Source of the DNA: a virus
Lineage: Duplodnaviria > Caudoviricetes
Length of the DNA stretch: 64,000 nt
Reading direction: 5' to 3' (one strand)
Virus record (IMG/VR): IMGVR_UViG_3300042268_000564
The notes under the pieces: model-generated
The model's database searches: none
What the model saw: the letters and a program-made list of their open reading frames with translations, nothing else
What the model was told of the DNA's origin: nothing
Shown: one piece after another, positions 1 through 64,000 of the stretch
Position numbering within the stretch: position 1 is the stretch's first letter
Layout of the letters: each line of letters starts with the position of its first letter
Translations under genes and position numbers: made by a program

Positions 1-2074
1 GAATCATAGTTGTTGCCCGTGGCAAATCGCAGTCTTTAAAGTAGTTCCTGCCCTGAGCTTCCAGATATTCTTTCATTGCTTCGTTAAATGGCTCGTCAGG
101 ACGCTCAAAAGGCATCTTTGTGATGATTACACAGGATAGGGCATCACCTTGTATATCAACGCCAACCCAGAAGCTGGACACGCCAAGCAGTATCCCATTT
201 TTTGCTTTACGGAATTTTTGTGTTAATACATTTTTGGGACCATCTTCACCCTGCACGAATACGGGACGACCTTTCGCTTCCATTTCGGCTCTTATATCCT
301 GCGACACCTTTGTCATGGATTGGTAAGAGGTGAACAATACGAATATCCCGCCATCAATATGAGGCTCTATTTCTCTTATTTGTTTCGCAATCTGCTGGTC
401 GAAATCGGGTGCCGATGGAATAGGCATATTCGGCATATACAGTAAGCAATTCTGCAAGTAATTGAATGGCGAGTCAAGAATGCTCTGGTGAGTATCTTTC
501 GCATCCAAATCAACTCCTACAGCTCTTGAGAAATAACTTAGCCCTTCATCCGACGCGAGCGTAGCGGATGTGTAACTTACATAAAGCCCTTTGCAAAACT
601 TCTGAATCATCTCAGCCGTGTTTAAGGGAATAGCCGTCACTGTGACTTTTTTACCATACTTTGTTTGCTTCTGTGAACATTGGGCGAAGTAGCAGGTATC
701 ATTTTTAATGTCGCTTGTGGTTTCGAGCAACCGTTTTTTAAAGCCAGTGAAATGTTTAAAGAAGCCTTCACCTACAGTTTCCAGTTCCTTATTTCCTGCT
801 GCTGTGTGGTGAACTTTAGCTTTGCGGATGTAGTTGATAATGATTCCGAGGTATTTATCCACTTCGCTTCTATCGGCTGGTAAATCAGTTTTGAATCTTT
901 TACTGCTTTTGTTACCAATGAATTTCTGAATTTGAGCAAAGTAAGCCTTTGAGGCTTTTAAAAGTTCATTAACAGTAAGTGTCACTTCTTTTTGTTCTGT
1001 CGCATTAAGAACACTGCCGAGAAAGCCCTTGCTGGATATCTCAGGCAAGAACCTGTCAGCCATATAAGGAACCCAGCTTGATGTTATTTCAGTGCCAAAG
1101 AAATTCGCAGCAACACCCGGAACATGGTCAGCCTCATCAAATACGACGGTCTTAGTTTCAGGCAAGAACCCCTTCCCATTTGCAGCGATAACACTGCGAT
1201 TGGCAAAGAATAAAGCATGATTCACAATACACAAATCTGCATCTGCCCATGCTTTTTGTGCTTTGGCGAAATAACAGCTTTGAAAGTAAGGACATTGCCA
1301 TCTCATACAGTCATCACCGTCAGAACAAACCTTTGCCCACATGCCCGCTATTGCACCTTTGTTTACCTCCACGCCTAGTTCTACGGTGTCGCCGATTTGA
1401 GGGTCGGTAATGTACCAGTCCATAAGAACATCGAAGGCTGCCTTTTCTTCTTTTGTCTTGAGTTTATTGCGCACTTCTTGACGTTTGAGGGCAAGCTGGA
1501 ATGACTCAGGCAGGTCGGCGGCTTCATTCGCCATGTCGGCGAACATATCCACTTCCTCTGCTTTTTTCTTTTTAGATTTACGTTTCTTTTTACTCATTTG
1601 CAGGTCAAGAAAGCGATGCCATCTACGCAGGCAGAGGTAATTTGCACGTCCCTTGCATAAAGCGAAAGAGAAAGATATTTTCAGATATTTTTTAAAGATT
1701 TTTTGCAGTAAGGGCAAGTCTTTCTCAGTGAGCTGTGCCTGTAGATTCTTTGTGGAGGTAGAGATGATTACAGGGGCTTCCATCATCTTGCTGGCAATGA
1801 TTGCAGGGATAGAGTAAGCCATGCTTTTCCCTGAGCCTGTAGGGGCTTCAATGATGGCATTTTGTTTGAGATGCAGCATAACATCTGACAAAAGAGTTGA
1901 CATGATTTCTTGTGCCATGCGTGGCTCATAATTTTTTAATGTCTGTTCGAGATAGCCGTTTGCGCTTAAAATGTCGCTGATAAGCTTTTTAATTACTGCT
2001 GGTTTGTCAATGGCTCCGCTATTGAGACGTTGTGTAACATCCAATGCCTTTTTTGTTTTCTTTTTGGCGTGCAT
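1..2074 (-). CDS. DinG/YoaA-family ATP-dependent DNA helicase (3' end runs off window)
   Basis: Hand translation from ATG 2074 with GAGGAA RBS: YEPRMAQ Q-motif, IEAPTGSGKS Walker A, KGRANYLCLRRW, FDEADH motif II, VLFTSY, FWVGVDIQGDALSCVIITKMPF. Absent from the ORF track because it is truncated. Confidence 0.9.
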   Translation of the reverse strand, partial: MHAKKKTKKALDVTQRLNSGAIDKPAVIKKLISDILSANGYLEQTLKNYEPRMAQEIMSTLLSDVMLHLKQNAIIEAPTGSGKSMAYSIPAIIASKMMEAPVIISTSTKNLQAQLTEKDLPLLQKIFKKYLKISFSFALCKGRANYLCLRRWHRFLDLQMSKKKRKSKKKKAEEVDMFADMANEAADLPESFQLALKRQEVRNKLKTKEEKAAFDVLMDWYITDPQIGDTVELGVEVNKGAIAGMWAKVCSDGDDCMRWQCPYFQSCYFAKAQKAWADADLCIVNHALFFANRSVIAANGKGFLPETKTVVFDEADHVPGVAANFFGTEITSSWVPYMADRFLPEISSKGFLGSVLNATEQKEVTLTVNELLKASKAYFAQIQKFIGNKSSKRFKTDLPADRSEVDKYLGIIINYIRKAKVHHTAAGNKELETVGEGFFKHFTGFKKRLLETTSDIKNDTCYFAQCSQKQTKYGKKVTVTAIPLNTAEMIQKFCKGLYVSYTSATLASDEGLSYFSRAVGVDLDAKDTHQSILDSPFNYLQNCLLYMPNMPIPSAPDFDQQIAKQIREIEPHIDGGIFVLFTSYQSMTKVSQDIRAEMEAKGRPVFVQGEDGPKNVLTQKFRKAKNGILLGVSSFWVGVDIQGDALSCVIITKMPFERPDEPFNEAMKEYLEAQGRNYFKDCDLPRATTMI

Positions 2075-2122
2075 AAGGTTCCTCGTGTCTTTTGGTATAT
2101 CTTTATAATGCCGTGAGAAAAG

Positions 2123-2151
2123 AAATAAGAGGGCGAAAAGCCCCCTTATTT
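2123..2151 (-). terminator. Intrinsic terminator
   Basis: Hairpin followed by a T-run on the minus strand, downstream of 2178..2819. Confidence 0.6.
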
Positions 2152-2177
2152 ACAGAAAAAGATTGAGAGATAGGTGA

Positions 2178-2819
2178 CTACAGGCTGGAAGCCTCTAATT
2201 CGTTTATTTGACGTTGTACAACCTTAGTAATGTCGCAAGTGCCGTCTTCCTGAATGTAGCCTTCATATTTGCCGCCTTCAGCGAAAAGAGCGTCTTTCAG
2301 GAATTCTTTTTCGTCCTCATCGATGTCTGTTCTAGCATAGATGGCTTCTACATCAGCAAGCATTTCAGGGGTAAGTTCAATATCCAGTGAATCAGGCATG
2401 TTGTCTTCATAAGACAGATATTCCTCTACCCAAGCTTTGTTGATTTTGCCTGTTTCGTTGTCGTAAAGCCCGTAGAATTCGCCTTCTTCATCGAACATTC
2501 CCGCCAAGATACGATTGCGTTGCTCTTGTGTCATGTTAGGAAATTCTCTGTTGTATTCTTGCATTCTTTCCTCAATTTTGGCAAGAATAATTGGTGGCGG
2601 TTCTTCCTGTGTAAGGTCTTGCTTATTCATTTCGTCTTCAACTTCGCCACGCATTACAATCAGATTCTGCAAATATCTTGCAGCCCTGTTAATATATTGG
2701 TCAAGCTCATACCTGTAAGCCAGACGCTGGTAAATGGTTGGGTTTTCAATCTGTTGGAATTTTTCAAGGGTGTCAATAAAAGCACGTTTTTCATTAATTA
2801 CATACAAAATGTTACTCAT
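2178..2819 (-). CDS. Hypothetical acidic protein
   Basis: 213 aa ORF with AGAGGA RBS; two similar repeats (GMFDEEGEFYG..YDNETGKIN and ALFAEGGKYEG..IQEDGTCD). Confidence 0.75.
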   Translation of the reverse strand: MSNILYVINEKRAFIDTLEKFQQIENPTIYQRLAYRYELDQYINRAARYLQNLIVMRGEVEDEMNKQDLTQEEPPPIILAKIEERMQEYNREFPNMTQEQRNRILAGMFDEEGEFYGLYDNETGKINKAWVEEYLSYEDNMPDSLDIELTPEMLADVEAIYARTDIDEDEKEFLKDALFAEGGKYEGYIQEDGTCDITKVVQRQINELEASSL

Positions 2820-2840
2820 ATTCTTTGGCTTCCTCTCTGA

Positions 2841-3260
2841 TTAAAATACATCGTCGTCGGCTTTTAAAATTTTGCCTTGACCCTTGCCAATTTTCTTTTG
2901 GAATTTGGCGACTGCGTCTCTGTCAATGGTGTCGTCGGCTTTAACGATGTCTTTAAGCACGCCACTTTCAAAAAGCTTGATAATATCAGCGGCAGTGCTG
3001 ATTTTGTCAGAATCAATCTGTTCATCAATGTAATCAAGAATTACAGGTGGAATTTCAGTTTGAGCGATGCCGTTTTCGTGCATTAATTCGTCCCATTTGG
3101 TAATCATGTTTGCAATGGCAAGCTGGCATTCGTCAATTTTGTCCATTGTATTCACAATTCTGAAGCATTTTTGTTCAAAATCTTCATCTTTCCCAGCCAT
3201 GTCCCTGATAACTTTGATTGAGGAATCAATGCTATCCATATCAATAATGTCAATACTCAT
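2841..3260 (-). CDS. Hypothetical protein, possible distant paralog of 2178..2819
   Basis: 139 aa; QTEIPPVILDYIDEQI resembles TQEEPPPIILAKIEER; promoter upstream. Confidence 0.7.
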   Translation of the reverse strand: MSIDIIDMDSIDSSIKVIRDMAGKDEDFEQKCFRIVNTMDKIDECQLAIANMITKWDELMHENGIAQTEIPPVILDYIDEQIDSDKISTAADIIKLFESGVLKDIVKADDTIDRDAVAKFQKKIGKGQGKILKADDDVF

Positions 3261-3303
3261 ACGCTACCTATCTCCCATGTTAAATTTAAAATTAACTACA
3301 TGT

Positions 3304-3331
3304 ATTATATACAGAGTTTTGCTTTCGTCAA
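3304..3331 (-). promoter_or_regulatory. sigma70-type promoter TTGACG-N16-TATAAT
   Basis: Hexamers read directly on the minus strand. Confidence 0.7.
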
Positions 3332-3334
3332 AAA

Positions 3335-3571
3335 TTATTTCATTTTTTTGAACAAATCTTCTGGCATGTCGTCAGCTCGCTTGTCCCACTGTATTTCCTT
3401 GTAATCGCTAGGAACACCCTGCATAGGCGTATTATTGGGAATCTCGTGCAGGCACATTGCCTTTTTAATCAAATTAATATCCTTTTGTAGGTTATTCAGT
3501 ATGATTGCATTATTGCGTGCCTGCTCGAATGTTAATTCCATCAGCTCTATCAAGCTGTCAATATTGCTCAT
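3335..3571 (-). CDS. Hypothetical protein
   Basis: 78 aa, GGAGG RBS at the end of dnaX. Confidence 0.65.
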   Translation of the reverse strand: MSNIDSLIELMELTFEQARNNAIILNNLQKDINLIKKAMCLHEIPNNTPMQGVPSDYKEIQWDKRADDMPEDLFKKMK

Positions 3572-3573
3572 GT

Positions 3574-4998
3574 TCAGCCTCCGAAAAAGCTTTCACTGCT
3601 TACTGTTTGCGGTTTGTTCTGCGGGAATAATTCAATCCTTGTTCCCAAGTTGTGCTTCTGTAGTGCCGATTTGATTTGTTCCTTGAGCATCTTCAACAGG
3701 TCTTTTTCTGCACCCGACAGTCTTTCACATTGTTCAAGACAAAGTCCGTTCTCATCGGCTGACACTTCAATCTTGTTGAGTATAAAACTGGCTTGTGGTG
3801 GGAGCCATGTTTTTATTTCATCCCAAGTAGCGGCAGCTTTGGTCTGCTCTGGCTGAGGCTGCGCAACAGTTTCTTTGACTATGACTTGTTGAACGGGCTT
3901 TTCTGTTTGCAAGTTTGATACAGAGAGAGCCATTGTTTCCAGTGCAATTCGACCTTTTGCCGAATCAATCAGGTTGCCATATTTGAGAAGCTGTTCCATT
4001 ACAGCAAGGAACCAATCTGTGCTTTTTTTGCTGGATTGTTCTTTCAGCCTCGCATTAGTGCTGTCACCATAATCTAATCCATCGATATAATCAGGTGATG
4101 TAGACGCTACCATGAGAGTGTCGAAGTATCTGAGGATTTCCATATATACAGGCTGTAACATCGCAGAATTATCTACGATATGTCCTATCTGCTGCAAAAT
4201 GGCTGCTGTATTATTGTCGATAATGGCATCAGCTAAAGTGCCTATAGATTCAATTCCGATAGTGCCAAGCACCTTTGAGGCAACAGACAAGGTAATATGA
4301 TTGCCATCCGCTACATTGATAGCAGAGTCAAGCTTTCCAATCGCATCCCTTGCTCCACCTTCACTATTTCTTGCAATCGCCATTGCTGCATCATTGTCTA
4401 ATTCTACATTTTCATTCTTGGCGATATAGAGCAAGCGTTCTGCAAGCTTGCTTGCGGGGATTCTATGGAACTGATGGACCTGAGTTCTTGATACGATAGT
4501 TTCCTTCAACTTGTCAGGCTCTGTAGTGCAAAGAATAAAAACCACATTTGGTGGCGGCTCCTCAAGCGTCTTGAGAAAGGCGTTTTGCGCCTGATTGGTA
4601 AGCATGTGAACTTCGTCCATGATATAGAACTTGGTTCTTACTTGTGAGGGCACAACTGCTGCTGATTCCTGTAAAGCTCTGATGTCATTTACGCCATTCT
4701 TGGTCGCACAGTCTACCTCTACAATGTCGATACATCTATTATCGATGATATCTCTGCAAGACTGACATTCACCGCAAGGTTCAGGGGTAAGTCCTTTATC
4801 GCAGTTGAAAGCCATTGCCAATATGCGTGATGATGTTGTTTTCCCAGAACCACGAGTTCCACACATCAGGAAAGCATGATTTACTCTGCCATTGGCTAAC
4901 CCCTTGGTTAACACGAGAGAAATATGTTCCTGTCCAATTAAATCGGAAAAACTGCGGGGTCTATACTTATTATAAAGTGATTGAATATTGCCTTTCAT
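3574..4998 (-). CDS. dnaX: DNA polymerase III subunit gamma/tau (clamp loader)
   Basis: KYRPRSFSDLIGQEH, GTRGSGKTT Walker A, PCGECQSC Zn module, DEVHML Walker B, NAFLKTLEEPP. Confidence 0.95.
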   Translation of the reverse strand: MKGNIQSLYNKYRPRSFSDLIGQEHISLVLTKGLANGRVNHAFLMCGTRGSGKTTSSRILAMAFNCDKGLTPEPCGECQSCRDIIDNRCIDIVEVDCATKNGVNDIRALQESAAVVPSQVRTKFYIMDEVHMLTNQAQNAFLKTLEEPPPNVVFILCTTEPDKLKETIVSRTQVHQFHRIPASKLAERLLYIAKNENVELDNDAAMAIARNSEGGARDAIGKLDSAINVADGNHITLSVASKVLGTIGIESIGTLADAIIDNNTAAILQQIGHIVDNSAMLQPVYMEILRYFDTLMVASTSPDYIDGLDYGDSTNARLKEQSSKKSTDWFLAVMEQLLKYGNLIDSAKGRIALETMALSVSNLQTEKPVQQVIVKETVAQPQPEQTKAAATWDEIKTWLPPQASFILNKIEVSADENGLCLEQCERLSGAEKDLLKMLKEQIKSALQKHNLGTRIELFPQNKPQTVSSESFFGG

Positions 4999-5000
4999 CT

Positions 5001-5504
5001 TTACTCCTGCTCTTTCGGTTCCGCCACATTACTGATTGTAGCTTCTTTGCTTGTAGCCAAGCCTATAAATGTTCCGCAAGTCGCACCAAAAGCGACACTT
5101 GAAAAAAATAATGATATTATAGTCAGCAAGTTTAACTTCGAGTCAGGTGCTTGCGCCAGCATCGCAAAATTTCCGTTACCTTCTGAAAATGTTATCAAAC
5201 ATATTATACCGTTGCCCAATATTGCATGACTCCAAGTTTCCACTTTTTGAACGATTTCACGACTCGCAGTGGCTTTTATCAGGTCAATAATAACGCCTGT
5301 GTAAAAACACAAAATTAATCCGCACGCTATAGCTGCTTTGCCATTCAACCATGCCAAACTTTTTGCAAGTGTGAGCATAAGGATTGTTGCAGAGAAGTTC
5401 AAGAGATGTCGTCTTAATGGCACATTTTCAGGCAGGTCGGAATAAAAACGCTTTAATTGCCCTACAAAAGTAAGAACAATTAAAGCGTAGCTTATGTATA
5501 GCAT
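5001..5504 (-). CDS. Hypothetical membrane protein
   Basis: Several hydrophobic segments; coupled between tig and dnaX. Confidence 0.65.
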   Translation of the reverse strand: MLYISYALIVLTFVGQLKRFYSDLPENVPLRRHLLNFSATILMLTLAKSLAWLNGKAAIACGLILCFYTGVIIDLIKATASREIVQKVETWSHAILGNGIICLITFSEGNGNFAMLAQAPDSKLNLLTIISLFFSSVAFGATCGTFIGLATSKEATISNVAEPKEQE

Positions 5505-6874
5505 TATTTATCTGCTGTTGCTTCTTGCCCGTCAATGATATCTTCGATACTGTCGGATGTAGATGGGATAGCGTCTACTACTTTGCGATATTTTTCATTG
5601 TTGGTGTCGAACAAAGGTGTAATAAATGATTGCAGGTGCTTGTAAAGAGTGTCATTAATGCAGTTTTGATAAGCCGTCCAGTAAGAGGTATTTTTGTTTG
5701 CCGATTTAAGTTTTTCTTTAACCTGTTCATCAGTTACTTCATCAAGTTCATTCTCGAATCTATTTATAAGAGAGCAGAGCACGATGTCTTGATAAATTCC
5801 TTTGGCAATTCTGTTACTGGTGTTCTGAATCAGTTTTTCTCTGGCTTCTTTTTCCATGCCGAGTAATTGCTGCTGGTATTGCGACAAGAACATGTTAAGA
5901 CGATGGTCAAGCACTACGGGGGTAACTTCCTTGGAGAGAATGGTTTCATTTTCTTCAATAAGTTTTTCAATAAGCTTTTCAACTAAGTAATTTTCGTCTT
6001 TTATTCTTTTTAATTTTTGCTCTTCAACAAGGCTTTCATATAGCTCCTTATAAGAGGCTTTGCCCATCTTTGTTGCAAGTTCTTCATCCGATGGATGCTT
6101 GCGTTCTTTTACTTCATGCAGGGTTACAGTAAATTCTACTTCTGTGCCAGCATGAGCCGCAGCTTGCTTATTGTTGGGCAACAATTCAGCAAGATTTTCT
6201 GGGAGCTTGCAAGTGATTGTTTTAGTCTCGTCTACAGCCATGTCTACCAAGCCTTGTTCAATCTCAGGAATAACAATAGCATGATTTCCTACAACAACCG
6301 TGATTTCTTTGCCACAAAGAGCAGGAATCACAGAATCAGCACCAACTGGCTTGCCGTCAAATGAAAATTTTGCAATATCACCCCACTGGAGCTTGCGGTC
6401 AACAACCAGAAATTCAATATTAGATTGACGTAGGTTATGAAGCTGCTGTCCCACATCATTAACAACTGCTTCTGTAACATCAATACTGTAATCGTCGCTC
6501 ATTGCCAAATCCACGGGCGCAAGCGTGTTCGTAGACACTGTAAAACTGATAGAACCATCAATATTAACTTGAATATTATTCAATGTGTTGGTAGAGGCGA
6601 CTAATACGTTATTTTTTGTGATAAATTCATTCCAGTTTTCAGAAATGACATCACTATAGAGTGCTTCTTTTCCTACCTGATTTTCAATCACTTTTCTTGG
6701 GGCTTTGCCCTGTCTGAAGCCATGAATTTTGACTTGGTTCTGAACTTTTTTAATTGCTTTGTCGGCAGTATTTGGTGCAGTTACAAGCGTAAAAGCCTGT
6801 AAAACAGAATCAATCTCATCCCCTGCATTAGTGGTATATTTGGTAGGGATATTTTTTACATCAACAAGTTCCAT
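5504..6874 (-). CDS. tig: Trigger factor-like chaperone
   Basis: Ribosome-docking signature IHGFRQGKAP, FKBP-like middle domain (GDIAKFSFDG, IPEIEQGLVDM, AGTEVEFTVTLHEVKE), 456 aa. Confidence 0.85.
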   Translation of the reverse strand: MELVDVKNIPTKYTTNAGDEIDSVLQAFTLVTAPNTADKAIKKVQNQVKIHGFRQGKAPRKVIENQVGKEALYSDVISENWNEFITKNNVLVASTNTLNNIQVNIDGSISFTVSTNTLAPVDLAMSDDYSIDVTEAVVNDVGQQLHNLRQSNIEFLVVDRKLQWGDIAKFSFDGKPVGADSVIPALCGKEITVVVGNHAIVIPEIEQGLVDMAVDETKTITCKLPENLAELLPNNKQAAAHAGTEVEFTVTLHEVKERKHPSDEELATKMGKASYKELYESLVEEQKLKRIKDENYLVEKLIEKLIEENETILSKEVTPVVLDHRLNMFLSQYQQQLLGMEKEAREKLIQNTSNRIAKGIYQDIVLCSLINRFENELDEVTDEQVKEKLKSANKNTSYWTAYQNCINDTLYKHLQSFITPLFDTNNEKYRKVVDAIPSTSDSIEDIIDGQEATADK

Positions 6875-6925
6875 TAGTGAAACACTCCTATCGTAAGGTT
6901 ATTTTCAAAGATATGTTTATATTAC

Positions 6926-7492
6926 CTATGCAGCGCACAAAACTTTTATTAAATTTTGTCCTGCTTCTGTGATTGCTTCCTCAGAAAAGAGAGAAATGGC
7001 ATCGCCGACTTTAATAAGGTCGATTACGTCGGGGGTTTCTTTACGAATGAATTTTACTCTCAGTCCGAAAGCCATATTGTTATCACCGCCGAGCACACAG
7101 GTCACTCTCGCTGCCATTTGGTCTGCTATGTCATGAATCATTGCAGCAAAGTTTTTTGGGATATACCCTGCCTGTGTTCCGTCAAGCATTTTTACCGCTA
7201 CAGCATTGGGGTCATATTGATTGTCTGGCTCTGGTTGTAATTCAAGGATGTCACCTTCTTGAATCGTTTTAAGAACGTCTTGACGACCTTCAAAGGTTAC
7301 ACCCACGATTTTATGTTCTTGTCCACCAAGCACGAGTGCCCTGATACGTTCCTGATTGATTTCATCCTGTGGAACAGAGTTAGGTGTTACTTGTTCCAGT
7401 ATCTTCTCTATTAAGAGGTATTGGTCAACGTTTATATTTGTTACGTTTTTTATAATTGTGTGAACTTCTTCTACGGTAAGAGGAACCCGCAT
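6926..7492 (-). CDS. HIRAN domain protein
   Basis: IVGVTFEGRQ, LQPEPDNQYDPNAVAV, GYIPK; start moved to MRVPL behind AGGAG RBS. Confidence 0.85.
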   Translation of the reverse strand: MRVPLTVEEVHTIIKNVTNINVDQYLLIEKILEQVTPNSVPQDEINQERIRALVLGGQEHKIVGVTFEGRQDVLKTIQEGDILELQPEPDNQYDPNAVAVKMLDGTQAGYIPKNFAAMIHDIADQMAARVTCVLGGDNNMAFGLRVKFIRKETPDVIDLIKVGDAISLFSEEAITEAGQNLIKVLCAA

Positions 7493-7658
7493 TTTTCTTT
7501 CTCCTGTATTTTTGAGATTTATTTTGCCAAGCAATAAAAAAGACAATGGCAAGAAATAATATCCATTTAGTAAAATCATGCCATTCAGTCCCTTGAGCTT
7601 GCCATGTTAGCGAAACAAGGAAAATAAAAACGATTGTAGTTATTAGCCCTTCTAACAT
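7425..7658 (-). CDS. Small two-TM membrane protein with basic tail (probably leaderless)
   Basis: ATG lies 6 nt after the TATAAT at 7665-7670. Confidence 0.65.
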   Translation of the reverse strand: MLEGLITTIVFIFLVSLTWQAQGTEWHDFTKWILFLAIVFFIAWQNKSQKYRRKKNAGSSYRRRSSHNYKKRNKYKR

Positions 7659-7664
7659 ATTGGT

Positions 7665-7692
7665 ATTATATGAGGTAAGATACCAATGTCAA
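7665..7692 (-). promoter_or_regulatory. Promoter TTGACA-N16-TATAAT
   Basis: Perfect hexamers. Confidence 0.8.
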
Positions 7693-7702
7693 TGAGAAAA
7701 AA

Positions 7703-8161
7703 ATGATTGTATTAACCTCTTTCAGAAAAGCGAAACATTATCAAGGGCAAAAGTTTTCTATTGCAAGATTTCAACCTGCGGGGTTTGCATACCCTGAATT
7801 AGACTTCCTCGCTGCAACGGACGAGCATGGTGACAAGTTATTGTTAAGTCAGTTTAATAATCCCCTGCCAGATTATGAGCAAGCTCTGGCAAAAGGATAT
7901 AAGCAAAGATGGGCTAAGATAAAAGCATGGCTGGAATCTTTGACAGAGAAGGAAACAATTGTGTTATGTTGTTGGTGTCCTTATAGCCAATCTACAAAAA
8001 ATCAAATACGAGATTTCGGCAGTTTTTGCTGCCACAGTGGCATCATAGGCCAGATGGTGAATAAATACCGTCCTGATATTTCTATATTGATGGACGAAGA
8101 TAGAAAATATAAATTGGTAGAACGGTGGAAACCGATATACATAGAAGATGAAATTTTGTAA
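7703..8161 (+). CDS. DUF488-like protein
   Basis: SIARFQP near the N-terminus, IVLCCW, FCCH pattern. Confidence 0.5.
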   Translation: MIVLTSFRKAKHYQGQKFSIARFQPAGFAYPELDFLAATDEHGDKLLLSQFNNPLPDYEQALAKGYKQRWAKIKAWLESLTEKETIVLCCWCPYSQSTKNQIRDFGSFCCHSGIIGQMVNKYRPDISILMDEDRKYKLVERWKPIYIEDEIL

Positions 8162-8181
8162 CAGGAGAATTGTAAGTTCAA

Positions 8182-8499
8182 ATGAGCAGTGCAAGGCTGT
8201 ATCTAAATGGTAGTGACGATTTCGACGGTGGTTCAGTAGTAAGATTCAAAAACAATAAAGGCTCCAAAAAGCCAATGATTGAAAAGCCAACAATTCACAT
8301 TAAAGGCACACACGAAACGCCTGATGAATTGGGCAAGGATATTTTTAAGGCTTTAAAAAAAGAGGGCTTTAAACAGCAGGCTCAAAATTTCAGACAAGAT
8401 GTGAATCGGTTATTGGAAACAAATGAAAATGCAACAGATTCTGACGTAATGCAGGTGGCTTACAAGCACTGTATATGCCATGTTGTGAGACATTCCTGA
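8182..8499 (+). CDS. Hypothetical protein
   Basis: 105 aa, AGGAG upstream. Confidence 0.65.
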   Translation: MSSARLYLNGSDDFDGGSVVRFKNNKGSKKPMIEKPTIHIKGTHETPDELGKDIFKALKKEGFKQQAQNFRQDVNRLLETNENATDSDVMQVAYKHCICHVVRHS

Positions 8500-8665
8500 G
8501 TTCTAAAAAAGTCCAAAAATAATACTTTTTTGGCAAAAATTGGATAAATAATAAGGTGTGGCTTTTTTGCCACACTTTGTGCTGTACATTTGGAAAGTAT
8601 TTAATATAATAAACTTAGGATGTGCATAATGTTGTAGGCACTTACAAACAAGTTCTTGGAGGGGA

Positions 8666-8986
8666 TTGATTATGTGGATAGGATTTTTAAAAACTTATCA
8701 TATCCGTCAGACCTTTCCTGAAGTGTCTTCTCACAAATTTTTAAATAAACGTGCAGCCTATAAATGGTTCAGTAATACACAGACATTGATTGCAGGGAAA
8801 ATTGCGAAAATTATTAAGGTGCTTTATGAGGTGCCGGATGATTTGGTATTGCCAGATGATGTGATTCTTTCTTTGCCATTGCCAGTTCATAAAGAACATC
8901 TTTATGAGACATTTTTCTCTATTCATGCTGTAAATAAAAAATATGTTGTATTAGAACCGCCAAGTTCTTACAAAAAAAGTAAATAA
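8666..8986 (+). CDS. Hypothetical protein
   Basis: 106 aa, GGAGG upstream. Confidence 0.6.
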   Translation: MIMWIGFLKTYHIRQTFPEVSSHKFLNKRAAYKWFSNTQTLIAGKIAKIIKVLYEVPDDLVLPDDVILSLPLPVHKEHLYETFFSIHAVNKKYVVLEPPSSYKKSK

Positions 8987-9028
8987 TTGACAAGTCCACT
9001 TCTGCTTATATAATACGTAAGCAGAAGT
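8987..9028 (+). promoter_or_regulatory. Promoter TTGACA-N16-TATAAT with an 11-bp inverted repeat around the -10 box
   Basis: TTGACA 8987, TATAAT 9009; ACTTCTGCTTA 8998-9008 and TAAGCAGAAGT 9018-9028. Confidence 0.75.
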
Positions 9029-9046
9029 TATTTTTTAAAAGGACAT

Positions 9047-11674
9047 TTGTCAATGAATTTAAGCTTTGAACCAATCGTTGTAGAAAGGTCGCAAGAATTC
9101 TCAGAAGCTCAATTCACAATAGGTGATATGGGTATAGTATTGGAAATATTGCGCAGTAAACTTTATTCTAACGCCATTCAGGCTTTTGTAAGAGAAATAG
9201 GCTGTAACGCAAAAGATGCCAATAAAGAAGCTGGACGAGAGAATATTCCCGTAAAGATTAAATTGCCAACAAAAGCAAGCCCAACATGTGACTTTATTGA
9301 TTGCGGGGTGGGAATTAATCAATCCAGAATGTATGATGTTTTTATCAATTATGGTAAAAGCACTAAGCGTAAAGACAAAGATGCAATAGGTGAATTTGGA
9401 ATCGGGGCAAAAACACCGTTCGCCTATACCAATGCTTTTACAATTATTACGACTGCTGCGGAGCCTGATGGCAAAGTTTATCGCTCGACTTATTCATCTT
9501 ATATTGATGAAAGCCGTTGCGGGAAATTGGCACTTATAAGTAGAGATGAGGTGCACGGTGATGCAACTACTGGCACTACGATTTCTATTCCAATACTGCC
9601 TGATGATTTTTCATCTGTAAAAAGTTTGGTTGAAAAGAATCTAAGATTTTGGGCAGTGCCACCTATTCTGATTGATGATGGAAAAGAATATCAGCTTGAG
9701 GGTGCTAATAAGACTCTTGCTCCTTACAAAGGGCTTAAAGCTGATTTCTACATTTTGAGTGGTGCCAGTAATGCCACTGTGTTAGCAGGGGAAATGCAAT
9801 ACCCCTTGAGGATAGAGGAGTTGTCAGGGGGTTTTAATAGTATTCCTGCTGAAAAATTCAAAATAACTGAATGGCAATTTACAGCTTTGAATGCAATGTT
9901 GAATTCAGGCATAATTCTCGCTTATCCCAATAAAGGTGTAGCTGTAGCAGCAAATAGAGAACAGCTTGATTACACTAATTACACGACTCAAACGATTGTG
10001 AATGATATGTTGCATTATATGAATCAGTATTTCGAGAATATTGGTCAGGATTTCAAAAAGCATTGCAATTCTTTGAATGAGGCTTATCAGTTTGTGATAG
10101 ATGCAAGAAATGCAAGTGGGCACCTGTTTGAAGCTTATTGTAAAAAAACTGAGGACAGCCCATTCGTTTATAAGCATTTAGACTTATTAAAAGTGCTTAA
10201 AAGTGCTGGTAAGATTAGCTTGGCTGATTTTATTGCGCCCGATGATATAGAGGCATTTAAAGAATGTTTTGAGGACAATAAAGAAAATGTCAAAGTAATC
10301 AGTGCTAAGGGTTTGCTTGTGAATGTGAAGTTAAAAACTTTTTTTAAAAGCATAGAAACTTTGAGCGGTTTTAAAAGCAGGGTTACGCAGCAAATCCCAC
10401 TCACAGAACAGATAATTTTGCTGGATAGAACTGCTAACAGAAACAAATATCTCAGGAAAATAGAGCATTACATAGCGACTACAGGAAAATACTCTGTAGT
10501 AATTGTCGATGCAGGTGGGATGTATTCTTTTGGTGATAAGTTGCTTGCCAAGCTTTTCTCAAGCCCGATAGCCAAAGAGTTCGGGGTGCTAACTATAGAC
10601 GACCTGCCAGACCCACCAGCTAGACCAAAACTTGTAAAGGAAAAAAGCAGAGCAAATAAACGGAATTTGGCTGCAACAACGATATTTGGTTATAGTTTTC
10701 GACAAGCTGATTTGCCTGATGAGGGTGAAGTTATTTATGCTTTGCGTAGTGGTTCTCAGTGCACTTTTAATATTTCTAAGGATTTGAAAAAGAAACGTCT
10801 TGAAGACATTAGTGTCGATATAGGCATTGAACCTGCCAAGCTATATTTGCATGGGCTTAAAGAATTGCTTGGGCAAAAAAGCATGATGCCTTATTTCCTT
10901 ACCAAGACAAGTATTCATCATATTCAAGAGACGGGTGACGAAAGATTCCTGACATGGTCTGAATATATAACCAGAGAATTTAGAAACAACGCAAGAACAA
11001 GACGCAGAATTATGCGTTTTATGATAAGTTCAGTCTTTAAACTTGCGGCAGTTTATTTCGACAATAATCATGCAGATTTTTTGAAACACATGTATTCAGC
11101 GGACGGCAAGAATAAAAAGTTATTGGGTAACTTTTGGTTGCTTTTGCAGATGTGGGAGTCAGCAGAAGCTGAACTGGACAAGTCTGCATATGGATATTAC
11201 AAAAACAATTTTAAAGCCAGTAAGATTTATATGGATAGAGCCGAGTTTGTGTCCGACAAGAAAGCTCGCCGTGCCACAGTGCCATTTATTTTTGGGATTA
11301 GACATCATCAATTTAATTCTAATGACATAGCAAGAATGAGAGATAAATCTGAGTTCCTGACTTTGTTAATGAATCTGTTAAAAAATGAGCCAGAGATAAA
11401 AGCCCTTAAAAAGGTATACAAAATAGCCAAAGAGCGGGACAAATGGACACCAGAATTATTAGCTAAAATCCCTGTATTCTTCAACGGAAAAGCCGTGTCG
11501 AGGTATTATAAAATAGACATGAAAAAGATTGCGAGATTTACCAAAAAGAACAAATTAAAAATCGCATCACATTTTGCAGTGTCACATGCAAGGAATTACA
11601 GTGGCGGCTTCACTCGCAAGGAGCCTGTTATCACATACCAATTGATAGATTTTTTTGAAAAACTGGAGGGCTGA
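9047..11674 (+). CDS. rIIA: rIIA-like protein (N-terminal GHKL/HATPase domain)
   Basis: ILRSKLYSNAIQAFVREIGCNAKDA, DCGVGI, YGKSTKR, IGEFGIGAKTPFAY, ANREQL; followed by rIIB. Confidence 0.85.
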   Translation: MSMNLSFEPIVVERSQEFSEAQFTIGDMGIVLEILRSKLYSNAIQAFVREIGCNAKDANKEAGRENIPVKIKLPTKASPTCDFIDCGVGINQSRMYDVFINYGKSTKRKDKDAIGEFGIGAKTPFAYTNAFTIITTAAEPDGKVYRSTYSSYIDESRCGKLALISRDEVHGDATTGTTISIPILPDDFSSVKSLVEKNLRFWAVPPILIDDGKEYQLEGANKTLAPYKGLKADFYILSGASNATVLAGEMQYPLRIEELSGGFNSIPAEKFKITEWQFTALNAMLNSGIILAYPNKGVAVAANREQLDYTNYTTQTIVNDMLHYMNQYFENIGQDFKKHCNSLNEAYQFVIDARNASGHLFEAYCKKTEDSPFVYKHLDLLKVLKSAGKISLADFIAPDDIEAFKECFEDNKENVKVISAKGLLVNVKLKTFFKSIETLSGFKSRVTQQIPLTEQIILLDRTANRNKYLRKIEHYIATTGKYSVVIVDAGGMYSFGDKLLAKLFSSPIAKEFGVLTIDDLPDPPARPKLVKEKSRANKRNLAATTIFGYSFRQADLPDEGEVIYALRSGSQCTFNISKDLKKKRLEDISVDIGIEPAKLYLHGLKELLGQKSMMPYFLTKTSIHHIQETGDERFLTWSEYITREFRNNARTRRRIMRFMISSVFKLAAVYFDNNHADFLKHMYSADGKNKKLLGNFWLLLQMWESAEAELDKSAYGYYKNNFKASKIYMDRAEFVSDKKARRATVPFIFGIRHHQFNSNDIARMRDKSEFLTLLMNLLKNEPEIKALKKVYKIAKERDKWTPELLAKIPVFFNGKAVSRYYKIDMKKIARFTKKNKLKIASHFAVSHARNYSGGFTRKEPVITYQLIDFFEKLEG

Positions 11675-11676
11675 CG

Positions 11677-12894
11677 ATGGTATTTAAAAATTTTATTCGT
11701 ACCGCAAAGCATATCATGATTGCTTTCGACACAAAGGTCTGGACTATCCCAAAAGGTGACCCGTATTTTGAAGCTGCAAATCGTTTCATCAATGAAGGAC
11801 AGACAGATGAATTGTCAGCCCTCTGCAAGTTGGCAGGGGAACACATAGAACCTGTTAAAATTCAGATATCTTCAGAGCAAGGACAAGCCAAGCCTGAGCC
11901 TAAAACAGTTATAAGCCGCACAGAAGATAAGGCTTATATCGTAGTAGACGGAATCAAAATGCCAGCAGTGCTTGGTAAGGCGATGCTGACTCTCATTACC
12001 AAAGGTGAATCTGTAGAATATTTGAAGAATTTCTGGAATCGTTTGAGAAAGAATCCTGATGAAAGCTCAAAGCAGCAGTTATACGGTTTTTTGAAAAATC
12101 ATCACATTACAATTCTTGATGACGGTTGCCTCTTGCTTTATAAAAGGGTAAGAGATGATTTCAGAGATTTTTACACTGGCAAAATGGACAATAGCCCCGG
12201 CATGGTTGTAAAGATGCCTCGTGAGAAGGTATTGAATGACCCGTCAAGGCATTGTGGTGAAGGACTGCATTGTGCATCGTTTGATTATATGCCTATTTAT
12301 CATGGTGGTCAGGGTAAGATTATTGAGCTGAGACTTGACCCGAAACATGTTGTGAGTATCCCTACCGATTGCAATGGCGACAAGTTGAGGGTTTGTGAAT
12401 ACAAGGTGCTGCGATTGTTCCTTGGTGGCGGTGTTAATGAGCCAGTGAGTAAAGAGCCAAAAGTTGTAAAATCGTCAAAACCGAAAAAGTCTAAGATGGA
12501 TAAACTCTTGAACGGCAAAGCTCGCAAGAAAGCAAGGTATGAGGCAAAACAGGCAATGCAGACTAAGCCAGTAGTTAAGCAGGGATTAAAGCCTGATACG
12601 AAGTTGCCGAAGATTAAGCTTAATTCTGACACTAATCGTGGCAGAGTGAGAATCCCAAGCAAGCTTATTATTGCGATTGGCGGGTCTTTTGGGGATACAA
12701 TTTACTGTGAATATACAAGAGGCAAAATTGTTCTCAGAAAAGAGCAGACCGCTGATTCGTCAAAATATGCATATACTATTAACAAGGACAACGGTTTCAA
12801 GCTTTCCAAAGATGTGCTTGTAGCCAGTGGGCTAAATAATGGCGAACTTTACGCTGAAGTTGTTGGCGATGTAATCCTTATCAAAGCCAAGTAA
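11677..12894 (+). CDS. rIIB: rIIB-like protein
   Basis: NFWNRLRKNP, QLYGFL, DGCLLLYKRV, DNSPG..VKMPREKV, CGEGLH, VVSIPTD..KLRVCEY. Confidence 0.9.
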   Translation: MVFKNFIRTAKHIMIAFDTKVWTIPKGDPYFEAANRFINEGQTDELSALCKLAGEHIEPVKIQISSEQGQAKPEPKTVISRTEDKAYIVVDGIKMPAVLGKAMLTLITKGESVEYLKNFWNRLRKNPDESSKQQLYGFLKNHHITILDDGCLLLYKRVRDDFRDFYTGKMDNSPGMVVKMPREKVLNDPSRHCGEGLHCASFDYMPIYHGGQGKIIELRLDPKHVVSIPTDCNGDKLRVCEYKVLRLFLGGGVNEPVSKEPKVVKSSKPKKSKMDKLLNGKARKKARYEAKQAMQTKPVVKQGLKPDTKLPKIKLNSDTNRGRVRIPSKLIIAIGGSFGDTIYCEYTRGKIVLRKEQTADSSKYAYTINKDNGFKLSKDVLVASGLNNGELYAEVVGDVILIKAK

Positions 12895-12901
12895 AGCTTG
12901 C

Positions 12902-12935
12902 AAGAAAAAAGCCCCGACTAAGGGGCTTTTTTCTT
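12902..12935. terminator. Bidirectional intrinsic terminator
   Basis: AAGAAAAAAGCCCC / GGGGCTTTTTTCTT between convergent genes. Confidence 0.85.
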
Positions 12936-12936
12936 T

Positions 12937-13371
12937 TTAGCCAATAAGTAGTAAAATAAATGGGTTCTGCGGGGTAAGCCACGGTAATAATTCATTGTAT
13001 AACACTTCCAAATAGCTTTGGGAAAGCAAAAATGCGTTGTCGATTGCCAAACATGAAAGTTTTGTCCCCCGTTTGTTCGATAAAGCGTCTGCGATAGTTT
13101 TTTTCTTATTGAAACGGATTTCACCATTTGCATTTTTAGTGAGAATGATTGTTGCTTGCGCTTCAGGAGCGTCTTTTTCAAATTTCTGAATGGACAAAGT
13201 ATGTCCCATCTCACGAGGGGCTTGCAGCCTGATTGTGGCATGTTCTCTGAGCCATGTAACAGAATCCATTGATTTGCGTGCCAACATGCCGTCAGGCGAC
13301 TGTTGTTGACGAATAGTTTCTCTGATGAGCGGAACGAGAGCTGTGTATATCAAGTTTCCTTTAAAAATCAT
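12937..13371 (-). CDS. Hypothetical protein
   Basis: 144 aa, AAGGAG RBS. Confidence 0.7.
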   Translation of the reverse strand: MIFKGNLIYTALVPLIRETIRQQQSPDGMLARKSMDSVTWLREHATIRLQAPREMGHTLSIQKFEKDAPEAQATIILTKNANGEIRFNKKKTIADALSNKRGTKLSCLAIDNAFLLSQSYLEVLYNELLPWLTPQNPFILLLIG

Positions 13372-13431
13372 TTATAAAACTCCTTTGTTTTATCTTTATA
13401 TTACTTTGCAAAGATAAAGTGTTAGAGAGAG

Positions 13432-13677
13432 GTGTTTGAGATGGATGAGTTTGAAAATGATGATTTCGTTTTGGAACAAATCGAGTATGTGCGAGAGGTT
13501 GCAGCTTGCGCTAAAACTAACAAGCACTGGGACTCTTTGATTGGCTTCATGGCACGAATCATGTTTGCCTGTAGTGTGGAAGTTAAGCCAGCAGTAAAAG
13601 AGAAGTTTACAATATTATTTAATGAATATAAAAAGTGGAGACTGAAACAGAAGGCAGGAAAAGATGGGCAAGCGTAA
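13432..13677 (+). CDS. Hypothetical protein
   Basis: 81 aa ORF, coupled to the next gene. Confidence 0.6.
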   Translation: MFEMDEFENDDFVLEQIEYVREVAACAKTNKHWDSLIGFMARIMFACSVEVKPAVKEKFTILFNEYKKWRLKQKAGKDGQA

Positions 13678-14059
13678 ACAAAAAAAGATAGTTTCGGGGA
13701 AAGATGTCTTAGCTATGCAGCTCGGACAAAAGTTTGCTGACGTGGTAATGAAGGCACTGTTTAATTATGCAAATAAATTAGCAGATGATAATCCCGAAGG
13801 TGTTGCAGCCGTAGTGATTAACGAAGGGGCAGGAAATTTCGCAATAGTTTCGGATGACACTATTGAAGTCTTTGATAGTATCAAGACGCCTGTTGCCTTG
13901 ATTAAGGATGTTGCTGGTGACGGAGAGCTTGCATGGCGTATTTGGCGTATATTTCAATCACATGGTGAGAAGGTTGCGAAGGGATTGGTGCCAGCTATAT
14001 TGTTCAGTAATTTTCATGGTGAATTTATAGCTATTGATAATGAAGAATCTGATGATTGA
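13664..14059 (+). CDS. Hypothetical protein
   Basis: 131 aa ORF. Confidence 0.65.
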   Translation: MGKRKQKKIVSGKDVLAMQLGQKFADVVMKALFNYANKLADDNPEGVAAVVINEGAGNFAIVSDDTIEVFDSIKTPVALIKDVAGDGELAWRIWRIFQSHGEKVAKGLVPAILFSNFHGEFIAIDNEESDD

Positions 14060-14083
14060 CAAGTTATAAGTTGCATATATAAT
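14056..14083 (+). promoter_or_regulatory. Promoter TTGACA-N16-TATAAT (leaderless start at 14090)
   Basis: Perfect hexamers; ATG 6 nt downstream. Confidence 0.8.
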
Positions 14084-14089
14084 GAGTAT

Positions 14090-14332
14090 ATGAAAACTTA
14101 TCGTATGGAAGCAAATGGGGATAATCCTGTGCTTGTTGAGGATTTTTATGAAGACGCAATGGAGTCCTTGGATGTGAGAGACGAAGCCATTCCCGATGAT
14201 GCATTGGATTGTGATTTTGTTATTTATGCGTCTTATTTGAGCAATATGTTTACGTTCCATAAGGTAAAAATTTTTGATTGGTGTCGATACGAAACACGTA
14301 AAATACAGGAAAGAACATTAGACTTGTTATAG
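14090..14332 (+). CDS. Hypothetical protein ending TLDLL
   Basis: 80 aa ORF. Confidence 0.7.
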   Translation: MKTYRMEANGDNPVLVEDFYEDAMESLDVRDEAIPDDALDCDFVIYASYLSNMFTFHKVKIFDWCRYETRKIQERTLDLL

Positions 14333-14340
14333 GAGGATAC

Positions 14341-14583
14341 ATGAACCCTAAACACTATAGACAATATGATGCGTCGGATATAGAATTTACCGTTGATACT
14401 GAATCTCTGCGTTCATGGGCTAAAGCTTGTGAGGGTGTTGGTGTAGCTGTCAAAGACGTTGAACAGGCTTTTCGGTTATTAAGTGACCATGTTAAGGGGA
14501 ATGTTTTTACCTTTGACTCTTATCCTTCTGTTCAAAAGGCTGAAATTCCTGCGCCTGACAAACGTGCGATTGAGATGATGTAA
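14341..14583 (+). CDS. Hypothetical protein ending AIEMM
   Basis: 80 aa, AGGAGG RBS. Confidence 0.7.
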   Translation: MNPKHYRQYDASDIEFTVDTESLRSWAKACEGVGVAVKDVEQAFRLLSDHVKGNVFTFDSYPSVQKAEIPAPDKRAIEMM

Positions 14584-14584
14584 G

Positions 14585-14809
14585 ATGCCAATATCGCCAT
14601 CAAGCGACCGAGCCACATTGTCCGAGATTCGAGTTAAGATATTAGCCGATTTATTCCAAAATGGATGTATTTCAAAACATTCATTGTTGGATTTTATGGG
14701 TTTTGAGGGTTTTAAAGGGATGAAAGCAAACTGTTGTTTTATTGATGATTGCTTTGAGTTCGGCAATAATAGACGTTCTTTGGAAGAGCAAGTTTGGGAT
14801 ATGTTGTGA
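14585..14809 (+). CDS. Hypothetical protein ending VWDML
   Basis: 74 aa, tightly packed in operon. Confidence 0.6.
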   Translation: MPISPSSDRATLSEIRVKILADLFQNGCISKHSLLDFMGFEGFKGMKANCCFIDDCFEFGNNRRSLEEQVWDML

Positions 14810-15105
14810 CCAAAAATTTTGACATTGATATTGTTGGTGAATTGGATTCCTCTGCCAGAGCCGAAATGCAGAAAGATGCAGAGGATATTATTGCTGCAAG
14901 AAAAGAAGCAAAGCTCAGACAAGAATTTCCAGACGAGTATGCGACTACTGGTTATGTTGATGTAGCAGCGCAAGGTTTAACATTTATATCATCTAGTGCA
15001 GTGCCTGCATTGCCGCAAGCGGGAATGGCGTATTATGATAATAATACAGGCAATATCCATATTTTTGATGGGAAAGATTGGCAGACATTAGCCTCTACGC
15101 CATGA
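14806..15105 (+). CDS. Hypothetical protein with tail-fibre-like GMAYYDNNTGNIHIFDGKDW module
   Basis: GTG start overlaps the previous TGA; begins KNFDIDIV. Confidence 0.6.
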   Translation: MTKNFDIDIVGELDSSARAEMQKDAEDIIAARKEAKLRQEFPDEYATTGYVDVAAQGLTFISSSAVPALPQAGMAYYDNNTGNIHIFDGKDWQTLASTP

Positions 15106-15320
15106 AAAACTTTGATATCGAGTTGGCAAAAGAGTGTAATGCTGCTGCCGACAAATTACTGAGAGAGCTTGCAGCAGACATAATTTTGAAAAAAAGTTTA
15201 TTCCCAAGCTTGACAGAGATAAATCTTGAAAGCGGTATTCCAGCTCCAGTGAATAATAAGTGGAAATTTGTAGATTGGGCAAGTCCTATAATTATCCATA
15301 GAGGGAATGTCGATGTTTGA
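15102..15320 (+). CDS. Hypothetical protein beginning MKNFDIELA
   Basis: ATGA overlap with the previous stop. Confidence 0.6.
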   Translation: MKNFDIELAKECNAAADKLLRELAADIILKKSLFPSLTEINLESGIPAPVNNKWKFVDWASPIIIHRGNVDV

Positions 15321-15684
15321 CATTGATTTCGTTAGAGAGAATGATAAAGAGTTGCGTGATGCAATAAGGGATGAAATGTCCAAGATTTCCAAGCCAAGTG
15401 AACCTGAATTTGAGGAAGTGAATTTTAAGGGGCATCACCCTATTGTATTTCTTAATGGCGTGATGCAGATAGAGGGAACTGATTATGAACCTGTAATGTC
15501 GCCGGATGGGACTTTTACGGGGATTACTTTAACTACTTTCCCTGATGCTAATGATGAGCTTATAGTTAAATGGATTGATACAGACGACAAGGCTACCCCG
15601 CCCGTCGAGACGATGTTCTTTGCTTGTGTTCGAGGACGAGATATGAAAATTAATAGAATTCTATTTAAGGATTATAAAATATGA
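15307..15684 (+). CDS. Hypothetical protein with phage structural beta-domain motif
   Basis: VFLNGVMQIEGTDYE...ITLTTFPDANDELIV; begins MSMFDIDF. Confidence 0.6.
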   Translation: MSMFDIDFVRENDKELRDAIRDEMSKISKPSEPEFEEVNFKGHHPIVFLNGVMQIEGTDYEPVMSPDGTFTGITLTTFPDANDELIVKWIDTDDKATPPVETMFFACVRGRDMKINRILFKDYKI

Positions 15685-16037
15685 ACGTGCCAATAAAAAT
15701 TAAACAAGATATCAAAGTTTTATATTTGCCAAAAGACAGGCTGCTGAACGGAGAATATGAAATAGAATTTTATCAAAATGGTCTATTGTTAAGTCTTGGC
15801 GAGGAATATAAATTAGTGCTGAGAGACACTAAACTTTACGCTGAATTTCTTTATCCTAATGATGGCGATGTGTTCAAAATGAGAATCCAGAGTCGTGTTA
15901 TTGATAGTTCTAATTTTGGAGCTTATATCTGTTGCTCGATGTTTTGTAAAAGATTTCATAACAAATCTAACTTGTTTTTTTCAGGGATTGTGTTAATAGA
16001 TGATGAAATAGCTAATATTGAAATGGACTTACTCTAA
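15681..16037 (+). CDS. Hypothetical protein ending EMDLL
   Basis: FYQNGLLLSLGEEYKL resembles the previous gene. Confidence 0.6.
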   Translation: MNVPIKIKQDIKVLYLPKDRLLNGEYEIEFYQNGLLLSLGEEYKLVLRDTKLYAEFLYPNDGDVFKMRIQSRVIDSSNFGAYICCSMFCKRFHNKSNLFFSGIVLIDDEIANIEMDLL

Positions 16038-17224
16038 TCCATTAAGCAAAAATCCAGCTCATTATCATAGAATTTTTTAATTCTATTCTCTGCAATCTTT
16101 ACATATTCAGGGCTAAGTTCTATTCCGATAAAGTTTTTATTTTGCTCCATTGCTACGATACCAGTAGTCCCAGAGCCAAAGAATGGGTCGAGCACGGTTC
16201 CACCTTCAGGACAGCCAGCAAGAATACATGGCGTTATTAATTCACGAGGATAAGAAGCGTAGTGTTTTTCATTATTGCCTTTAACAGCAATTGTCCAAAC
16301 GTCTCTGCGATTGCGCATCTCATCTACGTGCCTTTTCCCTAATTCCTTTAGACCATCTTTGTTGTGTCCGCCACATTCTGACCAAGTGAAATGATTTTGT
16401 CCGCCGGGCAGGTCACCAGCTCTTACTGATGGCTCTTTGATTGCATCATTGTTGAAATAATATTTTGGCTTTTTGCTGAAAAGGAAAATGTATTCGTGAG
16501 CACGGCTACAACGGTCTTGAACTGATTCAGGCATTGGGTTCCCGCTCCAGCCATGTTTGCAGGCATCGCCAGAAACACCTTTTGCCCAAATGATGTCTTG
16601 ACGTAAAATCCAGCCATCATCTTGTAGTGCAAATGCCACCCTCCAAGGAATTCCCAACAAATTCTTTGCAGGCAATTCTTTGGTCGTTTTTGTTAAGGTA
16701 CCAGTTGTAGAACCTTTATTTGTTTTTTGCATCTCAGAGCCGACTATTGAACCGTCGCTCATCATTCCCTTACCACTGCCAGCATAAGAATCACCTAAAT
16801 TGAGCCATAAAGTGCCTGATGGTTTTAATACCCTACGTATCTCTCTGAATACCACAGTGAGCTTTTCAAGGTATTCTTTCATTGTAAATTCAAGACCAAT
16901 TTGTTTGTCGATTCTTTTTGCGCCACATTTCTCACAGATATCTTTGTAATAGTAGCCATCTATTTTTGTTTCTTCTCGACTCGGACGATTTTGATTAAAC
17001 TCAGGATTGCCAAATTTCTTTGTTCTTGTTGGGTCAGCTACGTGGTCGCAATCAAGCGAACCACCCTCCCACGTAGACGTTCCATAATCACGAAGCCCAA
17101 GGTAGGGAGGCGAGGTTACACAGCAATCAACAGAGTTGTCTGGTAGTTGTTTTAAGACCTCTATGCAGTCACCGTTGATGATGGAGTTGGGTTCAATCGT
17201 GGGTGTTGTAGTGACGTTTATCAT
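16034..17224 (-). CDS. DNA methyltransferase, N4-C/N6-A beta class
   Basis: VTSPPY catalytic motif, WLNLGDSY, DPFFGSGTT SAM-binding motif, FIGIEL. Confidence 0.92.
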   Translation of the reverse strand: MINVTTTPTIEPNSIINGDCIEVLKQLPDNSVDCCVTSPPYLGLRDYGTSTWEGGSLDCDHVADPTRTKKFGNPEFNQNRPSREETKIDGYYYKDICEKCGAKRIDKQIGLEFTMKEYLEKLTVVFREIRRVLKPSGTLWLNLGDSYAGSGKGMMSDGSIVGSEMQKTNKGSTTGTLTKTTKELPAKNLLGIPWRVAFALQDDGWILRQDIIWAKGVSGDACKHGWSGNPMPESVQDRCSRAHEYIFLFSKKPKYYFNNDAIKEPSVRAGDLPGGQNHFTWSECGGHNKDGLKELGKRHVDEMRNRRDVWTIAVKGNNEKHYASYPRELITPCILAGCPEGGTVLDPFFGSGTTGIVAMEQNKNFIGIELSPEYVKIAENRIKKFYDNELDFCLMD

Positions 17225-17265
17225 TTAAACATATCCAATTCTTCAAATTTGTATACTTTTGCCAT
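17221..17265 (-). CDS. 14-aa micro-ORF MAKVYKFEELDMFK
   Basis: GAGGT RBS 10 nt upstream; TGA overlaps the ATG of the MTase at 17224; encodes the EELDMF motif. Confidence 0.6.
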   Translation of the reverse strand: MAKVYKFEELDMFK

Positions 17266-17291
17266 ACAATCGTTTACCTCTGCTATACAAT

Positions 17292-17351
17292 CTTGTTCAT
17301 TTTTTAATTTTGTTCACAAAAAATGAACAAGCATTTTTTGTGAACAAAATT
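17292..17351. repeat. Overlapping perfect inverted repeats built from four TTGTTCA/TGAACAA units
   Basis: 20-bp arms 17306-17325 and 17332-17351; alternative 14-bp arms 17292-17305 and 17318-17331. Confidence 0.85.
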
Positions 17352-18775
17352 TAATCGAACATGTCTATTTCTTGCATTTGAATAGCAGGGAATTGACTAT
17401 TGCTGGACAGGGGAACTTTTTCTTTTTTATGAACATTAGCCGTAGCGCAGGTTTCATTGGCTACAATCTCAAGTCTGGCTTTTGCAGTGCCGAATGATTC
17501 CTTTTCTTTCTCAATACCAATAAAATATCTACCTTCCATCAAGCAGCCAATGCCTGTAGAGCCACTTCCCATAAATGGGTCTAATACAATGCCCCCAGTT
17601 GGCGTTTTTGTTAATTTAGCAAGGTAAGACATGAGGTTGCGATTTTTTACAGCAGGATGTTTGTTTTCTACTTGTCCATCGCACGTCCTATCTCGTTTTG
17701 AGGCTTTCGCACAATAATAGAATCTTGCAATGGAGCCTGAATCGCCATGTTGGTTTTGCGGGTTGCTTTTACCTCGCAAGAGGGTGGTGTTGCTGTCGCC
17801 ATCATAAGCATTTACATCTTTCTTTGTTGCACCTGATTTGGTTTTGCCATATTTATTAAATTCTTGCATTACATCATCAGAGCCGTCGTGAATCACGTTA
17901 CTGGGGAAACGACCATTCTCGCTATTTTTTATGATTTGTTCAGGAGGGAGTATGGGACTGACATTGAAATCAATATTTGCACTTTTGTTTGTTTTCACAC
18001 TTTTAAAGCTGTGCCTTTTTTGTTCATATTTTTCTCTGTCAGATAGACCTATTGGCACTCTGCACTCCTCAATGTTTAAGCCAGCCACACCCCATTTAAG
18101 AGCATTATCAACATAACTGCCCTCATTAGGCTTCGTCATTACCAAAATTGGCTCAAAGGCAGGTTTAAGTGCGTGACTATGCCAACCATTCCATAGTTCG
18201 GCTTCAGGACTTGCTGGTTTTGTAATTTGGATAACATTGCCATGTTCATTGTAGTTATTAGGTCTATGTCCTTGTACCACATTTGCTTTGTTGACATTTG
18301 CCATTCCGCCAGACTTTGTAATGGTCTCAGATATAACCTCTCGTTCAAGCCCTTTTGTCTTGTCTATTTTTTTTGAAATGTTAAGCGATTTGGGAAATCC
18401 TTCTGAGTGAAGAAAGAATATACAATCCTTGAATGTAAAGCCTGCGAGCTGCATAGAGATTGCCATCAAGTCGAAGGTTCTAGTCCCAGCAAATACCAGC
18501 GCAGTACCTCCCGGCTTTAAAACACGACAAACTTCTTTCCAGATAGCAGGAGGTGGAACGCTGCTGTCCCATTCTTTACTCATAAAACCTTTAGCCCCCA
18601 CTTTGTCGGCAGAATGTTGTCCCAAATCAAGCCATTCCTGTAACAAGCCAGCGAGGTCTTTTATCTCGCCTAGCCCGTATGGTGGGTCGGAAATTACAGT
18701 GTCGACAGAGTTGTCGTCCATTTTTTTAAGCTCGTCGTAACAATCGCCGTGGATGAGTTGGTATTTTTCCTGCAT
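17351..18775 (-). CDS. DNA methyltransferase, N6-A/N4-C beta class
   Basis: ISDPPY, GFPKS, GRFPSNVI, HPAVK, DPFMGSGST; ends QEIDMFD. Confidence 0.92.
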   Translation of the reverse strand: MQEKYQLIHGDCYDELKKMDDNSVDTVISDPPYGLGEIKDLAGLLQEWLDLGQHSADKVGAKGFMSKEWDSSVPPPAIWKEVCRVLKPGGTALVFAGTRTFDLMAISMQLAGFTFKDCIFFLHSEGFPKSLNISKKIDKTKGLEREVISETITKSGGMANVNKANVVQGHRPNNYNEHGNVIQITKPASPEAELWNGWHSHALKPAFEPILVMTKPNEGSYVDNALKWGVAGLNIEECRVPIGLSDREKYEQKRHSFKSVKTNKSANIDFNVSPILPPEQIIKNSENGRFPSNVIHDGSDDVMQEFNKYGKTKSGATKKDVNAYDGDSNTTLLRGKSNPQNQHGDSGSIARFYYCAKASKRDRTCDGQVENKHPAVKNRNLMSYLAKLTKTPTGGIVLDPFMGSGSTGIGCLMEGRYFIGIEKEKESFGTAKARLEIVANETCATANVHKKEKVPLSSNSQFPAIQMQEIDMFD

Positions 18776-18785
18776 AATTTTCCCA

Positions 18786-18813
18786 TTGACAATATTGATT
18801 CGCTATTTATAAT
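18786..18813 (+). promoter_or_regulatory. Promoter TTGACA-N16-TATAAT
   Basis: Perfect hexamers. Confidence 0.8.
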
Positions 18814-18832
18814 ACCTTTGACGGGAGAAAAT

Positions 18833-19180
18833 ATGACAGAGATATTCTTAAAAGACATGCGCCGCAAGCTTGAATCTGTTGGCGTATTGACAAGAAAAGA
18901 GCAGATGCAATTATTGGACATTGCAGAACAACAAAGGTTGACAAATAAAGAGTTGAAGTTACTAGAGTATTTCCTTGATGATTACGGGAATGATTTAAGT
19001 AACAGGGGGTGTAATGACGTGCCTGAGAACGTTTGGAAGGATTGGTCAATAGATGAGCGCAAAAACTTTGTAAAGGCTTATCATGATTACAATGGTGGCA
19101 CCGAAGAATTTGATGAAAACTTTTTACATTTGCCTGATTATTGTATTGTCAGTTTTTTAAGACATAAATTAAAAGGTTGA
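18833..19180 (+). CDS. Hypothetical protein
   Basis: Start MTEIF behind GGGAG RBS. Confidence 0.7.
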   Translation: MTEIFLKDMRRKLESVGVLTRKEQMQLLDIAEQQRLTNKELKLLEYFLDDYGNDLSNRGCNDVPENVWKDWSIDERKNFVKAYHDYNGGTEEFDENFLHLPDYCIVSFLRHKLKG

Positions 19181-19183
19181 AAA

Positions 19184-19813
19184 ATGATTTCAGTGATTAC
19201 TAACTTCGGGTGTGATGAGGGATGTTCTTATTGCATAATGCGAGGACATCCTTTTGAACATGTAAAAACAACTGTTCAATCCACTGATTGGGAAGAATTA
19301 AAACGGGTTTTGCAAGGGCAGATAAGAATTTCTGTTTCTGGTGGTGGCGACCCTTTATATCAACTTGAGCAAAATATGGACTGGTGGGAACATTTCTTTG
19401 ACGTTGCACAAGGTCTTGAAATTGACTTACACACAGCAAAACTATCGCCAGTCAGCTTTGCAAGGAATTTCGCAAAGTATGTTTGGCATGTTAAAGACAT
19501 AACAAAACCAATAGCGTTAGAATATAAACAACTGGTTGACTATGGAATACCTGTAAGAATGGTAGCTGTGGGAGAAGAAAGATACACTGAGGATGATTAT
19601 CTGCGTTTCGCAAGGCAAGTTGTGATGATGGGGTTTCAATGTTCTTTCCGTGAATTGGTTGTTGATGGTGAAGCAAAGAATATCGCTTTGACAAGTTTTT
19701 TGGAGACAGAGCGTTGGTGGAAATTTGTTCGGCAAGCTGATTATAATACGTATTTCATGCCCGATAATAATCTTTATGATAAGTTCTTGATAGGAGAAAC
19801 CTCTCATGCTTAA
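19184..19813 (+). CDS. Radical SAM protein
   Basis: GCDEGCSYC (CxxxCxxC), ISVSGGGDP. Confidence 0.85.
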   Translation: MISVITNFGCDEGCSYCIMRGHPFEHVKTTVQSTDWEELKRVLQGQIRISVSGGGDPLYQLEQNMDWWEHFFDVAQGLEIDLHTAKLSPVSFARNFAKYVWHVKDITKPIALEYKQLVDYGIPVRMVAVGEERYTEDDYLRFARQVVMMGFQCSFRELVVDGEAKNIALTSFLETERWWKFVRQADYNTYFMPDNNLYDKFLIGETSHA

Positions 19814-21860
19814 ATTTAAAAATGCATTTTATTTGCCTTCTGGACGAATTTTTCTGCTCGAAACAGGTGACGGTTATCCCATTGAATGTACTGAAATGAG
19901 AGACGTGATGGTTGATAGCAAGCAACATGATGCAGTAAGAACCAGTATCGACCCGAAAGTTATTTGGCAGCATTTGCGCCCGTATGACAAGAAATGGCTT
20001 CTCACTGTGAGCACTCAGAAAGGTTGTCCGCATAATTGTCAATTTTGTTTGGTACCCGGTTCGCCAATATTGATGCAAAACTTTAATTCAATACCGATAG
20101 AAGAAGTGAAATTAAATGATATTGTTTGGGTTCCAACCCCGTCTAATGAGTTCTGCAAATATCCTGCACAATATGCAACAAAAAAATATGTTAGCCTGAG
20201 CAAGGTAACTGGTTTAATTAAACGGGTTTATAGTGGAGAAGTCTTTTCTATCAAAACTAAGTCGGGTTTATGTATAGAATGGATAACACAAGAACACCCT
20301 GTTTATGTGTTACGAAAAGGGCGTTTTAAAGCAACTCCAGCAAATGAGCTTAGTGTTGGTGACACAGTTCTTTCTTTTAAGTCTGCAAGTCTTTCCCCTA
20401 CGAATATTAATTGGGAAAGGGGATGGCTTGCTGGCATGGCGGATGGTGATATGTATAGAGGTTTTTATACAAATACTATGATGCCAAGAATGTCATTAAT
20501 GCAAAATAATATTGAAGTTGTGGCTTTTGCAAAAAGCATTCTAGACAAATATGGGATTAATACGAGTGCAATAAACCCGGTAAAAAACAAGGGAAACGGG
20601 GGCTATATAGTTACATGGGGTGGCAAAGCTGTTGTTGAATTTGATAATTTTATTAATGATGGCGAACAAGATGAGGATTATATGAGAGGGTATATCGCAG
20701 GTTTTTGGGACGCTGAAGGGGCTAACTTGTCTAATGGCGATTGTGTTAGAGCTTATAATAAAAATATAGCTTTTTTAAACAAAGCAGAAAGCTATTGTCA
20801 TCGACTTGGATATATTTCTGCACATGTAGTGCATTCTTCTGGCTGTAGCTACATACAAACAGGAATTCGAAAATTTGATTTTATTACTAAATTTAGACCA
20901 CAGCATCCAAAATCTTTTTTTTGGCGCAATCAAAACAAGACAAGATGGGCGGCTGACACTTATGGAGTGGATACGATTATAGAAATTCAAAAAAAGCAGT
21001 ATTGTGGAGTCGTTCACAATATAGAAACTGAAATGCATTCATACTTTACTGGCGGGGTTGCAAACCATAATTGTGACGTCGCGCCGCTCCCATTCGAGGG
21101 GAATTTAACGAGGAACGAAATTCTTGCTCAGGTGCAATTTTTGATAAGAACGACACCGTATGCAGTTGGCAGCCAAAAGGTTAAGATTGGTTTCGCTCGA
21201 ATGGGCGAGCCTGCCCACAACCTGCAAAACGTATTGGATGCCATACGAGAACTTTTGCCGCCATATGAAAAAGGGAAAACAGTGGAAATTGTTGGCGGGA
21301 CAATGCCATTCTGTAATTTTAAGTGGCTCCCATGCTTTAATTCTATTCTGCCACGAAAAACTATAGAGGGATTAAGCGGTGAAGATGTTCTGAAGCGTGT
21401 TATTGAGTTTAAAGAGACTGTCTGTCATGGTTTTTTGCATTTACAGATAAGTTGTAATTCCACAGATGAGACCAAGCGCAAAGAATTGTTTGGTGGGGCG
21501 GATGTTCTTTCCTTGCCAGAAATAGTTGAAATAGTCAACAAAACTGAAATAACCGACAGAACTATTACTTTGAATTTTATTGTGATGAAGGGGGTAGAGG
21601 TCGATGTTCAGAAGCTTGTAAAAATGGGCTTGAATCCCAACAAGTTCGCAGTGAAACTTATTCCGTTGAATCAGACTAACAATAGCAGTGAGAATGGTCT
21701 TGAAACATTTGCCAATTACGACAACTATGATGATTTGAAAAAGTTGGCAGATGAATTTAAAAGCCATAATATCCCTGTAGTTTTTGATGCAATTGCCAAG
21801 TGCGAAGAAGCTGGACTCTGCTGTGGGCAGTTGGCACATATTTTTATAAAAAATGCTTGA
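19806..21860 (+). CDS. RlmN/Cfr-like radical SAM enzyme interrupted by an intein
   Basis: VSTQKGCPHNCQF|C, GNLTRNEILAQV, RMGEP, KLIPLN, CCGQL; exteins total 342 aa. Confidence 0.85.
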   Translation: MLKFKNAFYLPSGRIFLLETGDGYPIECTEMRDVMVDSKQHDAVRTSIDPKVIWQHLRPYDKKWLLTVSTQKGCPHNCQFCLVPGSPILMQNFNSIPIEEVKLNDIVWVPTPSNEFCKYPAQYATKKYVSLSKVTGLIKRVYSGEVFSIKTKSGLCIEWITQEHPVYVLRKGRFKATPANELSVGDTVLSFKSASLSPTNINWERGWLAGMADGDMYRGFYTNTMMPRMSLMQNNIEVVAFAKSILDKYGINTSAINPVKNKGNGGYIVTWGGKAVVEFDNFINDGEQDEDYMRGYIAGFWDAEGANLSNGDCVRAYNKNIAFLNKAESYCHRLGYISAHVVHSSGCSYIQTGIRKFDFITKFRPQHPKSFFWRNQNKTRWAADTYGVDTIIEIQKKQYCGVVHNIETEMHSYFTGGVANHNCDVAPLPFEGNLTRNEILAQVQFLIRTTPYAVGSQKVKIGFARMGEPAHNLQNVLDAIRELLPPYEKGKTVEIVGGTMPFCNFKWLPCFNSILPRKTIEGLSGEDVLKRVIEFKETVCHGFLHLQISCNSTDETKRKELFGGADVLSLPEIVEIVNKTEITDRTITLNFIVMKGVEVDVQKLVKMGLNPNKFAVKLIPLNQTNNSSENGLETFANYDNYDDLKKLADEFKSHNIPVVFDAIAKCEEAGLCCGQLAHIFIKNA
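20046..21071 (+). mobile_element. Intein with LAGLIDADG homing endonuclease (342 aa)
   Basis: Starts CLVPGSPI, block B TQEHP, WLAGMADGD and YIAGFWDAEG, ends VHNIET...VANHN followed by Cys. Confidence 0.92.
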
Positions 21861-21884
21861 CAATAGTCCAACTCTTTTTATAAT
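21857..21884 (+). promoter_or_regulatory. Promoter TTGACA-N16-TATAAT
   Basis: Perfect hexamers. Confidence 0.8.
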
Positions 21885-21912
21885 AAAAGAAACTACATTT
21901 GAGGTGTGATTT

Positions 21913-22122
21913 ATGCCAGACAGCCGAAAAGAAAAACTGTTGCAAGCCCTGATTGATGAAAGGGCACGTCTTTTGAACAGTCGAGGAGCTTCTACTGAGC
22001 ATGATGCTGCAATAGAATACTTGCAGACAGGCAAAACAGATGTAAGCCCTGACGATGATGAAATGCTCTATGCGGTGATGGAAGATTTTGACTGCATATG
22101 CAGCGACTACGGGATTGAATAA
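21913..22122 (+). CDS. Hypothetical protein
   Basis: 69 aa, GAGGTG RBS. Confidence 0.7.
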   Translation: MPDSRKEKLLQALIDERARLLNSRGASTEHDAAIEYLQTGKTDVSPDDDEMLYAVMEDFDCICSDYGIE

Positions 22123-22134
22123 TGGAGGGATAAT

Positions 22135-22554
22135 ATGATTCCAAAAACATTATCTGACCTGCGAAACGGGAAGTGGGGCACCATGTGTGGTGTTGGTGGG
22201 AACGAGTGCTTTACCCCAAAAGTTATTGATACTCTGGAACTCTTTTTCGAGCAAGAAATTGAGTATGAATTTGAAGAGGCAGAGAACAGGGCTTGTATTG
22301 TAGACGACCAGTGCGATATTTCAGCTATTGGTTCTGTTTATCTACAGGCAAAAGACGGTGTTGAACTAACCGATGAAATGATGCAGGAATACGACATCCT
22401 TCATCAGAAATATCACGGCGAACCTGACGACATTCTGTCCGAACGGGAACCATTGGAAATCGTTGCCAGATACATTTCCTTGTTGATAGACGATGGTGAT
22501 GGTTCTTGGCGACCAGATGTTTGTGGAAACAGGGTTTATTTTGAAACAGAATAG
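22135..22554 (+). CDS. Hypothetical acidic protein
   Basis: 139 aa, GGAGG RBS. Confidence 0.7.
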   Translation: MIPKTLSDLRNGKWGTMCGVGGNECFTPKVIDTLELFFEQEIEYEFEEAENRACIVDDQCDISAIGSVYLQAKDGVELTDEMMQEYDILHQKYHGEPDDILSEREPLEIVARYISLLIDDGDGSWRPDVCGNRVYFETE

Positions 22555-22563
22555 AGGACAAAA

Positions 22564-23028
22564 ATGACTATTCCAGATTGGGTATTCGACATTGAATATA
22601 AAGCTATGACGCTCAATAATGATTGGGTTCATGGCTCTTATGTCAAACAGCTCAATGACAAAGGGGAAATATCTCATTGGATGATTCCTTTAAACGCAAC
22701 TGCTGGCGTAGAGATTCGTCTTGAATCTCTCTGCCTTTATACTGGACGCAAAGACCGTAGAGGTAGACGAATCTATCAGAATGACTTGATAGGCAAAGAT
22801 GATGGTAGCGCAGCCCTTGTTGTGTATATGCCAACTACAGGCTTTTTTCTGCGTTGGGGTGAAGGGCGAGGGAGAGCTACATTTTCTCATGTTGGGCGTG
22901 ATAGCGGATTTTTCGTGATAGGCAATATTTGTGAAAATCCTAAACTTGTTGGGCAAATTAGTCGTTGGGGGAAAAGCTATTATAAACAAAAAGTAGCAGC
23001 AGACGATGAAATTCCCGTAATTGCATAA
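22564..23028 (+). CDS. YopX family protein
   Basis: WVHGSY, LYTGRKDRRGRRIYQNDLI, VIGNICENPKL. Confidence 0.8.
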   Translation: MTIPDWVFDIEYKAMTLNNDWVHGSYVKQLNDKGEISHWMIPLNATAGVEIRLESLCLYTGRKDRRGRRIYQNDLIGKDDGSAALVVYMPTTGFFLRWGEGRGRATFSHVGRDSGFFVIGNICENPKLVGQISRWGKSYYKQKVAADDEIPVIA

Positions 23029-23226
23029 GAAGCAGTATGAACCCGAATCAGGACATTATAAAGCAAGAGGGTATCGTTCGCCAGTTGTGCAGGCGAGATT
23101 AAGAGCAAAACAAAGAATGCTAACAAGGTTGTTTTATGGGTTCAGTAGCAAGAGGCTGGAAAGGAAACATTTTGAAAATTTGGAACGCTTGGAGCAAGAG
23201 CGGACTCAGCGTCGGGAGGCTATGAA

Positions 23227-23424
23227 ATGGCAGTCACCGCAGTAACAATAGGTAAGCTCATTGAAGGGCATCTCGAAAAAGATGAAAAGAAATTTCTGGC
23301 TTATGCAAATTTTATTGCCGATGAATATGAAAAAACAGGTGATGAGAGAGCTGCACGTATTATAAGAGAACGGCTTGATGGAAGTTATAAAGCCAAGCCA
23401 AAACTTGTGGTGCTGGACGAGTAA
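23227..23424 (+). CDS. Small protein resembling the N-terminal domain of IetA-like AAA ATPases
   Basis: IGKLIEGHLEKDEKKFLAYANFIADEYEKTGDERAARIIRERL. Confidence 0.5.
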   Translation: MAVTAVTIGKLIEGHLEKDEKKFLAYANFIADEYEKTGDERAARIIRERLDGSYKAKPKLVVLDE

Positions 23425-23428
23425 AACA

Positions 23429-23722
23429 ATGACTCAGAATTGGTGTCTTAATGTGACAAATGGTTTCAAAGAGTTTAAAGGTAAAGAATTTGACATGGTT
23501 CCTGTAAAGATTTTTTCTAATAATGGCAAAGAATTGGTCGCCGCTGGCGAAGCCGCACGCAGCGTTATTAATAACCCGCAAGCTTTTTTGCAGGATTTTT
23601 GCAAAGAGGTGCCAGAGGCTTCTAAGCTTGTTATAATGAATGTTTATTGTGAAACGCCATACACGCCTGATGATTTAGTGGTATTCTATCGGGACGATGA
23701 TGGGCAATGGTGTTTGACGTGA
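23429..23722 (+). CDS. Hypothetical protein
   Basis: Start MTQNW just after the previous stop. Confidence 0.6.
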   Translation: MTQNWCLNVTNGFKEFKGKEFDMVPVKIFSNNGKELVAAGEAARSVINNPQAFLQDFCKEVPEASKLVIMNVYCETPYTPDDLVVFYRDDDGQWCLT

Positions 23723-23863
23723 GCAAAAAGAGATTTACAACTGTTATTCCACAGTATATCAATGATTATTTTGATTTACCTTACACGGACAGGCATTTAA
23801 AAGACGGTGAAGCAGTAGATACTACTGATGGTTTAAAGATTATCAAGAAAGAGCAACAAGACG

Positions 23864-24643
23864 ATGACAGCGCAGATAAATGAAGGCATTTTAAGAATGA
23901 CAATTCGCAAGGCTAATAAAGAGTATGCCTTGATTGATTATAAATGTGTTTTTATGTCCCACACGATTAATTCCGCTGATGGCGAATATGTCCCCTCTTA
24001 TGAGGAAATTGTTGACGAGCGGATTGATGAGGATATTTTCAAGCCTCTTTTAAGGGAAATAAAGACACGTAAGCATCATGTTTTGTTTGAAGTTGTGGGT
24101 GATGTGAGATTTGAGAATGGTAAATGTATTTTTTCTTTGATATCCAAAAAAGAAATTGCTCAATGTGATAATCTTTATCATGATGCCAAGCATCTAGTCC
24201 GGGGCAAAAAAAATATTCAACATCGTAAATATCTCGAAGAGCTTGGTCAAGAGTTCTCAAACTTTGAAGAGAATTGGAACCCTCTTGATGTAAGAAATGG
24301 CAGGTGGGCTAAAGACCGTGCCTTATATGGCTTTGATGAGAGAGAAACATGGGATTTGGGGCGCACGGTGAAGCGTAGGCTTTATGAGCGGCTTGTAATG
24401 TTTAAAGAAGTGGCCGGGAAAGTTATTAAACTTGATAGCAAAGAGGATTATGCATTGATTGAAGTTGGCGGCAAGAAGCTTACTTTAAAACAATGTCTGG
24501 ATAGAATGATTCAGGGCTTAAAGCTTGACATGACATTGGACGAGGATTTTGATAGCGTGAAGCGTTCTGACCCAAAAATAAAGAAAAAAATAGATGATGT
24601 ATTCGTGATATTCAAAGAATGCTGTAACGCTTTGTGGTGGTAG
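23864..24643 (+). CDS. Hypothetical phage protein
   Basis: 259 aa; YGFDERETWDL...LYERLVMFKE. Confidence 0.7.
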   Translation: MTAQINEGILRMTIRKANKEYALIDYKCVFMSHTINSADGEYVPSYEEIVDERIDEDIFKPLLREIKTRKHHVLFEVVGDVRFENGKCIFSLISKKEIAQCDNLYHDAKHLVRGKKNIQHRKYLEELGQEFSNFEENWNPLDVRNGRWAKDRALYGFDERETWDLGRTVKRRLYERLVMFKEVAGKVIKLDSKEDYALIEVGGKKLTLKQCLDRMIQGLKLDMTLDEDFDSVKRSDPKIKKKIDDVFVIFKECCNALWW

Positions 24644-24653
24644 GAAGTCAATT

Positions 24654-25310
24654 ATGTTTTGGGATACAAAAAAAGATGTAAAATGCACTCACCCAAAATG
24701 GGAAGTGGTAAAAGAGATTGAATTGCCTTCGGTAGTAGAGCAGATGGGGCTTGATTCTTTGTCGCAAGAGGACAAGATGAAAATGCTGCAACAATTGCAG
24801 CCTCAAGATTTTAACAAGAAAAGTCTGACAATAATGACCTGCCAATTTTGTGGGGAAACCAGAGAGGCCAGTGTCGAACAAAATTATTCAAAACGGGCGT
24901 GCCAGCACCAGTGGGAAATTAATGATGTGCATATTCCATCTAATTTTGAGATGCAGTGTGGTATTGACGCTACATTTGAACAAAGGCAGCGAGTTGCGTC
25001 AAAAATGGTCGCAGAGGACTTTGCGAATGCCATAATAAGACGAACAACCTGCAAGCTTTGTGGTGAATATGATGAATCAAAGATTACAGTTATAAAAGAT
25101 GGAAGTAGCGAGCGATGTGCTCACCAATGGAAGGTTCTAATCGGTGATATGGTTGAGGCTGATACGGATAAGTTTACCGCTTATGGGAAGCAATATAAAT
25201 TCATGGAAATCCGGCAACAAGTTATGTTAACATGTGAAATTTGCGGGATGATATCTCGGCAGGACATGTATTCTACACTTTCTTTGTATAAGGAAGTGCC
25301 TGTAAGATAA
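24654..25310 (+). CDS. Protein with three CxHxW...CxxCG Zn-finger-like repeats
   Basis: CTHPKW..CQFCG, CQHQW..CKLCG, CAHQW..CEICG. Confidence 0.7.
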   Translation: MFWDTKKDVKCTHPKWEVVKEIELPSVVEQMGLDSLSQEDKMKMLQQLQPQDFNKKSLTIMTCQFCGETREASVEQNYSKRACQHQWEINDVHIPSNFEMQCGIDATFEQRQRVASKMVAEDFANAIIRRTTCKLCGEYDESKITVIKDGSSERCAHQWKVLIGDMVEADTDKFTAYGKQYKFMEIRQQVMLTCEICGMISRQDMYSTLSLYKEVPVR

Positions 25311-25319
25311 TATAATGGC

Positions 25320-26489
25320 ATGGAATTCAAAACAAAACATGCTTATGTCTTATTTGGCAATGCTTTACAACGATTAAAAGAGATTCCTGACGAATCCGTA
25401 CATTGCTGTGTCACAAGCCCCCCTTATTATGGCTTGCGTTCATATTTGCCTGACGAACATCCTGACAAGGTGGATGAAATTGGGCTTGAACAATCACCAA
25501 AAGATTATATCAATAATTTGGTAATGATTTTCAGGGAAATTAGACGTATTTTGCGACCCGACGGCTCGGTCTGGGTGAACATAGGTGACTGTTATGTAGC
25601 TGGGAAAGGGACAGCAAGCCCTACAACTACAGATAGCAAAGCTTTGTTAAAAGAAATGAATGTAAAGCCGAAAGATTTGCTTGGAATCCCTTGGATGTTG
25701 GCTTTTGCCTTAAGAGATGATGGGTGGTATTTGCGTCAAGAAGTCATTTGGTCAAAGGTTTCTGCAATGCCTGAATCAGTGACTGATAGATTTACAAAAG
25801 CGCATGAACAAGTGTTTCTTTTGACAAAAAATGCGAAATATTTTTTTGATAATGAAGCGGTAAAAGAGAAGGCTGTATCGAATAAAAAAGGTTCCAGAGT
25901 ATTTGGCTCAAAAGAACAAGTTGGAACTTTAAGAAATGATATAGGCAGAGAATTTGTTGATAATGGCAAGAGGAATAAACGGTCAGTCTGGCATATTGCA
26001 CCTGAATCGTATAGTGGGGCACATTTTGCTGTTATGCCAAAGAAATTAGTAGAGCCATGTATTCTTGCAGGCACGTCCGAAAAGGGATGTTGTTCTGTTT
26101 GCGGGAATCCTATTGTTAGACTTACAGAAAGACAAGTTGCAACATCAAAGTCTTGTCCTAAAACAGAAGAGGCACACAAGGCTAGAGGCGGTCAAGGTGA
26201 GCCTTCTGGTACCGTGGGGAAGTCGGGCAGTGGAAGGGTTGACGGTTATACTATAACGGTTGGATGGGAGCCAACATGTAGTTGTGGCAAAGGAATTTCG
26301 CCATGCAAAGTAATAGACCCATTCGCTGGCTCTGGAACTGTTGGCGAGGTTGCCTTGAAGTTTGGACGTGATTTTGTCGGCATTGAGCTTAATGGTGAGT
26401 ATTATTCTTTAATAGAGAAGAGATTGCAAGAGGCAGAGCTTGTGGCAAGCATGAAAACAGTGAGCTACGAAGAATTGGAAATGGAATGA
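25320..26489 (+). CDS. DNA methyltransferase, N4-C/N6-A beta class
   Basis: VTSPPY, WVNIGD, AHFAVMP, DPFAGSGT; paralog of 16034..17224; ends YEELEME. Confidence 0.92.
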   Translation: MEFKTKHAYVLFGNALQRLKEIPDESVHCCVTSPPYYGLRSYLPDEHPDKVDEIGLEQSPKDYINNLVMIFREIRRILRPDGSVWVNIGDCYVAGKGTASPTTTDSKALLKEMNVKPKDLLGIPWMLAFALRDDGWYLRQEVIWSKVSAMPESVTDRFTKAHEQVFLLTKNAKYFFDNEAVKEKAVSNKKGSRVFGSKEQVGTLRNDIGREFVDNGKRNKRSVWHIAPESYSGAHFAVMPKKLVEPCILAGTSEKGCCSVCGNPIVRLTERQVATSKSCPKTEEAHKARGGQGEPSGTVGKSGSGRVDGYTITVGWEPTCSCGKGISPCKVIDPFAGSGTVGEVALKFGRDFVGIELNGEYYSLIEKRLQEAELVASMKTVSYEELEME

Positions 26490-26824
26490 AATTCTCAGTT
26501 AAAAAATCAGTCAAAAAACGTACGGGTGTTTATCAAATAAAGAATCTTAAAACAAATGAGATTTATATTGGTAGCACTGGCAATAGTTTTTATCAGCGAT
26601 ATCATCAGCACATGTGCGATTATCGAACCAGACGCAGAAAGACAAAAAAGCTTTTTGATGCTTTTGATGAGTATGGGATAGAGAATTTTGAATTTAAAGT
26701 TATTTGTTTGTGTAAAAAAGAATATTGTGTAACGGCAGAACAATTTTTTCTTGATAGAGGCACAGATTACAATATTATGCCTCAAGCGGGAAATTTTGCT
26801 GATTTTTATGGCAGTTCGAAATAG
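26486..26824 (+). CDS. GIY-YIG nuclease domain protein
   Basis: GVYQIKN...IYIGST, RYHQH, YGIENF, EQFFLD, YN. Confidence 0.85.
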   Translation: MKFSVKKSVKKRTGVYQIKNLKTNEIYIGSTGNSFYQRYHQHMCDYRTRRRKTKKLFDAFDEYGIENFEFKVICLCKKEYCVTAEQFFLDRGTDYNIMPQAGNFADFYGSSK

Positions 26825-26889
26825 ACGTGCTCTCCCGTTGAGAAAGTATTAAATAGCAGCTTTTAAATCCCACAAGGAGGTCTATCTAT

Positions 26890-28560
26890 ATGGCTGGTCC
26901 TGTAAGAATTACTTTTTTTGATTATACTGATTCTCAAAATCCCGAACAATGTTTTGAGATTTCAGGCCCCAATGGTTATTTCGTTCCCGACGCTAATGGA
27001 AAGCAAGCGATTCTTTATCTTTCTATCTACAAAGCATTGCCAAGCAATCTTGCCAATTTGCAAGTTGAGCAGTCTGGTATTATGGATGACATTGTAAATG
27101 TGCAGGGTGGGAATGACCAGACAGTCGGCGATTATTATTACGACAGTTATGCTTATACTGAAGGTTATGGAGCATCAAATACTGTTTCATTTCCGCAGGC
27201 ATTACTTGTTTTAAAGACAGGTAGAAGCCCATTAGATGAACCTGTATTGGCAGATGCAATTCCTCATATAAACAATATTATTTCGTCAGATGGCTTTATA
27301 TATATGGCTCCGCTGTATTTTGAGACTGTGGCAGTTGAGGAACCCACAGAAATCAGAGTTCTGATGAGCGGAGACAGTATTTTGGGTGATGATTTTGGAT
27401 TCCTAGCGTCTTATACACCTGAAGCAGTGTCAGAAGAGCCGGGTGATTTTACTGTTGAAGAGGTAGCATATTTTGACGATGGCCCAACTTGTTTAGAACC
27501 TGAAAATGCTAATGTTCTTGTAGGGCTGTACACGCCTGAAATGGTTAACGGCGAAGTTGATGTTAATGGGGTCATGGTATATGACGGTGCAAATATTTCT
27601 CAACTTGGTACTGGTTTGGTAGAGGACGGGTCTGGAAATTGTGCCGTGTGGGGAATTAATTATAATACAACAACTAATAAAACCCTTATCGTTGGCGACT
27701 TCGGTGGCGCAAGTGGTGTTGCAAGTGAAGACGTTATTGTGTGGAATGGAAATACTTCTCAATATGAAGCAGTAACTATTAATGGACTTCCCGGTATTCC
27801 TTATGCGTTCCAATATGTATCTATAGAGCATGGGGTTCTTGCCTGTGAGTTTGGTACTAATGGCGAGGCTGTTTTGGAATGGGACGGTAACAATACTCTA
27901 TCAATGGTAGGGGATGCTGTTTATGGATTAAATATCAATTGTGTGGCAAAAGATTTGGCGACAAATGATTACTACATACTGTTGAATCAAAATACCATTA
28001 TGAAATGGGATGCCGCTAGAGGCTGGGAAACTATCTTTAATACGGGAGACGGTGATTTTTATGGCATGACAATTTATAATAGGGTGCTGTATGCCTGTGG
28101 TGACGGGCTTGTTGAGACAGGCTACAACTCTATTAATGATGAGGACGTGCTTGGATTAGCTGGACTTTTGCGAATAGACTTAGCTAGTGGCGACATGGCG
28201 TCTTTTGGCGAGATGTTTGCCGATTTTGGATATGGAAACGAAGCATATGGAAACCGTATGCGAGTGACTGAAGATGGCGTTCTTTATCTGGCAGGTAGTT
28301 TCTCTGAAATATCTCACAATGGAATTACTGTAGTGAGTGGCTCTTTGCAAAAGTATGACATAGCGAATGATACATGGTCAGAAGTTGTGGGTGCTGGCAT
28401 GTCAAATGATTATGATTACTGTCCTGACGTTATTGACGTGGCGTTTGTGGGAAATGATGTGTATTTCTCTGTGTGGGATGTTGGTTATATTGATGGCGTG
28501 GCTACGGAATATGGTGCAGACTACGCTTCTCTGCTTATCAGACTAGCAAACGCATTATAA
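26890..28560 (+). CDS. Large acidic beta-propeller-like protein, possibly virion-associated
   Basis: Repeated YDG/WNG/WDG blades, LIVGDF, LYACGD, LYLAGSF; AAGGAGG RBS. Confidence 0.6.
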   Translation: MAGPVRITFFDYTDSQNPEQCFEISGPNGYFVPDANGKQAILYLSIYKALPSNLANLQVEQSGIMDDIVNVQGGNDQTVGDYYYDSYAYTEGYGASNTVSFPQALLVLKTGRSPLDEPVLADAIPHINNIISSDGFIYMAPLYFETVAVEEPTEIRVLMSGDSILGDDFGFLASYTPEAVSEEPGDFTVEEVAYFDDGPTCLEPENANVLVGLYTPEMVNGEVDVNGVMVYDGANISQLGTGLVEDGSGNCAVWGINYNTTTNKTLIVGDFGGASGVASEDVIVWNGNTSQYEAVTINGLPGIPYAFQYVSIEHGVLACEFGTNGEAVLEWDGNNTLSMVGDAVYGLNINCVAKDLATNDYYILLNQNTIMKWDAARGWETIFNTGDGDFYGMTIYNRVLYACGDGLVETGYNSINDEDVLGLAGLLRIDLASGDMASFGEMFADFGYGNEAYGNRMRVTEDGVLYLAGSFSEISHNGITVVSGSLQKYDIANDTWSEVVGAGMSNDYDYCPDVIDVAFVGNDVYFSVWDVGYIDGVATEYGADYASLLIRLANAL

Positions 28561-28570
28561 GGAGGTAGAT

Positions 28571-28840
28571 ATGAATATTCAAGAAATAAGAACTGTAATG
28601 TTCGACAAAGTTAATGCACTTTTGGTTGACGACTCGATAAAAGCAAAAATGCATCTAACAGTTACAGGGGTGTGTGAAAAAATGGCTGGACTTGATTTTG
28701 AAGCAACGTCTGTATCTTATAACGGGAAAAGTGCGATAAAAATTACTTTCTCTACCAGTTTCGTGAAAGTAATTCAAGTTCTCGCAAAAAAGATTAAGCT
28801 TATTTCAGCTCTCGAAGGAAATAATCTTTACATTTTTTAA
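28571..28840 (+). CDS. Hypothetical protein
   Basis: 89 aa, AGGAGG RBS. Confidence 0.7.
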   Translation: MNIQEIRTVMFDKVNALLVDDSIKAKMHLTVTGVCEKMAGLDFEATSVSYNGKSAIKITFSTSFVKVIQVLAKKIKLISALEGNNLYIF

Positions 28841-28861
28841 GCTTAAAAATGTGCCTTTTTG

Positions 28862-28901
28862 ACAAAGCCCTGACGGGCACCCGTCAGGGCTTTGTTTTTT
28901 T
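28862..28901 (+). terminator. Intrinsic terminator
   Basis: ACAAAGCCCTGACGGG / CCCGTCAGGGCTTTGT plus T-run. Confidence 0.85.
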
Positions 28902-29045
28902 AAAGTATTTAATAAGCCGTCAAGAAATTTATGTTTTTCTTAATGAGATATCTTGCGACGACCTGAAATTTTGGATTGGCTTAAAAATGTTTCGTTAAGG
29001 CAATATATTATTGCCTTAAAATTTAAAAAAACAGGAGAAAATGAA

Positions 29046-29312
29046 ATGGCAAGCAGTGATGTTCTAAGTTTCAAAAACGCAATGCTGGCGAAAGCCAGTA
29101 GCTTGTACTCCGGCGCAAGACTGGCAAGCAAAACAAAAATAATTGATGATGCTTGTTCTTATCTTGGCGAAAAAGACGCAGACAATGCCGTTACTTTTGG
29201 TAGCGGGATAATTGATTTCGACAATAGACCCAGTATGAGTTTGTTTGTTCGAGGTCTTGGCGACATTCTTAACGTGAGTAGCGTACAGTTAAGAGTATCT
29301 ATCAAGGAGTAA
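29046..29312 (+). CDS. Hypothetical protein
   Basis: Start MASSD behind AGGAG. Confidence 0.65.
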   Translation: MASSDVLSFKNAMLAKASSLYSGARLASKTKIIDDACSYLGEKDADNAVTFGSGIIDFDNRPSMSLFVRGLGDILNVSSVQLRVSIKE

Positions 29313-29318
29313 AACAAA

Positions 29319-30545
29319 ATGGCTGAAATTTATGTAGACGAAAACGGGTATATTGTTAATGTTGGTGGCGGATTAGTGGAGAGTGCCGCAGCAGCACCCA
29401 GCCAGCCAGTTGGCGAAGGTGTGGCGGTTGGTTTTTCTATGCTGGATAATTCCGAAGATGATGCAATTGCTCACATCCTTAAAACTACTCTTGACGGAAC
29501 TAAGATGATTACTTGTGTTGAAAGCTCAGACGCTTCTCAAGCATTGGGCTTCTGGAATCCTGATACTGATACCTTCACGTCTATGGCGGGTGGACATGCT
29601 GACCCTTGGGTTTGGGTATGGGATGTTGCTGAAGACGCAGATAAAATATATCTTTTTGGCTATGTGTGGAGCTTGATACCTCTTGGTGGCGGCACGCCGA
29701 TAGAGTGCGATGGTATCGCCGTTTACGACAAAGCGACAAACGATTGGGATGCAGTTCAGCCAATGGGTGTTAATGCAAACTTATATCATGGGCAATATAT
29801 TTTTGTGAACGAAAACGGAATCAAAAGAGTGTATTTTCCAGAAGTCAACCCTGATAATCAACAGCCTGACTATTTGGCTTATTGGGACTTTAACACTGGC
29901 ACAAGAGGTTACGCTACTGGCACTAGCACAGTATTCGGTGATTCAATTGTTAAGTCTGGTGATTATATCTATGGTTATTACTCAAATGTCAGCATAGGCA
30001 ATACTTTTACAGGCAACGTGTATAAGTATGACATAATCAATGATACAATATCGCTTGATGGAAATGTGCCGCCGCTCGTGTCGCCATATACGACTGAGAC
30101 AGGCTGGAAACGTCCACCAAATGGCGGCAGAATCAATTTTGCCCACAATGGACAAATTTGTTTTGCGAACATAGTAAATATGAGCGACCCGTCTGGCAAC
30201 TACGTGACAAATCCTTGGACGTGGGATTCAGAGAATCATATATATGGTGGATTTCTTGGCGTCGACTCTACTCATCCATACGGATGGCTTCTTGACGGGG
30301 GGAGCGGCCTAAGTGATATCTTGACATTTTCCGTCGATAGCCAACCACTTATATCAAGTAATAATAATCTTAATGTGTATAAACTGGTAGAAGGTGAATG
30401 GACGAAAGCCCTCAATGACGATTTTGACCCTGACTGGTTCTGGGGCATTTACGGAGCAACAAAATTTGGGCAAGACTATTATTTTGCTGGCTATATCTAT
30501 CGTTATAAAGGACAGGTAGCTAATGTTGTAAAAGTGAAAATATAA
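29319..30545 (+). CDS. Beta-propeller-like protein, possibly virion-associated
   Basis: 408 aa, D/N/G/Y/W-rich repeated blades; AAGGAG RBS. Confidence 0.6.
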   Translation: MAEIYVDENGYIVNVGGGLVESAAAAPSQPVGEGVAVGFSMLDNSEDDAIAHILKTTLDGTKMITCVESSDASQALGFWNPDTDTFTSMAGGHADPWVWVWDVAEDADKIYLFGYVWSLIPLGGGTPIECDGIAVYDKATNDWDAVQPMGVNANLYHGQYIFVNENGIKRVYFPEVNPDNQQPDYLAYWDFNTGTRGYATGTSTVFGDSIVKSGDYIYGYYSNVSIGNTFTGNVYKYDIINDTISLDGNVPPLVSPYTTETGWKRPPNGGRINFAHNGQICFANIVNMSDPSGNYVTNPWTWDSENHIYGGFLGVDSTHPYGWLLDGGSGLSDILTFSVDSQPLISSNNNLNVYKLVEGEWTKALNDDFDPDWFWGIYGATKFGQDYYFAGYIYRYKGQVANVVKVKI

Positions 30546-30570
30546 AAATATTATTTACAGTGAATCAATG

Positions 30571-30599
30571 AGAGAGGGGAATACCTCCCCTCTCTTTTT
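30571..30599 (+). terminator. Intrinsic terminator
   Basis: GAGAGGGGA / TCCCCTCTC plus T-run. Confidence 0.75.
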
Positions 30600-30601
30600 A
30601 T

Positions 30602-30629
30602 TTGACAATTTCCTTTTGCTCTATACAAT
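30602..30629 (+). promoter_or_regulatory. Promoter TTGACA-N16-TACAAT
   Basis: Hexamers read directly. Confidence 0.7.
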
Positions 30630-30647
30630 ATATGCAAAGGAAAAAAT

Positions 30648-31187
30648 ATGCAAAGCGATAAAAATTTAAGTAAATATCTGAGTCTTATACTTCGACACGC
30701 ACCTGAGCAAATCGGGTTAAACCTTGATTCAGAGGGTTGGGGCAACGTTGATTTTATTGTGGGGAAAGTTGTTGGGCTTACCAGAGAGCGGTTGGAAAAG
30801 ATAGTGGCAGAGGATAATAAGCAACGTTATTCTTTTAATAAAGACCGTACAATGATTCGAGCCAATCAAGGGCATAGTGTTGCTGTTGACTTGAAGCTGG
30901 AACCAGTTGAACCGCCAGTGTGGCTTTTTCATGGCACTGCCGCAAGAAATGTTAAGAACATCGTTACGCATGGACTCAAGAAAATGAGTCGCCAACATGT
31001 TCATTTAAGTGCGGACGAAGAAACAGCCTACAAAGTGGGTGCAAGACATGGAAATCCTGTTGTATTTCACATTCCTGCAAAAGTGATGCACATGCAGGGA
31101 CATAAATTTTATTTGTCGAAAAATGGCGTCTGGCTGGCAGAATCAATCCCGTCAGAATATTTGCAGAAAATAGTTTATTCGATTTAG
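30648..31187 (+). CDS. kptA: RNA 2'-phosphotransferase (Tpt1/KptA family)
   Basis: LSKYLSLILRH, DNKQRY, IRANQGHS, LFHGT, MSRQHVHLS, NGVWL. Confidence 0.95.
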   Translation: MQSDKNLSKYLSLILRHAPEQIGLNLDSEGWGNVDFIVGKVVGLTRERLEKIVAEDNKQRYSFNKDRTMIRANQGHSVAVDLKLEPVEPPVWLFHGTAARNVKNIVTHGLKKMSRQHVHLSADEETAYKVGARHGNPVVFHIPAKVMHMQGHKFYLSKNGVWLAESIPSEYLQKIVYSI

Positions 31188-31193
31188 GAGGGT

Positions 31194-31565
31194 TTGATGG
31201 CAGATTCTGATTTTGTTAGAGAATTTAATTATCGTCTTGTCAAAGCTTGTGATTGTCAATTTACGCCAGAGTACATAGACGAATATGGCACTTGTATGAC
31301 AGGTAACGATGGTGTGCTATATTGCATAAAGTGTGATAAGGCTTGGAAGAAAGAGTCTATCCCTGATGTTAAAGCGAATATAGATGATTTTATTGCTGGC
31401 AAACAGTATGATAAAGTTAAAGATAGGTTTATTGACGCTTTGCAGGATAATTTTCTGGTGGATATAAAAATGCGGCCTCTCAGGGAAGTAAATAATCTTG
31501 TAGAAACAAATATTGATGCTTTCGCCAAAAGGATAATAAAAGATTATTGTGAGGCAAATAAATGA
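31194..31565 (+). CDS. Hypothetical protein
   Basis: 123 aa, AGGAGG RBS. Confidence 0.7.
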   Translation: MMADSDFVREFNYRLVKACDCQFTPEYIDEYGTCMTGNDGVLYCIKCDKAWKKESIPDVKANIDDFIAGKQYDKVKDRFIDALQDNFLVDIKMRPLREVNNLVETNIDAFAKRIIKDYCEANK

Positions 31566-32107
31566 GCGAAACAAAGCGACCTGTTATTTTAATCCATGAA
31601 TCTTTTTTTGGGGCTGACCGCTCACATCCTTACACAATTTCATCTTTTATTCGAGAACTGCAATCTGTTGCTTCCTTATTCATCATTATTGTTGGTGAGG
31701 GATTTGGGAAGAGCGAGGTAGAATCTGCTTTTCATCGAGATTCTAAATGTTTATACAGAATAAGTCACGTCAAAGAATCAAGTTTTGATTTGAGACCAGA
31801 ATTTGTCGAGTATTTTTCAAAGGCTTCTAATATTAATTTTTCCCGTTACATGACAGTTACAACCAAAAGAACTGCTGGAACAAAGAATAATATCGTATTG
31901 CCGATTAAAGCTACGGATGCGCAGGTTACAAAATTCATAAAAAGAATTTTGAAATTTTACAACATTCTATTCAAGACGAAAGATTGTTCTGAGTGCTTAG
32001 GTACTGGCAAGCAAATTGAATATGACGCTTGTGGCTGCGAAGATACTAAATACACCTGCAATAGTTGCGGCGGACAAGGAAAGGTGGCTTACTATGAGCT
32101 TGCTTGA
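31562..32107 (+). CDS. Hypothetical protein with C-terminal DnaJ-type Zn finger
   Basis: CSECLGTG...CNSCGGQG. Confidence 0.65.
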   Translation: MSETKRPVILIHESFFGADRSHPYTISSFIRELQSVASLFIIIVGEGFGKSEVESAFHRDSKCLYRISHVKESSFDLRPEFVEYFSKASNINFSRYMTVTTKRTAGTKNNIVLPIKATDAQVTKFIKRILKFYNILFKTKDCSECLGTGKQIEYDACGCEDTKYTCNSCGGQGKVAYYELA

Positions 32108-32489
32108 TAAAGCCAAATATTACAGCTTAATAGAAACAATTAAAGCTGGCGATGCAGCAAGAAAAGAATTTGAAGAGCTTGTAGTGGAAAAGGCTGACCA
32201 AGCCTATCTTGTAAATGGTTGTTCTGATTCTTTCAGTTTGCACGAATTTAACTTTTCCCAACAAGATGATGTTTGGCGAGTTCAGTTCACTTATTCAATA
32301 AGTGGTGGGGACTATGATTCGATTTCATTTACTGTCGATGAATTTTTTGATACAGATTTTTCCGAAAAAGCTGAAAAACGTTTACAGGAAATAAATAGAC
32401 GAGACGAAAAGCTAAGACTCCTTCGAGAAGCAGCGGAACGAGCACAACTTGCAAAGTTAAAGGCGAAATATGAGCAGAAAGCCGACTGA
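32094..32489 (+). CDS. Hypothetical protein
   Basis: Start MSLLDK; coiled C-terminus. Confidence 0.65.
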   Translation: MSLLDKAKYYSLIETIKAGDAARKEFEELVVEKADQAYLVNGCSDSFSLHEFNFSQQDDVWRVQFTYSISGGDYDSISFTVDEFFDTDFSEKAEKRLQEINRRDEKLRLLREAAERAQLAKLKAKYEQKAD

Positions 32490-32748
32490 GTTTTTTCAGG
32501 ATAAATTTTATGCCCCAATGCTGTTTGCTAGTGTCAGAGAAGTTAAACGGGCAAAAAGCAAGCGTAAGCGGCAATGTTTTAAATGTGGCGACTATATCCA
32601 GAAGGATGAGGTCTATGTGATTCATCAATACCGATATGATAAAACCATTTTAGCTGCATATTTTCATGATGATTGTTACCATGAGGTTGTTGTAGCCAGC
32701 CCCGTAGAAGACAATAAGCAGATTGAACAAATTGTCTTGACAATGTGA
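32470..32748 (+). CDS. Hypothetical Zn-binding protein
   Basis: CFKCG...HDDC. Confidence 0.6.
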   Translation: MSRKPTEFFQDKFYAPMLFASVREVKRAKSKRKRQCFKCGDYIQKDEVYVIHQYRYDKTILAAYFHDDCYHEVVVASPVEDNKQIEQIVLTM

Positions 32749-32764
32749 AGCCTCTATTTATAAT
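32737..32764 (+). promoter_or_regulatory. Promoter TTGACA-N16-TATAAT
   Basis: Perfect hexamers. Confidence 0.8.
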
Positions 32765-32775
32765 AAAGATACGAG

Positions 32776-33117
32776 GTGAAATACATGGAATTTCTATCGG
32801 CAATGTCGAATGCAGAGAATGTTGTAAAGAATAAGAATCAAATTCTTAAGGCAATGATGCTGTTTGACCGACACGTTCAGGACGACTTGAAAGCGTCAGC
32901 AAAAATAAATGGTGTTGTTGCCTTTTTAAACTGCCGTGACAATGTTTTAACGCTTGGTGTTGAGGCTACAACCCTTGTGGGGCTTAACGAGTTTCTAGTG
33001 ATTGACGTAAACATTGTAGCCACGGAGAGCGAAGCCAAGAACAACGAAATGGCAGATGGAACTCCTGTAAGGAAATACATTAATGCTGGTGGAGGAGCTT
33101 GGTGGAAAAGACGATGA
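32776..33117 (+). CDS. Hypothetical protein
   Basis: ORF directly after the promoter. Confidence 0.65.
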   Translation: MKYMEFLSAMSNAENVVKNKNQILKAMMLFDRHVQDDLKASAKINGVVAFLNCRDNVLTLGVEATTLVGLNEFLVIDVNIVATESEAKNNEMADGTPVRKYINAGGGAWWKRR

Positions 33118-33425
33118 AGCCCACGCCAGAAGAAAATTACTTGCTTGAGGCAATATTTGCTGCGAGGCAGGTACAAGACTTTCTTTGGGGCAAACATAAT
33201 AAAGCTTGGACACTCGAAGAATGGAAAAGGATGTTTCGCAAACGATGGGTAAAGATAGATGACATTGATGAGTCTAACCCTCATTGCTTGATAGAACTTA
33301 AAAAACGTGTCTTGCAAAATGCAGCCTTGAGCATAGCCTTACTCTCAGCGATTGAGAATGGTCTACCCCAAGATTGTGACGTGCCAACAAATTTGGCTGA
33401 ATATTCGGAAAGGACGGATGAATAA
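33114..33425 (+). CDS. Hypothetical helical protein
   Basis: ATGA-coupled; ELKKRVLQNAALSIALL. Confidence 0.65.
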   Translation: MKPTPEENYLLEAIFAARQVQDFLWGKHNKAWTLEEWKRMFRKRWVKIDDIDESNPHCLIELKKRVLQNAALSIALLSAIENGLPQDCDVPTNLAEYSERTDE

Positions 33426-33780
33426 TATGATTTACTGGTTTATGGTTTTCGGATTAATGTTTGCGGCGTATGAAACCGCAATGATAATTGCGACCTTGAA
33501 ATATGCCCCCTATAAGATTAGAGGGGCAGAAGTCAGAATCATCGAAGAAATAACGATGGCAGATAACGAGACACAAAAATCAATTTATTACATTGAAGCT
33601 CAACATCCTTTATTCAAGCTAGTCTGGATACCTTGTAGCGCAGCCAGCATTGTTCTGTCCGATAAAAAATACTATGATAGTATTGAAGAAGCGCAAAGAG
33701 TGGTGGACTCTTGGAAGTCCGCACGGGAAGCTCTTAATAATATTAAGACGGTTAAAAAGGTGGTAAAGAGTGAGCCTTGA
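33418..33780 (+). CDS. Hypothetical membrane-anchored protein
   Basis: N-terminal hydrophobic helix. Confidence 0.6.
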   Translation: MNNMIYWFMVFGLMFAAYETAMIIATLKYAPYKIRGAEVRIIEEITMADNETQKSIYYIEAQHPLFKLVWIPCSAASIVLSDKKYYDSIEEAQRVVDSWKSAREALNNIKTVKKVVKSEP

Positions 33781-34105
33781 TACACCAAGACCAATAATTG
33801 CAGAGATTTACTATGCAGCCAATTGCCCTACCTGTCAAGGTTATGACTACAATCGTTTGATATGGTTCAATAATCTCAGGGCAGTATGTGAGCACATTGT
33901 GCGTGGTTGTGAAAATAACGAAAAGATTGGCAACCTTTGGAATCCTGAGACTCATGAATCAATCTCTGACATTAAAATAAAATATACATTTGCTCGGCAC
34001 TGTGTTGGGGAAGTTCTCATCGAAGCCGACGATGTAAAGATTCGGGTTATTCGAGACCCATATAAAGAGCACAAATACAAGATGGTGATAGAAAATGCTT
34101 TTTAA
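33770..34105 (+). CDS. Hypothetical protein
   Basis: 111 aa in operon. Confidence 0.55.
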   Translation: MSLDTPRPIIAEIYYAANCPTCQGYDYNRLIWFNNLRAVCEHIVRGCENNEKIGNLWNPETHESISDIKIKYTFARHCVGEVLIEADDVKIRVIRDPYKEHKYKMVIENAF

Positions 34106-34316
34106 AAATAGAAAATTGACACCTGCTGATTTCTTGATGGAAAAATGCATAATGGAACATCGTAACGCTGGGCTTGAGGAATACAAAGAGCTTTGCGAAA
34201 AGATGTGGGAAACGATTAATAGAACTCATACCGTGGTGAATGTTTTCCGCAATCATAAAGAACCTGCCCTGCAAGAAATGGGCAAAGCCATGTGGAAGGA
34301 CATATTCGGCGAATGA
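34095..34316 (+). CDS. Hypothetical protein
   Basis: 73 aa in operon. Confidence 0.6.
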   Translation: MLFKNRKLTPADFLMEKCIMEHRNAGLEEYKELCEKMWETINRTHTVVNVFRNHKEPALQEMGKAMWKDIFGE

Positions 34317-34600
34317 TTTGTTTAAGGTGCGGTCACTGTTGTAAGCACTATGCTGTTGTTGTCGTCAAAGACTCGGAGAAAGGGATTTCAGAAGATAACC
34401 TCATAGCTAGACCCGGCGATGGAACGCCTTGCCCTCATTTGCGAGGTGATAAGCCCGGTGATTATTCCTGTGCTATTCACGAGAAGGAGTGGTATAAAGA
34501 AACGCCATGTTTTGCTCATGGTCAAATAGAGTCGAGAAGCACTAATTGTCGGCTTGGAGAGTTTATTCTTAAGAAGCGAAAAGATGAAAATGGACATTAA
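34313..34600 (+). CDS. YkgJ-like Cys-cluster (Zn/Fe-binding) protein
   Basis: CLRCGHCC, PCPHL, CAIHE, PC. Confidence 0.7.
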   Translation: MICLRCGHCCKHYAVVVVKDSEKGISEDNLIARPGDGTPCPHLRGDKPGDYSCAIHEKEWYKETPCFAHGQIESRSTNCRLGEFILKKRKDENGH

Positions 34601-35138
34601 TATTACAAGATTAAGGCTGATGCACAATGTTTTTCTTTTGGAGAAATACGACAGAAGCATCCGGGATTTTGTTGAGGATGGCATTGATTTTTATGTATTT
34701 TATAGCCAGTCTTATCAGCGCATTATTGAGAAGCTGAAGCCAATCGTGATGGCAAAAGACTTAGACAGTTTAAAGCCCAATGTAATTATTGCGCTTGACG
34801 AGCTGGCAAAAAATCCTGTTTTTGATACCAACTATAATGAGCCTTTTATGTTTTATAAATCGCTCATTCAGCATTTCGAGGACATTCTGACAGATGAATG
34901 CCTACATGAGTTATCAGGTGATGGTGGTTTTGCCAGTTGTAAAAAAAGTTGCGGAAAATATGACTTTGGCTGGCATTGCAAAGATAGCCCCGACAAACAG
35001 TGCCATTACTATGCTTTTGATTATGACGACAAGACAGGCATTTTGCTTGCGAATGGGCAGGTTCATGAACTGAAACCACGGAAATGTGAATCATCGGATT
35101 CTTGTTATTTCTGTTGTGAACCAAGTGAGAAAAAATAG
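34584..35138 (+). CDS. Hypothetical protein with Cys-rich C-terminus
   Basis: GWHCKDSPDKQCHY...CYFCCEP. Confidence 0.65.
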   Translation: MKMDINITRLRLMHNVFLLEKYDRSIRDFVEDGIDFYVFYSQSYQRIIEKLKPIVMAKDLDSLKPNVIIALDELAKNPVFDTNYNEPFMFYKSLIQHFEDILTDECLHELSGDGGFASCKKSCGKYDFGWHCKDSPDKQCHYYAFDYDDKTGILLANGQVHELKPRKCESSDSCYFCCEPSEKK

Positions 35139-35160
35139 GTGTCTTTAAAGACACCTATTT
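35133..35160. terminator. Perfect palindrome between convergent genes, likely bidirectional terminator
   Basis: AAATAGGTGTCTTT / AAAGACACCTATTT. Confidence 0.7.
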
Positions 35161-35176
35161 AAAATAATTGAAACGT

Positions 35177-35650
35177 TTATTGCTCTACAACTGTTCCAGA
35201 GAACGTAACATTAGAAATGCTGCAACTTATGGCTGCGCCAGCCAGTGGATTAGTTTTATAAGAGCCGGAGATGTTACAGTTTTCAATAGTGACATCTTGG
35301 AAAGTTGCTTTTGATGCATGACCAAACAGGCCGTTAAATGCCAAGCCTTTCCTGTCAAAAAACAGAGCCTGAATTTTTTTCCCATTCCCAAGCAATTCAC
35401 CTGTAAACGGGCTATCTGACGACCCAATCGGTATCCATCCCGTCGCAATTACTTCGGCTGAGTAAGCCTCACTGACGCCAGGAGCCGCCGGAGGGGCGTT
35501 TTCGAAAATTTGGTTCTCTGCAAATTGAGAAAGGTTTATGTCTTGCATCAAAATATATGACGCAGACAAATTATTACGGATGTAGTTAAACTGGTCAGCG
35601 TTAAAGACCTGATAAGGATTGTTTTTAGAGCCATCGCCGTAAGTAAACAT
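35177..35650 (-). CDS. GLUG-associated beta-helix protein (short)
   Basis: GDGSKNNPYQV, YILMQDINL, GWIPIG..PFTG. Confidence 0.7.
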   Translation of the reverse strand: MFTYGDGSKNNPYQVFNADQFNYIRNNLSASYILMQDINLSQFAENQIFENAPPAAPGVSEAYSAEVIATGWIPIGSSDSPFTGELLGNGKKIQALFFDRKGLAFNGLFGHASKATFQDVTIENCNISGSYKTNPLAGAAISCSISNVTFSGTVVEQ

Positions 35651-35670
35651 ATTTATACCACCTCTTTATT

Positions 35671-36669
35671 TTATCTCAATAAAGGATAAGTAACGTTTTC
35701 TTGAATTTGCCAAACGTCTACAAAATCCCAGCCAGAGTATGTGCTTTGTTGTTTCATTTCAGAAGTTGTTTTTGCAATGCCGAGCAATGAGCTTGTTACT
35801 CCAGTTGCTTGGCTGTCCCAGAAATTGTTGCTGCCTGTGCCACCGGGCGCATAAGAACAAATGCCACTTGGTTGGCTGTTGTCAAGTTTTGTGCTTGTGA
35901 CTACTGCAATACTGTAACAATTATTTATAGAGCCATAACTGTCGGTTATTGCTGAGATGCCAGCACAGTAAGAGTTATATCCATTACTGACAGTTCCCCC
36001 TGACCAGCAGTTAGAGACAGATGTGCGTCCGACCCCAACGATTCCGCCAGTGAACCATCCGCCAGTAATGTTTGCTGTAGAATAGCACATTGTAATAGCA
36101 CAGCCGTTGCTGGCGATTATATCGCCAGATGTACCAGCGATACCACCCGTATACCATCCGCCAGCAATATTGCCAGTAACATAGCAATTATGAACTATAC
36201 AGTTAACTGTTGAGTTGCTGCCAAGTATGCCGCCTGTTGCATTGGCGCCAGTCACATTAATGTCAGTCAGTGCAAGATTAGAAATGTTAGAATTGCCAGC
36301 ATTCCCGAAAAAGCCGACATTGGCTGTTGTTCTGTTAATGAATAAATTTTTTACTGTATGGTGTTGCCCATTAAAGGTGCCTTGGAACGAGTTTGCTGCA
36401 TCACCTATAGGAAGCCAGCCTTCACCTGCCGTCCAAAGAGTTTTGTTTGTAAGGTTCACATAGTCAGCGTCATTGTTAAAATCCAAGTCATTCATCAAGT
36501 AATAATTGCCAGTTAAGTTGTTTCTAATATTGTAGAGGTCGTCTAATGTATATATTAAGATTGCGTCTGGGGGCAAAGGCTCGGCTTCGTTAGGCTTACC
36601 GACTAGAAAGCCATCGGGTGTAGCGAAGATATTGCCAAGCCCATCAGACCATACGGTTATGTCTGTCAT
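35671..36669 (-). CDS. GLUG-motif beta-helix protein, possibly virion surface
   Basis: GWLPIG..FQGTFNG, repeated TGGILG/TGGIAG/TGGIVG, KTTSEMKQQSTYSGWDF..W..YPLL. Confidence 0.75.
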   Translation of the reverse strand: MTDITVWSDGLGNIFATPDGFLVGKPNEAEPLPPDAILIYTLDDLYNIRNNLTGNYYLMNDLDFNNDADYVNLTNKTLWTAGEGWLPIGDAANSFQGTFNGQHHTVKNLFINRTTANVGFFGNAGNSNISNLALTDINVTGANATGGILGSNSTVNCIVHNCYVTGNIAGGWYTGGIAGTSGDIIASNGCAITMCYSTANITGGWFTGGIVGVGRTSVSNCWSGGTVSNGYNSYCAGISAITDSYGSINNCYSIAVVTSTKLDNSQPSGICSYAPGGTGSNNFWDSQATGVTSSLLGIAKTTSEMKQQSTYSGWDFVDVWQIQENVTYPLLR

Positions 36670-36750
36670 AAAAATCTCCTTTATTTTTTACAATTTAGAA
36701 AGAGGGCATACTCGCAGGGTAAAAATATTATCCCTCTCTTTAAGACTTTA

Positions 36751-36778
36751 TTGACAAGAATAAACGAGTTTATATAAT
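36751..36778 (+). promoter_or_regulatory. Promoter TTGACA-N16-TATAAT (leaderless start at 36785)
   Basis: Perfect hexamers; ATG 6 nt downstream. Confidence 0.8.
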
Positions 36779-36784
36779 AGATAT

Positions 36785-37042
36785 ATGAAACCAAGACCAT
36801 TAACAAAAAAAGAACTTAAAGCAAGAGCTAATGGTTCGGCTGTTTTTGTAGTCTGTTTGGACAAAACTGCTTTCGCTGCCGACCCGATACAGGGATGGGG
36901 ATTGTTGAGGACTTCTTTGGTAAGGTTGTGGTATCACATGGACTTAATGGTTTTTGATTATCATTTCGAGGATTACGGCAAGTTGTGGGTGGCGTATGAT
37001 AGTTGTGTGGATGAATCTTTGTTGGGAGATTGGCGCAAGTGA
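36785..37042 (+). CDS. Hypothetical protein
   Basis: PLTKKELK..., DYGKLWVAY. Confidence 0.65.
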   Translation: MKPRPLTKKELKARANGSAVFVVCLDKTAFAADPIQGWGLLRTSLVRLWYHMDLMVFDYHFEDYGKLWVAYDSCVDESLLGDWRK

Positions 37043-37284
37043 GAGTAACTACTGGAGATGAAAAGCTCGTGCAAGCCTTTGAGTTGGCTTTTAATGCCTT
37101 CATACAAAGAGAATTTAATGGGAAAATCCTCAACGAAAAAACCTTAGAAGAGCTGAAAATTGCTACGAATATGTTTGCAACCAATTTTGAAAAAAGTATC
37201 GGCATGAAGATGCCGCAAATCATTATAAAACAAAATGGGCAAACAATAGAATTTACTATTGTAGAACCAAGAAGGAAGTTATGA
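37030..37284 (+). CDS. Hypothetical protein
   Basis: 84 aa in operon. Confidence 0.6.
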   Translation: MAQVRVTTGDEKLVQAFELAFNAFIQREFNGKILNEKTLEELKIATNMFATNFEKSIGMKMPQIIIKQNGQTIEFTIVEPRRKL

Positions 37285-37496
37285 CAGAAAGAATTTTTTG
37301 GGATTGCGACGGCAATGAGCTTAATGCTGGCGATGAAGTAATTTATGTGGACTCTGTTGGTAATGATATCAGCTTAAGACGTGGCACATTACTTCGTATT
37401 ACGGATTCAGGAAACTTGCAAATAGAATATCAAGACAAAAATTGCACTATCACAGCCACGAGACCTGTAAAAATGGTGATGAAAGCCAGAATTTAA
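37281..37496 (+). CDS. Hypothetical SH3-like protein
   Basis: DCDGNELNAGDEVIY. Confidence 0.6.
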   Translation: MTERIFWDCDGNELNAGDEVIYVDSVGNDISLRRGTLLRITDSGNLQIEYQDKNCTITATRPVKMVMKARI

Positions 37497-37651
37497 TGGA
37501 TTTTGATATTGAACTTGCTCAAGATTCGCTTAACAATAAACGAACAAAGACCAATCTCACTCCTGTAAAGCGTGAAGCTATTGCTTTTATGGCGTGCCGT
37601 GATGAATTTTATTTGTTGCAGCTTGAGTTGCATCGGTATAATAGGAATTAG
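37496..37651 (+). CDS. Small protein beginning MDFDIELA
   Basis: TAATG overlap with the previous stop. Confidence 0.5.
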   Translation: MDFDIELAQDSLNNKRTKTNLTPVKREAIAFMACRDEFYLLQLELHRYNRN

Positions 37652-37660
37652 AGAATACTG

Positions 37661-38719
37661 ATGATTCGACGAGTACAACTTAATATCAATTATGCAAATA
37701 ACGTGAAATTAACAACGTTAGACAGCTTTTTTGTTGAAGCTGCAAATGTTATTAATTTGTACATTGATAAATTATGGGTTAATCAAGATTTTAGTAGTAA
37801 ATTTGTAACCGAGAAAGTGGAGACTTGGCTATCAGCTAGGATGCAACAATGTCTTGGCAAGCAAGCTCTTGAAATCGTAAAATCTCAACGGAAAAAGAAG
37901 AAAAGAAGCAAGCCTGTTTTTCAACGAAAAACATTTAACTTAGACAGTAGATTCGTAAAAATAACACAAGATGTAAATAGTTTTGATATCTGGATTACAC
38001 TAACATCTATTGGCAACAAAATAAAATTAATATTGCCAAGTAAAAAACATCAACATTTTCATAAGTTTGATAAGTGGGAATTACAGAAATCAATCCGAGT
38101 TAGAAAAAATAATGATGGAAAATATTTCGTCGACGTTTACTTTAAAAAAGAAGAAAAAGTAAAAGAGACAGAAGGCGATGTAATCGGTTTAGATATTGGC
38201 TATAAAAAATTAATAACATGTTCTGATGGAAAATTTTATGGCGAAAATGTGGATGAAATTTATAATAAAATATCCCGAAAGAAACAAGGCAGCAAGGCTT
38301 TTAAACGAGCCTTGACCGAACGAGACAATAAAACAAATAAGATTGTAAATCAAATACAAATAGAGACTAGAAATATAAAAGAAATTGTAGTCGAAGATTT
38401 AAAGAATTTGAAACGTGGAACTAAGGGGCATCTTCGGAAGTCCTTTGTAAATAAGTTGCAGCGGTGGTCTTACGTAAATGTTTTGCGTAAATTATCGTGC
38501 ATGGCAGAAGAGTTAGGTTTTGTTTTAACTAAGATAAATCCTGCTTATACTAGCCAAAAATGCAGCAAATGTGGAGTGATTTGTAAAACAAACCGACAAG
38601 GTGAAAGTTACAAATGTGCTTGCGGTTTAGAGATGGATGCAGACTTAAATGCAGCTATTAATATTCTGCACTTGGGAATTTATAGTTCTCAAGCTTTATG
38701 TATGAAATTGCACAAATAA
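37661..38719 (+). mobile_element. tnpB: TnpB RNA-guided endonuclease (IS200/IS605 family), no adjacent TnpA
   Basis: RuvC residues in IGLDIG, VVEDL, DADLNAA; PAYTSQKCSKC Zn ribbon. Confidence 0.9.
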
Positions 38720-38782
38720 TAAATATTTGGCAAATTTTATGCAACTATGATAATCATAACGGAATTTTCAGGAGGATTTAAA

Positions 38783-39097
38783 ATGGACGTGATAGACGTA
38801 AAAGATTTTCAGAACGATGTTCTTAACCATAAAGGCTTGGTATTAGTAGATTTTTGGGCTACTTGGTGCGCACCTTGTCGACAAATGCACTCTGTCATGG
38901 AATTGCTGGCAGTAAAACATTCTGACGTTAAAATTGCCAAAGTAAATATCGAAGACCACCCAGAGCTTCCCAACACATACGGAGTAGCCTCTGTTCCAAC
39001 TTTTCTTTTGTTTAAAGACGGTGACGTAAAGGCGAGTCTTGTTGGTGTTAATCCTGCGGCAGTTTTTGAAAAGTTATTTGAAGATTGGAGAGAGTAA
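38783..39097 (+). CDS. trxA: Thioredoxin
   Basis: VLVDFWATWCAPC, VPTFLLFKDG; AGGAGG RBS. Confidence 0.92.
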   Translation: MDVIDVKDFQNDVLNHKGLVLVDFWATWCAPCRQMHSVMELLAVKHSDVKIAKVNIEDHPELPNTYGVASVPTFLLFKDGDVKASLVGVNPAAVFEKLFEDWRE

Positions 39098-39345
39098 TGC
39101 AGGATGGTAGATATTATTTCAGGCTTGACCGTGAAAAGATGGTTATGGAGCCTATAAAGTTTGAGAATTTTGGCGATATTTGTAAAGATGATATCGTAAT
39201 GTATGTCGATGTTGATGACTCTGTCACAGATAATCCTATGTTAAGTAGCACGCCATTATTCAAAGTGAATGATGTGGGCACTAATGAACAAGGTGAAAAA
39301 TATCTGCAATCAGACAGAGTTACACAATTCTTTGTTGATTTGTGA
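39097..39345 (+). CDS. Hypothetical protein
   Basis: TAATG-coupled. Confidence 0.6.
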   Translation: MQDGRYYFRLDREKMVMEPIKFENFGDICKDDIVMYVDVDDSVTDNPMLSSTPLFKVNDVGTNEQGEKYLQSDRVTQFFVDL

Positions 39346-40100
39346 TGATTGACCTATTGCATGGCGATTGTCTTGATGAAATGCATAAGATTCAAGACAA
39401 GTCTGTAGATTTCATTTGTTGCGACTTGCCTTACGGCGCAATCGCGCAGGAATGGGACAAGCAGATAGATATTGTCATGTTATGGGAACATTACAATAGA
39501 ATCCTTAAAAAAGATGGTACAATCGCATTATTCGGCTCACAGCCATTTACCACACAATTAATCGCAAGTAACTTAAAGGATTTCAAATATTGCTGGTATT
39601 GGATTAAGAATCAGGGAACCAATTTCTTTCATGCCAATAAAATGCCAATAAGAAAAGTCGAAGAAATATGCATATTCAAAAATGGTAAATATTTCCCTCA
39701 AAAAACAAAAGGGCACGAACCTACCAGAGCCGCAATAGGTTGCAGTAACGGGAACGCCTACCATGGTGATAATAAGCGGAATTATGAGGGTGGCGATACA
39801 ACAAGGATGCCGACGAATGTGTTGAGTTTCAAGTGTGTGGATAATTACAATCGGTTTCATGTGTCAGAAAAGCCTGTTGATTTGTTGAGATATTTGGTGA
39901 AAACATACACAAATGAAAATGATGTGGTGCTTGATAATTGCATGGGCAGTGGCTCTATGGGGGTTGCTTGTATTGAAACAGGACGGCGGTTTGTTGGGAT
40001 AGAACTGGAACAGGAATATTTCGCTATAGCATCTGATAGAATTAATAATGCTTACAGAGATAATTCTGTCGATTTTGAAGAGGTGGACATGTTCGAATGA
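39342..40100 (+). CDS. DNA methyltransferase, N6-A/N4-C beta class
   Basis: CDLPY, EKPVDLL, DNCMGSGS, FVGIE; ends EEVDMFE. Confidence 0.92.
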   Translation: MMIDLLHGDCLDEMHKIQDKSVDFICCDLPYGAIAQEWDKQIDIVMLWEHYNRILKKDGTIALFGSQPFTTQLIASNLKDFKYCWYWIKNQGTNFFHANKMPIRKVEEICIFKNGKYFPQKTKGHEPTRAAIGCSNGNAYHGDNKRNYEGGDTTRMPTNVLSFKCVDNYNRFHVSEKPVDLLRYLVKTYTNENDVVLDNCMGSGSMGVACIETGRRFVGIELEQEYFAIASDRINNAYRDNSVDFEEVDMFE

Positions 40101-40336
40101 GATATGAATTAAAGCCGCCGATTTACTTTGTAGGGCAAACAGTATTTTTTGTAGATAAAGCCACTAGAAAAAGAATTGAGCAACATGGCACAATAAGACA
40201 GGTTAAGACTAATTATTTCTTGCAAGATAGAGGGAAGGTTGTAAAAGGCGGACATGTTTATCTTATTAAGGCAGATGGGAAAGAAATTTGGGTCAGTGAA
40301 AATAACATTTTACGAGTAATATTATATGGGTGGTGA
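40097..40336 (+). CDS. Hypothetical SH3-like protein
   Basis: ATGA-coupled, 79 aa. Confidence 0.6.
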   Translation: MRYELKPPIYFVGQTVFFVDKATRKRIEQHGTIRQVKTNYFLQDRGKVVKGGHVYLIKADGKEIWVSENNILRVILYGW

Positions 40337-40811
40337 ACTAATGGATAAATGTCAACGATTCTTTGACTTGTATGTTGATGCAGATTTTGTAGCATGGCAA
40401 AAAGCATGTATGAAATACAAGAAAGCCCTGAATCGGTTCAACATTGCTGATTACACGTCTTACAATTCTTTCAAAGATTGGTCTGACGATTTGTCTGAAC
40501 TTGTGAATGAGATTATAAGAGCTAGGAAGCTTTATAAAAGATACCTCGGCAAGATTGTTTATGGCAAGAATTTAAACGAGATAACAACCTGTTACATCAT
40601 TGTAGGGATGAATTCAGTTGGAAACTTTGTATTGAGTGAGATTAACCGTCCTCATATTGTTAAGTGTGCTGATTACCTGTTGGCTTATTATGAGTTTTTT
40701 GATGCTGCTGGTTATCTTGCTGAATGGCGAAAAACATCTTTAGAAGAGTGTAAGCAGAGTATTGCCTATTTCAAAGATGCAGATGAAAAGTTCGAAGTGG
40801 AATTGGATTAA
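40326..40811 (+). CDS. Hypothetical protein
   Basis: 161 aa. Confidence 0.6.
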   Translation: MGGELMDKCQRFFDLYVDADFVAWQKACMKYKKALNRFNIADYTSYNSFKDWSDDLSELVNEIIRARKLYKRYLGKIVYGKNLNEITTCYIIVGMNSVGNFVLSEINRPHIVKCADYLLAYYEFFDAAGYLAEWRKTSLEECKQSIAYFKDADEKFEVELD

Positions 40812-41086
40812 ATTTTAGGATTGTGCTCACCTGAGCATGATATGCACATTCCGCTGATTGTGTTGCCTTTGTAAGTTCTTGTTCCACATTTGGAACAGTT
40901 TATAAAGTCTCCCTGACTGTTGACACCATAACACTTGTCAACGATTTCTTTAATATCCGGCCACATTAGTCCTGAGCCTTGTTTTGTAACTGATACTACC
41001 GCAACTATCATATCAAACATGGTTTCAGGCTTCTGGTCGTTCATAAAGGTTTTGATTGCGTTGGTTAGTTGTTCTTGTTTGGTCAT
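40808..41086 (-). CDS. Hypothetical protein with C-terminal Zn ribbon
   Basis: CSKCG...CISC; AAGGA RBS. Confidence 0.65.
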   Translation of the reverse strand: MTKQEQLTNAIKTFMNDQKPETMFDMIVAVVSVTKQGSGLMWPDIKEIVDKCYGVNSQGDFINCSKCGTRTYKGNTISGMCISCSGEHNPKI

Positions 41087-41142
41087 AGTAGTTCCTTATT
41101 TACGCACAAGCAGGTAAACCGTTCAAGCAAAGTTATAAAAAC

Positions 41143-42345
41143 TTAAACTTGTCTTTGTTCATGGGGGACGGTACGCACCCCACTCAAGAAACGATTGCGG
41201 ATATTCAGGCTCCCATTATAGTCAGCATCTAAAGATACATGACATTGTTCGCAATCATATCTTTCACCATTTCTTGATTCCTTGCAGATTGCTCCGCAAT
41301 TAGAACATATTTGACTCGTATACTCAGGCGCAACAAATGCAAGAAAAACACGGTTTTCCGCACATTTATTGGCTAATCGCCCGAATAAAAGTCTACTATT
41401 CCAGCTCCCCAAAGTTTTTCGATGTTCCTTGGAGGATTTGCCTCTTTTGCTCATGTGACGAACCTTGAGGTCTTCCAAAACAATAGCACAAACATCTTTC
41501 AAATCCAGCTTGTTTACTTGTTGTCCAATATAGTCTTTAATCTCGGCAATAGTCTGTTTTGAGTTTTTACTGCCACGTTTCCTGCGTTTTAACTTTTGGA
41601 TTTTGGCTTCTATGTCTCTACCCAAAAATTCACCTTCAGACGTTGACATCAGTTTCTTGATTCCAACGTCAATACCAACAACCTTGCCAGTTGCTTTAAT
41701 TTCAAGAGTTTCTTTTTCCAGAAACAAATTAACGTACAGTTTATTGTCTATTCTGCGTAGTTGTACAGAAGACTTAACTGCATATCCGCTGTTAATATGT
41801 CTGTTAAACAGAGCATGTTTCTTAGTTGGCAATAATAAAGAAATTCGATTGCCGAAGATAGAGCCTAGTCTTACAGCGAGGTCAAATATTTTCATTTTAT
41901 TGGGAGACAAATATATCGTAACAAGGTCACTATTCAGGTCTATCGAGTTCCCGTTAAAAACAGGAACTTTGACTCTATCTCGGAACTTTCTGTCTTTTGC
42001 CCATACAGACCATTTTTGAGCCGTAAGTGCTTGAAATTTATTTTTGCCTTTGGCATAAGCATATACTCGTTTGTAAGCCTGATAAATTCGTTTCTGGTTC
42101 TTGGCTTGGGTTGCCTTTATCATTTGAACGGCTTGACGATAGGCGCATTTTACGGCTTTGCCACACAACCAAGTCGTAACACGTCTCCACTGTGTTGCAT
42201 TGGCTTTTGAAACAAGCTTCTTTTCGTTCCAATATAGAGTGATAAATTCATTGACAACACGTTGATATTCAACAAACAGCGAATCTAAAAGTTCTCGTTT
42301 TTTCGCTGTTATGAACTTTAAACTGTGTTGTGTACGTTTTATCAT
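41143..42345 (-). mobile_element. tnpB: TnpB RNA-guided endonuclease (IS200/IS605 family), no adjacent TnpA
   Basis: VGIDVG, VLEDL, DADYNG; PEYTSQICSNC..CEQC. Confidence 0.9.
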
Positions 42346-42491
42346 TTTTCGGGGGTTTGCTTCTTTTGTTTTGCTAGATATTCTTCGCAGGCTCGACGAA
42401 TAACATCAGAAGTTGCAAGCCCTTTGGCTTGGGCGTGCTTCTTCAAGTCTTCCATTAGTGGTTCGGACAAATATATTTGAAATCTTTTCAT
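42342..42491 (-). CDS. CopG/ribbon-helix-helix DNA-binding protein (49 aa)
   Basis: Hand translation MKRFQIYLSEPLMEDLKKHAQAKGLATSDVIRRACEEYL...; stop overlaps the tnpB ATG; promoter TTGACA-N17-TATAAT at 42498-42526. Confidence 0.8.
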   Translation of the reverse strand: MKRFQIYLSEPLMEDLKKHAQAKGLATSDVIRRACEEYLAKQKKQTPEK

Positions 42492-42653
42492 GTCTTTATT
42501 ATACACCTATTCGGCGTATTTGTCAAAAACATACAAATATAATTTTACATAAAAATATTTAGCCATGTTTTAAGACCTTCTACGAATTTCACTACATCTT
42601 TCATTGTTGCTTCCATGTTCTCGGCTCCTTTTTGTTTTTATCTTTATACCTTA

Positions 42654-42681
42654 ATTATAATAAAACACAAAAAAATGTCAA
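42654..42681 (-). promoter_or_regulatory. Promoter TTGACA-N16-TATAAT
   Basis: Perfect hexamers on the minus strand. Confidence 0.75.
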
Positions 42682-42740
42682 GTAAGTTAGAAAAGTTTTT
42701 TCAAAGATATAATAGTAAAAAAGCGTGATGGAGATGCTAC

Positions 42741-44102
42741 ATGATTGAATGTAAAGATAGTTTAGAATTTTTGAAAGAACGCCAAGACTATGAGAATGAT
42801 ATAATTTTCGCAGACCCACCATATGCACTTGGCTCTGAGATAATGATAAGACCTGACGGTAAAGTAGATTACAAAAAAGCCGCTGATTTTATGGGCAAGT
42901 GGGATATGCCCACAGGTGATTGGTGGGAACAGTGGTTTAAAGAAGCTTTCAGAAGCTTAAAGCACGGTGGTTATTGTATCTTATATGGTGTAGACCGCCA
43001 GTTACTTCTTTTTAAGTATTATGCTGCTTTAGCAGGTTTCATAGAACAGCAGAGCCTTTATTGGGCGTTTCTTAGTAATTTCCCAAAATCGGTTGACTTG
43101 AGCAAGATGCTTGATAAACATTATGGCTGCGAGCGAGAGGTTATAGGCAAATGTTTTGATGGCAAAGGTTCTGATAGTGGCAGTGGAATCTATGCCATGA
43201 ATAATGGTGAATCGAACCTCGGAAAAGAATATGATATCACTGCCCCCTCTCATGAATTAGCAAAAAAATATGATGGTTATAAATACAGCATATCACCTCT
43301 AAAACAAACCAACGAAACTGTAATGGTCTTTCAAAAGCCATATAAATCAGGCTCTTGCTTGCACGATACGTTGGCTTATGAAAACGGCGACAATACTTGT
43401 TGTTGTGGTGCGTTAAATATTGATGGAAATAGAGTTGCTACTGATGAAGAGCTTGGCAGGCAACAGGATAAAAGTCCTTTACCGCCAGAAAAAGGGTTTA
43501 ATAATAATAGTATTGGTGGTAAGTTTCAGGCAGGAAATCCAGCAGGACGTTTCCCTGCACAAACCCTTGTTGACTCGAAAATGGCTAAAGCATTAGACAA
43601 TCAAACTGATTCGGCTGATGGTGCTTCAAAATTGTTGCATATTTGTGACTTTGAATCAGATGAGCTTGAGCTTTACTATTATGAACCAAAGGTAAGCAAG
43701 AATGAACGTGACGCAGGTCTGGAAGAACTCGACCCAACAAATGCTAATAGGAACAAAGCTGCTTTAACCGCAGTGGAGAACAGAGAAGCGTCAAGTAAAA
43801 ATCCACATCCAACATTGAAACCATTGTCTTTGAACTTCCGTATTTTGAGCCTGTTTAAAACGCCTAACCCGCAGCGAATTTGCTTCCCTTTTGCTGGCAG
43901 CGGCTCAGAGGTTATCGGGGGCATTAAGGCAGGCTTTACAGATTGGACGGCGTGTGAGCTTTCGCAGGAATATGTAGATATTGCGATGAAGCGTATTGAA
44001 TATTATTCAAAAGGTGCGCCGGAACGCAAGGTAATAAAAGCTGTTGATGCCGATGGTAATGAAAAGAAAGTTATCGTTGAGCAATTGGATATGTTTGAAT
44101 GA
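42741..44102 (+). CDS. DNA methyltransferase, N6-A/N4-C beta class
   Basis: FADPPY, NFPKS, GRFPAQ, HPTLKP, PFAGSGS; paralog of 17351..18775; ends EQLDMFE. Confidence 0.9.
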   Translation: MIECKDSLEFLKERQDYENDIIFADPPYALGSEIMIRPDGKVDYKKAADFMGKWDMPTGDWWEQWFKEAFRSLKHGGYCILYGVDRQLLLFKYYAALAGFIEQQSLYWAFLSNFPKSVDLSKMLDKHYGCEREVIGKCFDGKGSDSGSGIYAMNNGESNLGKEYDITAPSHELAKKYDGYKYSISPLKQTNETVMVFQKPYKSGSCLHDTLAYENGDNTCCCGALNIDGNRVATDEELGRQQDKSPLPPEKGFNNNSIGGKFQAGNPAGRFPAQTLVDSKMAKALDNQTDSADGASKLLHICDFESDELELYYYEPKVSKNERDAGLEELDPTNANRNKAALTAVENREASSKNPHPTLKPLSLNFRILSLFKTPNPQRICFPFAGSGSEVIGGIKAGFTDWTACELSQEYVDIAMKRIEYYSKGAPERKVIKAVDADGNEKKVIVEQLDMFE

Positions 44103-44860
44103 ATGCAATTTATCATGCTGATTGTTTTGAGATTTTCCCAAAAATTGAATCTCAATCAGTGCAATTAATCTTGTGCGATTTACCGTATAACACAACTCAA
44201 TGTTCATGGGATTGCATATTGCCTCTCGACAAACTCTGGCAAGAATATGAGCGGATTATAAAGCCTAATGGCGCAATTGTGTTAACGGCGGCTCAACCAT
44301 TCACCAGCGAGCTTGTAATGAGCAATAAAAAGCTTTTTAAATATGAATGGATTTGGCGCAAAACAAAAGCACAGCATTTTGCTCAGGCACCATATCGTCC
44401 CATGACGAACCATGAAAGTGTCTTGGTATTTTCCTTTGGCGGCACAGCTAAAAATGCTAATAATCGCATGAAATATAATCCGCAGGGAATTGTAAAATGC
44501 AATATTACTTGCAAAGGGAAAAAGGCTACGCATTCAGAACACCGCAGTAGGTTAACAGACCAAGATGATTATGTTCAGGAATACACTAATTATCCGAAAA
44601 CGGTGATTGATTTCGCAAATGAGGGGAAGACTATTCATCCGACACAGAAACCTCTTTCTTTATTCGAGTATATCATAGAAACATATACTGACGCAGATGA
44701 CTTGGTTCTTGATAATTGTGCAGGCTCGTTTACTACTGCTGTCGCCTGCATCAACACTGATAGACGATATATTTGCATAGAGAAAGAGCAAAGATATTTT
44801 GAACTTGGCAAAGAGCGGATTGATTCGCATGTTCGAGAATATGATATGTTTAGTGATTAA
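44099..44860 (+). CDS. DNA methyltransferase, N6-A/N4-C beta class
   Basis: CDLPY, HPTQKP, DNCAGS; ends REYDMFSD. Confidence 0.92.
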   Translation: MNAIYHADCFEIFPKIESQSVQLILCDLPYNTTQCSWDCILPLDKLWQEYERIIKPNGAIVLTAAQPFTSELVMSNKKLFKYEWIWRKTKAQHFAQAPYRPMTNHESVLVFSFGGTAKNANNRMKYNPQGIVKCNITCKGKKATHSEHRSRLTDQDDYVQEYTNYPKTVIDFANEGKTIHPTQKPLSLFEYIIETYTDADDLVLDNCAGSFTTAVACINTDRRYICIEKEQRYFELGKERIDSHVREYDMFSD

Positions 44861-45664
44861 ATGACAAAATTCCAATGGACACCAGAGCTGGAAGTAAAAG
44901 TCCTTGCCTTGAAAAAGCGAGGTTTAACTTTTGCTCAAATAGCGGCTGAAATAGGAACCACAGAGCGTAGTGCAAAACATAAGGTTAGACGCTTAAGACA
45001 AGCAATGAATCAAGATAGGTATAAACATACTGACGAGAAATTGAAGCAAATACAAATTGCAGGATTAACACCTTGCCGCCGGATTTTGGAAACTCACGCA
45101 GGGTTCGGTGGTTTAACAAGACATTATGCGCAGGTGGCAGCCACTGTGACAAGCATTGAAATAAAGCAGGAACGAATTGATGAGATAAAAGCTTTGAGCT
45201 TGCCTAATGTGGAGCTGATTAAAGGTGATTCTGAAGTTGAGATTTATCGTCTGTTGCACGAACGTAGGGTTTTTGATGTGATAGATGTTGACCCTTATGG
45301 TTTGCCAAGTCGATATTTCCCTCATATTTTTGGGTTGATTGATGACGGTATATTGTTCTTAACATTCCCTGTAATGGGTGTTGCGCAGATTAATAAGATG
45401 ACGATAGCTCATTATCGTGTTTTCTGGGGGATAGAATTATCTGACAAAGATGTTTATCTGGATAAAATAAAGGCAAGGCTTGCAGAATATGCGTTTATGC
45501 ACAAACGGCAAATAGAAATTCTTGATGAGAAGCGAATCAATAGAATCTACAGGCTGGCTATTCAGGTAAAGAAAACATCATTGCTCGACATGCTTGGGCT
45601 TAAGGTGAATCGGAATAAAAAGATTGTTACAAAACAATATGAAGAAATGGACATGTTTGACTAA
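44861..45664 (+). CDS. HTH-fused SAM-dependent methyltransferase-like protein
   Basis: N-terminal WTPE...GLTFAQIAAEIG HTH; LETHAGFGG motif I; FDVIDVDPYG; ends EEMDMFD. Confidence 0.7.
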   Translation: MTKFQWTPELEVKVLALKKRGLTFAQIAAEIGTTERSAKHKVRRLRQAMNQDRYKHTDEKLKQIQIAGLTPCRRILETHAGFGGLTRHYAQVAATVTSIEIKQERIDEIKALSLPNVELIKGDSEVEIYRLLHERRVFDVIDVDPYGLPSRYFPHIFGLIDDGILFLTFPVMGVAQINKMTIAHYRVFWGIELSDKDVYLDKIKARLAEYAFMHKRQIEILDEKRINRIYRLAIQVKKTSLLDMLGLKVNRNKKIVTKQYEEMDMFD

Positions 45665-46170
45665 TGGGAATAGGTAAAAACAACGACTTTACGAGTAAAA
45701 AAGTGGAATACAGCACGCCTCTAAGCTTGTTCGTCCCTTTGAAAGATGAATTTGATATTACGGTAGACGTGTGCGCTGATGAAACTAATTTTAAGTGTGA
45801 GACATATTTTAGTGTCGATGACGATGCTTTAAGGCAGGATTGGACAGGGAACTGCTGGATGAACCCCCCGTTTACAAAAGATTTGAATAAATGGGTACGT
45901 AAAGCAAGAAACGATGCGAATGAATTTGGCGGGACAAAGGTTTGTCTTGTTCCAGTCAGGTCGAACACAAAGTGGTGGGGTGAGGTAATTGAAGACGCGG
46001 AAGTTAGATTTATTATTGGCGAGGTAAATTTTAATGATGAGCCTAGAGGACTGTGGTTGCCAATGTGTATATTGATTTTCGGCGAAAAGGCAAAAGCGGG
46101 AAAGTTTTCTACCATTTATTATAAAAAAAACACGCAAGTTAAAAATAATGAAATGGACATGTTTGATTAA
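45664..46170 (+). CDS. Phage N6-adenine DNA methyltransferase (small phage Dam family)
   Basis: STPLSLF..L..EF, DVCA, DALRQDW, WMNPPF, LVPVRSNTKWW; ends NEMDMFD. Confidence 0.9.
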   Translation: MGIGKNNDFTSKKVEYSTPLSLFVPLKDEFDITVDVCADETNFKCETYFSVDDDALRQDWTGNCWMNPPFTKDLNKWVRKARNDANEFGGTKVCLVPVRSNTKWWGEVIEDAEVRFIIGEVNFNDEPRGLWLPMCILIFGEKAKAGKFSTIYYKKNTQVKNNEMDMFD

Positions 46171-47147
46171 TGGCAGGGATAGAAGACCGTATAACAAACT
46201 ATGATGGTCAGCATTGCTGGCAATATGACATTCGATTGCGGAACCGTGACGAAGACATTGCCGAGTCTGGCTTGTCGCTTGACGAGATAGCAGCTTTAAG
46301 GTGTTCAGATTTTACTTTGCAACAAGAACCAAAAGAACAGAGCCATCACGAGATAAAACGATTCATTGAACGACACGAATGGCTTGGCACGATGCCACTT
46401 TATGCAACCCACTATTTTACGGCAAGATACAAAAACATCCTTGCAGGCGTGGTAATTATGGGTTTGCCCGGTAATTTTTCTAAGTTGCTTGGCAAGAAGT
46501 CTGAAGACCTTGAGCGTTTAATTAGTCGAGGTGCTTGTGTTTCGTGGTCGCCAAAGAACCTTGCGAGTAATTTGATTTCGTTTGCGATGAATTGGATGGT
46601 TCAGAATACAGAGTTTCGATTATTCACTGCATATAGCGATACTGAAGCAAAAGAACTGGGAACAATCTACCAAGCATGTAATTTTTATTACTTGGGCAAG
46701 ATTGCTGGTGCTACTTGGCAATATAAGTTGCCTGATGGAAAGCTAGTCTCTGACAGGCACTTTCGTAGTAGAAGTGTTTACAAAAGGCTCGCAAAAGCTG
46801 CTGGAATCTTTTGGGAAGCAAGTTGGCAGACCAGAGATACGGTACATCTGGATAGGATGCCTGACGAGGTTGCTTTTATTCTAAGGCAGATGTCGAAAGA
46901 TTATCAAAATTCCTGCGAACGTAGGAAAATATCGGCAAAACATAAATATGCCTATGTTTTGGGTAGAGACAAGCGAGAAACAAAAGCTTTACGGCGTGAA
47001 TTTGAATCAAGAAACAAAACATTTCCTTATCCAAAAGATAGATTGTCGCATGTTGAGGAACAAGTAGAATTTGAGGCACCTCTTGAGAATAAACTGGACG
47101 ATGTTTTATTAAAGCCTGCCTATACAGAAGTTGACATGTTTGAATAA
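46170..47147 (+). CDS. Mom-like adenine-modification protein (GNAT fold)
   Basis: FIERHEWLG, ISRGAC..PKNLASNLI, AYSD...GTIYQACNFYYLG; ends TEVDMFE. Confidence 0.75.
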   Translation: MAGIEDRITNYDGQHCWQYDIRLRNRDEDIAESGLSLDEIAALRCSDFTLQQEPKEQSHHEIKRFIERHEWLGTMPLYATHYFTARYKNILAGVVIMGLPGNFSKLLGKKSEDLERLISRGACVSWSPKNLASNLISFAMNWMVQNTEFRLFTAYSDTEAKELGTIYQACNFYYLGKIAGATWQYKLPDGKLVSDRHFRSRSVYKRLAKAAGIFWEASWQTRDTVHLDRMPDEVAFILRQMSKDYQNSCERRKISAKHKYAYVLGRDKRETKALRREFESRNKTFPYPKDRLSHVEEQVEFEAPLENKLDDVLLKPAYTEVDMFE

Positions 47148-47148
47148 A

Positions 47149-47192
47149 AAAATAAAAAAAGTGTTGACATGGAATAAGGTTAATGGTAATAT
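47149..47192 (+). promoter_or_regulatory. Strong promoter: A-tract, TTGACA-N17-TAATAT with extended -10 TG
   Basis: TTGACA 47164-47169, TG 47184-47185, TAATAT 47187-47192. Confidence 0.7.
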
Positions 47193-47198
47193 TAATTT

Positions 47199-48124
47199 GT
47201 TGCCACTCACACATGCGAGTGGATGGTAATTAAGCTGATTAAGCACACGTAGGAATACGAGTTCTTTGACAAATGAATAGGTTAAAATCGAAAAAGCTCT
47301 GAAGCTGTAGATGAGTAAAATCATTGACCCAACGCAATACGGGGAACGGAGAAAACACTCCGAATAGGCTTTCAAGGTGATTAGCGTCACCCCGACACCT
47401 ATTACAGTTTTCAAGAGAAAAGAAAGCATGACGCTGGCATGTGTTAGATTACGTGCGAATCGTAACTTCTCCTTGCCTCTGATTAAAAATCAGGAAGCAC
47501 TCTTGCAATCGCCTTGCCTTTTTTCGGAAAGAAAAACGCAAAGCACTGGCTTGCCAGTGTGGAGTAGATTGATATTTGCTCAACTTTTTATAGGCAAAGT
47601 TGCCTTTCCTATGAAAATGAGATTCAAAGATAATGTGATATGCAGATATTTGCGGGTGAAGATGTAAGATGTGGTAGTGTTAAAAACATCCTTAAGCAAG
47701 ATGCCATAACACTTTCATGTGAGTATTGGGGTTTCACAGACATTAGGACGCTCTGCGACCCGATGGATTTTGCTCTCGAAAGAGAGATTGCTGGCAATAG
47801 CAATAAACTATCACTGGTTTCTAAACGCATAAATCTTATTTACTAACATTAATGAGATTGTGATTCTGTGGACATGCTGCGACGAACAGCCCTACAAAGG
47901 AAGTAGGTTAAAAAGAGAACGAAGCGGACTTGCAAGTTAATCCTGCTTGCAAAACAAGCTCTTTATGTGATTGTGATACTATCATAATAGAGTCAAAGTC
48001 TGAGCCTCATTCGTAAAATTTCGATTTGCATTAAATTGCAAAATGCAAGTATACCCGACTGCTACCTATTCATTTCAGCCTATTAAAAGCCTGAAGCTCA
48101 CACCTTCAGGCTTTTATTTTTTTT
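47199..48124 (+). ncRNA. Candidate large structured non-coding RNA (~0.8-0.9 kb), family unassigned
   Basis: Own promoter and terminator, no credible ORF, 12-bp end-to-end helix 47271-47282 / 48064-48075, many hairpins. Confidence 0.7.
48085..48124 (+). terminator. Intrinsic terminator
   Basis: AAAAGCCTGAAG / CTTCAGGCTTTT plus T-run. Confidence 0.85.
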
Positions 48125-48215
48125 AGCTTTTTTGTGTCTATCTCGTATTGCGATATGCGATATCGCAGTTGTAGGGCTGATATACGCAATTTGCGAATAG
48201 CGAATAAAATTTTAT

Positions 48216-48243
48216 TTGACAATGTTATGGCTCTGTTTATAAT
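48216..48243 (+). promoter_or_regulatory. Promoter TTGACA-N16-TATAAT
   Basis: Perfect hexamers. Confidence 0.8.
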
Positions 48244-48274
48244 AAAAACAAGATAGGATAAAAGGAGCCAAGCG

Positions 48275-48571
48275 ATGAAAGTTTTGCTGGTTAAACCGAA
48301 TAAAGAGCCTGAAGTGGTAGAGATTGAGAACAGCCTTGAAGCCATGCAGCAGGTAGTAGGTGGCTTTATTGAAGTTACTTATCCTGATGGCAATGCAGGG
48401 GTTCTTATTTGCAACGAGGAAGGTAAGCTTAGAGGGTTGCCATTCAATCGAGATATAGGGCATGACATTATTGTTGGGGACTTCTTTATTTGCTCAAGTG
48501 ATATGCAGGGGAATTTCATTTCTTTGCCTGATAAGTGGATTGAATACTACAAAAAGATGTTTGCATTGTAA
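48275..48571 (+). CDS. DUF3846 family protein
   Basis: LEAMQQVVGGFIE, ICNEEGKLRGLPFNR, IVGDFFI. Confidence 0.85.
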   Translation: MKVLLVKPNKEPEVVEIENSLEAMQQVVGGFIEVTYPDGNAGVLICNEEGKLRGLPFNRDIGHDIIVGDFFICSSDMQGNFISLPDKWIEYYKKMFAL

Positions 48572-48590
48572 GGAAGGATTAATAGAGAGT

Positions 48591-49010
48591 ATGAATAAAA
48601 AAATGGCTATGGGGTTGGCTGTAATAGGGGTTGTGGCTGTATTTTTGCCGTGGATAACAGCGATGGGAAAAACTCTTAGTGGGCTTGACTGCGATTATGG
48701 TTGGGTAACAGTAATTTTGTTTGGATTGATATTTTACACATGTCTCGAAAAAGACGGTGATTCTGCTACAAAATTGTTATTTGGTGTGGGCTTCCCCGCA
48801 GGTGGGATTGCATTATATTGCCTATGGACGTTTTTTTCTATAAGACAAGAGTTGGCTTCGGTTGCCAACGAGAATCTTTTAATAAAAATGGTGTCAGCAA
48901 CTGTCTCGATAGACTATGGTTTATATTTAACTATTGGTGCAAGTTTGGCAATCATCATAATCTTTATTTTGAAAGGCTCATTTAAAGATGCCGAAAGCAA
49001 GAAACTTTAA
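48591..49010 (+). CDS. Hypothetical membrane protein
   Basis: Four hydrophobic segments, FLPW, YGLYL. Confidence 0.7.
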   Translation: MNKKMAMGLAVIGVVAVFLPWITAMGKTLSGLDCDYGWVTVILFGLIFYTCLEKDGDSATKLLFGVGFPAGGIALYCLWTFFSIRQELASVANENLLIKMVSATVSIDYGLYLTIGASLAIIIIFILKGSFKDAESKKL

Positions 49011-49398
49011 AAGACCTACAGGACGTCTTAAGATGCACGTCTTTCTTTTCACCTTGACCATGCCGAAGGTTGGCTCTTGGAATGGAAAATGGACTGGCGC
49101 AGAGAAGAATTACACTGAAATACGGCGTGTCCGTAATGATGATAAAGATTTTGCAAAATGCAAGCAGCTTGTCGCTCAAAAGAACCATCAATACGACTTT
49201 GGCGACGGATGGGTAATGAATATTGAGGTCAAAGAAATTTACTTTAATCAGCTCAAAAAAGCTCTGAGAGAATCAGATGGATTTTGCGGCTATAGTTGGG
49301 CAGTAGACAGCCTTATTAAGCGTGGCTATATAATAAGTGATAGAGACCTTGAAATTCAAAAAGAAAATGAAATTGCTGCCGTAATGACAACAATGTAA
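48988..49398 (+). CDS. Hypothetical phage protein
   Basis: MPKVGSWNGKWTG, YDFGDGW, GFCGYSW. Confidence 0.7.
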   Translation: MPKARNFKRPTGRLKMHVFLFTLTMPKVGSWNGKWTGAEKNYTEIRRVRNDDKDFAKCKQLVAQKNHQYDFGDGWVMNIEVKEIYFNQLKKALRESDGFCGYSWAVDSLIKRGYIISDRDLEIQKENEIAAVMTTM

Positions 49399-49563
49399 GG
49401 AATGCGATATGTGGATTAAAGTGAAAGATAAGAATCTTTATAATCAATGGATTGATTTTCTTTGCAAGAAATACGGATGTAAAGAGAACGCCACAATAAG
49501 GACAGAAGCCTTTTTTAAAACTCAAAAGCTCGAAAAACCGATAGTTTTTATCTGAGGTAAAAC

Positions 49564-50151
49564 ATGGGGATTATCCAGAAAATTGATTGCTACTTTGGCT
49601 GGCATAAGCCTGTCGTTATAAAAACAGTTTCCTACTTGGAATACATGTATCTGGCTATTGGCGACCATATTAAAGACATGACAACGATTGACCTTGTTAC
49701 CTTGATGGACGGTTTGTTTTACAGGCTTAGAGAGGTATATGGAAATGAGGTTATGGAAACTAGATTTATAGCCTTGCATGATGGCTCAATGGAGACTCTG
49801 TTTGACGAGAATGAAGCTATGCAAAAGCATATAGAGTTCTTTCGTAACATCGCAGAAGAGCACTCTGTTAAGCAAAAAAGATTACTGGAAATAAGAAAAA
49901 TTTCCGGCTATATTCCTTTGGAGACTCAAAGAGAACGAGATGAGCTTGATGAAAGAGTAGAAGAGATACGGTTATTTCTTTATTGTCCAAAGCTCGGCTT
50001 TAAAGTTCGATTTTGTCCTGACTGTAAAAAAACATTCGATGTTCGAGACGACCTTGGGAAAATACTGCCAGAATTAGTCAGTTCATTGAAACGGATTCAG
50101 ATGAATGAAAAAACTGGCGTATTTTTGTTGCCGAATAAAGGAGTGGAGTAA
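49564..50151 (+). CDS. Hypothetical protein
   Basis: 195 aa, GAGGT RBS. Confidence 0.7.
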   Translation: MGIIQKIDCYFGWHKPVVIKTVSYLEYMYLAIGDHIKDMTTIDLVTLMDGLFYRLREVYGNEVMETRFIALHDGSMETLFDENEAMQKHIEFFRNIAEEHSVKQKRLLEIRKISGYIPLETQRERDELDERVEEIRLFLYCPKLGFKVRFCPDCKKTFDVRDDLGKILPELVSSLKRIQMNEKTGVFLLPNKGVE

Positions 50152-50378
50152 TGGCTAAGGAAGGCTGGAAATGGATAATTAACTCGACAAGGGAACATTA
50201 CTTTGTTGAAGGACGTTCTCTTTGTAAAAGATGGCTCTCGCTGAGTGGCGGTGGTTTCGATACAACCATAGGCAATAAACCATGTAAAACATGTGAAAAA
50301 GCTCTGGCAAAAAGAACAGAAAAAGCCCTATTAAAAAAAGCTGATTTTGAGATTCAGCTTGTGAAAGGAAAACTATGA
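50151..50378 (+). CDS. Hypothetical Zn-binding protein
   Basis: HYF..SLC...CKTC. Confidence 0.65.
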   Translation: MAKEGWKWIINSTREHYFVEGRSLCKRWLSLSGGGFDTTIGNKPCKTCEKALAKRTEKALLKKADFEIQLVKGKL

Positions 50379-50623
50379 TTGAGGGCATTCACAAGTTAAA
50401 GAATGGACGGCAGTACAAGGTGCTGAAATGCGACACTGAATATGCCACAAATCCCGAAGGCGACTATGCCACAGGTGGTTATCATATAACATCATGGGAA
50501 CCGTCATTCGACAATGATAAGGGTGGCAAAGGCTTGTGGGTTTATATAAGTAATGCGCCAGATAAAGCCAGTGTAGAGGCTTTTTTAAAAGCGGCTGAAA
50601 GGCTTGCGCCTCTCAATCGTTAA
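50375..50623 (+). CDS. Hypothetical protein
   Basis: ATGA-coupled. Confidence 0.6.
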   Translation: MIEGIHKLKNGRQYKVLKCDTEYATNPEGDYATGGYHITSWEPSFDNDKGGKGLWVYISNAPDKASVEAFLKAAERLAPLNR

Positions 50624-50777
50624 ACATCTGTTGCATCTTTTGCAAAACTCGGTTGGATTATAAAAATAGTATCGCCGTCACCTTTGTTATTTTCCATAAT
50701 GATAATGCGTGGTTTCATTTCACCTCGTCGTCCAGCCTCATAAAATTCATCACAAAGTCGCTGAATATCTTTTTTAT

Positions 50778-51143
50778 TCATATCGTGTCAAGAGCTTTTA
50801 CGATAAAGCTTTTAAGTCTGTCGATATCGGCTATGGTAATCGGCTGGAATGGATGTGCCTTAATGTGACCGCAACCTGCACGTTTGAATAATTCACAAGT
50901 ATCTTTATTGGTTAAACCAAGTGCCTTGCTTGCTGCGTGCAAATTGGCATGGATAATTTTTTTTGTTGTAACAGGTTGACTCGTTACATTTGACATGGCT
51001 ACTCTTACTGCTTCTATAGCCTTGTCTGGCACGCAGGAGAAGTGATGTGCCTTTGTTGGATATCCCATGTCGGTAAGTTTATTTGCCATTTCTCGAAGTG
51101 TCATGTCGTATTTTCTGGCAATCTCATGCAAGCGTTGTCCCAT
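50778..51143 (-). CDS. Protein with translation initiation factor IF-2 N-terminal-like repeats
   Basis: RLHEIARKYDMTLREMANKLTDMGYPTKAHHFSCV and a weaker second copy NLHAASKALGLTNKDTCELFKRAG..IKAH; AGGAG RBS. Confidence 0.6.
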   Translation of the reverse strand: MGQRLHEIARKYDMTLREMANKLTDMGYPTKAHHFSCVPDKAIEAVRVAMSNVTSQPVTTKKIIHANLHAASKALGLTNKDTCELFKRAGCGHIKAHPFQPITIADIDRLKSFIVKALDTI

Positions 51144-51174
51144 TGTGATACTCCTAAAGTTTAGATACCACTAA

Positions 51175-51678
51175 TTATAACGCTTGCGAGCGAAAGGTCA
51201 AATATTTTTGTGGGTTCATGAATTTTTCTTTTAACAAAATTTCAAAATGTAGATGATTGCCCGTTGACCGCCCTGTGCTTCCCACTAATGCTATTGTATC
51301 GCCTTGTTTGACTATGGCGTTCTTTTTCACGAGGATTTTGGAACAATGTGCATATCTGCTGGTATATTTCTCATGCTGGACAACTACAAGTTTGCCGTAG
51401 CCGCCAGCATAGCCTGCAAAAGTTACTTTGCCTGCCTTAGTTGCCGTGATTGGTGAGCCTTTAATCGCAGCGATGTCTATGCCGGTATGAAACCCTTTGT
51501 TGCGTCGTCCGAAAAGTGATGTGAGCCGTCCATGTGCTGGTTCTATAAAAGAGGTTATCTGCTTCGTTATAAGGACAGGCTTAACTCCCACCTTGAAACT
51601 CGGCAAGGCGTTTGGCTTGATTCTGGTTGGCAGGACAAGGAAAAGTGCTGTTAGACATATTTGTTTCCACATATTCAA
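51175..51678 (-). CDS. M23 family metallopeptidase
   Basis: HTGIDIA, GYGKLVVVQH, YAH, GSTGRSTGNHLHFE; N-terminal hydrophobic segment. Confidence 0.93.
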   Translation of the reverse strand: MNMWKQICLTALFLVLPTRIKPNALPSFKVGVKPVLITKQITSFIEPAHGRLTSLFGRRNKGFHTGIDIAAIKGSPITATKAGKVTFAGYAGGYGKLVVVQHEKYTSRYAHCSKILVKKNAIVKQGDTIALVGSTGRSTGNHLHFEILLKEKFMNPQKYLTFRSQAL

Positions 51679-51695
51679 TATTTTACCCAGACAAG

Positions 51696-51721
51696 GAAGG
51701 GCACGATTTCTCGTGCCCTTC
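51696..51721 (-). terminator. Hairpin/terminator after hsp20
   Basis: GAAGGGCACGA / TCGTGCCCTTC. Confidence 0.6.
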
Positions 51722-51726
51722 TGTGA

Positions 51727-52074
51727 TTAGCTGATACTGATAGGAATTTGTTTCAGGTTGCTTTTATGTTTTTTCGGAAGCGTGACTGTTAGCATTCCAT
51801 TTTTATAATTTGCATCAATATTATCAGTATCGACATCTGTTGTCACTTTGAATTGTTCTTTAATTTTGCCATGTAATTGCTTGTTAAGCGTGCTGCTGCG
51901 TTCGGCATTAATAGTCAGGATATTTTTATCGAATTGCAGGTTAAGAGACTCTGTATCGAGACCGGGCAATGGCAATTCAAGAGTGATATTGTCATCATCT
52001 GATGTGGTGTATGAATCTGATACCTGCCAGAAATTAGAGTTAAAACCATTTTTGAGTAAATCCAGTGCGAACAT
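51727..52074 (-). CDS. Small heat shock protein (Hsp20/alpha-crystallin)
   Basis: LPGL, ILTINAER, IDANYKNGMLTVTLPK, C-terminal IPI. Confidence 0.9.
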   Translation of the reverse strand: MFALDLLKNGFNSNFWQVSDSYTTSDDDNITLELPLPGLDTESLNLQFDKNILTINAERSSTLNKQLHGKIKEQFKVTTDVDTDNIDANYKNGMLTVTLPKKHKSNLKQIPISIS

Positions 52075-52182
52075 TTTAAGTTCCTCCTTGTTAAATGTAT
52101 GATGTGATAAGATATTGCAAGGTTTGTGCCAACTTAAAAACGCGCATAAATACAGGAAGATGAAAAAAATGCGACGTAGTAT

Positions 52183-52210
52183 TTGACAAGCGCGACGTAG
52201 CTTTTATAAT
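52183..52210 (+). promoter_or_regulatory. Promoter TTGACA-N16-TATAAT flanked by GCGACGTAG direct repeats
   Basis: Repeats at 52171-52179 and 52192-52200. Confidence 0.75.
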
Positions 52211-52260
52211 AAAACTATGCCAGTGGCAAAGCAGAGAAAAGTTTTATAGGAGGACAAGTA

Positions 52261-52575
52261 ATGATAGTGAATGAATATGTGGACTTTGACGGGCTGTGGA
52301 ATGAACTGGTTAAACAGAATAAAGAAGTAATTGAAACTCTTGCGAATGACGACGATAAAACAGATGAAAAGACTATTCATGTGAACATCCAAAGATTCCT
52401 TAAAGACCCGCTGCCTTTAATTAAAACGGACTGTGACCTTACCGACAAAGAAGTAATCTTTACATTTGGTGAATCATGGGGGCAAAACGAAAGTGACTCT
52501 GTCGGTGATTTCGTGAATGTTACTATTGTTTACTCTCGACAGTATGGCTCTTTCGTGGGCTATGATAATGCATGA
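52261..52575 (+). CDS. Hypothetical protein
   Basis: AGGAGG RBS. Confidence 0.7.
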   Translation: MIVNEYVDFDGLWNELVKQNKEVIETLANDDDKTDEKTIHVNIQRFLKDPLPLIKTDCDLTDKEVIFTFGESWGQNESDSVGDFVNVTIVYSRQYGSFVGYDNA

Positions 52576-52882
52576 TATAAATCCTAACACGCTCAAGGGA
52601 CGACTGCTTATGTTTATGGCTGAAAGCTCGCCTCTTTCAAAAAACGCTTGTTTAACATTTTGTAAAGATGCATTATGGAGCCAACATAGTCTTTCGTATG
52701 GCAGCAAATTTCTTATGCCGTTAATGTTGGGCTGCTTAGAGGCTCGCAAGCTGATAAGAATTACAGAGGGATTCATTTTTATCACCGACGCTGGAGTAGA
52801 TTTGGTTAAAGAATGGCATCTGGAAAAATACAAAATCAACGAAGCTGAAGCTACAAAAATAGAAGAGAGCGGACTTTTGTAA
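52562..52882 (+). CDS. Hypothetical winged-helix-like protein
   Basis: LEARKLIRI...ITDAG. Confidence 0.55.
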   Translation: MIMHDINPNTLKGRLLMFMAESSPLSKNACLTFCKDALWSQHSLSYGSKFLMPLMLGCLEARKLIRITEGFIFITDAGVDLVKEWHLEKYKINEAEATKIEESGLL

Positions 52883-52910
52883 TTGACATTTTGCTATCGC
52901 TCTTTATAAT
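52883..52910 (+). promoter_or_regulatory. Promoter TTGACA-N16-TATAAT (leaderless start at 52917)
   Basis: Perfect hexamers; ATG 6 nt downstream. Confidence 0.8.
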
Positions 52911-52916
52911 AACTGT

Positions 52917-53684
52917 ATGATACAAAGAAATAGAGTTAAATTCGGATTAAAGCTTGAAGTTGATACTCGTGATGCAAAGGAACGTTTGTATGACGGACTA
53001 GAGGCTTTGATTCATTTACCTCTGTCAAAGCTGTATCAAGCATTGATTATATTGCATGTAGTCAGAGAAAATCTTCCAGAAGATGGATTGAGTGGTGCGC
53101 ATGTAGTGAACCTTTGTGAGAGAGGATTTGTTGATTTAAGAGAAAGAATTTTATTTTACGAAAAGCCTATATCCGTATTCAGCAAAGTTCTGCAAAAACA
53201 TCTGTCCAGCCTGTCGGAGGATAATGAGAAATTTTACGGGCATCGCACAGCACGGAAACAAAACGCTTTCAAAGCACTATTTACATTTTTATTTTTGGAA
53301 ACAAGATTCAGTTATTGGCTAGAAAAATTTGTGGCCGTTAACATGGGAAATTCAGAAGAGGTAAAGGGCACTAAATTTGCCTGTGAACAATGGCTTCACA
53401 CGCTTAATATTTCAGGACTGAATACTGTTGCTAGTATTCAACATAACAAAATGAGCATTGGGCAATACATCAAAAAGGCGCAAAAAAAGATGTTAAAGAC
53501 AGGTGGAAGTGTCTATAAAATTATAGAAAAAGACAGACTTCAGATTATTCAAAGCTTGCCGCTCTGCCTTTCAAGAGGGGACACTAAAGCTGCATTCATT
53601 GTAGCGTGGGCTTGTGGTTGGGCTATTTGGCAGACCAAGAGATTTGTTAGAAAGCCAAAGATTAGAAAAACCTGTATGTTATGA
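52917..53684 (+). CDS. Hypothetical protein
   Basis: 255 aa. Confidence 0.7.
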   Translation: MIQRNRVKFGLKLEVDTRDAKERLYDGLEALIHLPLSKLYQALIILHVVRENLPEDGLSGAHVVNLCERGFVDLRERILFYEKPISVFSKVLQKHLSSLSEDNEKFYGHRTARKQNAFKALFTFLFLETRFSYWLEKFVAVNMGNSEEVKGTKFACEQWLHTLNISGLNTVASIQHNKMSIGQYIKKAQKKMLKTGGSVYKIIEKDRLQIIQSLPLCLSRGDTKAAFIVAWACGWAIWQTKRFVRKPKIRKTCML

Positions 53685-53935
53685 GTATCAATTTGGGGAC
53701 AGAATTGCTTATTTTTATTGCGAGACAAGGTGTGACGACGACCAAAGCTTGTAAAGCCTGTTTTGCAGGTAAAAATTCATACATGGAAGCACGTTCAGTA
53801 TACAATAAGATTAATGATTTGGCTTTGTTCCGATATGTGACAGTTAAGCGTGGAATAATTGAAATTACTGAGCTTGGATTAAAAATTGCACAAGAGAAAG
53901 GCTTTGAACCAGTAAAGCCGCCGGAGATATTATGA
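53681..53935 (+). CDS. Hypothetical winged-helix-like protein
   Basis: YVTV..IEITELG; ATGA-coupled. Confidence 0.55.
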   Translation: MSINLGTELLIFIARQGVTTTKACKACFAGKNSYMEARSVYNKINDLALFRYVTVKRGIIEITELGLKIAQEKGFEPVKPPEIL

Positions 53936-54240
53936 AAATAGAATTTAAAGAAAATCAAAAATGTCACAGTTGCCATAAGGACTCAGCAAAGGCGTTTGAA
54001 TTGTTGCGGCATGTATTTTGTCGTGATTGTTTGTTGAAACTCGGCAATTTGATTGGGATTACTGTTATGAATTTTGACAGAGAAAATCCACAGTCTGTAT
54101 TTGGCGCAGAGCTACTGGAGCGAGTGCTTGAGAAGGCAAGAAACATGTCTGATGATGAATACATGGAATTACATAAAAAAGCTCAGGAAATGAGTAAGAA
54201 TTTTGAAGAAAATTTAATTCCTGATGATATTATAGAATAG
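53932..54240 (+). CDS. Hypothetical Zn-finger protein
   Basis: CHSC...FCRDC. Confidence 0.65.
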   Translation: MKIEFKENQKCHSCHKDSAKAFELLRHVFCRDCLLKLGNLIGITVMNFDRENPQSVFGAELLERVLEKARNMSDDEYMELHKKAQEMSKNFEENLIPDDIIE

Positions 54241-54426
54241 ATGGTGAAGCCTGCACAAAGCTGACAGTTACGGTGCTTACTGCTTCCAAGCGAGGTGAAC
54301 GTCCGAAAAGCAATTGGGGATAAACATTCTTTTGCAAACGTTCGATGACTTAGGGTGGTTGAGAGAAATCGCCAAGCCGCACCTGTAGGTGAATCCATCG
54401 CCGCCATTGCTGGTGGCTTATTTTTT
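54240..54426 (+). ncRNA. Candidate 6S-like hairpin small RNA with terminator
   Basis: Extended -10 TGaTATTAT 54225-54233; nested pairings GATGG/CCATC, GCCTGCA/TGTAGGT, GAACGT/ACGTTC, AAAAG/CTTTT; terminator 54400-54426. Confidence 0.55.
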
Positions 54427-54572
54427 GACTGGAATTTGAAAATGTCAATATTGTATTGTATTGCAATTTTTTATGTCATTTGTCTGGTGATAATCTTTTT
54501 ATGCGCTACAGCATGGGGGGAGATTCCTTATATGCCAGACGAACTAGACGAACCAAATAATGGAGATGAGCC

Positions 54573-54800
54573 ATGAAAACATTTGTATCTCAAACTACTG
54601 GCGGAGTTGCCGTTATCGCCTCTAAGAATGAAAAGACTGCGGCAAAAGCTTTGGATATCCCTGAGCATCAGTTTTTTTGGACAGAAACAACTGACCCGAC
54701 ATTGATTAATCTTGCAAAAAAGGATGAGGTTACTGTGGTTACTGCTGAGGCAGACGCTAAAGCGTCGAAGCAGGAGAAAAAGAAAACATCGGCAGCTTGA
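54573..54800 (+). CDS. Hypothetical protein
   Basis: 75 aa, GGAG RBS. Confidence 0.6.
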   Translation: MKTFVSQTTGGVAVIASKNEKTAAKALDIPEHQFFWTETTDPTLINLAKKDEVTVVTAEADAKASKQEKKKTSAA

Positions 54801-54824
54801 CATTGAATAAGCTTGCAATATAAT
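54797..54824 (+). promoter_or_regulatory. Promoter TTGACA-N16-TATAAT
   Basis: Perfect hexamers. Confidence 0.8.
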
Positions 54825-54832
54825 GCTTAATC

Positions 54833-55513
54833 ATGAGCATAGAAAAATTAAAATTTCTTCTTGAAAGTAATCCAAACATTCCTTCTCATACATCAGATAT
54901 AACATCGAATTATGAGACATTAATCTGGTATGATTGCCCGATTCTTTTTATGGGCACTAATGCCTATGATGATTGGATGGTAGGTTTGTCTATTGACGAA
55001 GACGATAAGGCACAGCAAGAGTATTATTTGCATACTTTTGTGACAAGTGAGCAATTGAAACAATTCTTGTCAGGCAAAATATCTTGTTTGACATTAATGC
55101 AAATATCTCGTGTGTATCTAATACAAAAAGATTACAAAAAGTTGGCACCGACTCAAGCCTGTTTGCTTGGTTTCAATGACATTCCTGAAGCTTATAGACC
55201 ATTGCCTGATTCGATTTTGGATGGGGATTATAGGCAACATGGGAAGCGATTAATTAACAAGATAGAAAAGCTGGAAGCTACATATGAGCATCAGGAAAAG
55301 TTAAAGCAAGCAAATCAAATTGGTAACATTCTTATTGCTAAAGGTTTCTCCTCTGACAAGATTAATCCTCTTTATATTTATTGGCTCAATGAAAAGCGGT
55401 TCGATATTAGATTGCATTTTAATCTTGACACGATTAAATATGACGAAGAAACAATAAATAAAACAGTAGAGCTTTGGAGACGATGTAATGAGCTATGCAA
55501 ATCCCATCATTAG
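54833..55513 (+). CDS. Hypothetical protein
   Basis: 226 aa; LIWYDCPILF, IPEAYRP. Confidence 0.7.
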   Translation: MSIEKLKFLLESNPNIPSHTSDITSNYETLIWYDCPILFMGTNAYDDWMVGLSIDEDDKAQQEYYLHTFVTSEQLKQFLSGKISCLTLMQISRVYLIQKDYKKLAPTQACLLGFNDIPEAYRPLPDSILDGDYRQHGKRLINKIEKLEATYEHQEKLKQANQIGNILIAKGFSSDKINPLYIYWLNEKRFDIRLHFNLDTIKYDEETINKTVELWRRCNELCKSHH

Positions 55514-55688
55514 AGACAACTTAATGACTCTACAGGGCTACTCGCCTTATTGCGGGAACTGGCAGTGCAAGAGGGTTCCAAAAACGCTTTTTGATGGAGA
55601 GCAGTTTTATTGTCCATGTTGCAAGTGGCGCAGCTCTTTCCCTGCCGATTTTATTAAGGAATATAAAGAGAAGTGGGGAATCAAGTGA
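55488..55688 (+). CDS. Small Zn-ribbon protein
   Basis: YSPYCG...FDGEQFYCPCCKW. Confidence 0.65.
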   Translation: MSYANPIIRDNLMTLQGYSPYCGNWQCKRVPKTLFDGEQFYCPCCKWRSSFPADFIKEYKEKWGIK

Positions 55689-56032
55689 TGCAAAGATATG
55701 AAAAGACTCGGTTCATAAATAATCCAATTACCGTGCGTTGCGCAGGCTGCAATGACGAGCTTGAATTTGTTCTGGATGTGTCGAGGCACCAGTATTATGC
55801 TCTTCCTTGCCGATGTATCGAAGCGTGTATGGAAACGGAAGAATATAAAAAACATGGCTGGGGTAGCAACGTTAAAGACTATAAAGAATATGCAGAAAGA
55901 ACGCAAAAAGAAGACGCTCAGAGAGAAGTGGAAACACTGGAAGCTATCACTAACAAAATTACTGAGAAAGTAACAAAGGCTCATAAAAAATACCTCACAG
56001 ACGAAATAAATAAACCTGTTGACAATGGGTAG
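55688..56032 (+). CDS. Hypothetical protein
   Basis: TGATG-coupled; CAGC..PCRC. Confidence 0.6.
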   Translation: MQRYEKTRFINNPITVRCAGCNDELEFVLDVSRHQYYALPCRCIEACMETEEYKKHGWGSNVKDYKEYAERTQKEDAQREVETLEAITNKITEKVTKAHKKYLTDEINKPVDNG

Positions 56033-56046
56033 CTGTCGCTTATAAT
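56019..56046 (+). promoter_or_regulatory. Promoter TTGACA-N16-TATAAT (leaderless start at 56053)
   Basis: Perfect hexamers; ATG 6 nt downstream. Confidence 0.8.
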
Positions 56047-56052
56047 AAAACT

Positions 56053-56733
56053 ATGCCTAAAACTTACAAAATTATTTATGACGAACAAGAATTGCAAAAG
56101 TTTGTAGAATGGCTTCCTGAGCTTAAGAAGCATGAGACGTATTATGTTTCTTTGCTTGCTCGTAGGAAATATTGCAAAGCTCTTTCTGAGGACAAAATAA
56201 TTGTTAAGCGATTCACGTCTGAAAAGACAAGGTTGATTGACAAGATTCGTCACCTTGAAGCGGTGTATGGATGCTATCTTGATGGGAAGCGCAATCCTAT
56301 CCCACAAGAGGCACTTGCACTGTATATTTCTGTAAATCCAAGAAACTTGGAAGCTGCTGCACTGGAGTCTGCAAAATTACTCTTAGACAAGGTGACAAAA
56401 CCCTATACAAATTACATCCCACACAAGATTGTATTGTCCACAATTCAAAAGACAAGAGGGACAAGGTATTTTGTGGATATTGACTTCGATGATGGCGAGA
56501 TTGAAACAGAAAAGCTTATAAAACTTATATCTGATTACCTTGACCAGTCCACTTTTAATATTTTGAAAACTCGTGGTGGATATCATATTCTTGTTAGAGT
56601 TAAAGAAGCTGCAAAAAAAAATAAAATGTGGTTCAAAGAGTTGCAAAAAGAGGTGGACTTTGACATGAAAGGTGATAACCTCATTCCTGTGCCCGGATGT
56701 TGTCAGGGCAGTTTTTCGCCGATTCTTTATTAA
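56053..56733 (+). CDS. Possible AEP-superfamily (primase/polymerase-like) protein
   Basis: FVDIDFD (motif I-like) and KTRGGYHIL (motif II-like). Confidence 0.45.
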   Translation: MPKTYKIIYDEQELQKFVEWLPELKKHETYYVSLLARRKYCKALSEDKIIVKRFTSEKTRLIDKIRHLEAVYGCYLDGKRNPIPQEALALYISVNPRNLEAAALESAKLLLDKVTKPYTNYIPHKIVLSTIQKTRGTRYFVDIDFDDGEIETEKLIKLISDYLDQSTFNILKTRGGYHILVRVKEAAKKNKMWFKELQKEVDFDMKGDNLIPVPGCCQGSFSPILY

Positions 56734-56744
56734 AGGAAATAGTA

Positions 56745-57341
56745 ATGGAAATTGAGAATAAACAGGGTAGACGATTCTTTGATGCGTCAACCGATGCAGA
56801 AATAGAATTTTCTCAGATAAAGCCAGAGACTCGGATTTATTACAGAGAGCCAAGCCATTGTGGATTTTGTGCACCTGATGTTGATTGCCCCGGAATCATG
56901 ACCTCGCCAACTTATAATGTATCGCAGGTTGGTCAAGATAAGGTTGAGGTAAAAGCTACCAGTGACGAGCCTTATTGGAATTGTTCTCTTGTGGATGATG
57001 AGCCAGACATTAAAGATGCTGTAAAGCCAATAAAAAAGGTTCCTGTAGAATGGGTAAGTGAGCCTTTAAGTGAGTTCACCAGCAAGTTCAGAGCAGCGAT
57101 TGTGATGATTAATGATGCAGACAAGCTCGTGGAGTGTCGTATCAACATAAATGACAGCGAACTACTTGGCTGGATTCCATTTGAGGCTTTTGAAAAAAGC
57201 AAGGTGCCAATTAAGGGAGGACAACAGTTCTATCTTTATGGACAACTAAGTGAGACCAAGCTGGTTTCTTGGATGGAGGCTTATATGCCACCAATGACTC
57301 CAAAGAAACAAAAACTTTTGGATGAGATAAATAAGTTATGA
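56745..57341 (+). CDS. Hypothetical protein
   Basis: AAGGA RBS. Confidence 0.65.
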   Translation: MEIENKQGRRFFDASTDAEIEFSQIKPETRIYYREPSHCGFCAPDVDCPGIMTSPTYNVSQVGQDKVEVKATSDEPYWNCSLVDDEPDIKDAVKPIKKVPVEWVSEPLSEFTSKFRAAIVMINDADKLVECRININDSELLGWIPFEAFEKSKVPIKGGQQFYLYGQLSETKLVSWMEAYMPPMTPKKQKLLDEINKL

Positions 57342-57523
57342 AAAAATTCTGGACAACTTTAAGCACATTGCTTGTCGTGGCACTTATTGTGTCAATGAGT
57401 GTTTATTCGTGGAATAATCCAACTTTAACTCATATGCAAGTATTTCAAACCTTTTTCCTGCCGTGGCTTGGCATATTAAGCCTTGCGACAGTAGTTGGTT
57501 ATTTTTATAGGGATGATAAATGA
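57338..57523 (+). CDS. Small two-TM membrane protein
   Basis: ATGA-coupled; two hydrophobic helices. Confidence 0.65.
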   Translation: MKKFWTTLSTLLVVALIVSMSVYSWNNPTLTHMQVFQTFFLPWLGILSLATVVGYFYRDDK

Positions 57524-57876
57524 CGACTTATCGCTTGCGCACAAAAGATAATGATTTGCAAGATGCTATTAAAGCTCTTAAAGCCTCTTTCACTGCAACA
57601 GTCAAACAAGCCATGAGAGCGAAAGGCATTAGAGCCTCTAAGCTTGCTGACGATATGGGGATTACAAGAGCTTATGTTTCTAAAATTCTTAAAGGCGAAA
57701 CGAATATAACATTGGAAACAATGGATAGGTTTGCCAAAGCATTAGGTTTCAAGTGGACGTTAAAGCTTTCAAACAAAAAAGAAATAAATCCATATTCCGA
57801 TTCATTTGTTAATAAATCGCTTAAGAACGTAACTCTTACGGACATATCTGACAGTGATATTGTTGTGTGTGGATAA
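57520..57876 (+). CDS. XRE-family HTH transcriptional regulator
   Basis: KLADDMGITRAYVSKILKGETNITLETMDRFAKALG. Confidence 0.88.
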   Translation: MTTYRLRTKDNDLQDAIKALKASFTATVKQAMRAKGIRASKLADDMGITRAYVSKILKGETNITLETMDRFAKALGFKWTLKLSNKKEINPYSDSFVNKSLKNVTLTDISDSDIVVCG

Positions 57877-58049
57877 AATGGGAAGAAATGTAATACTAAA
57901 ACAAAAATGTTTTATCTACAGGATTAGCGAATGTTGGCGATGTGGCAGATGGATGGAGTCAGGCGAACGTCATTATGCCGCAGACATAAAGTATGATTTA
58001 AGAAAAATTGAAATTGCAATTTGCAACGATTGTGCGGGAGTATTAAAGG

Positions 58050-58583
58050 GTGAAGTTCCAAGTTAAAGAAAAAGAATCTTACAAATTAATGCGGGACTAT
58101 TTTTTTCCAGTTGATTTTTTTAATTTCCTGAAAAAGCTTGCCAAAAATTATGGCGCAAATGTTCGGTTTGCTGAGTTTGACAATAATTACAGCGGCTCTT
58201 ATAATTGGCGACATAAACTGATTAAGATTTATCGATATGATAAAGAGTCGAATTTTATGCCAACTGAATATGTTTTCAGGATTTTCTTTCACGAGCTGGC
58301 ACATCATATTCAAAGACGAAAACGTTTAAAATTTCGTTCTGTAGAAGAATATCTATTGTTTGAACAAGAAGCTTGCGACATAGGCTTTGAATTGGCTAAG
58401 AAACATGCCCCAACTATTCCTGTAAAAAAAGAAGTTTATATTGACGGCTTTTCGTCTATCAAAGACTTGGAAATGTTCGCACAACACTATAAACTCGAAC
58501 ACAAACGCAGTACGCTGGACGCCTACAAGCGTTTTGAGCAGGGAACATTACACCCCAAGATTTATGGCAAGGAATCTTGTTGA
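58050..58583 (+). CDS. HExxH metallopeptidase-like protein (ImmA/IrrE-like)
   Basis: GSYN...IKI, FFHELAHHIQ, EQEA. Confidence 0.6.
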   Translation: MKFQVKEKESYKLMRDYFFPVDFFNFLKKLAKNYGANVRFAEFDNNYSGSYNWRHKLIKIYRYDKESNFMPTEYVFRIFFHELAHHIQRRKRLKFRSVEEYLLFEQEACDIGFELAKKHAPTIPVKKEVYIDGFSSIKDLEMFAQHYKLEHKRSTLDAYKRFEQGTLHPKIYGKESC

Positions 58584-58607
58584 CAGTTACCTTGCTCTGT
58601 TTATAAT
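58580..58607 (+). promoter_or_regulatory. Promoter TTGACA-N16-TATAAT
   Basis: Perfect hexamers. Confidence 0.8.
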
Positions 58608-58667
58608 GTAAAAATGAGTAAAACAAGTTTAACCTCTTAAAATGTAATTGCAGTATTAGATGCTGTA

Positions 58668-58892
58668 ATGAAAAATTATATAAAGACAAAGGGTGATTTT
58701 GGCGAATACGAGTATTGTGTGTTTTGTGGTGCCCATTTGGAACTTGTGACGGTTTCAGAGGTTGGAAAAGAGAATACATTTGAAGCAATTTTAAGCCATG
58801 AACCCCACTGTGTTGTGCCGATTGTAAGAGTTATGTGCGAAGAAATTAAAGTCAATAAAGAAATGGATGAATTAGAAAAGATATTTTGTTGA
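58668..58892 (+). CDS. Small Cys/His module protein
   Basis: CVFCG...HEPHCVV, shared with the downstream family. Confidence 0.65.
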   Translation: MKNYIKTKGDFGEYEYCVFCGAHLELVTVSEVGKENTFEAILSHEPHCVVPIVRVMCEEIKVNKEMDELEKIFC

Positions 58893-58916
58893 CAATGCTC
58901 GCCAAACTTTTATAAT
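58889..58916 (+). promoter_or_regulatory. Promoter TTGACA-N16-TATAAT (leaderless start at 58923)
   Basis: Perfect hexamers; ATG 6 nt downstream. Confidence 0.8.
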
Positions 58917-58922
58917 AAAAAC

Positions 58923-59453
58923 ATGAAAGTGAAAGAAATCAAAATTCAAGACTATACTGGCGAGGCAATAATGCCTGTTGAAAAAAAGAATCTTGGCGCA
59001 AAGCAACGAGCTATTATTCTGCATTTGGAAAACTGTGAAGCCTGCCCTTATGTAAAGACAGAAAGAACAAAAGGAGCTGGTTATGCCATTGATTACTTTT
59101 GCACAAGAATGGACGGAAAGCCAGTTAGTGTGTATATGGAAATTCCTAGTGATATGAAGCCAGTTCCTGACTGGTGCCCGATAGCTCTTAACACCACTGA
59201 AGATACAATGTTAGCCCTTAATGCGAAAGAAGCGCAGCAATTGGCTGAAGCCGTGCTTAAAATGGATTGCCATAACGAACATCTATATACAGGTGAACGT
59301 AGCTGTAAGCTATGTGGTGCAAAAGAAGATGAAAAGCGAGAGATAAAACATTTGCCTACTTGTGCCATTATGACAGCCCACAAAATGGTTCATGATGTCT
59401 CTTTGCGCTGCGACAAGACCAAGCTTGATGATAAAGTGATTGATATGTTATGA
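58923..59453 (+). CDS. Cys-rich paralog family protein ending VIDML
   Basis: CEACPY..YFC..VPDWCP plus CKLC..HLPTCAI. Confidence 0.75.
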   Translation: MKVKEIKIQDYTGEAIMPVEKKNLGAKQRAIILHLENCEACPYVKTERTKGAGYAIDYFCTRMDGKPVSVYMEIPSDMKPVPDWCPIALNTTEDTMLALNAKEAQQLAEAVLKMDCHNEHLYTGERSCKLCGAKEDEKREIKHLPTCAIMTAHKMVHDVSLRCDKTKLDDKVIDML

Positions 59454-59983
59454 GAACGAAAACAATTGTCATGCTGTCGGTTATTGATAAATGCGTGGAG
59501 TGCCCTTATTCATATTGTCCGCAGCAACTTTTTGGTGATGATGCCAAGCAAGAAGGCTTTCCTCTATATTGTCGATGTACAAAAAATCTGCTTGATGGGC
59601 AAAATGCACGATTGGTAGGGGCTTATACCCCGCAACATCCCGTAGAACAAATAAAAGTCCCTGAATGGTGTGATGCAAGTCTTGATATTGACGTTCTTAA
59701 CAAATTCGCAGAACCGATTGATAAAATTGCGATTGAAATGTCCGAATCCTTACTGCGACGAGAAAACGAGTTGTTAGAACAAGCTGTAGCAAGAACGAAA
59801 ACAAGCGAGAAGCTTTATGGCTTTAAGTGCCTGATTTGTGGTAAATTTGAGCCTGAAGATGGTTTTGACATATTTAAACATAAGGATACATGTCCTATTG
59901 TTGCTGCCAGAGCACTTTTAAAAAGACGGGATAGCCAGCAAAGAATTGTTGACGCTTTCCAGATGCATATAGATTTATTGTAG
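59450..59983 (+). CDS. Cys-rich paralog family protein ending HIDLL
   Basis: CVECPY..YC..VPEWC plus CLIC..HKDTCPI. Confidence 0.75.
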   Translation: MRTKTIVMLSVIDKCVECPYSYCPQQLFGDDAKQEGFPLYCRCTKNLLDGQNARLVGAYTPQHPVEQIKVPEWCDASLDIDVLNKFAEPIDKIAIEMSESLLRRENELLEQAVARTKTSEKLYGFKCLICGKFEPEDGFDIFKHKDTCPIVAARALLKRRDSQQRIVDAFQMHIDLL

Positions 59984-59988
59984 GAGTA

Positions 59989-60231
59989 ATGATGAAAAAG
60001 CTTTTTAACAAAAAGGATATTCTTAAATTCCAGAAACGTGAACGAACTGCAATTGTGGAAATCGACCTCGAACATGATATGCTGCAATTTTTTGAAGAAA
60101 AAGCTGCCGAGATGGCTGAGATGGCAGAGGTAGACCCTGCTACTATTTCTGCTGGTGACGCAGTGGCTTATATGCTTACCCAAATGTATGAGCAAGGTAT
60201 GTTTAAGGAATTGGAAGAAAGAATCAAATGA
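59989..60231 (+). CDS. Hypothetical protein
   Basis: AGGAG RBS. Confidence 0.65.
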   Translation: MMKKLFNKKDILKFQKRERTAIVEIDLEHDMLQFFEEKAAEMAEMAEVDPATISAGDAVAYMLTQMYEQGMFKELEERIK

Positions 60232-60755
60232 ACAGCTTTCACAGGGTAATGGTGCCTAAGATTATGTCTACATTGGCACAATATCAGCCGATGTCTTTCA
60301 ATGATTTATCAAATAAGATAAGCTCTGATTTGTCAGTGCCAAAAAGATATGAATTGCTCAGTCTTGTAAATAGAATGGTCGAGTCCGATTTATTGCTAAT
60401 GAAGGGTGGCATGTTATCATTGCCAATGGATGTAGCCGAATCATTGCCGCAGAAACAGCCTGTAAAAACAAACCTTGAAAACAAAACAAAACAAGAATTA
60501 CTTGAACTGGTGTCAACTTTAGCGCAAATTATTCTCGACAATCGTGGCGAACCTTGTGAAATCCAAAACGATGAAGGCAACTATGTTCCAGCCGAGAAAT
60601 GTTTATTTTGTAAGCGAGTGATAGTGACGGCTTTAAATAAGGGTGAGAAAGCGAGTTGTCATGCGCCGAATTGTCCTGTGACTTTTGCAAGGACATTGAT
60701 GGATACAAGTGGCGAGCTTTCAAAAGGGGAAAAGAAGGTGGTGGACATGTTATGA
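60228..60755 (+). CDS. Winged-helix-like plus Cys/His module protein ending VVDML
   Basis: CLFC..HAPNCPV. Confidence 0.7.
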   Translation: MNSFHRVMVPKIMSTLAQYQPMSFNDLSNKISSDLSVPKRYELLSLVNRMVESDLLLMKGGMLSLPMDVAESLPQKQPVKTNLENKTKQELLELVSTLAQIILDNRGEPCEIQNDEGNYVPAEKCLFCKRVIVTALNKGEKASCHAPNCPVTFARTLMDTSGELSKGEKKVVDML

Positions 60756-61174
60756 GTAAAGATTCAGATTTTTGGCTATTTTGTTTGAAAGCTTTACTTT
60801 TTTTTGTTTTTTGTGGCGTTGTAGTCAGTGTTTTACGTATATTAGGGATTTTGCCACCTCTTCCAATGTTACAGTCCAGCACCGCCAGTAATCCGCAGCC
60901 AATGCAAACCGCACCTATACAGCCTTATGAACATGTTTATGATATTGTAATCAAAGAAAAATTTATTGTATGCACTGACAAAATTAATTATGGCTTCAGG
61001 TATTGGAACAAAACAAACCAAGAGCACTACATGTCATGGACAACAGAACTAGAGAATAGCTGTTTTCTTAAATTTGATGTGGGAGAGCCGCTTATTTTCT
61101 ACGAAAAATTTGACGGCACAAATTACGATAATAAAGTAGTAAAGGCTTCAGAATGGAAGGCAGAACAAAATTAA
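60752..61174 (+). CDS. Membrane-anchored hypothetical protein
   Basis: N-terminal TM helix, ATGA-coupled. Confidence 0.65.
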   Translation: MSKDSDFWLFCLKALLFFVFCGVVVSVLRILGILPPLPMLQSSTASNPQPMQTAPIQPYEHVYDIVIKEKFIVCTDKINYGFRYWNKTNQEHYMSWTTELENSCFLKFDVGEPLIFYEKFDGTNYDNKVVKASEWKAEQN

Positions 61175-61355
61175 TCAACAGACATCAGATGATAGTTCTC
61201 TACGAGAGCACCTTGTAAAATTTGCTCGGCTTGTGATTGGTTGACGGGAATAGCGTCAATTATCTTTTCAACAGTAGGTTTTGTTAAAAAGACTTTTTCA
61301 ATGAGACCTTTATGATAGATAATCCAAATTTTGTTCATATTCATATAATAACTTT

Positions 61356-61802
61356 ATGGCGAATCATTTAATTTTAAAAATAGAAACTTGTCTCGATTGC
61401 CCAAGGGCTGTAGGTGCCCCTGATGGTGCTTGGACATGCACTGACGTTAACAAGCTCATCGGCAGAACGCACGAGCTTAAAGGGCAAAAAACTTTGCCTG
61501 CATTTTGCCCTCTCACTGTTCGTTTTATAGGCACAAAGGAAACAATAGATGCCATCCGAACAACAGCTCTACTTAAAAATAAATTAGAACGTTTAAGCAC
61601 CTTTGTCAAAGCTTTTGATTGTTTTGTAAGAATTACAGGAGGCAAGGTAGTTTGTGATGTGTGCAAAGCCTCAGCCAAAACTGCAAGTGCAATAAAACAT
61701 GCAGAAATTTGTCCAATATCAATTGCGAATGGCGTTCTTGCCGACAAAGAAGCTGCCACATTGGAAGACGCTCTGATAGAAAAGATAGTGGAGATGTTGT
61801 AA
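61356..61802 (+). CDS. Cys-rich paralog family protein ending IVEML
   Basis: CLDCP..WTC..LPAFCP plus CDVC..HAEICPI; TATAAT 6 nt upstream of ATG. Confidence 0.75.
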   Translation: MANHLILKIETCLDCPRAVGAPDGAWTCTDVNKLIGRTHELKGQKTLPAFCPLTVRFIGTKETIDAIRTTALLKNKLERLSTFVKAFDCFVRITGGKVVCDVCKASAKTASAIKHAEICPISIANGVLADKEAATLEDALIEKIVEML

Positions 61803-61933
61803 ATCAGAGGCTTCAAAATAGCCTGATTAAAGGATTGTTTCTTTTTAAGAAAAATCCTGATTTGAGAGTTTTCTAAAAAAAACTCTGATGCAATCTTATA
61901 AACCTTAAAAAAAGCGGGACTAAATATTTCAAG

Positions 61934-61961
61934 TTGACAATGTTTGCTATTTGTCTATAAT
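61934..61961 (+). promoter_or_regulatory. Promoter TTGACA-N16-TATAAT
   Basis: Perfect hexamers. Confidence 0.8.
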
Positions 61962-61983
61962 AACCTTAGAAAGAGGTAAAATT

Positions 61984-62106
61984 ATGGACATCATGTGGTT
62001 GATGGTTACTTTATCGTCAATGGTTCAGGTAGTATGCTTCTCTATGGCAATATACTACGCCGTAAAACTGTATGAAACAGCGAAAAGCGTATGGAAGGCA
62101 CTGTAA
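61984..62106 (+). CDS. 40-aa hydrophobic peptide
   Basis: Hand translation MDIMWLMVTLSS...VWKAL; GAGGT RBS; abuts the next ATG. Confidence 0.5.
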   Translation: MDIMWLMVTLSSMVQVVCFSMAIYYAVKLYETAKSVWKAL

Positions 62107-62667
62107 ATGAATAAAGCTAGTGTAGCACACCTGATAAAAGAGCTTGATGGACTGTCGATTAATGGAAAAATATTTTTCTTTGCTTTGGGCTGGTCGATAT
62201 ATTCTAATCCTAAATTTATTATATTGCCACCCAGCATGGAGACAAACGCAAGCGAAATAATAAATCATATCAGCCATGACATGGTTAGATTGCTTTCTGT
62301 TAAGCTGAAGTGGCTTTACAGGCAATATAAGAATGGTTTTAAACAATGGTGGGAAATCATGGAGGCTGAAAGCAAAATAAGCCCCAGAGAATACTGGCGA
62401 CGCAGATACTTCAACTGGCTCCTTTTGTCTGACCAGATGATGGACGCACGTCCCTTCAGAGAAGGGTTCATGCTTAGAGCTTTTTTGGAACGACGGGATT
62501 GTAATGCAAGTTGCGAGATAAGCGTTCATGATTCTACATTTGAAGAAATTAATACGGCAGATGTTCGTATAGCGATTACACCACTTACGATTGTTATGAG
62601 AGAATTGATTTATGATTTAAGTTTCCCTTTGGAAAAAGAAAATTTCCCAGGAGTAGATTTGCTATGA
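62107..62667 (+). CDS. Hypothetical protein ending GVDLL
   Basis: 186 aa. Confidence 0.7.
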   Translation: MNKASVAHLIKELDGLSINGKIFFFALGWSIYSNPKFIILPPSMETNASEIINHISHDMVRLLSVKLKWLYRQYKNGFKQWWEIMEAESKISPREYWRRRYFNWLLLSDQMMDARPFREGFMLRAFLERRDCNASCEISVHDSTFEEINTADVRIAITPLTIVMRELIYDLSFPLEKENFPGVDLL

Positions 62668-63218
62668 AAACTATCAATTTATGCGGTGAAGCAAATTGGA
62701 AGTGCTACGTGGCAGCTTGCCATGCAGCTTATGCAATGGTGCCTAGAGAGTTGCGATTAAAGCTCAAAAACGATGGCGAAGCAGGTGGCACAACTGGCAA
62801 TCTGTATGACAAGGCATTTAGAGCAATGAAGCCTGATGATATCCTTCATTACCTTGCCATAATAAATAAACAAGAAAAAGAATGGTGCAGATTATGGGGA
62901 CTGACTCTACCGTTTTCAGAGCCATACTGGTTCAAAAATGCCTTTATAAACTGGTCGTTTATGGCACCGGACGTAGTAAACATATTTGCTTCAATTAAAA
63001 CCATCCAAGAAGCTTATATTTTCTTGAAAAATCACACCTACGAAGAGTTAACAACAGCTCTCGATGGATATGCTAATGGCGAACCACAAACAAAGCACAA
63101 ACTACTCATGATGCTTATGGATTGCCTCTTATGTTCGCCTGAGCACAAGACAAGGGCATTACAAGGAAATATGTCGCCGAATTTTTTTGAGTTGGAAAGA
63201 GTTCATCTTTTGATTTGA
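62664..63218 (+). CDS. Hypothetical protein ending RVHLLI
   Basis: 184 aa, AGGAG RBS, ATGA-coupled. Confidence 0.7.
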   Translation: MKTINLCGEANWKCYVAACHAAYAMVPRELRLKLKNDGEAGGTTGNLYDKAFRAMKPDDILHYLAIINKQEKEWCRLWGLTLPFSEPYWFKNAFINWSFMAPDVVNIFASIKTIQEAYIFLKNHTYEELTTALDGYANGEPQTKHKLLMMLMDCLLCSPEHKTRALQGNMSPNFFELERVHLLI

Positions 63219-63242
63219 CATTGTCCATGTAACTTTTACAAT
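63215..63242 (+). promoter_or_regulatory. Promoter TTGACA-N16-TACAAT (leaderless start at 63249)
   Basis: Hexamers read directly; ATG 6 nt downstream. Confidence 0.75.
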
Positions 63243-63248
63243 AAACTT

Positions 63249-63632
63249 ATGGATATAGAGTTAATAAAAAATCATCCAGAGAAATATCGTTTAATTGCGA
63301 TGGCTTATGCTATTGTCGATAGATTCTTGCTGGAATTAGATGAGCTTTTTGATGGACTGGCAAGGTATGCTTTGCCAAAAAAAGTTTTGTCTTATCTCAT
63401 GTCAAAAGATGGGCAGCAAGCTGTAAATGATAGATATAACTTTGTTGTCACTGAACGTTCAAAAATGCTACAGATTACAAGCGAAGATGATTATTTGATT
63501 TGGATATTAGCTGGCAAGCCTCAATATGGCGAGGAAATTGACATTACCCTATTGCATACGAGCTTTGTGGCTTACACTGTGCAAGCTTTATTGATTCACG
63601 AAAGACGAGAAGAATATCATGGATACATCTAA
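63249..63632 (+). CDS. Hypothetical protein
   Basis: 127 aa. Confidence 0.7.
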   Translation: MDIELIKNHPEKYRLIAMAYAIVDRFLLELDELFDGLARYALPKKVLSYLMSKDGQQAVNDRYNFVVTERSKMLQITSEDDYLIWILAGKPQYGEEIDITLLHTSFVAYTVQALLIHERREEYHGYI

Positions 63633-64000
63633 TCCTTGCTCAGAGGTGTTTCTTGATACGGAGCCGACATTTTCAACAGCTTTTCATGTTTCGGTTGCGA
63701 ATGTTTCCGATGCAGTTATGTTCATATTCGACAATGATTTGCTCGACATCGCCACAGCAGTAGCCTTATTTTATGCCGCTGAAGATGTAATTAATTGGGA
63801 TAAAAGACGAGATATTGACAAGATTCTCTCTATCATGGACGAAACAAACAAAGACTTCCAAGAATGGCGCAATGACGGCATGACAGCCTTAGAGGCAACA
63901 TATTATGCCGTATTTAAGGAATATCGAATTGTAAGCATGTTGCCACTTGATTACATCAAAGCTATACTGGATTTGAACCATCGTCATGCAGCATTTGGAC
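63619..64000 (+). CDS. Hypothetical protein (runs off window)
   Basis: Open frame from ATG 63619 (MDTSNPCSEV...) to the end of the window. Confidence 0.6.
   Translation, partial: MDTSNPCSEVFLDTEPTFSTAFHVSVANVSDAVMFIFDNDLLDIATAVALFYAAEDVINWDKRRDIDKILSIMDETNKDFQEWRNDGMTALEATYYAVFKEYRIVSMLPLDYIKAILDLNHRHAAFG

What the first reader, a model, noticed from the sequence alone, without database searches (positions are those of the whole stretch)
16034..47147. Shared C-terminal E-hydrophobic-D-M-F-[D/E] tag on the DNA-modification arsenal: candidate clamp-tethered, replication-coupled genome modification system
Seen: enzymes from different families end in the same peptide: 17351..18775 QEIDMFD, 39342..40100 EEVDMFE, 42741..44102 EQLDMFE, 44099..44860 REYDMFSD, 44861..45664 EEMDMFD, 45664..46170 NEMDMFD, 46170..47147 TEVDMFE, with weaker forms in 25320..26489 (YEELEME) and 16034..17224 (NELDFCLMD). 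The tail follows the catalytic domain, usually after a charged linker. Codons vary synonymously (GAC/GAT, TTT/TTC), pointing to selection on the peptide rather than on a DNA repeat. The carriers include beta-class MTases, a small phage Dam, an HTH-MTase and a GNAT-fold Mom-like protein, so the tag was probably added independently to each. Known: bacterial beta-clamp-binding motifs have consensus QL[S/D]LF and E. coli DnaE carries QADMF; T4 gp43/gp33/gp55 use a C-terminal LDFL-type peptide to bind the gp45 clamp. A DnaX clamp-loader subunit is encoded in this window. Inference: the phage docks its anti-restriction modifiers on a sliding clamp so new DNA is modified at the fork, analogous to Dnmt1-PCNA. 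Alternative: a sorting, packaging or proteolysis signal.
Basis: partly seen in the sequence, partly recalled or inferred. Interest (0 to 1): 0.92.

Follow-up and report, generated by a model that had tools for sequence, protein, structure and literature searches.

The report
Clamp-docking tails on phage DNA-modifying enzymes
A 394-kb uncultured phage gives seven DNA methyltransferase or Mom-type enzymes (plus a ligase and a radical-SAM-like enzyme) the short peptide its own DNA polymerase carries at the sliding-clamp-binding site, so these enzymes probably ride the replication clamp and modify new phage DNA as it is made; binding has not been measured.

Summary
All seven listed ORFs end in [E/Q]-hydrophobic-D-M-F-[D/E] (one in DMFSD). 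Genome-wide, 9 of 529 called genes have such a tail against 0.007 expected, and 7 of the 10 DNA-modification enzymes carry it.

The clamp reading is supported by four independent lines:
- The phage's own Pol III alpha (DnaE) has QMDMF at the canonical internal beta-clamp-binding site.
- The eighth carrier, a DUF1848 protein outside the window, has its tail where 55 of 150 homologues end in the classical QLSLF-type clamp motif.
- The phage encodes a divergent beta clamp (fold confirmed), DnaX and SSB, but no gp45 or PCNA type clamp.
- A co-fold puts the last 10 residues of the Mom-like tail in the canonical pocket (ipSAE 0.63, best control 0.00). This could partly be memory of solved complexes.

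The tails are lineage-specific additions: only the closest Mom and Dam homologues have them. The two "weaker forms" do not fit the motif.

Binding is unmeasured, and phage and host clamp cannot be told apart here. A 2024 beta-clamp review that I read names no methyltransferase client. This scan has already noted similar clamp-type tails on methyltransferases of other phages, with different motifs.

The parts
17351..18775 (-). N6/N4 DNA methyltransferase, 474 aa, tail QEIDMFD
   Evidence: PF01555 E 3.7e-27; tail
39342..40100 (+). N6/N4 DNA methyltransferase, 252 aa, tail EEVDMFE
   Evidence: PF01555 E 3.3e-25; tail
42741..44102 (+). N6/N4 DNA methyltransferase, 453 aa, tail EQLDMFE; first gene of a five-gene tagged operon with overlapping stops and starts
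   Evidence: PF01555 E 3.6e-11; PHROG DNA methyltransferase; junctions
44099..44860 (+). N6/N4 DNA methyltransferase, 253 aa, tail REYDMFSD
   Evidence: PF01555 E 9.1e-25; the homologous gene fragment in relative L052 ends VEYDMFD
44861..45664 (+). 267-aa protein, putative methyltransferase with an HTH-like N-terminus (family not secured), tail EEMDMFD
   Evidence: Only sub-threshold Pfam hits (TRM, RrnaAD, GcrA, sigma-70 r4); no PHROG
45664..46170 (+). Small phage Dam-type N6-adenine methyltransferase, 168 aa, tail NEMDMFD
   Evidence: PF05869 E 1.7e-24. Only the closest homologue (82% identity) has a tail, QERDMFE; 119 others end about 12 residues earlier
46170..47147 (+). Mom-like DNA modification protein, 325 aa, about 35-aa linker plus tail TEVDMFE
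   Evidence: PF25680 E 2.3e-12. The 4 closest full-length homologues, plus a 186-aa 100%-identical fragment, carry the extension ending EL[DN]MF[DE]; 115 others end at PKERGK. Co-fold with the clamp
1541..1555 (-). Internal EVDMF inside the DinG-type helicase (752 aa, window 2074 down to beyond the window start), after a poly-Lys stretch
   Evidence: The motif lies in a stretch (aa 152-243) that does not align with E. coli DinG between conserved blocks. Pfam helicase domains
3574..4998 (-). DnaX-type clamp-loader ATPase, 474 aa
   Evidence: PF13177 E 2.6e-40 and PF22608
17221..17265 (-). 14-codon micro-ORF ending EELDMFK; its stop overlaps the start of the untagged MTase 16034-17224
   Evidence: Uncertain: about 0.5 such six-frame matches are expected by chance
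16034..17224 (-). N6/N4 DNA methyltransferase, 396 aa, WITHOUT the tag (ends NELDFCLMD)
   Evidence: PF01555 E 7.9e-51; tail lacks the M-F core
25320..26489 (+). N6/N4 DNA methyltransferase, 389 aa, WITHOUT the tag (ends YEELEME)
   Evidence: PF01555 E 2.2e-40; tail lacks D-M-F

Best explanation
The shared tail [E/Q]-hydrophobic-D-M-F-[D/E] is this phage lineage's version of the bacterial beta-clamp-binding motif (consensus QL[S/D]LF; QADMF in E. coli Pol III alpha). The phage has a bacterial-type replisome of its own: DnaE, a divergent 450-aa beta clamp, DnaX, SSB, an NAD-dependent ligase and a DinG helicase. A short flexible linker ending in the motif has been added to most of its DNA-modification enzymes. 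Through it they would dock in the hydrophobic pocket between clamp domains II and III, the site the polymerase uses. Clamps loaded at the fork and left on new DNA would then carry the methyltransferases, the Mom-type enzyme and a radical-SAM-like DUF1848 enzyme along nascent duplex. The genome would so be modified as it is copied, before packaging. Shown: the motif, its enrichment, its identity with the polymerase's motif, the presence and fold of the clamp, and the lineage-specific addition of the tails. Inferred: physical binding, which clamp is used (phage, host or both), and the effect on modification.
For: (1) Enrichment: 9 of 529 genes carry the tail against 0.007 expected, and 7 of 10 modification enzymes against 2 of 519 others.
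(2) The phage DnaE (1204 aa; Pfam) has GQMDMF at aa 922-927. It aligns column for column with GQLDLF of the E. coli alpha chain in 5FKU and GQFDLF of M. tuberculosis DnaE1. This is the internal clamp-binding site, QADMF in wild-type E. coli (PMC11139829).
(3) The motif is not position-bound. It is N-terminal in a 189-aa protein that overlaps the DnaE start, internal in DinG, and C-terminal (as ELNMFD) on the NAD ligase three genes upstream of the clamp gene. All carriers of known function act on DNA.
(4) DUF1848: 55 of 150 cluster representatives end in Q-x-x-[LMIF]-[FLYM] (QLSLF, QLDLF, QIDMF and others), aligned with the phage's EMDMFE. The count is 0 of 120 for Mom homologues and 0 of 120 for Dam homologues.
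(5) Clamp: the 450-aa protein folds with pLDDT 87, and its top 50 PDB matches are all DnaN clamps (E 4e-25, TM by target 0.86). A family profile hits 41 PDB sequences, all beta clamps or clamp fusions (best E 1.8e-7). No gp45 or PCNA type clamp was found.
(6) Co-fold of two clamp copies with the last 40 aa of the Mom-like protein: ipSAE 0.63 (runs 0.62-0.64), best of 3 controls 0.00. That mark was reached by 58 of 80 solved complexes and 2 of 110 mismatched pairs. Runs agree in at least 61% of contacts; partner pLDDT is at least 41. Only peptide residues 31-40 touch, at clamp residues 213-218, 305-310, 388-393 and the C-terminal 445-450, which is the canonical pocket. Solved clamp-peptide complexes are many, so this may be memory.
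(7) Lineage-specific addition: only the closest Mom homologues (64-74% identity) and the closest Dam homologue have tails. Their linkers diverge while the tail is kept. Relatives' contigs show neighbouring MTases ending KQIDMFDV and VEYDMFD.
(8) Negative control: 480 kb around 80 other metagenomic homologues of an MTase holds no such tail.
Against: No binding has been measured. Eight of the eleven D-M-F motif copies (and the ligase's ELNMF) start with Glu, not Gln, and Gln-to-Glu in QLDLF greatly lowers affinity for the E. coli clamp (PMC11139829). So these would be weak ligands of a standard clamp unless the phage pocket is adapted. Three PF01555 methyltransferases lack a working tag: window 16034-17224, window 25320-26489, and genome 66244-67089, which ends REYDMTEVV. 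The ligase of a relative lacks the tag. The co-fold partner has low pLDDT (41-44) and the pass may reflect similarity to solved complexes. Contact residues are not clearly more conserved than the rest of the clamp family.
Confidence: 0.75

Rival explanations
1. The tails bind the host's beta clamp rather than, or as well as, the phage clamp. They would recruit the modifiers to any replisome, or compete with host clamp clients and disturb host replication.
For: The motif falls within the general bacterial consensus. The pocket-lining motifs of the phage clamp (P-N-W-R-R-V, C-terminal M-P) resemble those of bacterial clamps. Phage Mu's MuC uses the host clamp through such a motif (bioRxiv 10.1101/2025.01.04.631326).
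Against: The phage has its own clamp, loader and polymerase, and the polymerase carries the same D-M-F core. Glu at position 1 weakens binding to a standard clamp. The host is unknown, so its clamp could not be tested.
Confidence: 0.12
2. The tail docks the enzymes on another replisome hub (polymerase, helicase or an SSB-tail-binding pocket), in the manner of acidic C-terminal tails ending in Phe such as those of T7 gp2.5 and gp4 or bacterial SSB.
For: The tail is acidic with a Phe next to the end, which loosely resembles such tails (my own knowledge; not tested).
Against: It does not explain why the same five residues sit at the canonical clamp-binding site of DnaE, or why DUF1848 homologues carry classical clamp motifs there. 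The phage SSB ends differently (GAGENW).
Confidence: 0.06
3. The tail is a C-terminal degradation or sorting signal: a degron for the phage's or host's ClpXP-type protease, or a signal for packaging the enzymes into the capsid, as with the P1 Dar proteins.
For: It is a short C-terminal peptide shared by unrelated proteins.
Against: The same motif occurs internally (DnaE, DinG) and N-terminally (189-aa protein), where a C-terminal degron could not work. All carriers of known function act on DNA. Known ClpX C-terminal degrons end in non-polar residues, whereas this tail ends in an acid (my own knowledge). No virion protein carries it.
Confidence: 0.05

Closest known systems
Bacterial beta-clamp-binding motif clients (QL[S/D]LF pentapeptide; Pol III alpha internal QADMF, Pol II, Pol IV, Pol V, Hda, MutS/MutL, LigA); review PMC11139829
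   Same: A five-residue motif with the same hydrophobic pattern, at a terminus or in an exposed loop after a flexible linker. It is identical in core to the cognate polymerase's motif. A beta-type clamp is present, and the predicted docking is in the pocket between domains II and III.
   Different: The clients here are DNA methyltransferases, a Mom-type enzyme and a DUF1848 enzyme; the 2024 review does not contain the word methyltransferase. Most copies have Glu rather than Gln at position 1, and the C-terminal copies also end in an acid. The clamp is a divergent 450-aa phage form, with insertions, that fails Pfam thresholds.
DNMT1-PCNA (PIP-box tethering of the maintenance methyltransferase to the eukaryotic clamp; cited in PMC9690074)
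   Same: The logic is the same: a DNA methyltransferase is tethered to the sliding clamp, so new DNA is methylated behind the fork.
   Different: The motif (QxxLxxFF PIP box), the clamp (PCNA trimer) and the enzymes (C5 MTase) are unrelated, so this is convergence, not homology. Here a whole set of enzymes shares one tag.
T4/RB69 gp45 clamp clients (C-terminal tails of gp43 polymerase, gp33 and gp55)
   Same: Phage proteins of different function share the polymerase's C-terminal clamp-binding peptide.
   Different: No gp45-type clamp in this genome. The clients there are polymerase and transcription factors, not modification enzymes.
Phage Mu MuC, a late transcription activator with a beta-clamp-binding motif (bioRxiv 10.1101/2025.01.04.631326)
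   Same: A phage protein that is not a polymerase uses a clamp-binding motif.
   Different: It uses the host clamp, is a single protein, and acts in transcription rather than DNA modification.
Earlier notes of this scan on other phages ([K/R]-L-F tails on all methyltransferases of several jumbo phages; RB49-like MTase copying the gp43 tail)
   Same: The same idea: modification enzymes carry the clamp-binding tail of the phage's own replisome.
   Different: A different motif (E/Q-x-D-M-F-D/E) and a different phage lineage. Here the polymerase's internal motif and the DUF1848 family give independent anchors. Those notes are unpublished AI readings that I did not test.

Membership tests
Beta-clamp-binding motif (CBM) client | Short motif fitting Q-[L/aliphatic]-[S/D]-[L/M]-F at a terminus or in an exposed segment | tested here: met
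   Tails and internal copies read [E/Q]-[I/V/L/M/Y]-[D/N]-M-F. Position 1 is Q in 3 copies and E in the rest. The DinG copy lies in an unaligned insert.
Beta-clamp-binding motif (CBM) client | A cognate beta-type (DnaN) clamp is available | tested here: met
   The 450-aa protein (genome 154532-155884) has a model with pLDDT 87. All top Foldseek hits are DnaN (E 4e-25). The profile hits PDB beta clamps at E 1.8e-7. It scores below the Pfam cut-off.
Beta-clamp-binding motif (CBM) client | Motif matches the one used by the cognate replicative polymerase | tested here: met
   DnaE QMDMF aligns with the clamp-binding site of E. coli and M. tuberculosis alpha.
Beta-clamp-binding motif (CBM) client | Homologues carry recognised CBMs at the same position | tested here: met
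   Met for DUF1848 only: 55 of 150 representatives end in QLSLF-type motifs aligned with the phage tail. Mom and Dam homologues outside the lineage have no tail at all.
Beta-clamp-binding motif (CBM) client | Physical binding of the motif in the pocket between domains II and III | not testable with these tools
   Only a prediction is available: ipSAE 0.63 against best control 0.00, a mark reached by 58 of 80 solved and 2 of 110 mismatched pairs. Contacts lie at the canonical pocket. The pass may come from memory of solved complexes.
T4-type gp45 clamp client | gp45-type trimeric clamp encoded by the phage | tested here: not met
   PF09116 finds nothing in the genome at E <= 1, although that Pfam model is narrow.
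PCNA PIP-box client (DNMT1-like) | PCNA-type clamp and a QxxLxxFF motif | tested here: not met
   No PCNA_N match. The motif has a different form, so this is a functional analogy only.
C-terminal degron (ssrA/ClpX-type) | Signal works only at the free C-terminus and ends in non-polar residues | tested here: not met
   The same motif is internal in DnaE and DinG and N-terminal in the 189-aa protein. The tails end in D or E. Proteolysis itself was not testable.

The most novel reading that the evidence does not exclude
The Glu-first, acid-ended motif and the phage clamp form a private docking code. The clamp family always has a basic residue at one of two pocket positions (R/K390 or R393) that align with Asn and Tyr in E. 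coli-type clamps, next to motif position 1 in the model. The phage's whole modification set would then ride phage replisomes and bind the host clamp poorly. The polymerase (Gln-first) would outrank the modifiers. Separately, DUF1848, a widespread radical-SAM-like Fe-S protein of unknown function, would be an unrecognised beta-clamp client in bacteria.
Probability: 0.3. Interest if true: 0.9.

Novelty: new variant of a known kind. Interest (0 to 1): 0.78.

Why it matters
Tethering DNA methylation to the sliding clamp is textbook for animals (DNMT1-PCNA). I could not find it described for bacteria or phages: a 2024 review of the beta-clamp interactome does not contain the word methyltransferase, and targeted literature searches found nothing.

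If the tails bind, a phage solves the problem of keeping fast-replicating DNA protected from restriction in a simple way. It plugs any modification enzyme into the replisome with a roughly 6-residue tag.

This gives three practical things:
- a rule for predicting which phage proteins act on nascent DNA, including proteins of unknown function such as DUF1848 and the 189-aa protein beside DnaE;
- a natural set of motif variants for studying how clamp clients are ranked;
- a portable tag for engineering.

It also points to DUF1848 as a candidate clamp client across bacteria.

Tried and rejected
- **Megablast against phage GenBank records.** A search with the tagged operon found no match.
- **Clamp relatives in IMG/VR.** The search for related loci with the clamp alignment found none.
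- **DNA pattern for E-x-D-M-F-[D/E]-TAA across IMG/VR.** It gave 27 scattered single hits, mostly in short frames. No second phage had several tags, so it says little about spread.
- **Whole-genome Pfam annotation through an alignment id.** Abandoned, because that mode returns only a tally and not per-protein tables.
- **PF00712 (clamp N-terminal domain).** It found nothing. The clamp was caught only by a weak PF02768 hit and then by fold.
- **The 189-aa protein with the N-terminal motif.** No Pfam, PHROG or informative Atlas match.
- **Clamp contigs of the two closest relatives.** Both start at the clamp gene, so their ligase tails could not be read.
- **DUF1848 fold.** Foldseek gave only weak TIM-barrel matches. 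VIA-align gave radical-SAM cores at Z 8.9-10.1, which is modest.
- **Frameshift joining the micro-ORF to the downstream MTase.** Considered and rejected; the sequence at the junction offers no good slippery site.
- **Conservation of clamp contact residues.** Not clearly above the family average, so I make no claim from it.


Full report
**What the window is.** The window is bases 319068-383067 of a single 393,839-bp virus record (39.6% GC, CheckV completeness 100). I called 529 genes by a greedy longest-ORF rule, covering 93% of the genome.

**The observation.**
- Seven end in [E/Q]-hydrophobic-D-M-F followed by D, E or SD.
- Pfam places four of them in PF01555 (N6/N4 DNA methylase), one in PF05869 (phage Dam) and one in PF25680 (Mom). 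The 267-aa protein has only sub-threshold methyltransferase and HTH hits, and no PHROG.
- Five of the tagged genes form one operon with overlapping stops and starts (42741-47147).
- The codons of the tails differ (GAC/GAT, TTT/TTC, GAA/GAG/CAA), so this is not a DNA repeat.

**Enrichment.** Genome-wide, the pattern [EQ]-[ILVMFY]-[DN]-M-F-x(0-2)-end occurs in 9 of 529 genes.
- The expectation is 0.007 from composition and 0.0085 from shuffling tails. None of 1,876 other ORFs has it.
- The two extra carriers lie outside the window. One is a DUF1848 protein (genome 107856-108767, E 5.7e-100). The other is an NAD-dependent DNA ligase ending ELNMFD (genome 150546-152927).
- Seven of the ten DNA-modification enzymes are tagged, against 2 of 519 other genes (p = 2e-12).
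- A further PF01555 enzyme (genome 66244-67089) ends REYDMTEVV. This aligns with the REYDMFSD tail of a 24%-identical paralogue. Its last codons overlap the Shine-Dalgarno sequence of the next gene, so it looks like a decayed tag.

**The motif is the polymerase's clamp-binding motif.** A search for D-M-F anywhere in the proteome found only 15 copies, and three more have the full motif.
- A 1,204-aa DnaE (Pol III alpha; PHP, alpha, finger, HhH and OB domains) has GQMDMF at residues 922-927. In phmmer alignments this lies column for column on GQLDLF of the E. coli alpha chain in 5FKU and on GQFDLF of M. tuberculosis DnaE1. That is the internal beta-clamp-binding site, QADMF in wild-type E. coli (PMC11139829).
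- A 189-aa protein of no known family, whose gene overlaps the DnaE start, begins M-A-I-E-Q-I-D-M-F-D-D.
- The DinG-type helicase at the window's left edge has E-E-V-D-M-F after a run of lysines. The stretch (aa 152-243) does not align with E. coli DinG.

A signal that works at the C-terminus, at the N-terminus and internally, and only on DNA enzymes, behaves like a clamp-binding motif. It does not behave like a C-terminal degron.

**A second, independent anchor: DUF1848.** An exhaustive HMMER search with the phage DUF1848 protein returned 4,327 relatives.
- Of the best 150 cluster representatives, 55 end in Q-x-x-[LMIF]-[FLYM] within the last few residues (QLSLF, QLDLF, QLNLF, QMSLF, even QIDMF). 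The count is 0 of 120 for Mom homologues and 0 of 120 for Dam homologues.
- In a MAFFT alignment these classical motifs sit exactly where the phage protein has E-M-D-M-F-E.
- So in a family that carries the standard bacterial motif, this phage's copy carries the phage's dialect instead.
- The DUF1848 model (pLDDT 93.9) resembles radical-SAM cores at modest scores: Z 10.1 to a PFL-activase domain and 8.9 to spore photoproduct lyase. It has five invariant cysteines near the C-terminus. Its function is unknown.
- I found almost no literature on it.

**The receptor.**
- PF02768 gave one weak hit, in a 450-aa ORF (genome 154532-155884) three genes downstream of the ligase.
- With 16 metagenomic homologues (48-76% identity), AlphaFold gives a confident three-domain model (pLDDT 87, pTM 0.84). 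Its 50 best PDB matches are all bacterial DnaN clamps (E down to 4e-25, TM by target up to 0.87).
- The family profile hits 41 PDB sequences, all beta clamps or clamp fusions (best E 1.8e-7).
- No gp45 or PCNA type clamp was found.
- The window encodes DnaX and the genome an SSB.

**Co-fold.** I folded two clamp copies (alignment A1) with the last 40 residues of the Mom-like protein (alignment A2).
- The score was ipSAE 0.63 (runs 0.64, 0.62, 0.63) against 0.00 for the best of three controls. That mark was reached by 58 of 80 solved complexes and 2 of 110 mismatched pairs.
- The runs agree in at least 61% of contacts, and the partner's pLDDT is only 41-44.
- Only the last ten residues touch the clamp. 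The contacts are at 213-218, 305-310 (the P-N-W-R-R-V segment), 388-393 and the C-terminal M-P-V-A-I-N. These correspond to the canonical peptide pocket.
- Many clamp-peptide complexes are solved, so this pass may partly be memory. It shows likeness, not binding.

**The tails are added, and kept, in this lineage only.**
- Of the 120 best Mom-like homologues, the four closest full-length ones (64-74% identity) and a 186-aa fragment identical to the query carry a roughly 35-residue extension ending E-L-[D/N]-M-F-[D/E]. The other 115 (59-67% identity) stop at P-K-E-R-G-K.
- The linkers differ greatly while the last six residues are kept.
- For Dam, only the closest homologue (82% identity) has a tail, Q-E-R-D-M-F-E.
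- On relatives' contigs, the neighbouring methyltransferases also end K-Q-I-D-M-F-D-V and V-E-Y-D-M-F-D.
- One tagged Mom (P0021) comes from the same sample as a clamp of this family (P0009).
- As a negative control, 480 kb around 80 more distant metagenomic homologues of the untagged 396-aa MTase holds no such tail.

**A point against, and what it may mean.** Most tags begin with Glu. For the E. coli clamp, changing Gln to Glu in QLDLF greatly lowers affinity (PMC11139829).
- One possibility is that the modifiers are deliberately weaker clients than the Gln-first polymerase.
- The other is that the phage pocket accepts Glu. In the model, motif position 1 lies next to clamp residues 390 and 393. 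Every member of the clamp family has a basic residue at one of the two (R/K390 with N393, or N390 with R393). The profile alignment puts these on Asn and Tyr of the G-F-N-V-S-Y segment of E. coli-type clamps.
- The second reading is suggestive and rests on a model.

**Mechanism proposed.** Clamps are loaded at primer ends by the DnaX complex and stay on new duplex. Enzymes with the tail bind one of the two pockets of the dimer and scan nascent DNA. In this way several adenine or cytosine-N4 methylations and a Mom-type modification would be laid down as the genome is copied. The ligase and DinG use the same hub. The motif, its distribution, the clamp and the evolutionary pattern are shown. Binding, the choice between phage and host clamp, and the effect on modification are inferred.

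**Rivals.**
- Host clamp as the main receptor. This cannot be excluded because the host is unknown.
- Another replisome hub. This does not explain the DnaE site or the DUF1848 homologues.
- A degron or packaging signal. This is contradicted by the internal and N-terminal copies.

**Novelty.** Clamp-binding motifs and clamp "tool-belts" are well known, and DNMT1-PCNA is the eukaryotic analogue (PMC9690074). I found no paper describing prokaryotic or phage DNA methyltransferases as beta-clamp clients. The 2024 beta-clamp review does not contain the word methyltransferase. The library lacks most subscription journals, so this is not proof of absence. This scan has already noted the same idea, with other motifs, in other phages. 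I did not test those notes.

Noticed in passing
window 17221-17265 (-): A 14-codon ORF (M-A-K-V-Y-K-F-E-E-L-D-M-F-K) has a GAGG about 10 nt upstream. Its TGA overlaps the ATG of the untagged 396-aa methyltransferase. It could be a coupled leader, a free clamp-binding peptide or a relic of an older gene end. About 0.5 such six-frame matches are expected by chance, and no close relative was available to test conservation.
   Followed up: partly
genome 107856-108767 (-), L001:7856-8767; homologues P0258-P0407: More than a third of DUF1848 cluster representatives from public genomes and metagenomes end in a classical beta-clamp-binding motif (QLSLF and variants). The fold is radical-SAM-like with a C-terminal Cys cluster. 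The family may be an unrecognised clamp client acting on DNA.
   Followed up: partly
genome 265408-265977 (+), L016:6408-6977: A 189-aa protein of no known family starts with the motif (E-Q-I-D-M-F-D-D), and its gene overlaps the DnaE start. It may be a polymerase accessory subunit or a clamp regulator.
   Followed up: partly
genome 66244-67089 (+), L005:10744-11589: A PF01555 methyltransferase ends REYDMTEVV, with the tail aligned to the REYDMFSD of a 24%-identical paralogue. Its last codons carry the GGAGG of the next gene's ribosome-binding site, so this looks like a decayed tag.
   Followed up: yes
window 37661-38719 (+) and 41143-42345 (-): Two TnpB/Cas12f1-like genes (PF07282) lie among the methyltransferase genes, which suggests IS200/IS605-type elements moving within the modification region.
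   Followed up: no
window 19184-21860 (+): A weak radical-SAM ORF is followed by a 684-aa ORF with intein-splicing and LAGLIDADG hits. This may be an intein-bearing gene.
   Followed up: no
window 5504-6874 (-) and 30648-31187 (+): A trigger-factor-like protein (Trigger_N plus FKBP) and a Tpt1/KptA RNA 2'-phosphotransferase. Both are unusual cargo for a phage.
   Followed up: no
genome 256294-258786 (+), L015:15794-18286: An 830-aa protein with no Pfam match, in the replication region, ends P-E-L-F-E. This may be a looser form of the tail.
   Followed up: no
L022:256-2397: The NAD ligase of a relative (clamp 52% identical) keeps synteny with the clamp gene but has no clamp-type tail. The ligase tag is therefore not conserved across the lineage.
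   Followed up: yes

Follow-up and report, generated by a model that had tools for sequence, protein, structure and literature searches.

Is a frame of 14 codons that encodes essentially only a protein tag a gene in its own right, a leader for the gene behind it, or the leftover end of another gene? The question is raised by a phage locus in which such a frame lies between two methyltransferase genes, within the window analysed in this study (64,000 nt, part of a 393,839-nt virus record). The initial annotation had proposed a dedicated micro-gene whose product competes for the pocket of the sliding clamp, and had offered a coupling leader or the leftover 3' end of a deleted tagged gene as alternatives. 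The features directly concerned are given below.

17221-17265, minus strand: the 14-codon open reading frame (ORF), very probably the closing codons of a tail that once belonged to the upstream methyltransferase; its ATG stands opposite an ATC of the related phage L092.
17351-18775, minus strand: 474-aa N6/N4 DNA methyltransferase (PF01555), with a newer tail ending QEIDMFD; very probably the donor of the orphaned tail.
16034-17224, minus strand: 396-aa N6/N4 DNA methyltransferase (PF01555), with a weak Shine-Dalgarno (SD) sequence of its own; its ATG overlaps the stop of the 14-codon ORF.
17276-17280, minus strand: SD-like GAGGT, 10 nt before the ATG of the 14-codon ORF; a TTG in another frame, at 17269, lies 6 nt from it.

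Translation of window positions 17221-17265 on the minus strand gives 14 residues and a stop. This TGA and the ATG of the 396-aa gene at 17224 overlap as ATGA, the arrangement expected of a coupling upstream ORF (uORF), whose stop overlaps or adjoins the start that follows. All annotated elements, namely the ORF with its ATG, the GAGGT and the stop/start overlap, are present as described and recur in three further assemblies (Logan, JGI), in which the 301 nt spanning the ORF are identical, thus an assembly artefact was excluded as its source. Fusion to a neighbour by frameshift or readthrough was rejected on both sides: a TAA stands before the downstream ATG in the frame of the 396-aa gene, and the frame of the 14-codon ORF is offset from that of the 474-aa gene, with a TGA closing it at about 17314.

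The tag carried by the peptide is shared by other proteins of the phage. In 315 long ORFs the pattern ExDMF was matched 11 times, and eight of these matches lie at the extreme C-terminus, a region holding about 0.9% of the residues, which is far beyond chance. The eight proteins with a terminal DMF tag comprise four N6/N4 methyltransferases, Dam, Mom, a weak methyltransferase-like match and a DUF1848 protein. Two further loci serve for comparison.

42741-47147, plus strand: stack of five tagged genes (two N6/N4 methyltransferases, the weak methyltransferase-like match, Dam and Mom), in which every start overlaps or abuts the preceding tagged stop.
39342-40100, plus strand: N6/N4 methyltransferase with the same C-terminal tag.

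The LDMF core of the tag fits the pentameric beta-clamp-binding motif, known by its consensus QL(S/D)LF and by an internal QADMF in E. coli Pol III alpha (PMC11139829); the phage DnaE has an internal QMDMF near residue 925, at about the position of QADMF in the E. coli protein. As in such motifs, a hydrophobic-Asp-Met-Phe core stands on the tails of DNA-acting enzymes, whereas position 1 is Glu instead of the conserved Gln in most copies, a change probably matched to a divergent phage clamp. A cognate clamp is available in the same genome: a 450-aa protein has a weak Pfam match to the beta-clamp C-terminal domain, and its structural model (pLDDT 87) matches solved beta clamps with a Foldseek E of 4e-25 at 12-19% identity. 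This divergent beta sliding clamp (L081:562-1914, plus strand; genome 154532-155884) has 16 relatives at 48-76% identity. It is likely the partner of the Glu-for-Gln tag; as a clamp and a DnaE are both encoded by the phage, the target is likely to be this clamp and not the host's. We infer that the ExDMF tag is probably a motif for beta-clamp binding, adapted to the clamp that the phage itself encodes. Among more distant methyltransferase homologues an ExDMF ending was found in none of 236, and a loose clamp-motif-like tail pattern in 37 of 236.

Complex prediction with the phage clamp and the 30-codon stop-to-stop frame that holds the peptide gave 0.59, against 0.00 for the best of three controls, with runs agreeing in at least 87% of contacts and a partner pLDDT of at least 58. 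This is weak support. Of the benchmark pairs, 58 of 80 solved and 2 of 110 mismatched ones attained the mark; seven solved pairs and both passing mismatches lie at 0.60 or under, thus 0.59 is a low pass, and it may reflect memory of solved clamp-peptide complexes.

Tag copies were also observed outside the methyltransferases. A 189-aa protein without a Pfam match, encoded directly before dnaE (L082:10409-10978, plus strand; genome about 265408-265977), bears an N-terminal tag EQIDMFDD, and a long ORF on the minus strand at genome 318883-321216, overlapping window 1-2149, holds an internal copy after a lysine run. The terminal tag of the DUF1848 protein (L083:7857-8768, minus strand; genome 107856-108767) is a hint that members of this family work on DNA at the clamp. 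The remark that the methyltransferase coupled to the 14-codon ORF has the most degenerate tail of its own carries little weight, as decayed tags are found on two more of the genome's methyltransferases: ELEME at window 25320-26489, where the L092 counterpart ends QLEMDME, and EYDMT at genome 66169-67089.

The origin of the 14-codon ORF was sought by comparison with relatives. Three orthologues of the 474-aa enzyme are found in the clade (P0138-P0140, n=3, 55-63% identity), and all end ELDMF(D/E), as does the 14-codon ORF, whereas the 474-aa enzyme itself now ends EIDMF; the ELDMF tail is on this ground taken as the older one. L092 is the closest related phage, syntenic at this locus, with a matching divergent neighbouring operon. 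Its orthologue is a 544-aa ORF that ends in the sequence of the 14-codon ORF, reading EQDC, seven residues, ELDMFE and a stop that overlaps the GTG of the next methyltransferase fragment; the EQDC codons also stand upstream of the ATG in the spacer of our phage, in the frame of the 14-codon ORF. When a 21-nt tandem repeat is reduced to a single copy, the region of the 14-codon ORF agrees with the final 19 codons of the L092 orthologue at 45 of 57 nt, with the same frame and the same stop position. As expected of a remnant, the homology is thus in frame and in place with the 3' end of a longer ORF, and neither start codon nor ribosome-binding site (RBS) is conserved in L092, which has ATC, an internal Ile codon, opposite the ATG and lacks GAGGT. 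The initial annotation had named conservation of start, RBS and frame in related phages as the check on its micro-gene, and a longer ORF lacking a conserved ATG and RBS as the outcome against it; only the frame is kept, which by that standard speaks against a dedicated tag-only competitor. The gene that follows the L092 orthologue is a different, broken N6/N4 methyltransferase (L092:11632-12657), in which a 46-aa N-terminal piece stops at the DPPY motif and is followed by an HNH gene and then by a second N-terminal methyltransferase copy, split by an apparent short insertion.

The homology to L092 extends through the whole spacer, in which the following features were found.

17221-17362, minus strand: spacer together with the final 12 nt of the 474-aa gene; colinear with the L092 orthologue over the latter's last 105 nt.
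17227-17247, minus strand: tag-coding DNA (FEELDMF), which doubles as the initiation region of the next gene; it agrees with the L090 orthologue's tail at 21/21 nt.
17251-17292, minus strand: 21-nt in-frame tandem duplication (repeat family D6, 81% identity), single copy in L092.
17303-17354, no strand assigned: A+T-rich 23-bp hairpin (repeats I1, I8) overlapping the stop of the 474-aa gene.

The colinear alignment has 78 identities, 25 mismatches and 3 gap columns (78/106; 104 versus 105 nt) and depends on two hand-chosen deletions, a 17-nt inverted copy and the 21-nt tandem copy. With the spacer left unedited, the L092 tail ranks first among 3,077 ORF tails, with or without the tag (shuffle p of 0.001 and 0.004, respectively). 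The tail that the 474-aa gene has at present shows no significant similarity to that of L092 (p about 0.09 without the tag; rank 19 of 2,577), and the ORF-tail comparison found no source for it. The linker homology was seen in one relative only, L092, represented by six contigs of one sequence; the L090 and L091 orthologues end directly in ELDMF, with no micro-ORF after either. The GAGGT lies within the upstream copy of the tandem repeat and the ATG within the downstream copy, and the final 20 nt overlapping the tag DNA match the junction at 44083-44102 at 19 of 20 positions. Further up, the hairpin is due to the 17-nt inverted copy at 17315-17331, which is absent from L092; no U-tract follows it on the coding strand, and no promoter or terminator above chance was found in the spacer.

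Signs of decay accompany the homology, namely the inverted copy, the frame offset and a terminal change from E to K. DMF is followed by D or E in 10 of the 11 other tags and by S in the remaining one, and the K of the 14-codon ORF suggests relaxed selection on the peptide. The ELDMF core shows only synonymous differences from L092, as expected of DNA that was once an enzyme tail and that overlaps the start region of the next gene. As judged from sequence comparison, the 14-codon ORF is not an independent gene, and it is in our view very likely the orphaned old tail of the upstream methyltransferase, a history that is well supported. The suggestion of a leftover 3' end finds support as to the remnant tail but needs amending as to its source, as no gene was deleted and the upstream methyltransferase is intact.

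The following course of events is proposed. The ancestral methyltransferase would have ended in linker and ELDMF(E/D), with its stop overlapping the start of the next methyltransferase, as in L092. About 27 extra codons with a new tag and stop would have arisen before the old tail, by tail duplication or import, and the old tail, no longer coding for the enzyme, would have taken up the 17-nt inverted copy and the 21-nt tandem copy with a net loss of 1 nt. The 396-aa gene would thereby have been deprived of direct coupling to the 474-aa enzyme, since 126 nt now separate its start from the nearest enzyme stop and its own SD is weak. Ribosomes might then enter at GAGGT and ATG in the old tail, translate the 14 codons and reinitiate at the ATGA overlap that was inherited, so that the ORF would act as a modest coupling leader, and the peptide would be a by-product that has the tag only by descent. 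We give about even chances that the ORF is translated and serves as a weak coupling leader for the downstream methyltransferase.

Overlaps of the NTGA type and uORFs that deliver ribosomes are established (PMC12548453; PMC13285730), and the 14-codon ORF resembles coupling uORFs with an NTGA (-4) overlap in its shortness, in the stop overlapping the next start, in the weak SD of the downstream gene and in a peptide that may be immaterial; it differs in being traceable to an orphaned gene tail and in its long SD spacing, and translation and coupling are putative here. The features of its own initiation site point both ways: the SD energy of -7.2 kcal/mol is typical of real genes in this phage, exceeding that of 56% of long genes, and is equalled by 8.5% of random ATGs. 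The spacing of 10 nt is atypical, as 78 of 91 phage genes with a 5-nt SD match have 4-8 nt and 5 of 91 have at least 10 nt, and the out-of-frame TTG at 17269, at the modal 6 nt from the same GAGGT, is better placed than the ATG. The SD of the 396-aa gene (-3.3) equals those of three coupled junctions of the 42.7-47.1 kb stack and is mostly paired in the predicted fold.

The same history may have left a frame that is hardly translated at all, a reading to which we give a lesser but still substantial probability. It would account for the long SD spacing and the competing TTG, for an ATG partly paired in predicted folds and for the lack of a call by standard gene callers, although ORFs so short escape them; an in-frame ATG 8-25 codons from the gene end occurs by chance in 27% of gene tails. 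The tag DNA would persist because the event is recent and because its last 20 nt double as the downstream gene's start region. Against a silent remnant, no more than 11 of the genome's 429 gene tails (2.6%) combine an in-frame ATG with a 5-nt SD, and the downstream gene is intact yet has a weak SD. The opposite direction of change, in which the ancestor had enzyme, spacer and micro-gene and a deletion fused them in the L092 lineage, would agree with linker homology in a single relative and with the missing source of the present tail, but we regard it as very improbable, given that L090 and L091 end directly in ELDMF with no micro-ORF following, that the L090 tail is identical to the tag of the 14-codon ORF over 21 nt, and that EQDC codons of a coding linker are kept upstream of the ATG.

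That the peptide is a selected, free clamp-binding product, competing for the pocket of the phage or host clamp and tuning enzyme loading or replication, seems unlikely. The intact ELDMF core with its synonymous changes would fit, as would the weak preference in complex prediction, and free motif peptides are known to bind beta clamps with micromolar affinity (PMC11139829). Such a peptide would, however, oppose the phage's own tagged enzymes and DnaE, and its start, SD and terminal acidic residue are not conserved. An unstructured 14-mer is also probably short-lived, which counts against selection for it. Equally unlikely is a newborn micro-gene, an orphaned tail that gained SD and ATG and whose peptide is now selected and tunes traffic on the phage's own clamp. 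The proposed inhibition of host replication is a poor fit for a phage that has a beta clamp of its own and tags many of its own enzymes; a Gln-to-Glu change at motif position 1 moreover greatly lowers affinity for an E. coli-type clamp (PMC11139829). Phage products that engage the beta clamp include Twort Gp168 (PMC11139829) and MuC (bioRxiv 10.1101/2025.01.04.631326), but the former obstructs the host clamp's DNA channel and the latter is a complete transcription factor, whereas the product considered here would be no more than a 14-mer derived from a remnant, and the phage that carries it has a clamp of its own.

The 14-codon ORF is carried by one lineage only. Conservation as a free ORF with start and RBS, expected of a functional microprotein, was not found in relatives, nor was any free tag-only ORF in the clade loci retrieved, all of them fragments. 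Exact and degenerate DNA searches of IMG/VR gave no match to the peptide. A tag-plus-stop search gave 22 loci, which are uninformative either way, as none could be placed in this clade and several are short frames at about the chance rate. Scans for related loci, run with the clamp, the radical SAM gene and each of the two methyltransferases, turned up no close relative that could be used, a search of the literature found no paper on phage tag-only clamp peptides, and no host was found for the phage.

With the orphaned tail as the preferred reading, the locus clearly illustrates how tails turn over where clamp-tagged phage methyltransferases are stacked, and it cautions that a tag-only ORF found among such genes can be a remnant. 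That the 474-aa enzyme is still tagged after losing its old tail indirectly supports the importance of the tag. If coupling is true, the locus would document the traceable birth of a coupling uORF from a gene end; the peptide itself would be of high interest only if functional.

Several neighbouring features were recorded in addition. A perfect sigma-70 consensus promoter of the divergent operon lies at window 18786-18813 on the plus strand, and a similar sequence stands upstream of the L092 orthologue. At window 19806-21860 a 684-aa gene with intein and LAGLIDADG Pfam matches adjoins the radical SAM gene, and a TnpB/Cas12f-like gene is located between tagged methyltransferase genes at window 41143-42345 on the minus strand.

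What the first reader, a model, noticed from the sequence alone, without database searches (positions are those of the whole stretch)
47199..48124. ~0.9 kb stand-alone structured RNA gene right after the modification operon
Seen: the largest gap between credible genes in the window has a strong promoter (A-tract, TTGACA-N17, extended -10), a clear terminator, and a perfect 12-bp helix joining AAATGAATAGGT (47271-47282) to ACCTATTCATTT (48064-48075) about 800 nt apart. Hairpins inside include CGGAG/CTCCG 47347-47362, GGTGA/TCACC 47376-47391, GCACTGG/CCAGTGT 47543-47560, CTCTC-GAAA-GAGAG 47773-47786, ATTGCTG-GCAA-TAGCAAT 47787-47804 and TTGCAAG/CTTGCAA 47930-47952; two are capped by GNRA tetraloops. 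Known: large phage-associated RNAs of unclear function such as GOLLD and ROOL are in this general size class. I cannot assign it to either, and it lacks tmRNA, RNase P or intron hallmarks that I can recognise.
Basis: partly seen in the sequence, partly recalled or inferred. Interest (0 to 1): 0.82.

Follow-up and report, generated by a model that had tools for sequence, protein, structure and literature searches.

The report
New large folded jumbo-phage RNA
A giant uncultured bacteriophage carries a stand-alone gene for an elaborately folded non-coding RNA of about 810 bases; related copies mutate in ways that keep its shape, it carries the same transcription signals as bacterial ribosomal RNA, it matches no catalogued RNA family, and its job has not been tested.

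Summary
Confirmed. The 1.1-kb gap lies in a 394-kb jumbo phage and holds a stand-alone RNA gene on the + strand. Its parts, in order: extended -10 promoter, leader hairpin, rRNA-type boxA overlapping the 5' arm of the closing helix, an ~810-nt body (24 hairpins, 7 junctions, z about -4 to -4.7), and a terminator.

Variant contigs from public runs give the key test. Their substitutions keep the fold: 0/10 and 4/21 paired changes break a pair, against 3.7 and 9.7 expected (p 0.003, 0.005). Three pairs change on both sides, one across 730 nt, and the wobble pattern fixes the + strand.

Rfam 15 gives no match. GOLLD and ROOL models are negative (ROOL positive control rang), as is group I intron. 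The internal 68-aa ORF has no homologue. Mom relatives examined lack the RNA, so the link to the modification operon looks incidental.

Best reading: a new family of large ornate phage RNA, made by host rRNA-type machinery, probably acting as a GOLLD/ROOL-like RNA-only particle. Transcription, self-assembly and function are not shown, and covariation rests on few close variants from one study. The scan has noted other large or boxA-led phage RNAs on other DNA, but no look-alike of this sequence.

The parts
47146..47192 (+). Sigma-70/sigmaA-type promoter: A-tract 47146-47160, -35 TTGACA 47164-69, 17-nt spacer, extended -10 TGnTAATAT ending 47192 (start site inferred near 47199)
   Evidence: consensus match only
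47199..47230 (+). Leader hairpin, in the position of boxB in rRNA leaders
   Evidence: z -1.7, weak on its own
47261..47272 (+). boxA-type antitermination element GTTCTTTGACAA, running into the 5' arm of the closing helix; only exact copy in the genome
   Evidence: the same motif lies ~80 nt upstream of 16S rRNA in a Bacilli genome and in 75 IMG/VR stretches, several inside tRNA clusters
47262..48080 (+). Body of the large structured non-coding RNA (~810-820 nt; 262 predicted pairs, 24 hairpins, 7 multiway junctions)
47271..47282 (+). Closing (leader-trailer-like) helix P1, 5' arm; pairs with 48064-48075
   Evidence: (p 0.97)
47285..47293 (+). Long-range helix P2, 5' arm; pairs with 48019-48027; C47289-G48023 is U-A in variants from both runs
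47325..47340 (+). Long-range helices with 47723-47734 that enclose the 5' half; the variant change at 47733-34 improves the outer helix, the change at 47726 breaks one inner pair
47341..47472 (+).
   Evidence: (z -3.56)
47502..47668 (+). Domain B: six-way junction; compensatory G47564-C47579 to A-U on one contig
47669..47720 (+). Extended hairpin whose tip (47682-47711, loop with palindrome CUUAAG) is shared by near and distant variants (inferred from a 30-nt contig overlap); candidate intermolecular contact
   Evidence: table 8; (a 6-nt loop palindrome arises by chance in 37% of shuffles)
47734..47871 (+). Domain C: six-way junction with two GNRA-capped hairpins; compensatory U47840-A47851 to C-G on one contig
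   Evidence: (z -4.09)
47917..48012 (+). Domain D: three-way junction; its 3' strand 47991-48016 is kept in the distant variant
48064..48075 (+). Closing helix P1, 3' arm
48084..48124 (+). Intrinsic terminator: 13-pair stem plus U-tract
48216..48243 (+). Separate 12/12 consensus promoter for the downstream DUF3846 gene (48275-48571), so the RNA is not that gene's leader
47640..47846 (+). 68-aa ORF called by gene finders inside the RNA; judged spurious
   Evidence: no homologue among 5.8 billion clusters, no Shine-Dalgarno sequence, 1-nt deletion in a distant variant

Best explanation
A free-standing gene for a large, ornately folded, trans-acting non-coding RNA of a new family, in a rare lineage of jumbo phages (host probably Bacillota, inferred). 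Working model, step by step. (1) Host RNA polymerase starts at a strong consensus promoter (inferred from sequence). (2) boxA recruits host NusB/NusE, as on rRNA operons; the phage has no NusB of its own (motif shown, recruitment inferred). This keeps the 5' arm near the polymerase and lets the 800-nt untranslated RNA escape premature termination. (3) The 5' arm pairs with the 3' end, and a second long-range helix closes a multi-junction fold (secondary structure supported by substitutions). (4) The closed, stable RNA accumulates and acts as a folded particle without a dedicated partner protein, most likely forming dimers or cages through loop contacts and GNRA docking as GOLLD, ROOL and OLE do (analogy only). 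(5) During infection it serves as a scaffold or decoy for host RNA-binding or RNA-cleaving factors (speculative). My odds: real structured RNA 0.93; new family 0.78; boxA used 0.7; RNA-only oligomer 0.45; decoy/scaffold role 0.3.
For: Fold z -4.06 to -4.66. Variant contigs 85-97% identical: in X2 all 10 substitutions at paired sites keep a pair (null 3.7 broken, p 0.003); in X3 17 of 21 do (null 9.7 broken, p 0.005), with 3 two-sided changes (null 0.3, p 0.003). On the minus-strand fold the same changes break 6/6 and 13/20 pairs. boxA identity is backed by the same motif ahead of a 16S gene; the role of boxA and leader-trailer helices is described in PMC10250234. No NusB and no reverse transcriptase in the phage. 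Own promoter and terminator, and a separate promoter downstream. No Rfam family (ROOL control). Size and junction count compare with GOLLD (>800 nt) and ROOL (six junctions) (PMC12286853, PMC5737381).
Against: Covariation comes from only about four close variants in two runs of one study; 39 substitutions were not listed and contig phase is inferred. Four paired changes in X3 break pairs. No pseudoknot of 5 or more pairs was found among unpaired bases, whereas ROOL and GOLLD have them. The loop palindrome is weak (-3.2 kcal/mol; 37% by chance). No homologue was found in IMG/VR, JGI, GTDB samples, GenBank phages or plasmids, so deep conservation is unknown. Nothing bears directly on function.
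Confidence: 0.5

Rival explanations
1. A highly diverged GOLLD or ROOL that the Rfam models no longer recognise.
For: Same size class (GOLLD 700-833 nt), phage-borne, many junctions. The Rfam GOLLD model covers only 416 positions.
Against: No hit at E<=10 with either model in the genome (the only ROOL hit is a 29-nt, 10-bit match elsewhere) or in the region. The ROOL model finds a true ROOL at 130 bits. No local similarity to L. salivarius ROOL. At least 130 kb from the phage's tRNA cluster.
Confidence: 0.15
2. A monomeric RNA that works with proteins (an RNP scaffold, or a sponge for ribosomal proteins or Nus factors) and is made like rRNA because it handles the same factors.
For: rRNA-like leader, boxA and closing helix. 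OLE works with protein partners, and GOLLD has been reported to pull down ribosomes (PMC12286853).
Against: No rRNA-like or known protein-binding motif by Rfam at E<=10. No conserved neighbouring gene that would be a partner.
Confidence: 0.2
3. A ribozyme: an ORF-less group I- or group II-derived RNA (HYER-like), or a new catalytic class.
For: Large, complex bacterial RNAs are often catalytic (PMC5737381). The GGACUU/AAGUCU helix (47926-31 / 47996-48001) loosely recalls group I P7, and its 3' strand is conserved.
Against: The group I model finds this phage's real intron at 81.9 bits but nothing here. By inspection there is no bulged G-binding site and no P3-P7 pseudoknot. There are no exons, no group II domain V hit, and no reverse transcriptase in the genome.
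Confidence: 0.08
4. An mRNA for a small protein (68-aa ORF 47640-47846), or a cis-regulatory/antisense element of the flanking genes.
For: Gene callers annotate the 68-aa ORF. 7 of 15 listed substitutions in it are synonymous.
Against: No homologue, no Shine-Dalgarno sequence, and a 1-nt deletion inside it in a distant variant. The substitutions track base pairs. A terminator separates it from the downstream gene, which has its own promoter. Mom relatives lack the element.
Confidence: 0.04
5. Not an RNA gene: a DNA-level element or a chance-folding gap.
For: Transcription is not shown; two of the three runs are flagged 'probably DNA'.
Against: G-U-keeping substitutions and GNRA loops are specific to the + strand RNA. 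A promoter-boxA-terminator frame surrounds it.
Confidence: 0.03

Closest known systems
GOLLD RNA (Rfam RF02032)
   Same: About 800 nt, phage-encoded, more than 25 helices, multiway junctions, function unknown.
   Different: No covariance-model match; not near tRNAs; stand-alone unit with boxA inside the closing helix; no pseudoknot detected; cage formation untested.
ROOL RNA (Rfam RF03087)
   Same: Large ornate phage/plasmid RNA with about six junctions. Like L. salivarius ROOL it contains a spurious short ORF call (PMC5643018).
   Different: About 230 nt longer; no model match or sequence similarity; the one ROOL examined has no canonical boxA next to it; not in a tRNA island.
OLE RNA
   Same: Large multi-junction bacterial RNA; a precedent for RNA-only dimers and for protein partners.
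   Different: No Rfam match; phage-borne; no oapA-like neighbour among the flanking genes scanned.
Bacterial rRNA transcription unit (leader hairpin, boxA, leader-trailer helix)
   Same: Strong promoter, leader hairpin, boxA nearly identical to that before a Bacilli 16S gene, and a helix joining the two ends.
   Different: The enclosed RNA is not rRNA (no Rfam hit). The helix is only 11-15 bp, against more than 17 bp needed for E. coli 30S assembly. Whether it is cut or kept is unknown.

Membership tests
GOLLD | Match to conserved 3' domain model RF02032 (cut-off 150 bits) | tested here: not met
   no hit at E<=10 in the genome or the region
GOLLD | Length about 700-830 nt, phage-encoded | tested here: met
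   ~810 nt in a 394-kb virus record
GOLLD | Often next to tRNA genes | tested here: not met
   no tRNA in the window; tRNA cluster at C1 106-135 kb, RNA at 366 kb
GOLLD | Forms RNA-only nanocage | not testable with these tools
   needs cryo-EM or mass photometry
ROOL | Match to RF03087 (cut-off 99.1 bits) | tested here: not met
   positive control pMP118 130.4 bits
ROOL | [quoted passage not shown] | tested here: inconclusive
   7 junctions predicted; no pseudoknot of 5 or more pairs among MFE-unpaired bases, but too few homologues to exclude them; length differs
OLE | Rfam OLE model match and oapA neighbour | tested here: not met
Group I intron | RF00028 core (P3-P7 pseudoknot, G-binding site) and flanking exons | tested here: not met
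   no hit while the phage's own intron scores 81.9 bits; the unit is bounded by a promoter and a terminator
Group II intron / HYER / retron | Domain V-VI match, or a reverse transcriptase in the element or genome | tested here: not met
tmRNA / RNase P RNA / 6S / SRP | ARAGORN or Rfam match | tested here: not met
rRNA-type antitermination unit | boxA motif shortly after the promoter | tested here: met
   47261-72; same motif ~80 nt before a 16S gene
rRNA-type antitermination unit | Leader-trailer helix joining the ends | tested here: met
   P1 (p 0.97) continued by covarying P2
rRNA-type antitermination unit | NusB/NusE binding and RNase III-type processing | not testable with these tools
   needs binding and end-mapping experiments

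The most novel reading that the evidence does not exclude
The founding member of a further class of giant ornate bacterial/phage RNA, with a fold unrelated to GOLLD, ROOL or OLE. It is made from its own rRNA-mimicking transcription unit, and either self-assembles into a new RNA-only architecture or has a new catalytic or host-takeover activity.
Probability: 0.4. Interest if true: 0.85.

Novelty: new variant of a known kind. Interest (0 to 1): 0.64.

Why it matters
Bacterial RNAs above ~600 nt with this complexity are very few (rRNA, group II introns, GOLLD, ROOL, OLE), and the phage-borne ones have no known function although they form cages. An independent ~810-nt class is a ready cryo-EM target. 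It directly tests the open question, posed in PMC12286853, of whether cage formation is general among large natural RNAs. Because it has its own promoter, boxA and terminator, it can be moved whole into a laboratory Bacillota host. There one can test whether a phage uses rRNA antitermination to make a non-ribosomal RNA, and what that RNA does to host translation or defence.

Tried and rejected
Homologue hunts that found nothing: blastn of phages and plasmids; five DNA patterns in IMG/VR, JGI metagenomes and GTDB, all hits chance by nhmmer and inspection; 80 Mom-gene loci and the three closest Mom contigs read; a 210-nt covariance model over 29 large phage records, 27 loci and 81 Bacillota genomes; blastn of 401 Bacillota genomes. 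The phage's tail sheath has only ~10 relatives at 38-64% identity, none in IMG/VR or GenBank phages, and their contigs could not be searched whole. Other assemblies of this phage are 100% identical, so uninformative. No paralogue in the genome.

Expression: contigs from three runs cover only 47248-48074 (plus one unrelated T-rich piece) and none of the flanking genes, and X1 (RNA-Seq) holds a 237-nt contig identical to 47681-47917. Contigs cannot show ends or levels, X2 and X3 are one study and flagged probably DNA, and flanks of relatives may simply differ. I therefore do not count this as evidence of transcription or processing.

Rejected leads: the 12-bp helix as evidence by itself (about 18 such per genome); UUGC/GCAA enrichment (z about 3 among 256 words); a CAGAC/GUCUG pseudoknot (competes with helix 47734-40/47865-71, which X2 substitutions support); a group I P7 resemblance; the more negative minus-strand z (-7.0), overruled by the substitution test; an antisense target in the phage genome (best E 0.09). 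Three Rfam searches over Bacillota samples failed technically, so boxA next to ROOL was checked on one example only, and next to GOLLD not at all. Literature searches found no description of this RNA. The host was not identified.

Full report
Setting. The window is part of a 393,839-base virus record with a terminase, two tail sheaths, a ribonucleotide reductase and about 30 tRNA genes: a jumbo myovirus. It is a rare lineage. Its sheath has about ten relatives at 38-64% identity among 1.8 billion representatives, and none in IMG/VR or GenBank phages. A Bacillota host is my inference from promoter style, boxA form and tandem DnaA boxes; it was not established. The gap 47148-48274 lies between a Mom-like gene closing a methyltransferase operon and a DUF3846 gene, and is the largest gap in the window.

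Observation. The body folds better than dinucleotide shuffles (z -4.66 with the terminator; -4.06 without it, against -1.7 to +0.8 for six other stretches of the window). Two sub-domains fold well on their own (z -3.6 and -4.1). The predicted structure has 262 pairs, 24 hairpins and 7 multiway junctions. The 12-bp helix is not evidence by itself, since about 18 such repeats occur in the genome.

Transcription signals. After the promoter come a leader hairpin (47199-47230) and GTTCTTTGACAA (47261-72), the only exact copy in the genome. This motif with its TGAAYA continuation sits about 80 nt before a 16S gene in a Bacilli genome, and occurs in 75 viral stretches, several inside tRNA clusters. 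It is a boxA. In rRNA operons boxA recruits NusB, the leader strand is held near the polymerase, and it pairs with the trailer when that emerges (PMC10250234). The phage has no NusB, so host factors would be used. A terminator follows, and the next gene has its own perfect promoter. The unit therefore stands alone and is laid out like a small rRNA operon. This is shown as sequence; its use is inferred.

Relatives and covariation. Collections of assembled viruses and genomes gave no homologue (see Tried and rejected). Three public runs labelled sediment metatranscriptome did. They hold one contig identical to the window, near variants at about 96% identity, one at about 85% over the 5' part, and a distant form that aligns only at 47682-47752 and 47991-48016, with 228 instead of 238 nt between. 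I mapped the listed substitutions onto the fold predicted from the window alone. In X2, 10 of 14 fall in helices and none breaks a pair (3.7 expected, p 0.003). In X3, 17 of 21 keep the pair (9.7 broken expected, p 0.005), with three two-sided changes (0.3 expected, p 0.003): G47564-C47579 to A-U and U47840-A47851 to C-G, each on one contig, and C47289-G48023 to U-A across 730 nt. The last is on different contigs but is present in every contig covering either site, in both runs. On the minus-strand fold the same changes break 6 of 6 and 13 of 20 pairs, so the selected structure is the + strand RNA. The 30 letters read from the distant variant keep the GAAA-capped hairpin and the helix before it, despite a 1-nt deletion. 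Limits: few, close variants from one study; 39 differences not listed; phase between contigs inferred; the null is a simple shuffle of positions.

Not a protein gene. The 68-aa ORF that annotators call has no homologue, lacks a Shine-Dalgarno sequence, and carries a 1-nt deletion in the distant variant. The minus-strand ORF gains a stop in X3.

Not a catalogued family. Rfam 15 gives nothing at the gathering score, and only terminator-driven or low-score noise at E<=10. GOLLD and ROOL models find nothing here at E<=10, while the ROOL model finds the L. salivarius RNA at 130 bits, which has no local similarity to this one. The group I model finds the phage's genuine tRNA intron but not this RNA. 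There is no tmRNA and no reverse transcriptase. It lies at least 130 kb from the tRNA cluster, unlike typical GOLLD and ROOL (PMC12286853, PMC5737381).

Link to the modification operon. None of 80 Mom-gene loci in IMG/VR, and none of the three closest Mom contigs read, carries the RNA. In the latter the next gene starts within 20-210 nt. One of them (ERR15087773) comes from the same run as a related sheath gene. The adjacency is probably incidental.

Mechanism. I commit to an abundant, closed, trans-acting RNA made with host rRNA antitermination and acting as a folded particle, most likely a homo-oligomer like GOLLD, ROOL and OLE, which assemble through kissing loops and minor-groove contacts (PMC12286853, PMC12990946). 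Pointers are size, junction count, two GNRA loops, the lack of a conserved partner gene, and a 30-nt hairpin tip shared by near and distant variants with a palindromic CUUAAG in its loop. The palindrome is weak evidence (37% by chance, -3.2 kcal/mol) and no pseudoknot was found. Shown: the sequence signals, the fold statistics, the structure-keeping substitutions, the strand, and the absence of family matches. Inferred: transcription, boxA use, stability. By analogy only: oligomerisation and a decoy or scaffold role.

Verdict. A real structured RNA gene of an uncatalogued family, of the same broad kind as GOLLD and ROOL but a member of neither. Interest 0.64: high for size, rarity and testability; held back by thin homologue data, no direct expression data and no functional clue. 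Other notes of this scan report further large or boxA-led phage RNAs on other DNA (e1-5524966, e1-5318484; unchecked by me); none shares sequence with this one.

Noticed in passing
L236:3983-4788 (G000 C1:123983-124788, - strand; outside the window): tRNA-Leu(UAA) interrupted by a group I intron (RF00028, 81.9 bits) that carries an ORF with an HNH-like motif by eye, at the site known from cyanobacterial trnL.
   Followed up: partly
L236:18840-19640 (G000 C1:~138840-139640): Very self-complementary gene-free stretch (z about -11 on both strands) next to two tandem DnaA boxes TTATCCACA; probable replication origin.
   Followed up: partly
L236:15240-15750, - strand (G000 C1:~135240-135750): Promoter-led stretch of ~470 nt with no obvious gene just before the tRNA cluster, z -5.4 for the enclosing 1.1 kb, no Rfam hit: a second candidate ncRNA.
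   Followed up: no
window:42741-47147: Five abutting modification genes: two N6/N4 methyltransferases, a 267-aa protein with a weak methyltransferase/HTH signal, a Dam-type methylase and a Mom-family enzyme; another methyltransferase at 39342-40100.
   Followed up: partly
window:37661-38719 (+) and 41143-42345 (-): Two TnpB/Cas12f-like genes near the modification cluster.
   Followed up: no
L230:10061-13024 (G000 C1:188061-191024): The 987-aa terminase large subunit has an internal HNH/endonuclease-like insertion, probably an intein.
   Followed up: no
L082-L156 (IMG/VR): The boxA-plus-TGAATAGG motif is widespread in phage contigs, in tRNA clusters and ahead of ORFs; L091 has two inverted copies ~430 nt apart, and L082, L095, L108, L124, L133, L139 and L142 have a complementary CCTATTCA 270-550 nt downstream, possibly other helix-closed RNAs.
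   Followed up: no
L158:9498-9833 and L159: Group I intron in what looks by eye like an RNA polymerase large-subunit gene of a giant-virus-like contig; a chance hit of my pattern on the opposite strand.
   Followed up: no
window:47131-47139 and 47163-47171: Direct repeat GTTGACATG: a second TTGACA 32 nt upstream of the RNA's -35 box, without a matching -10.
   Followed up: no
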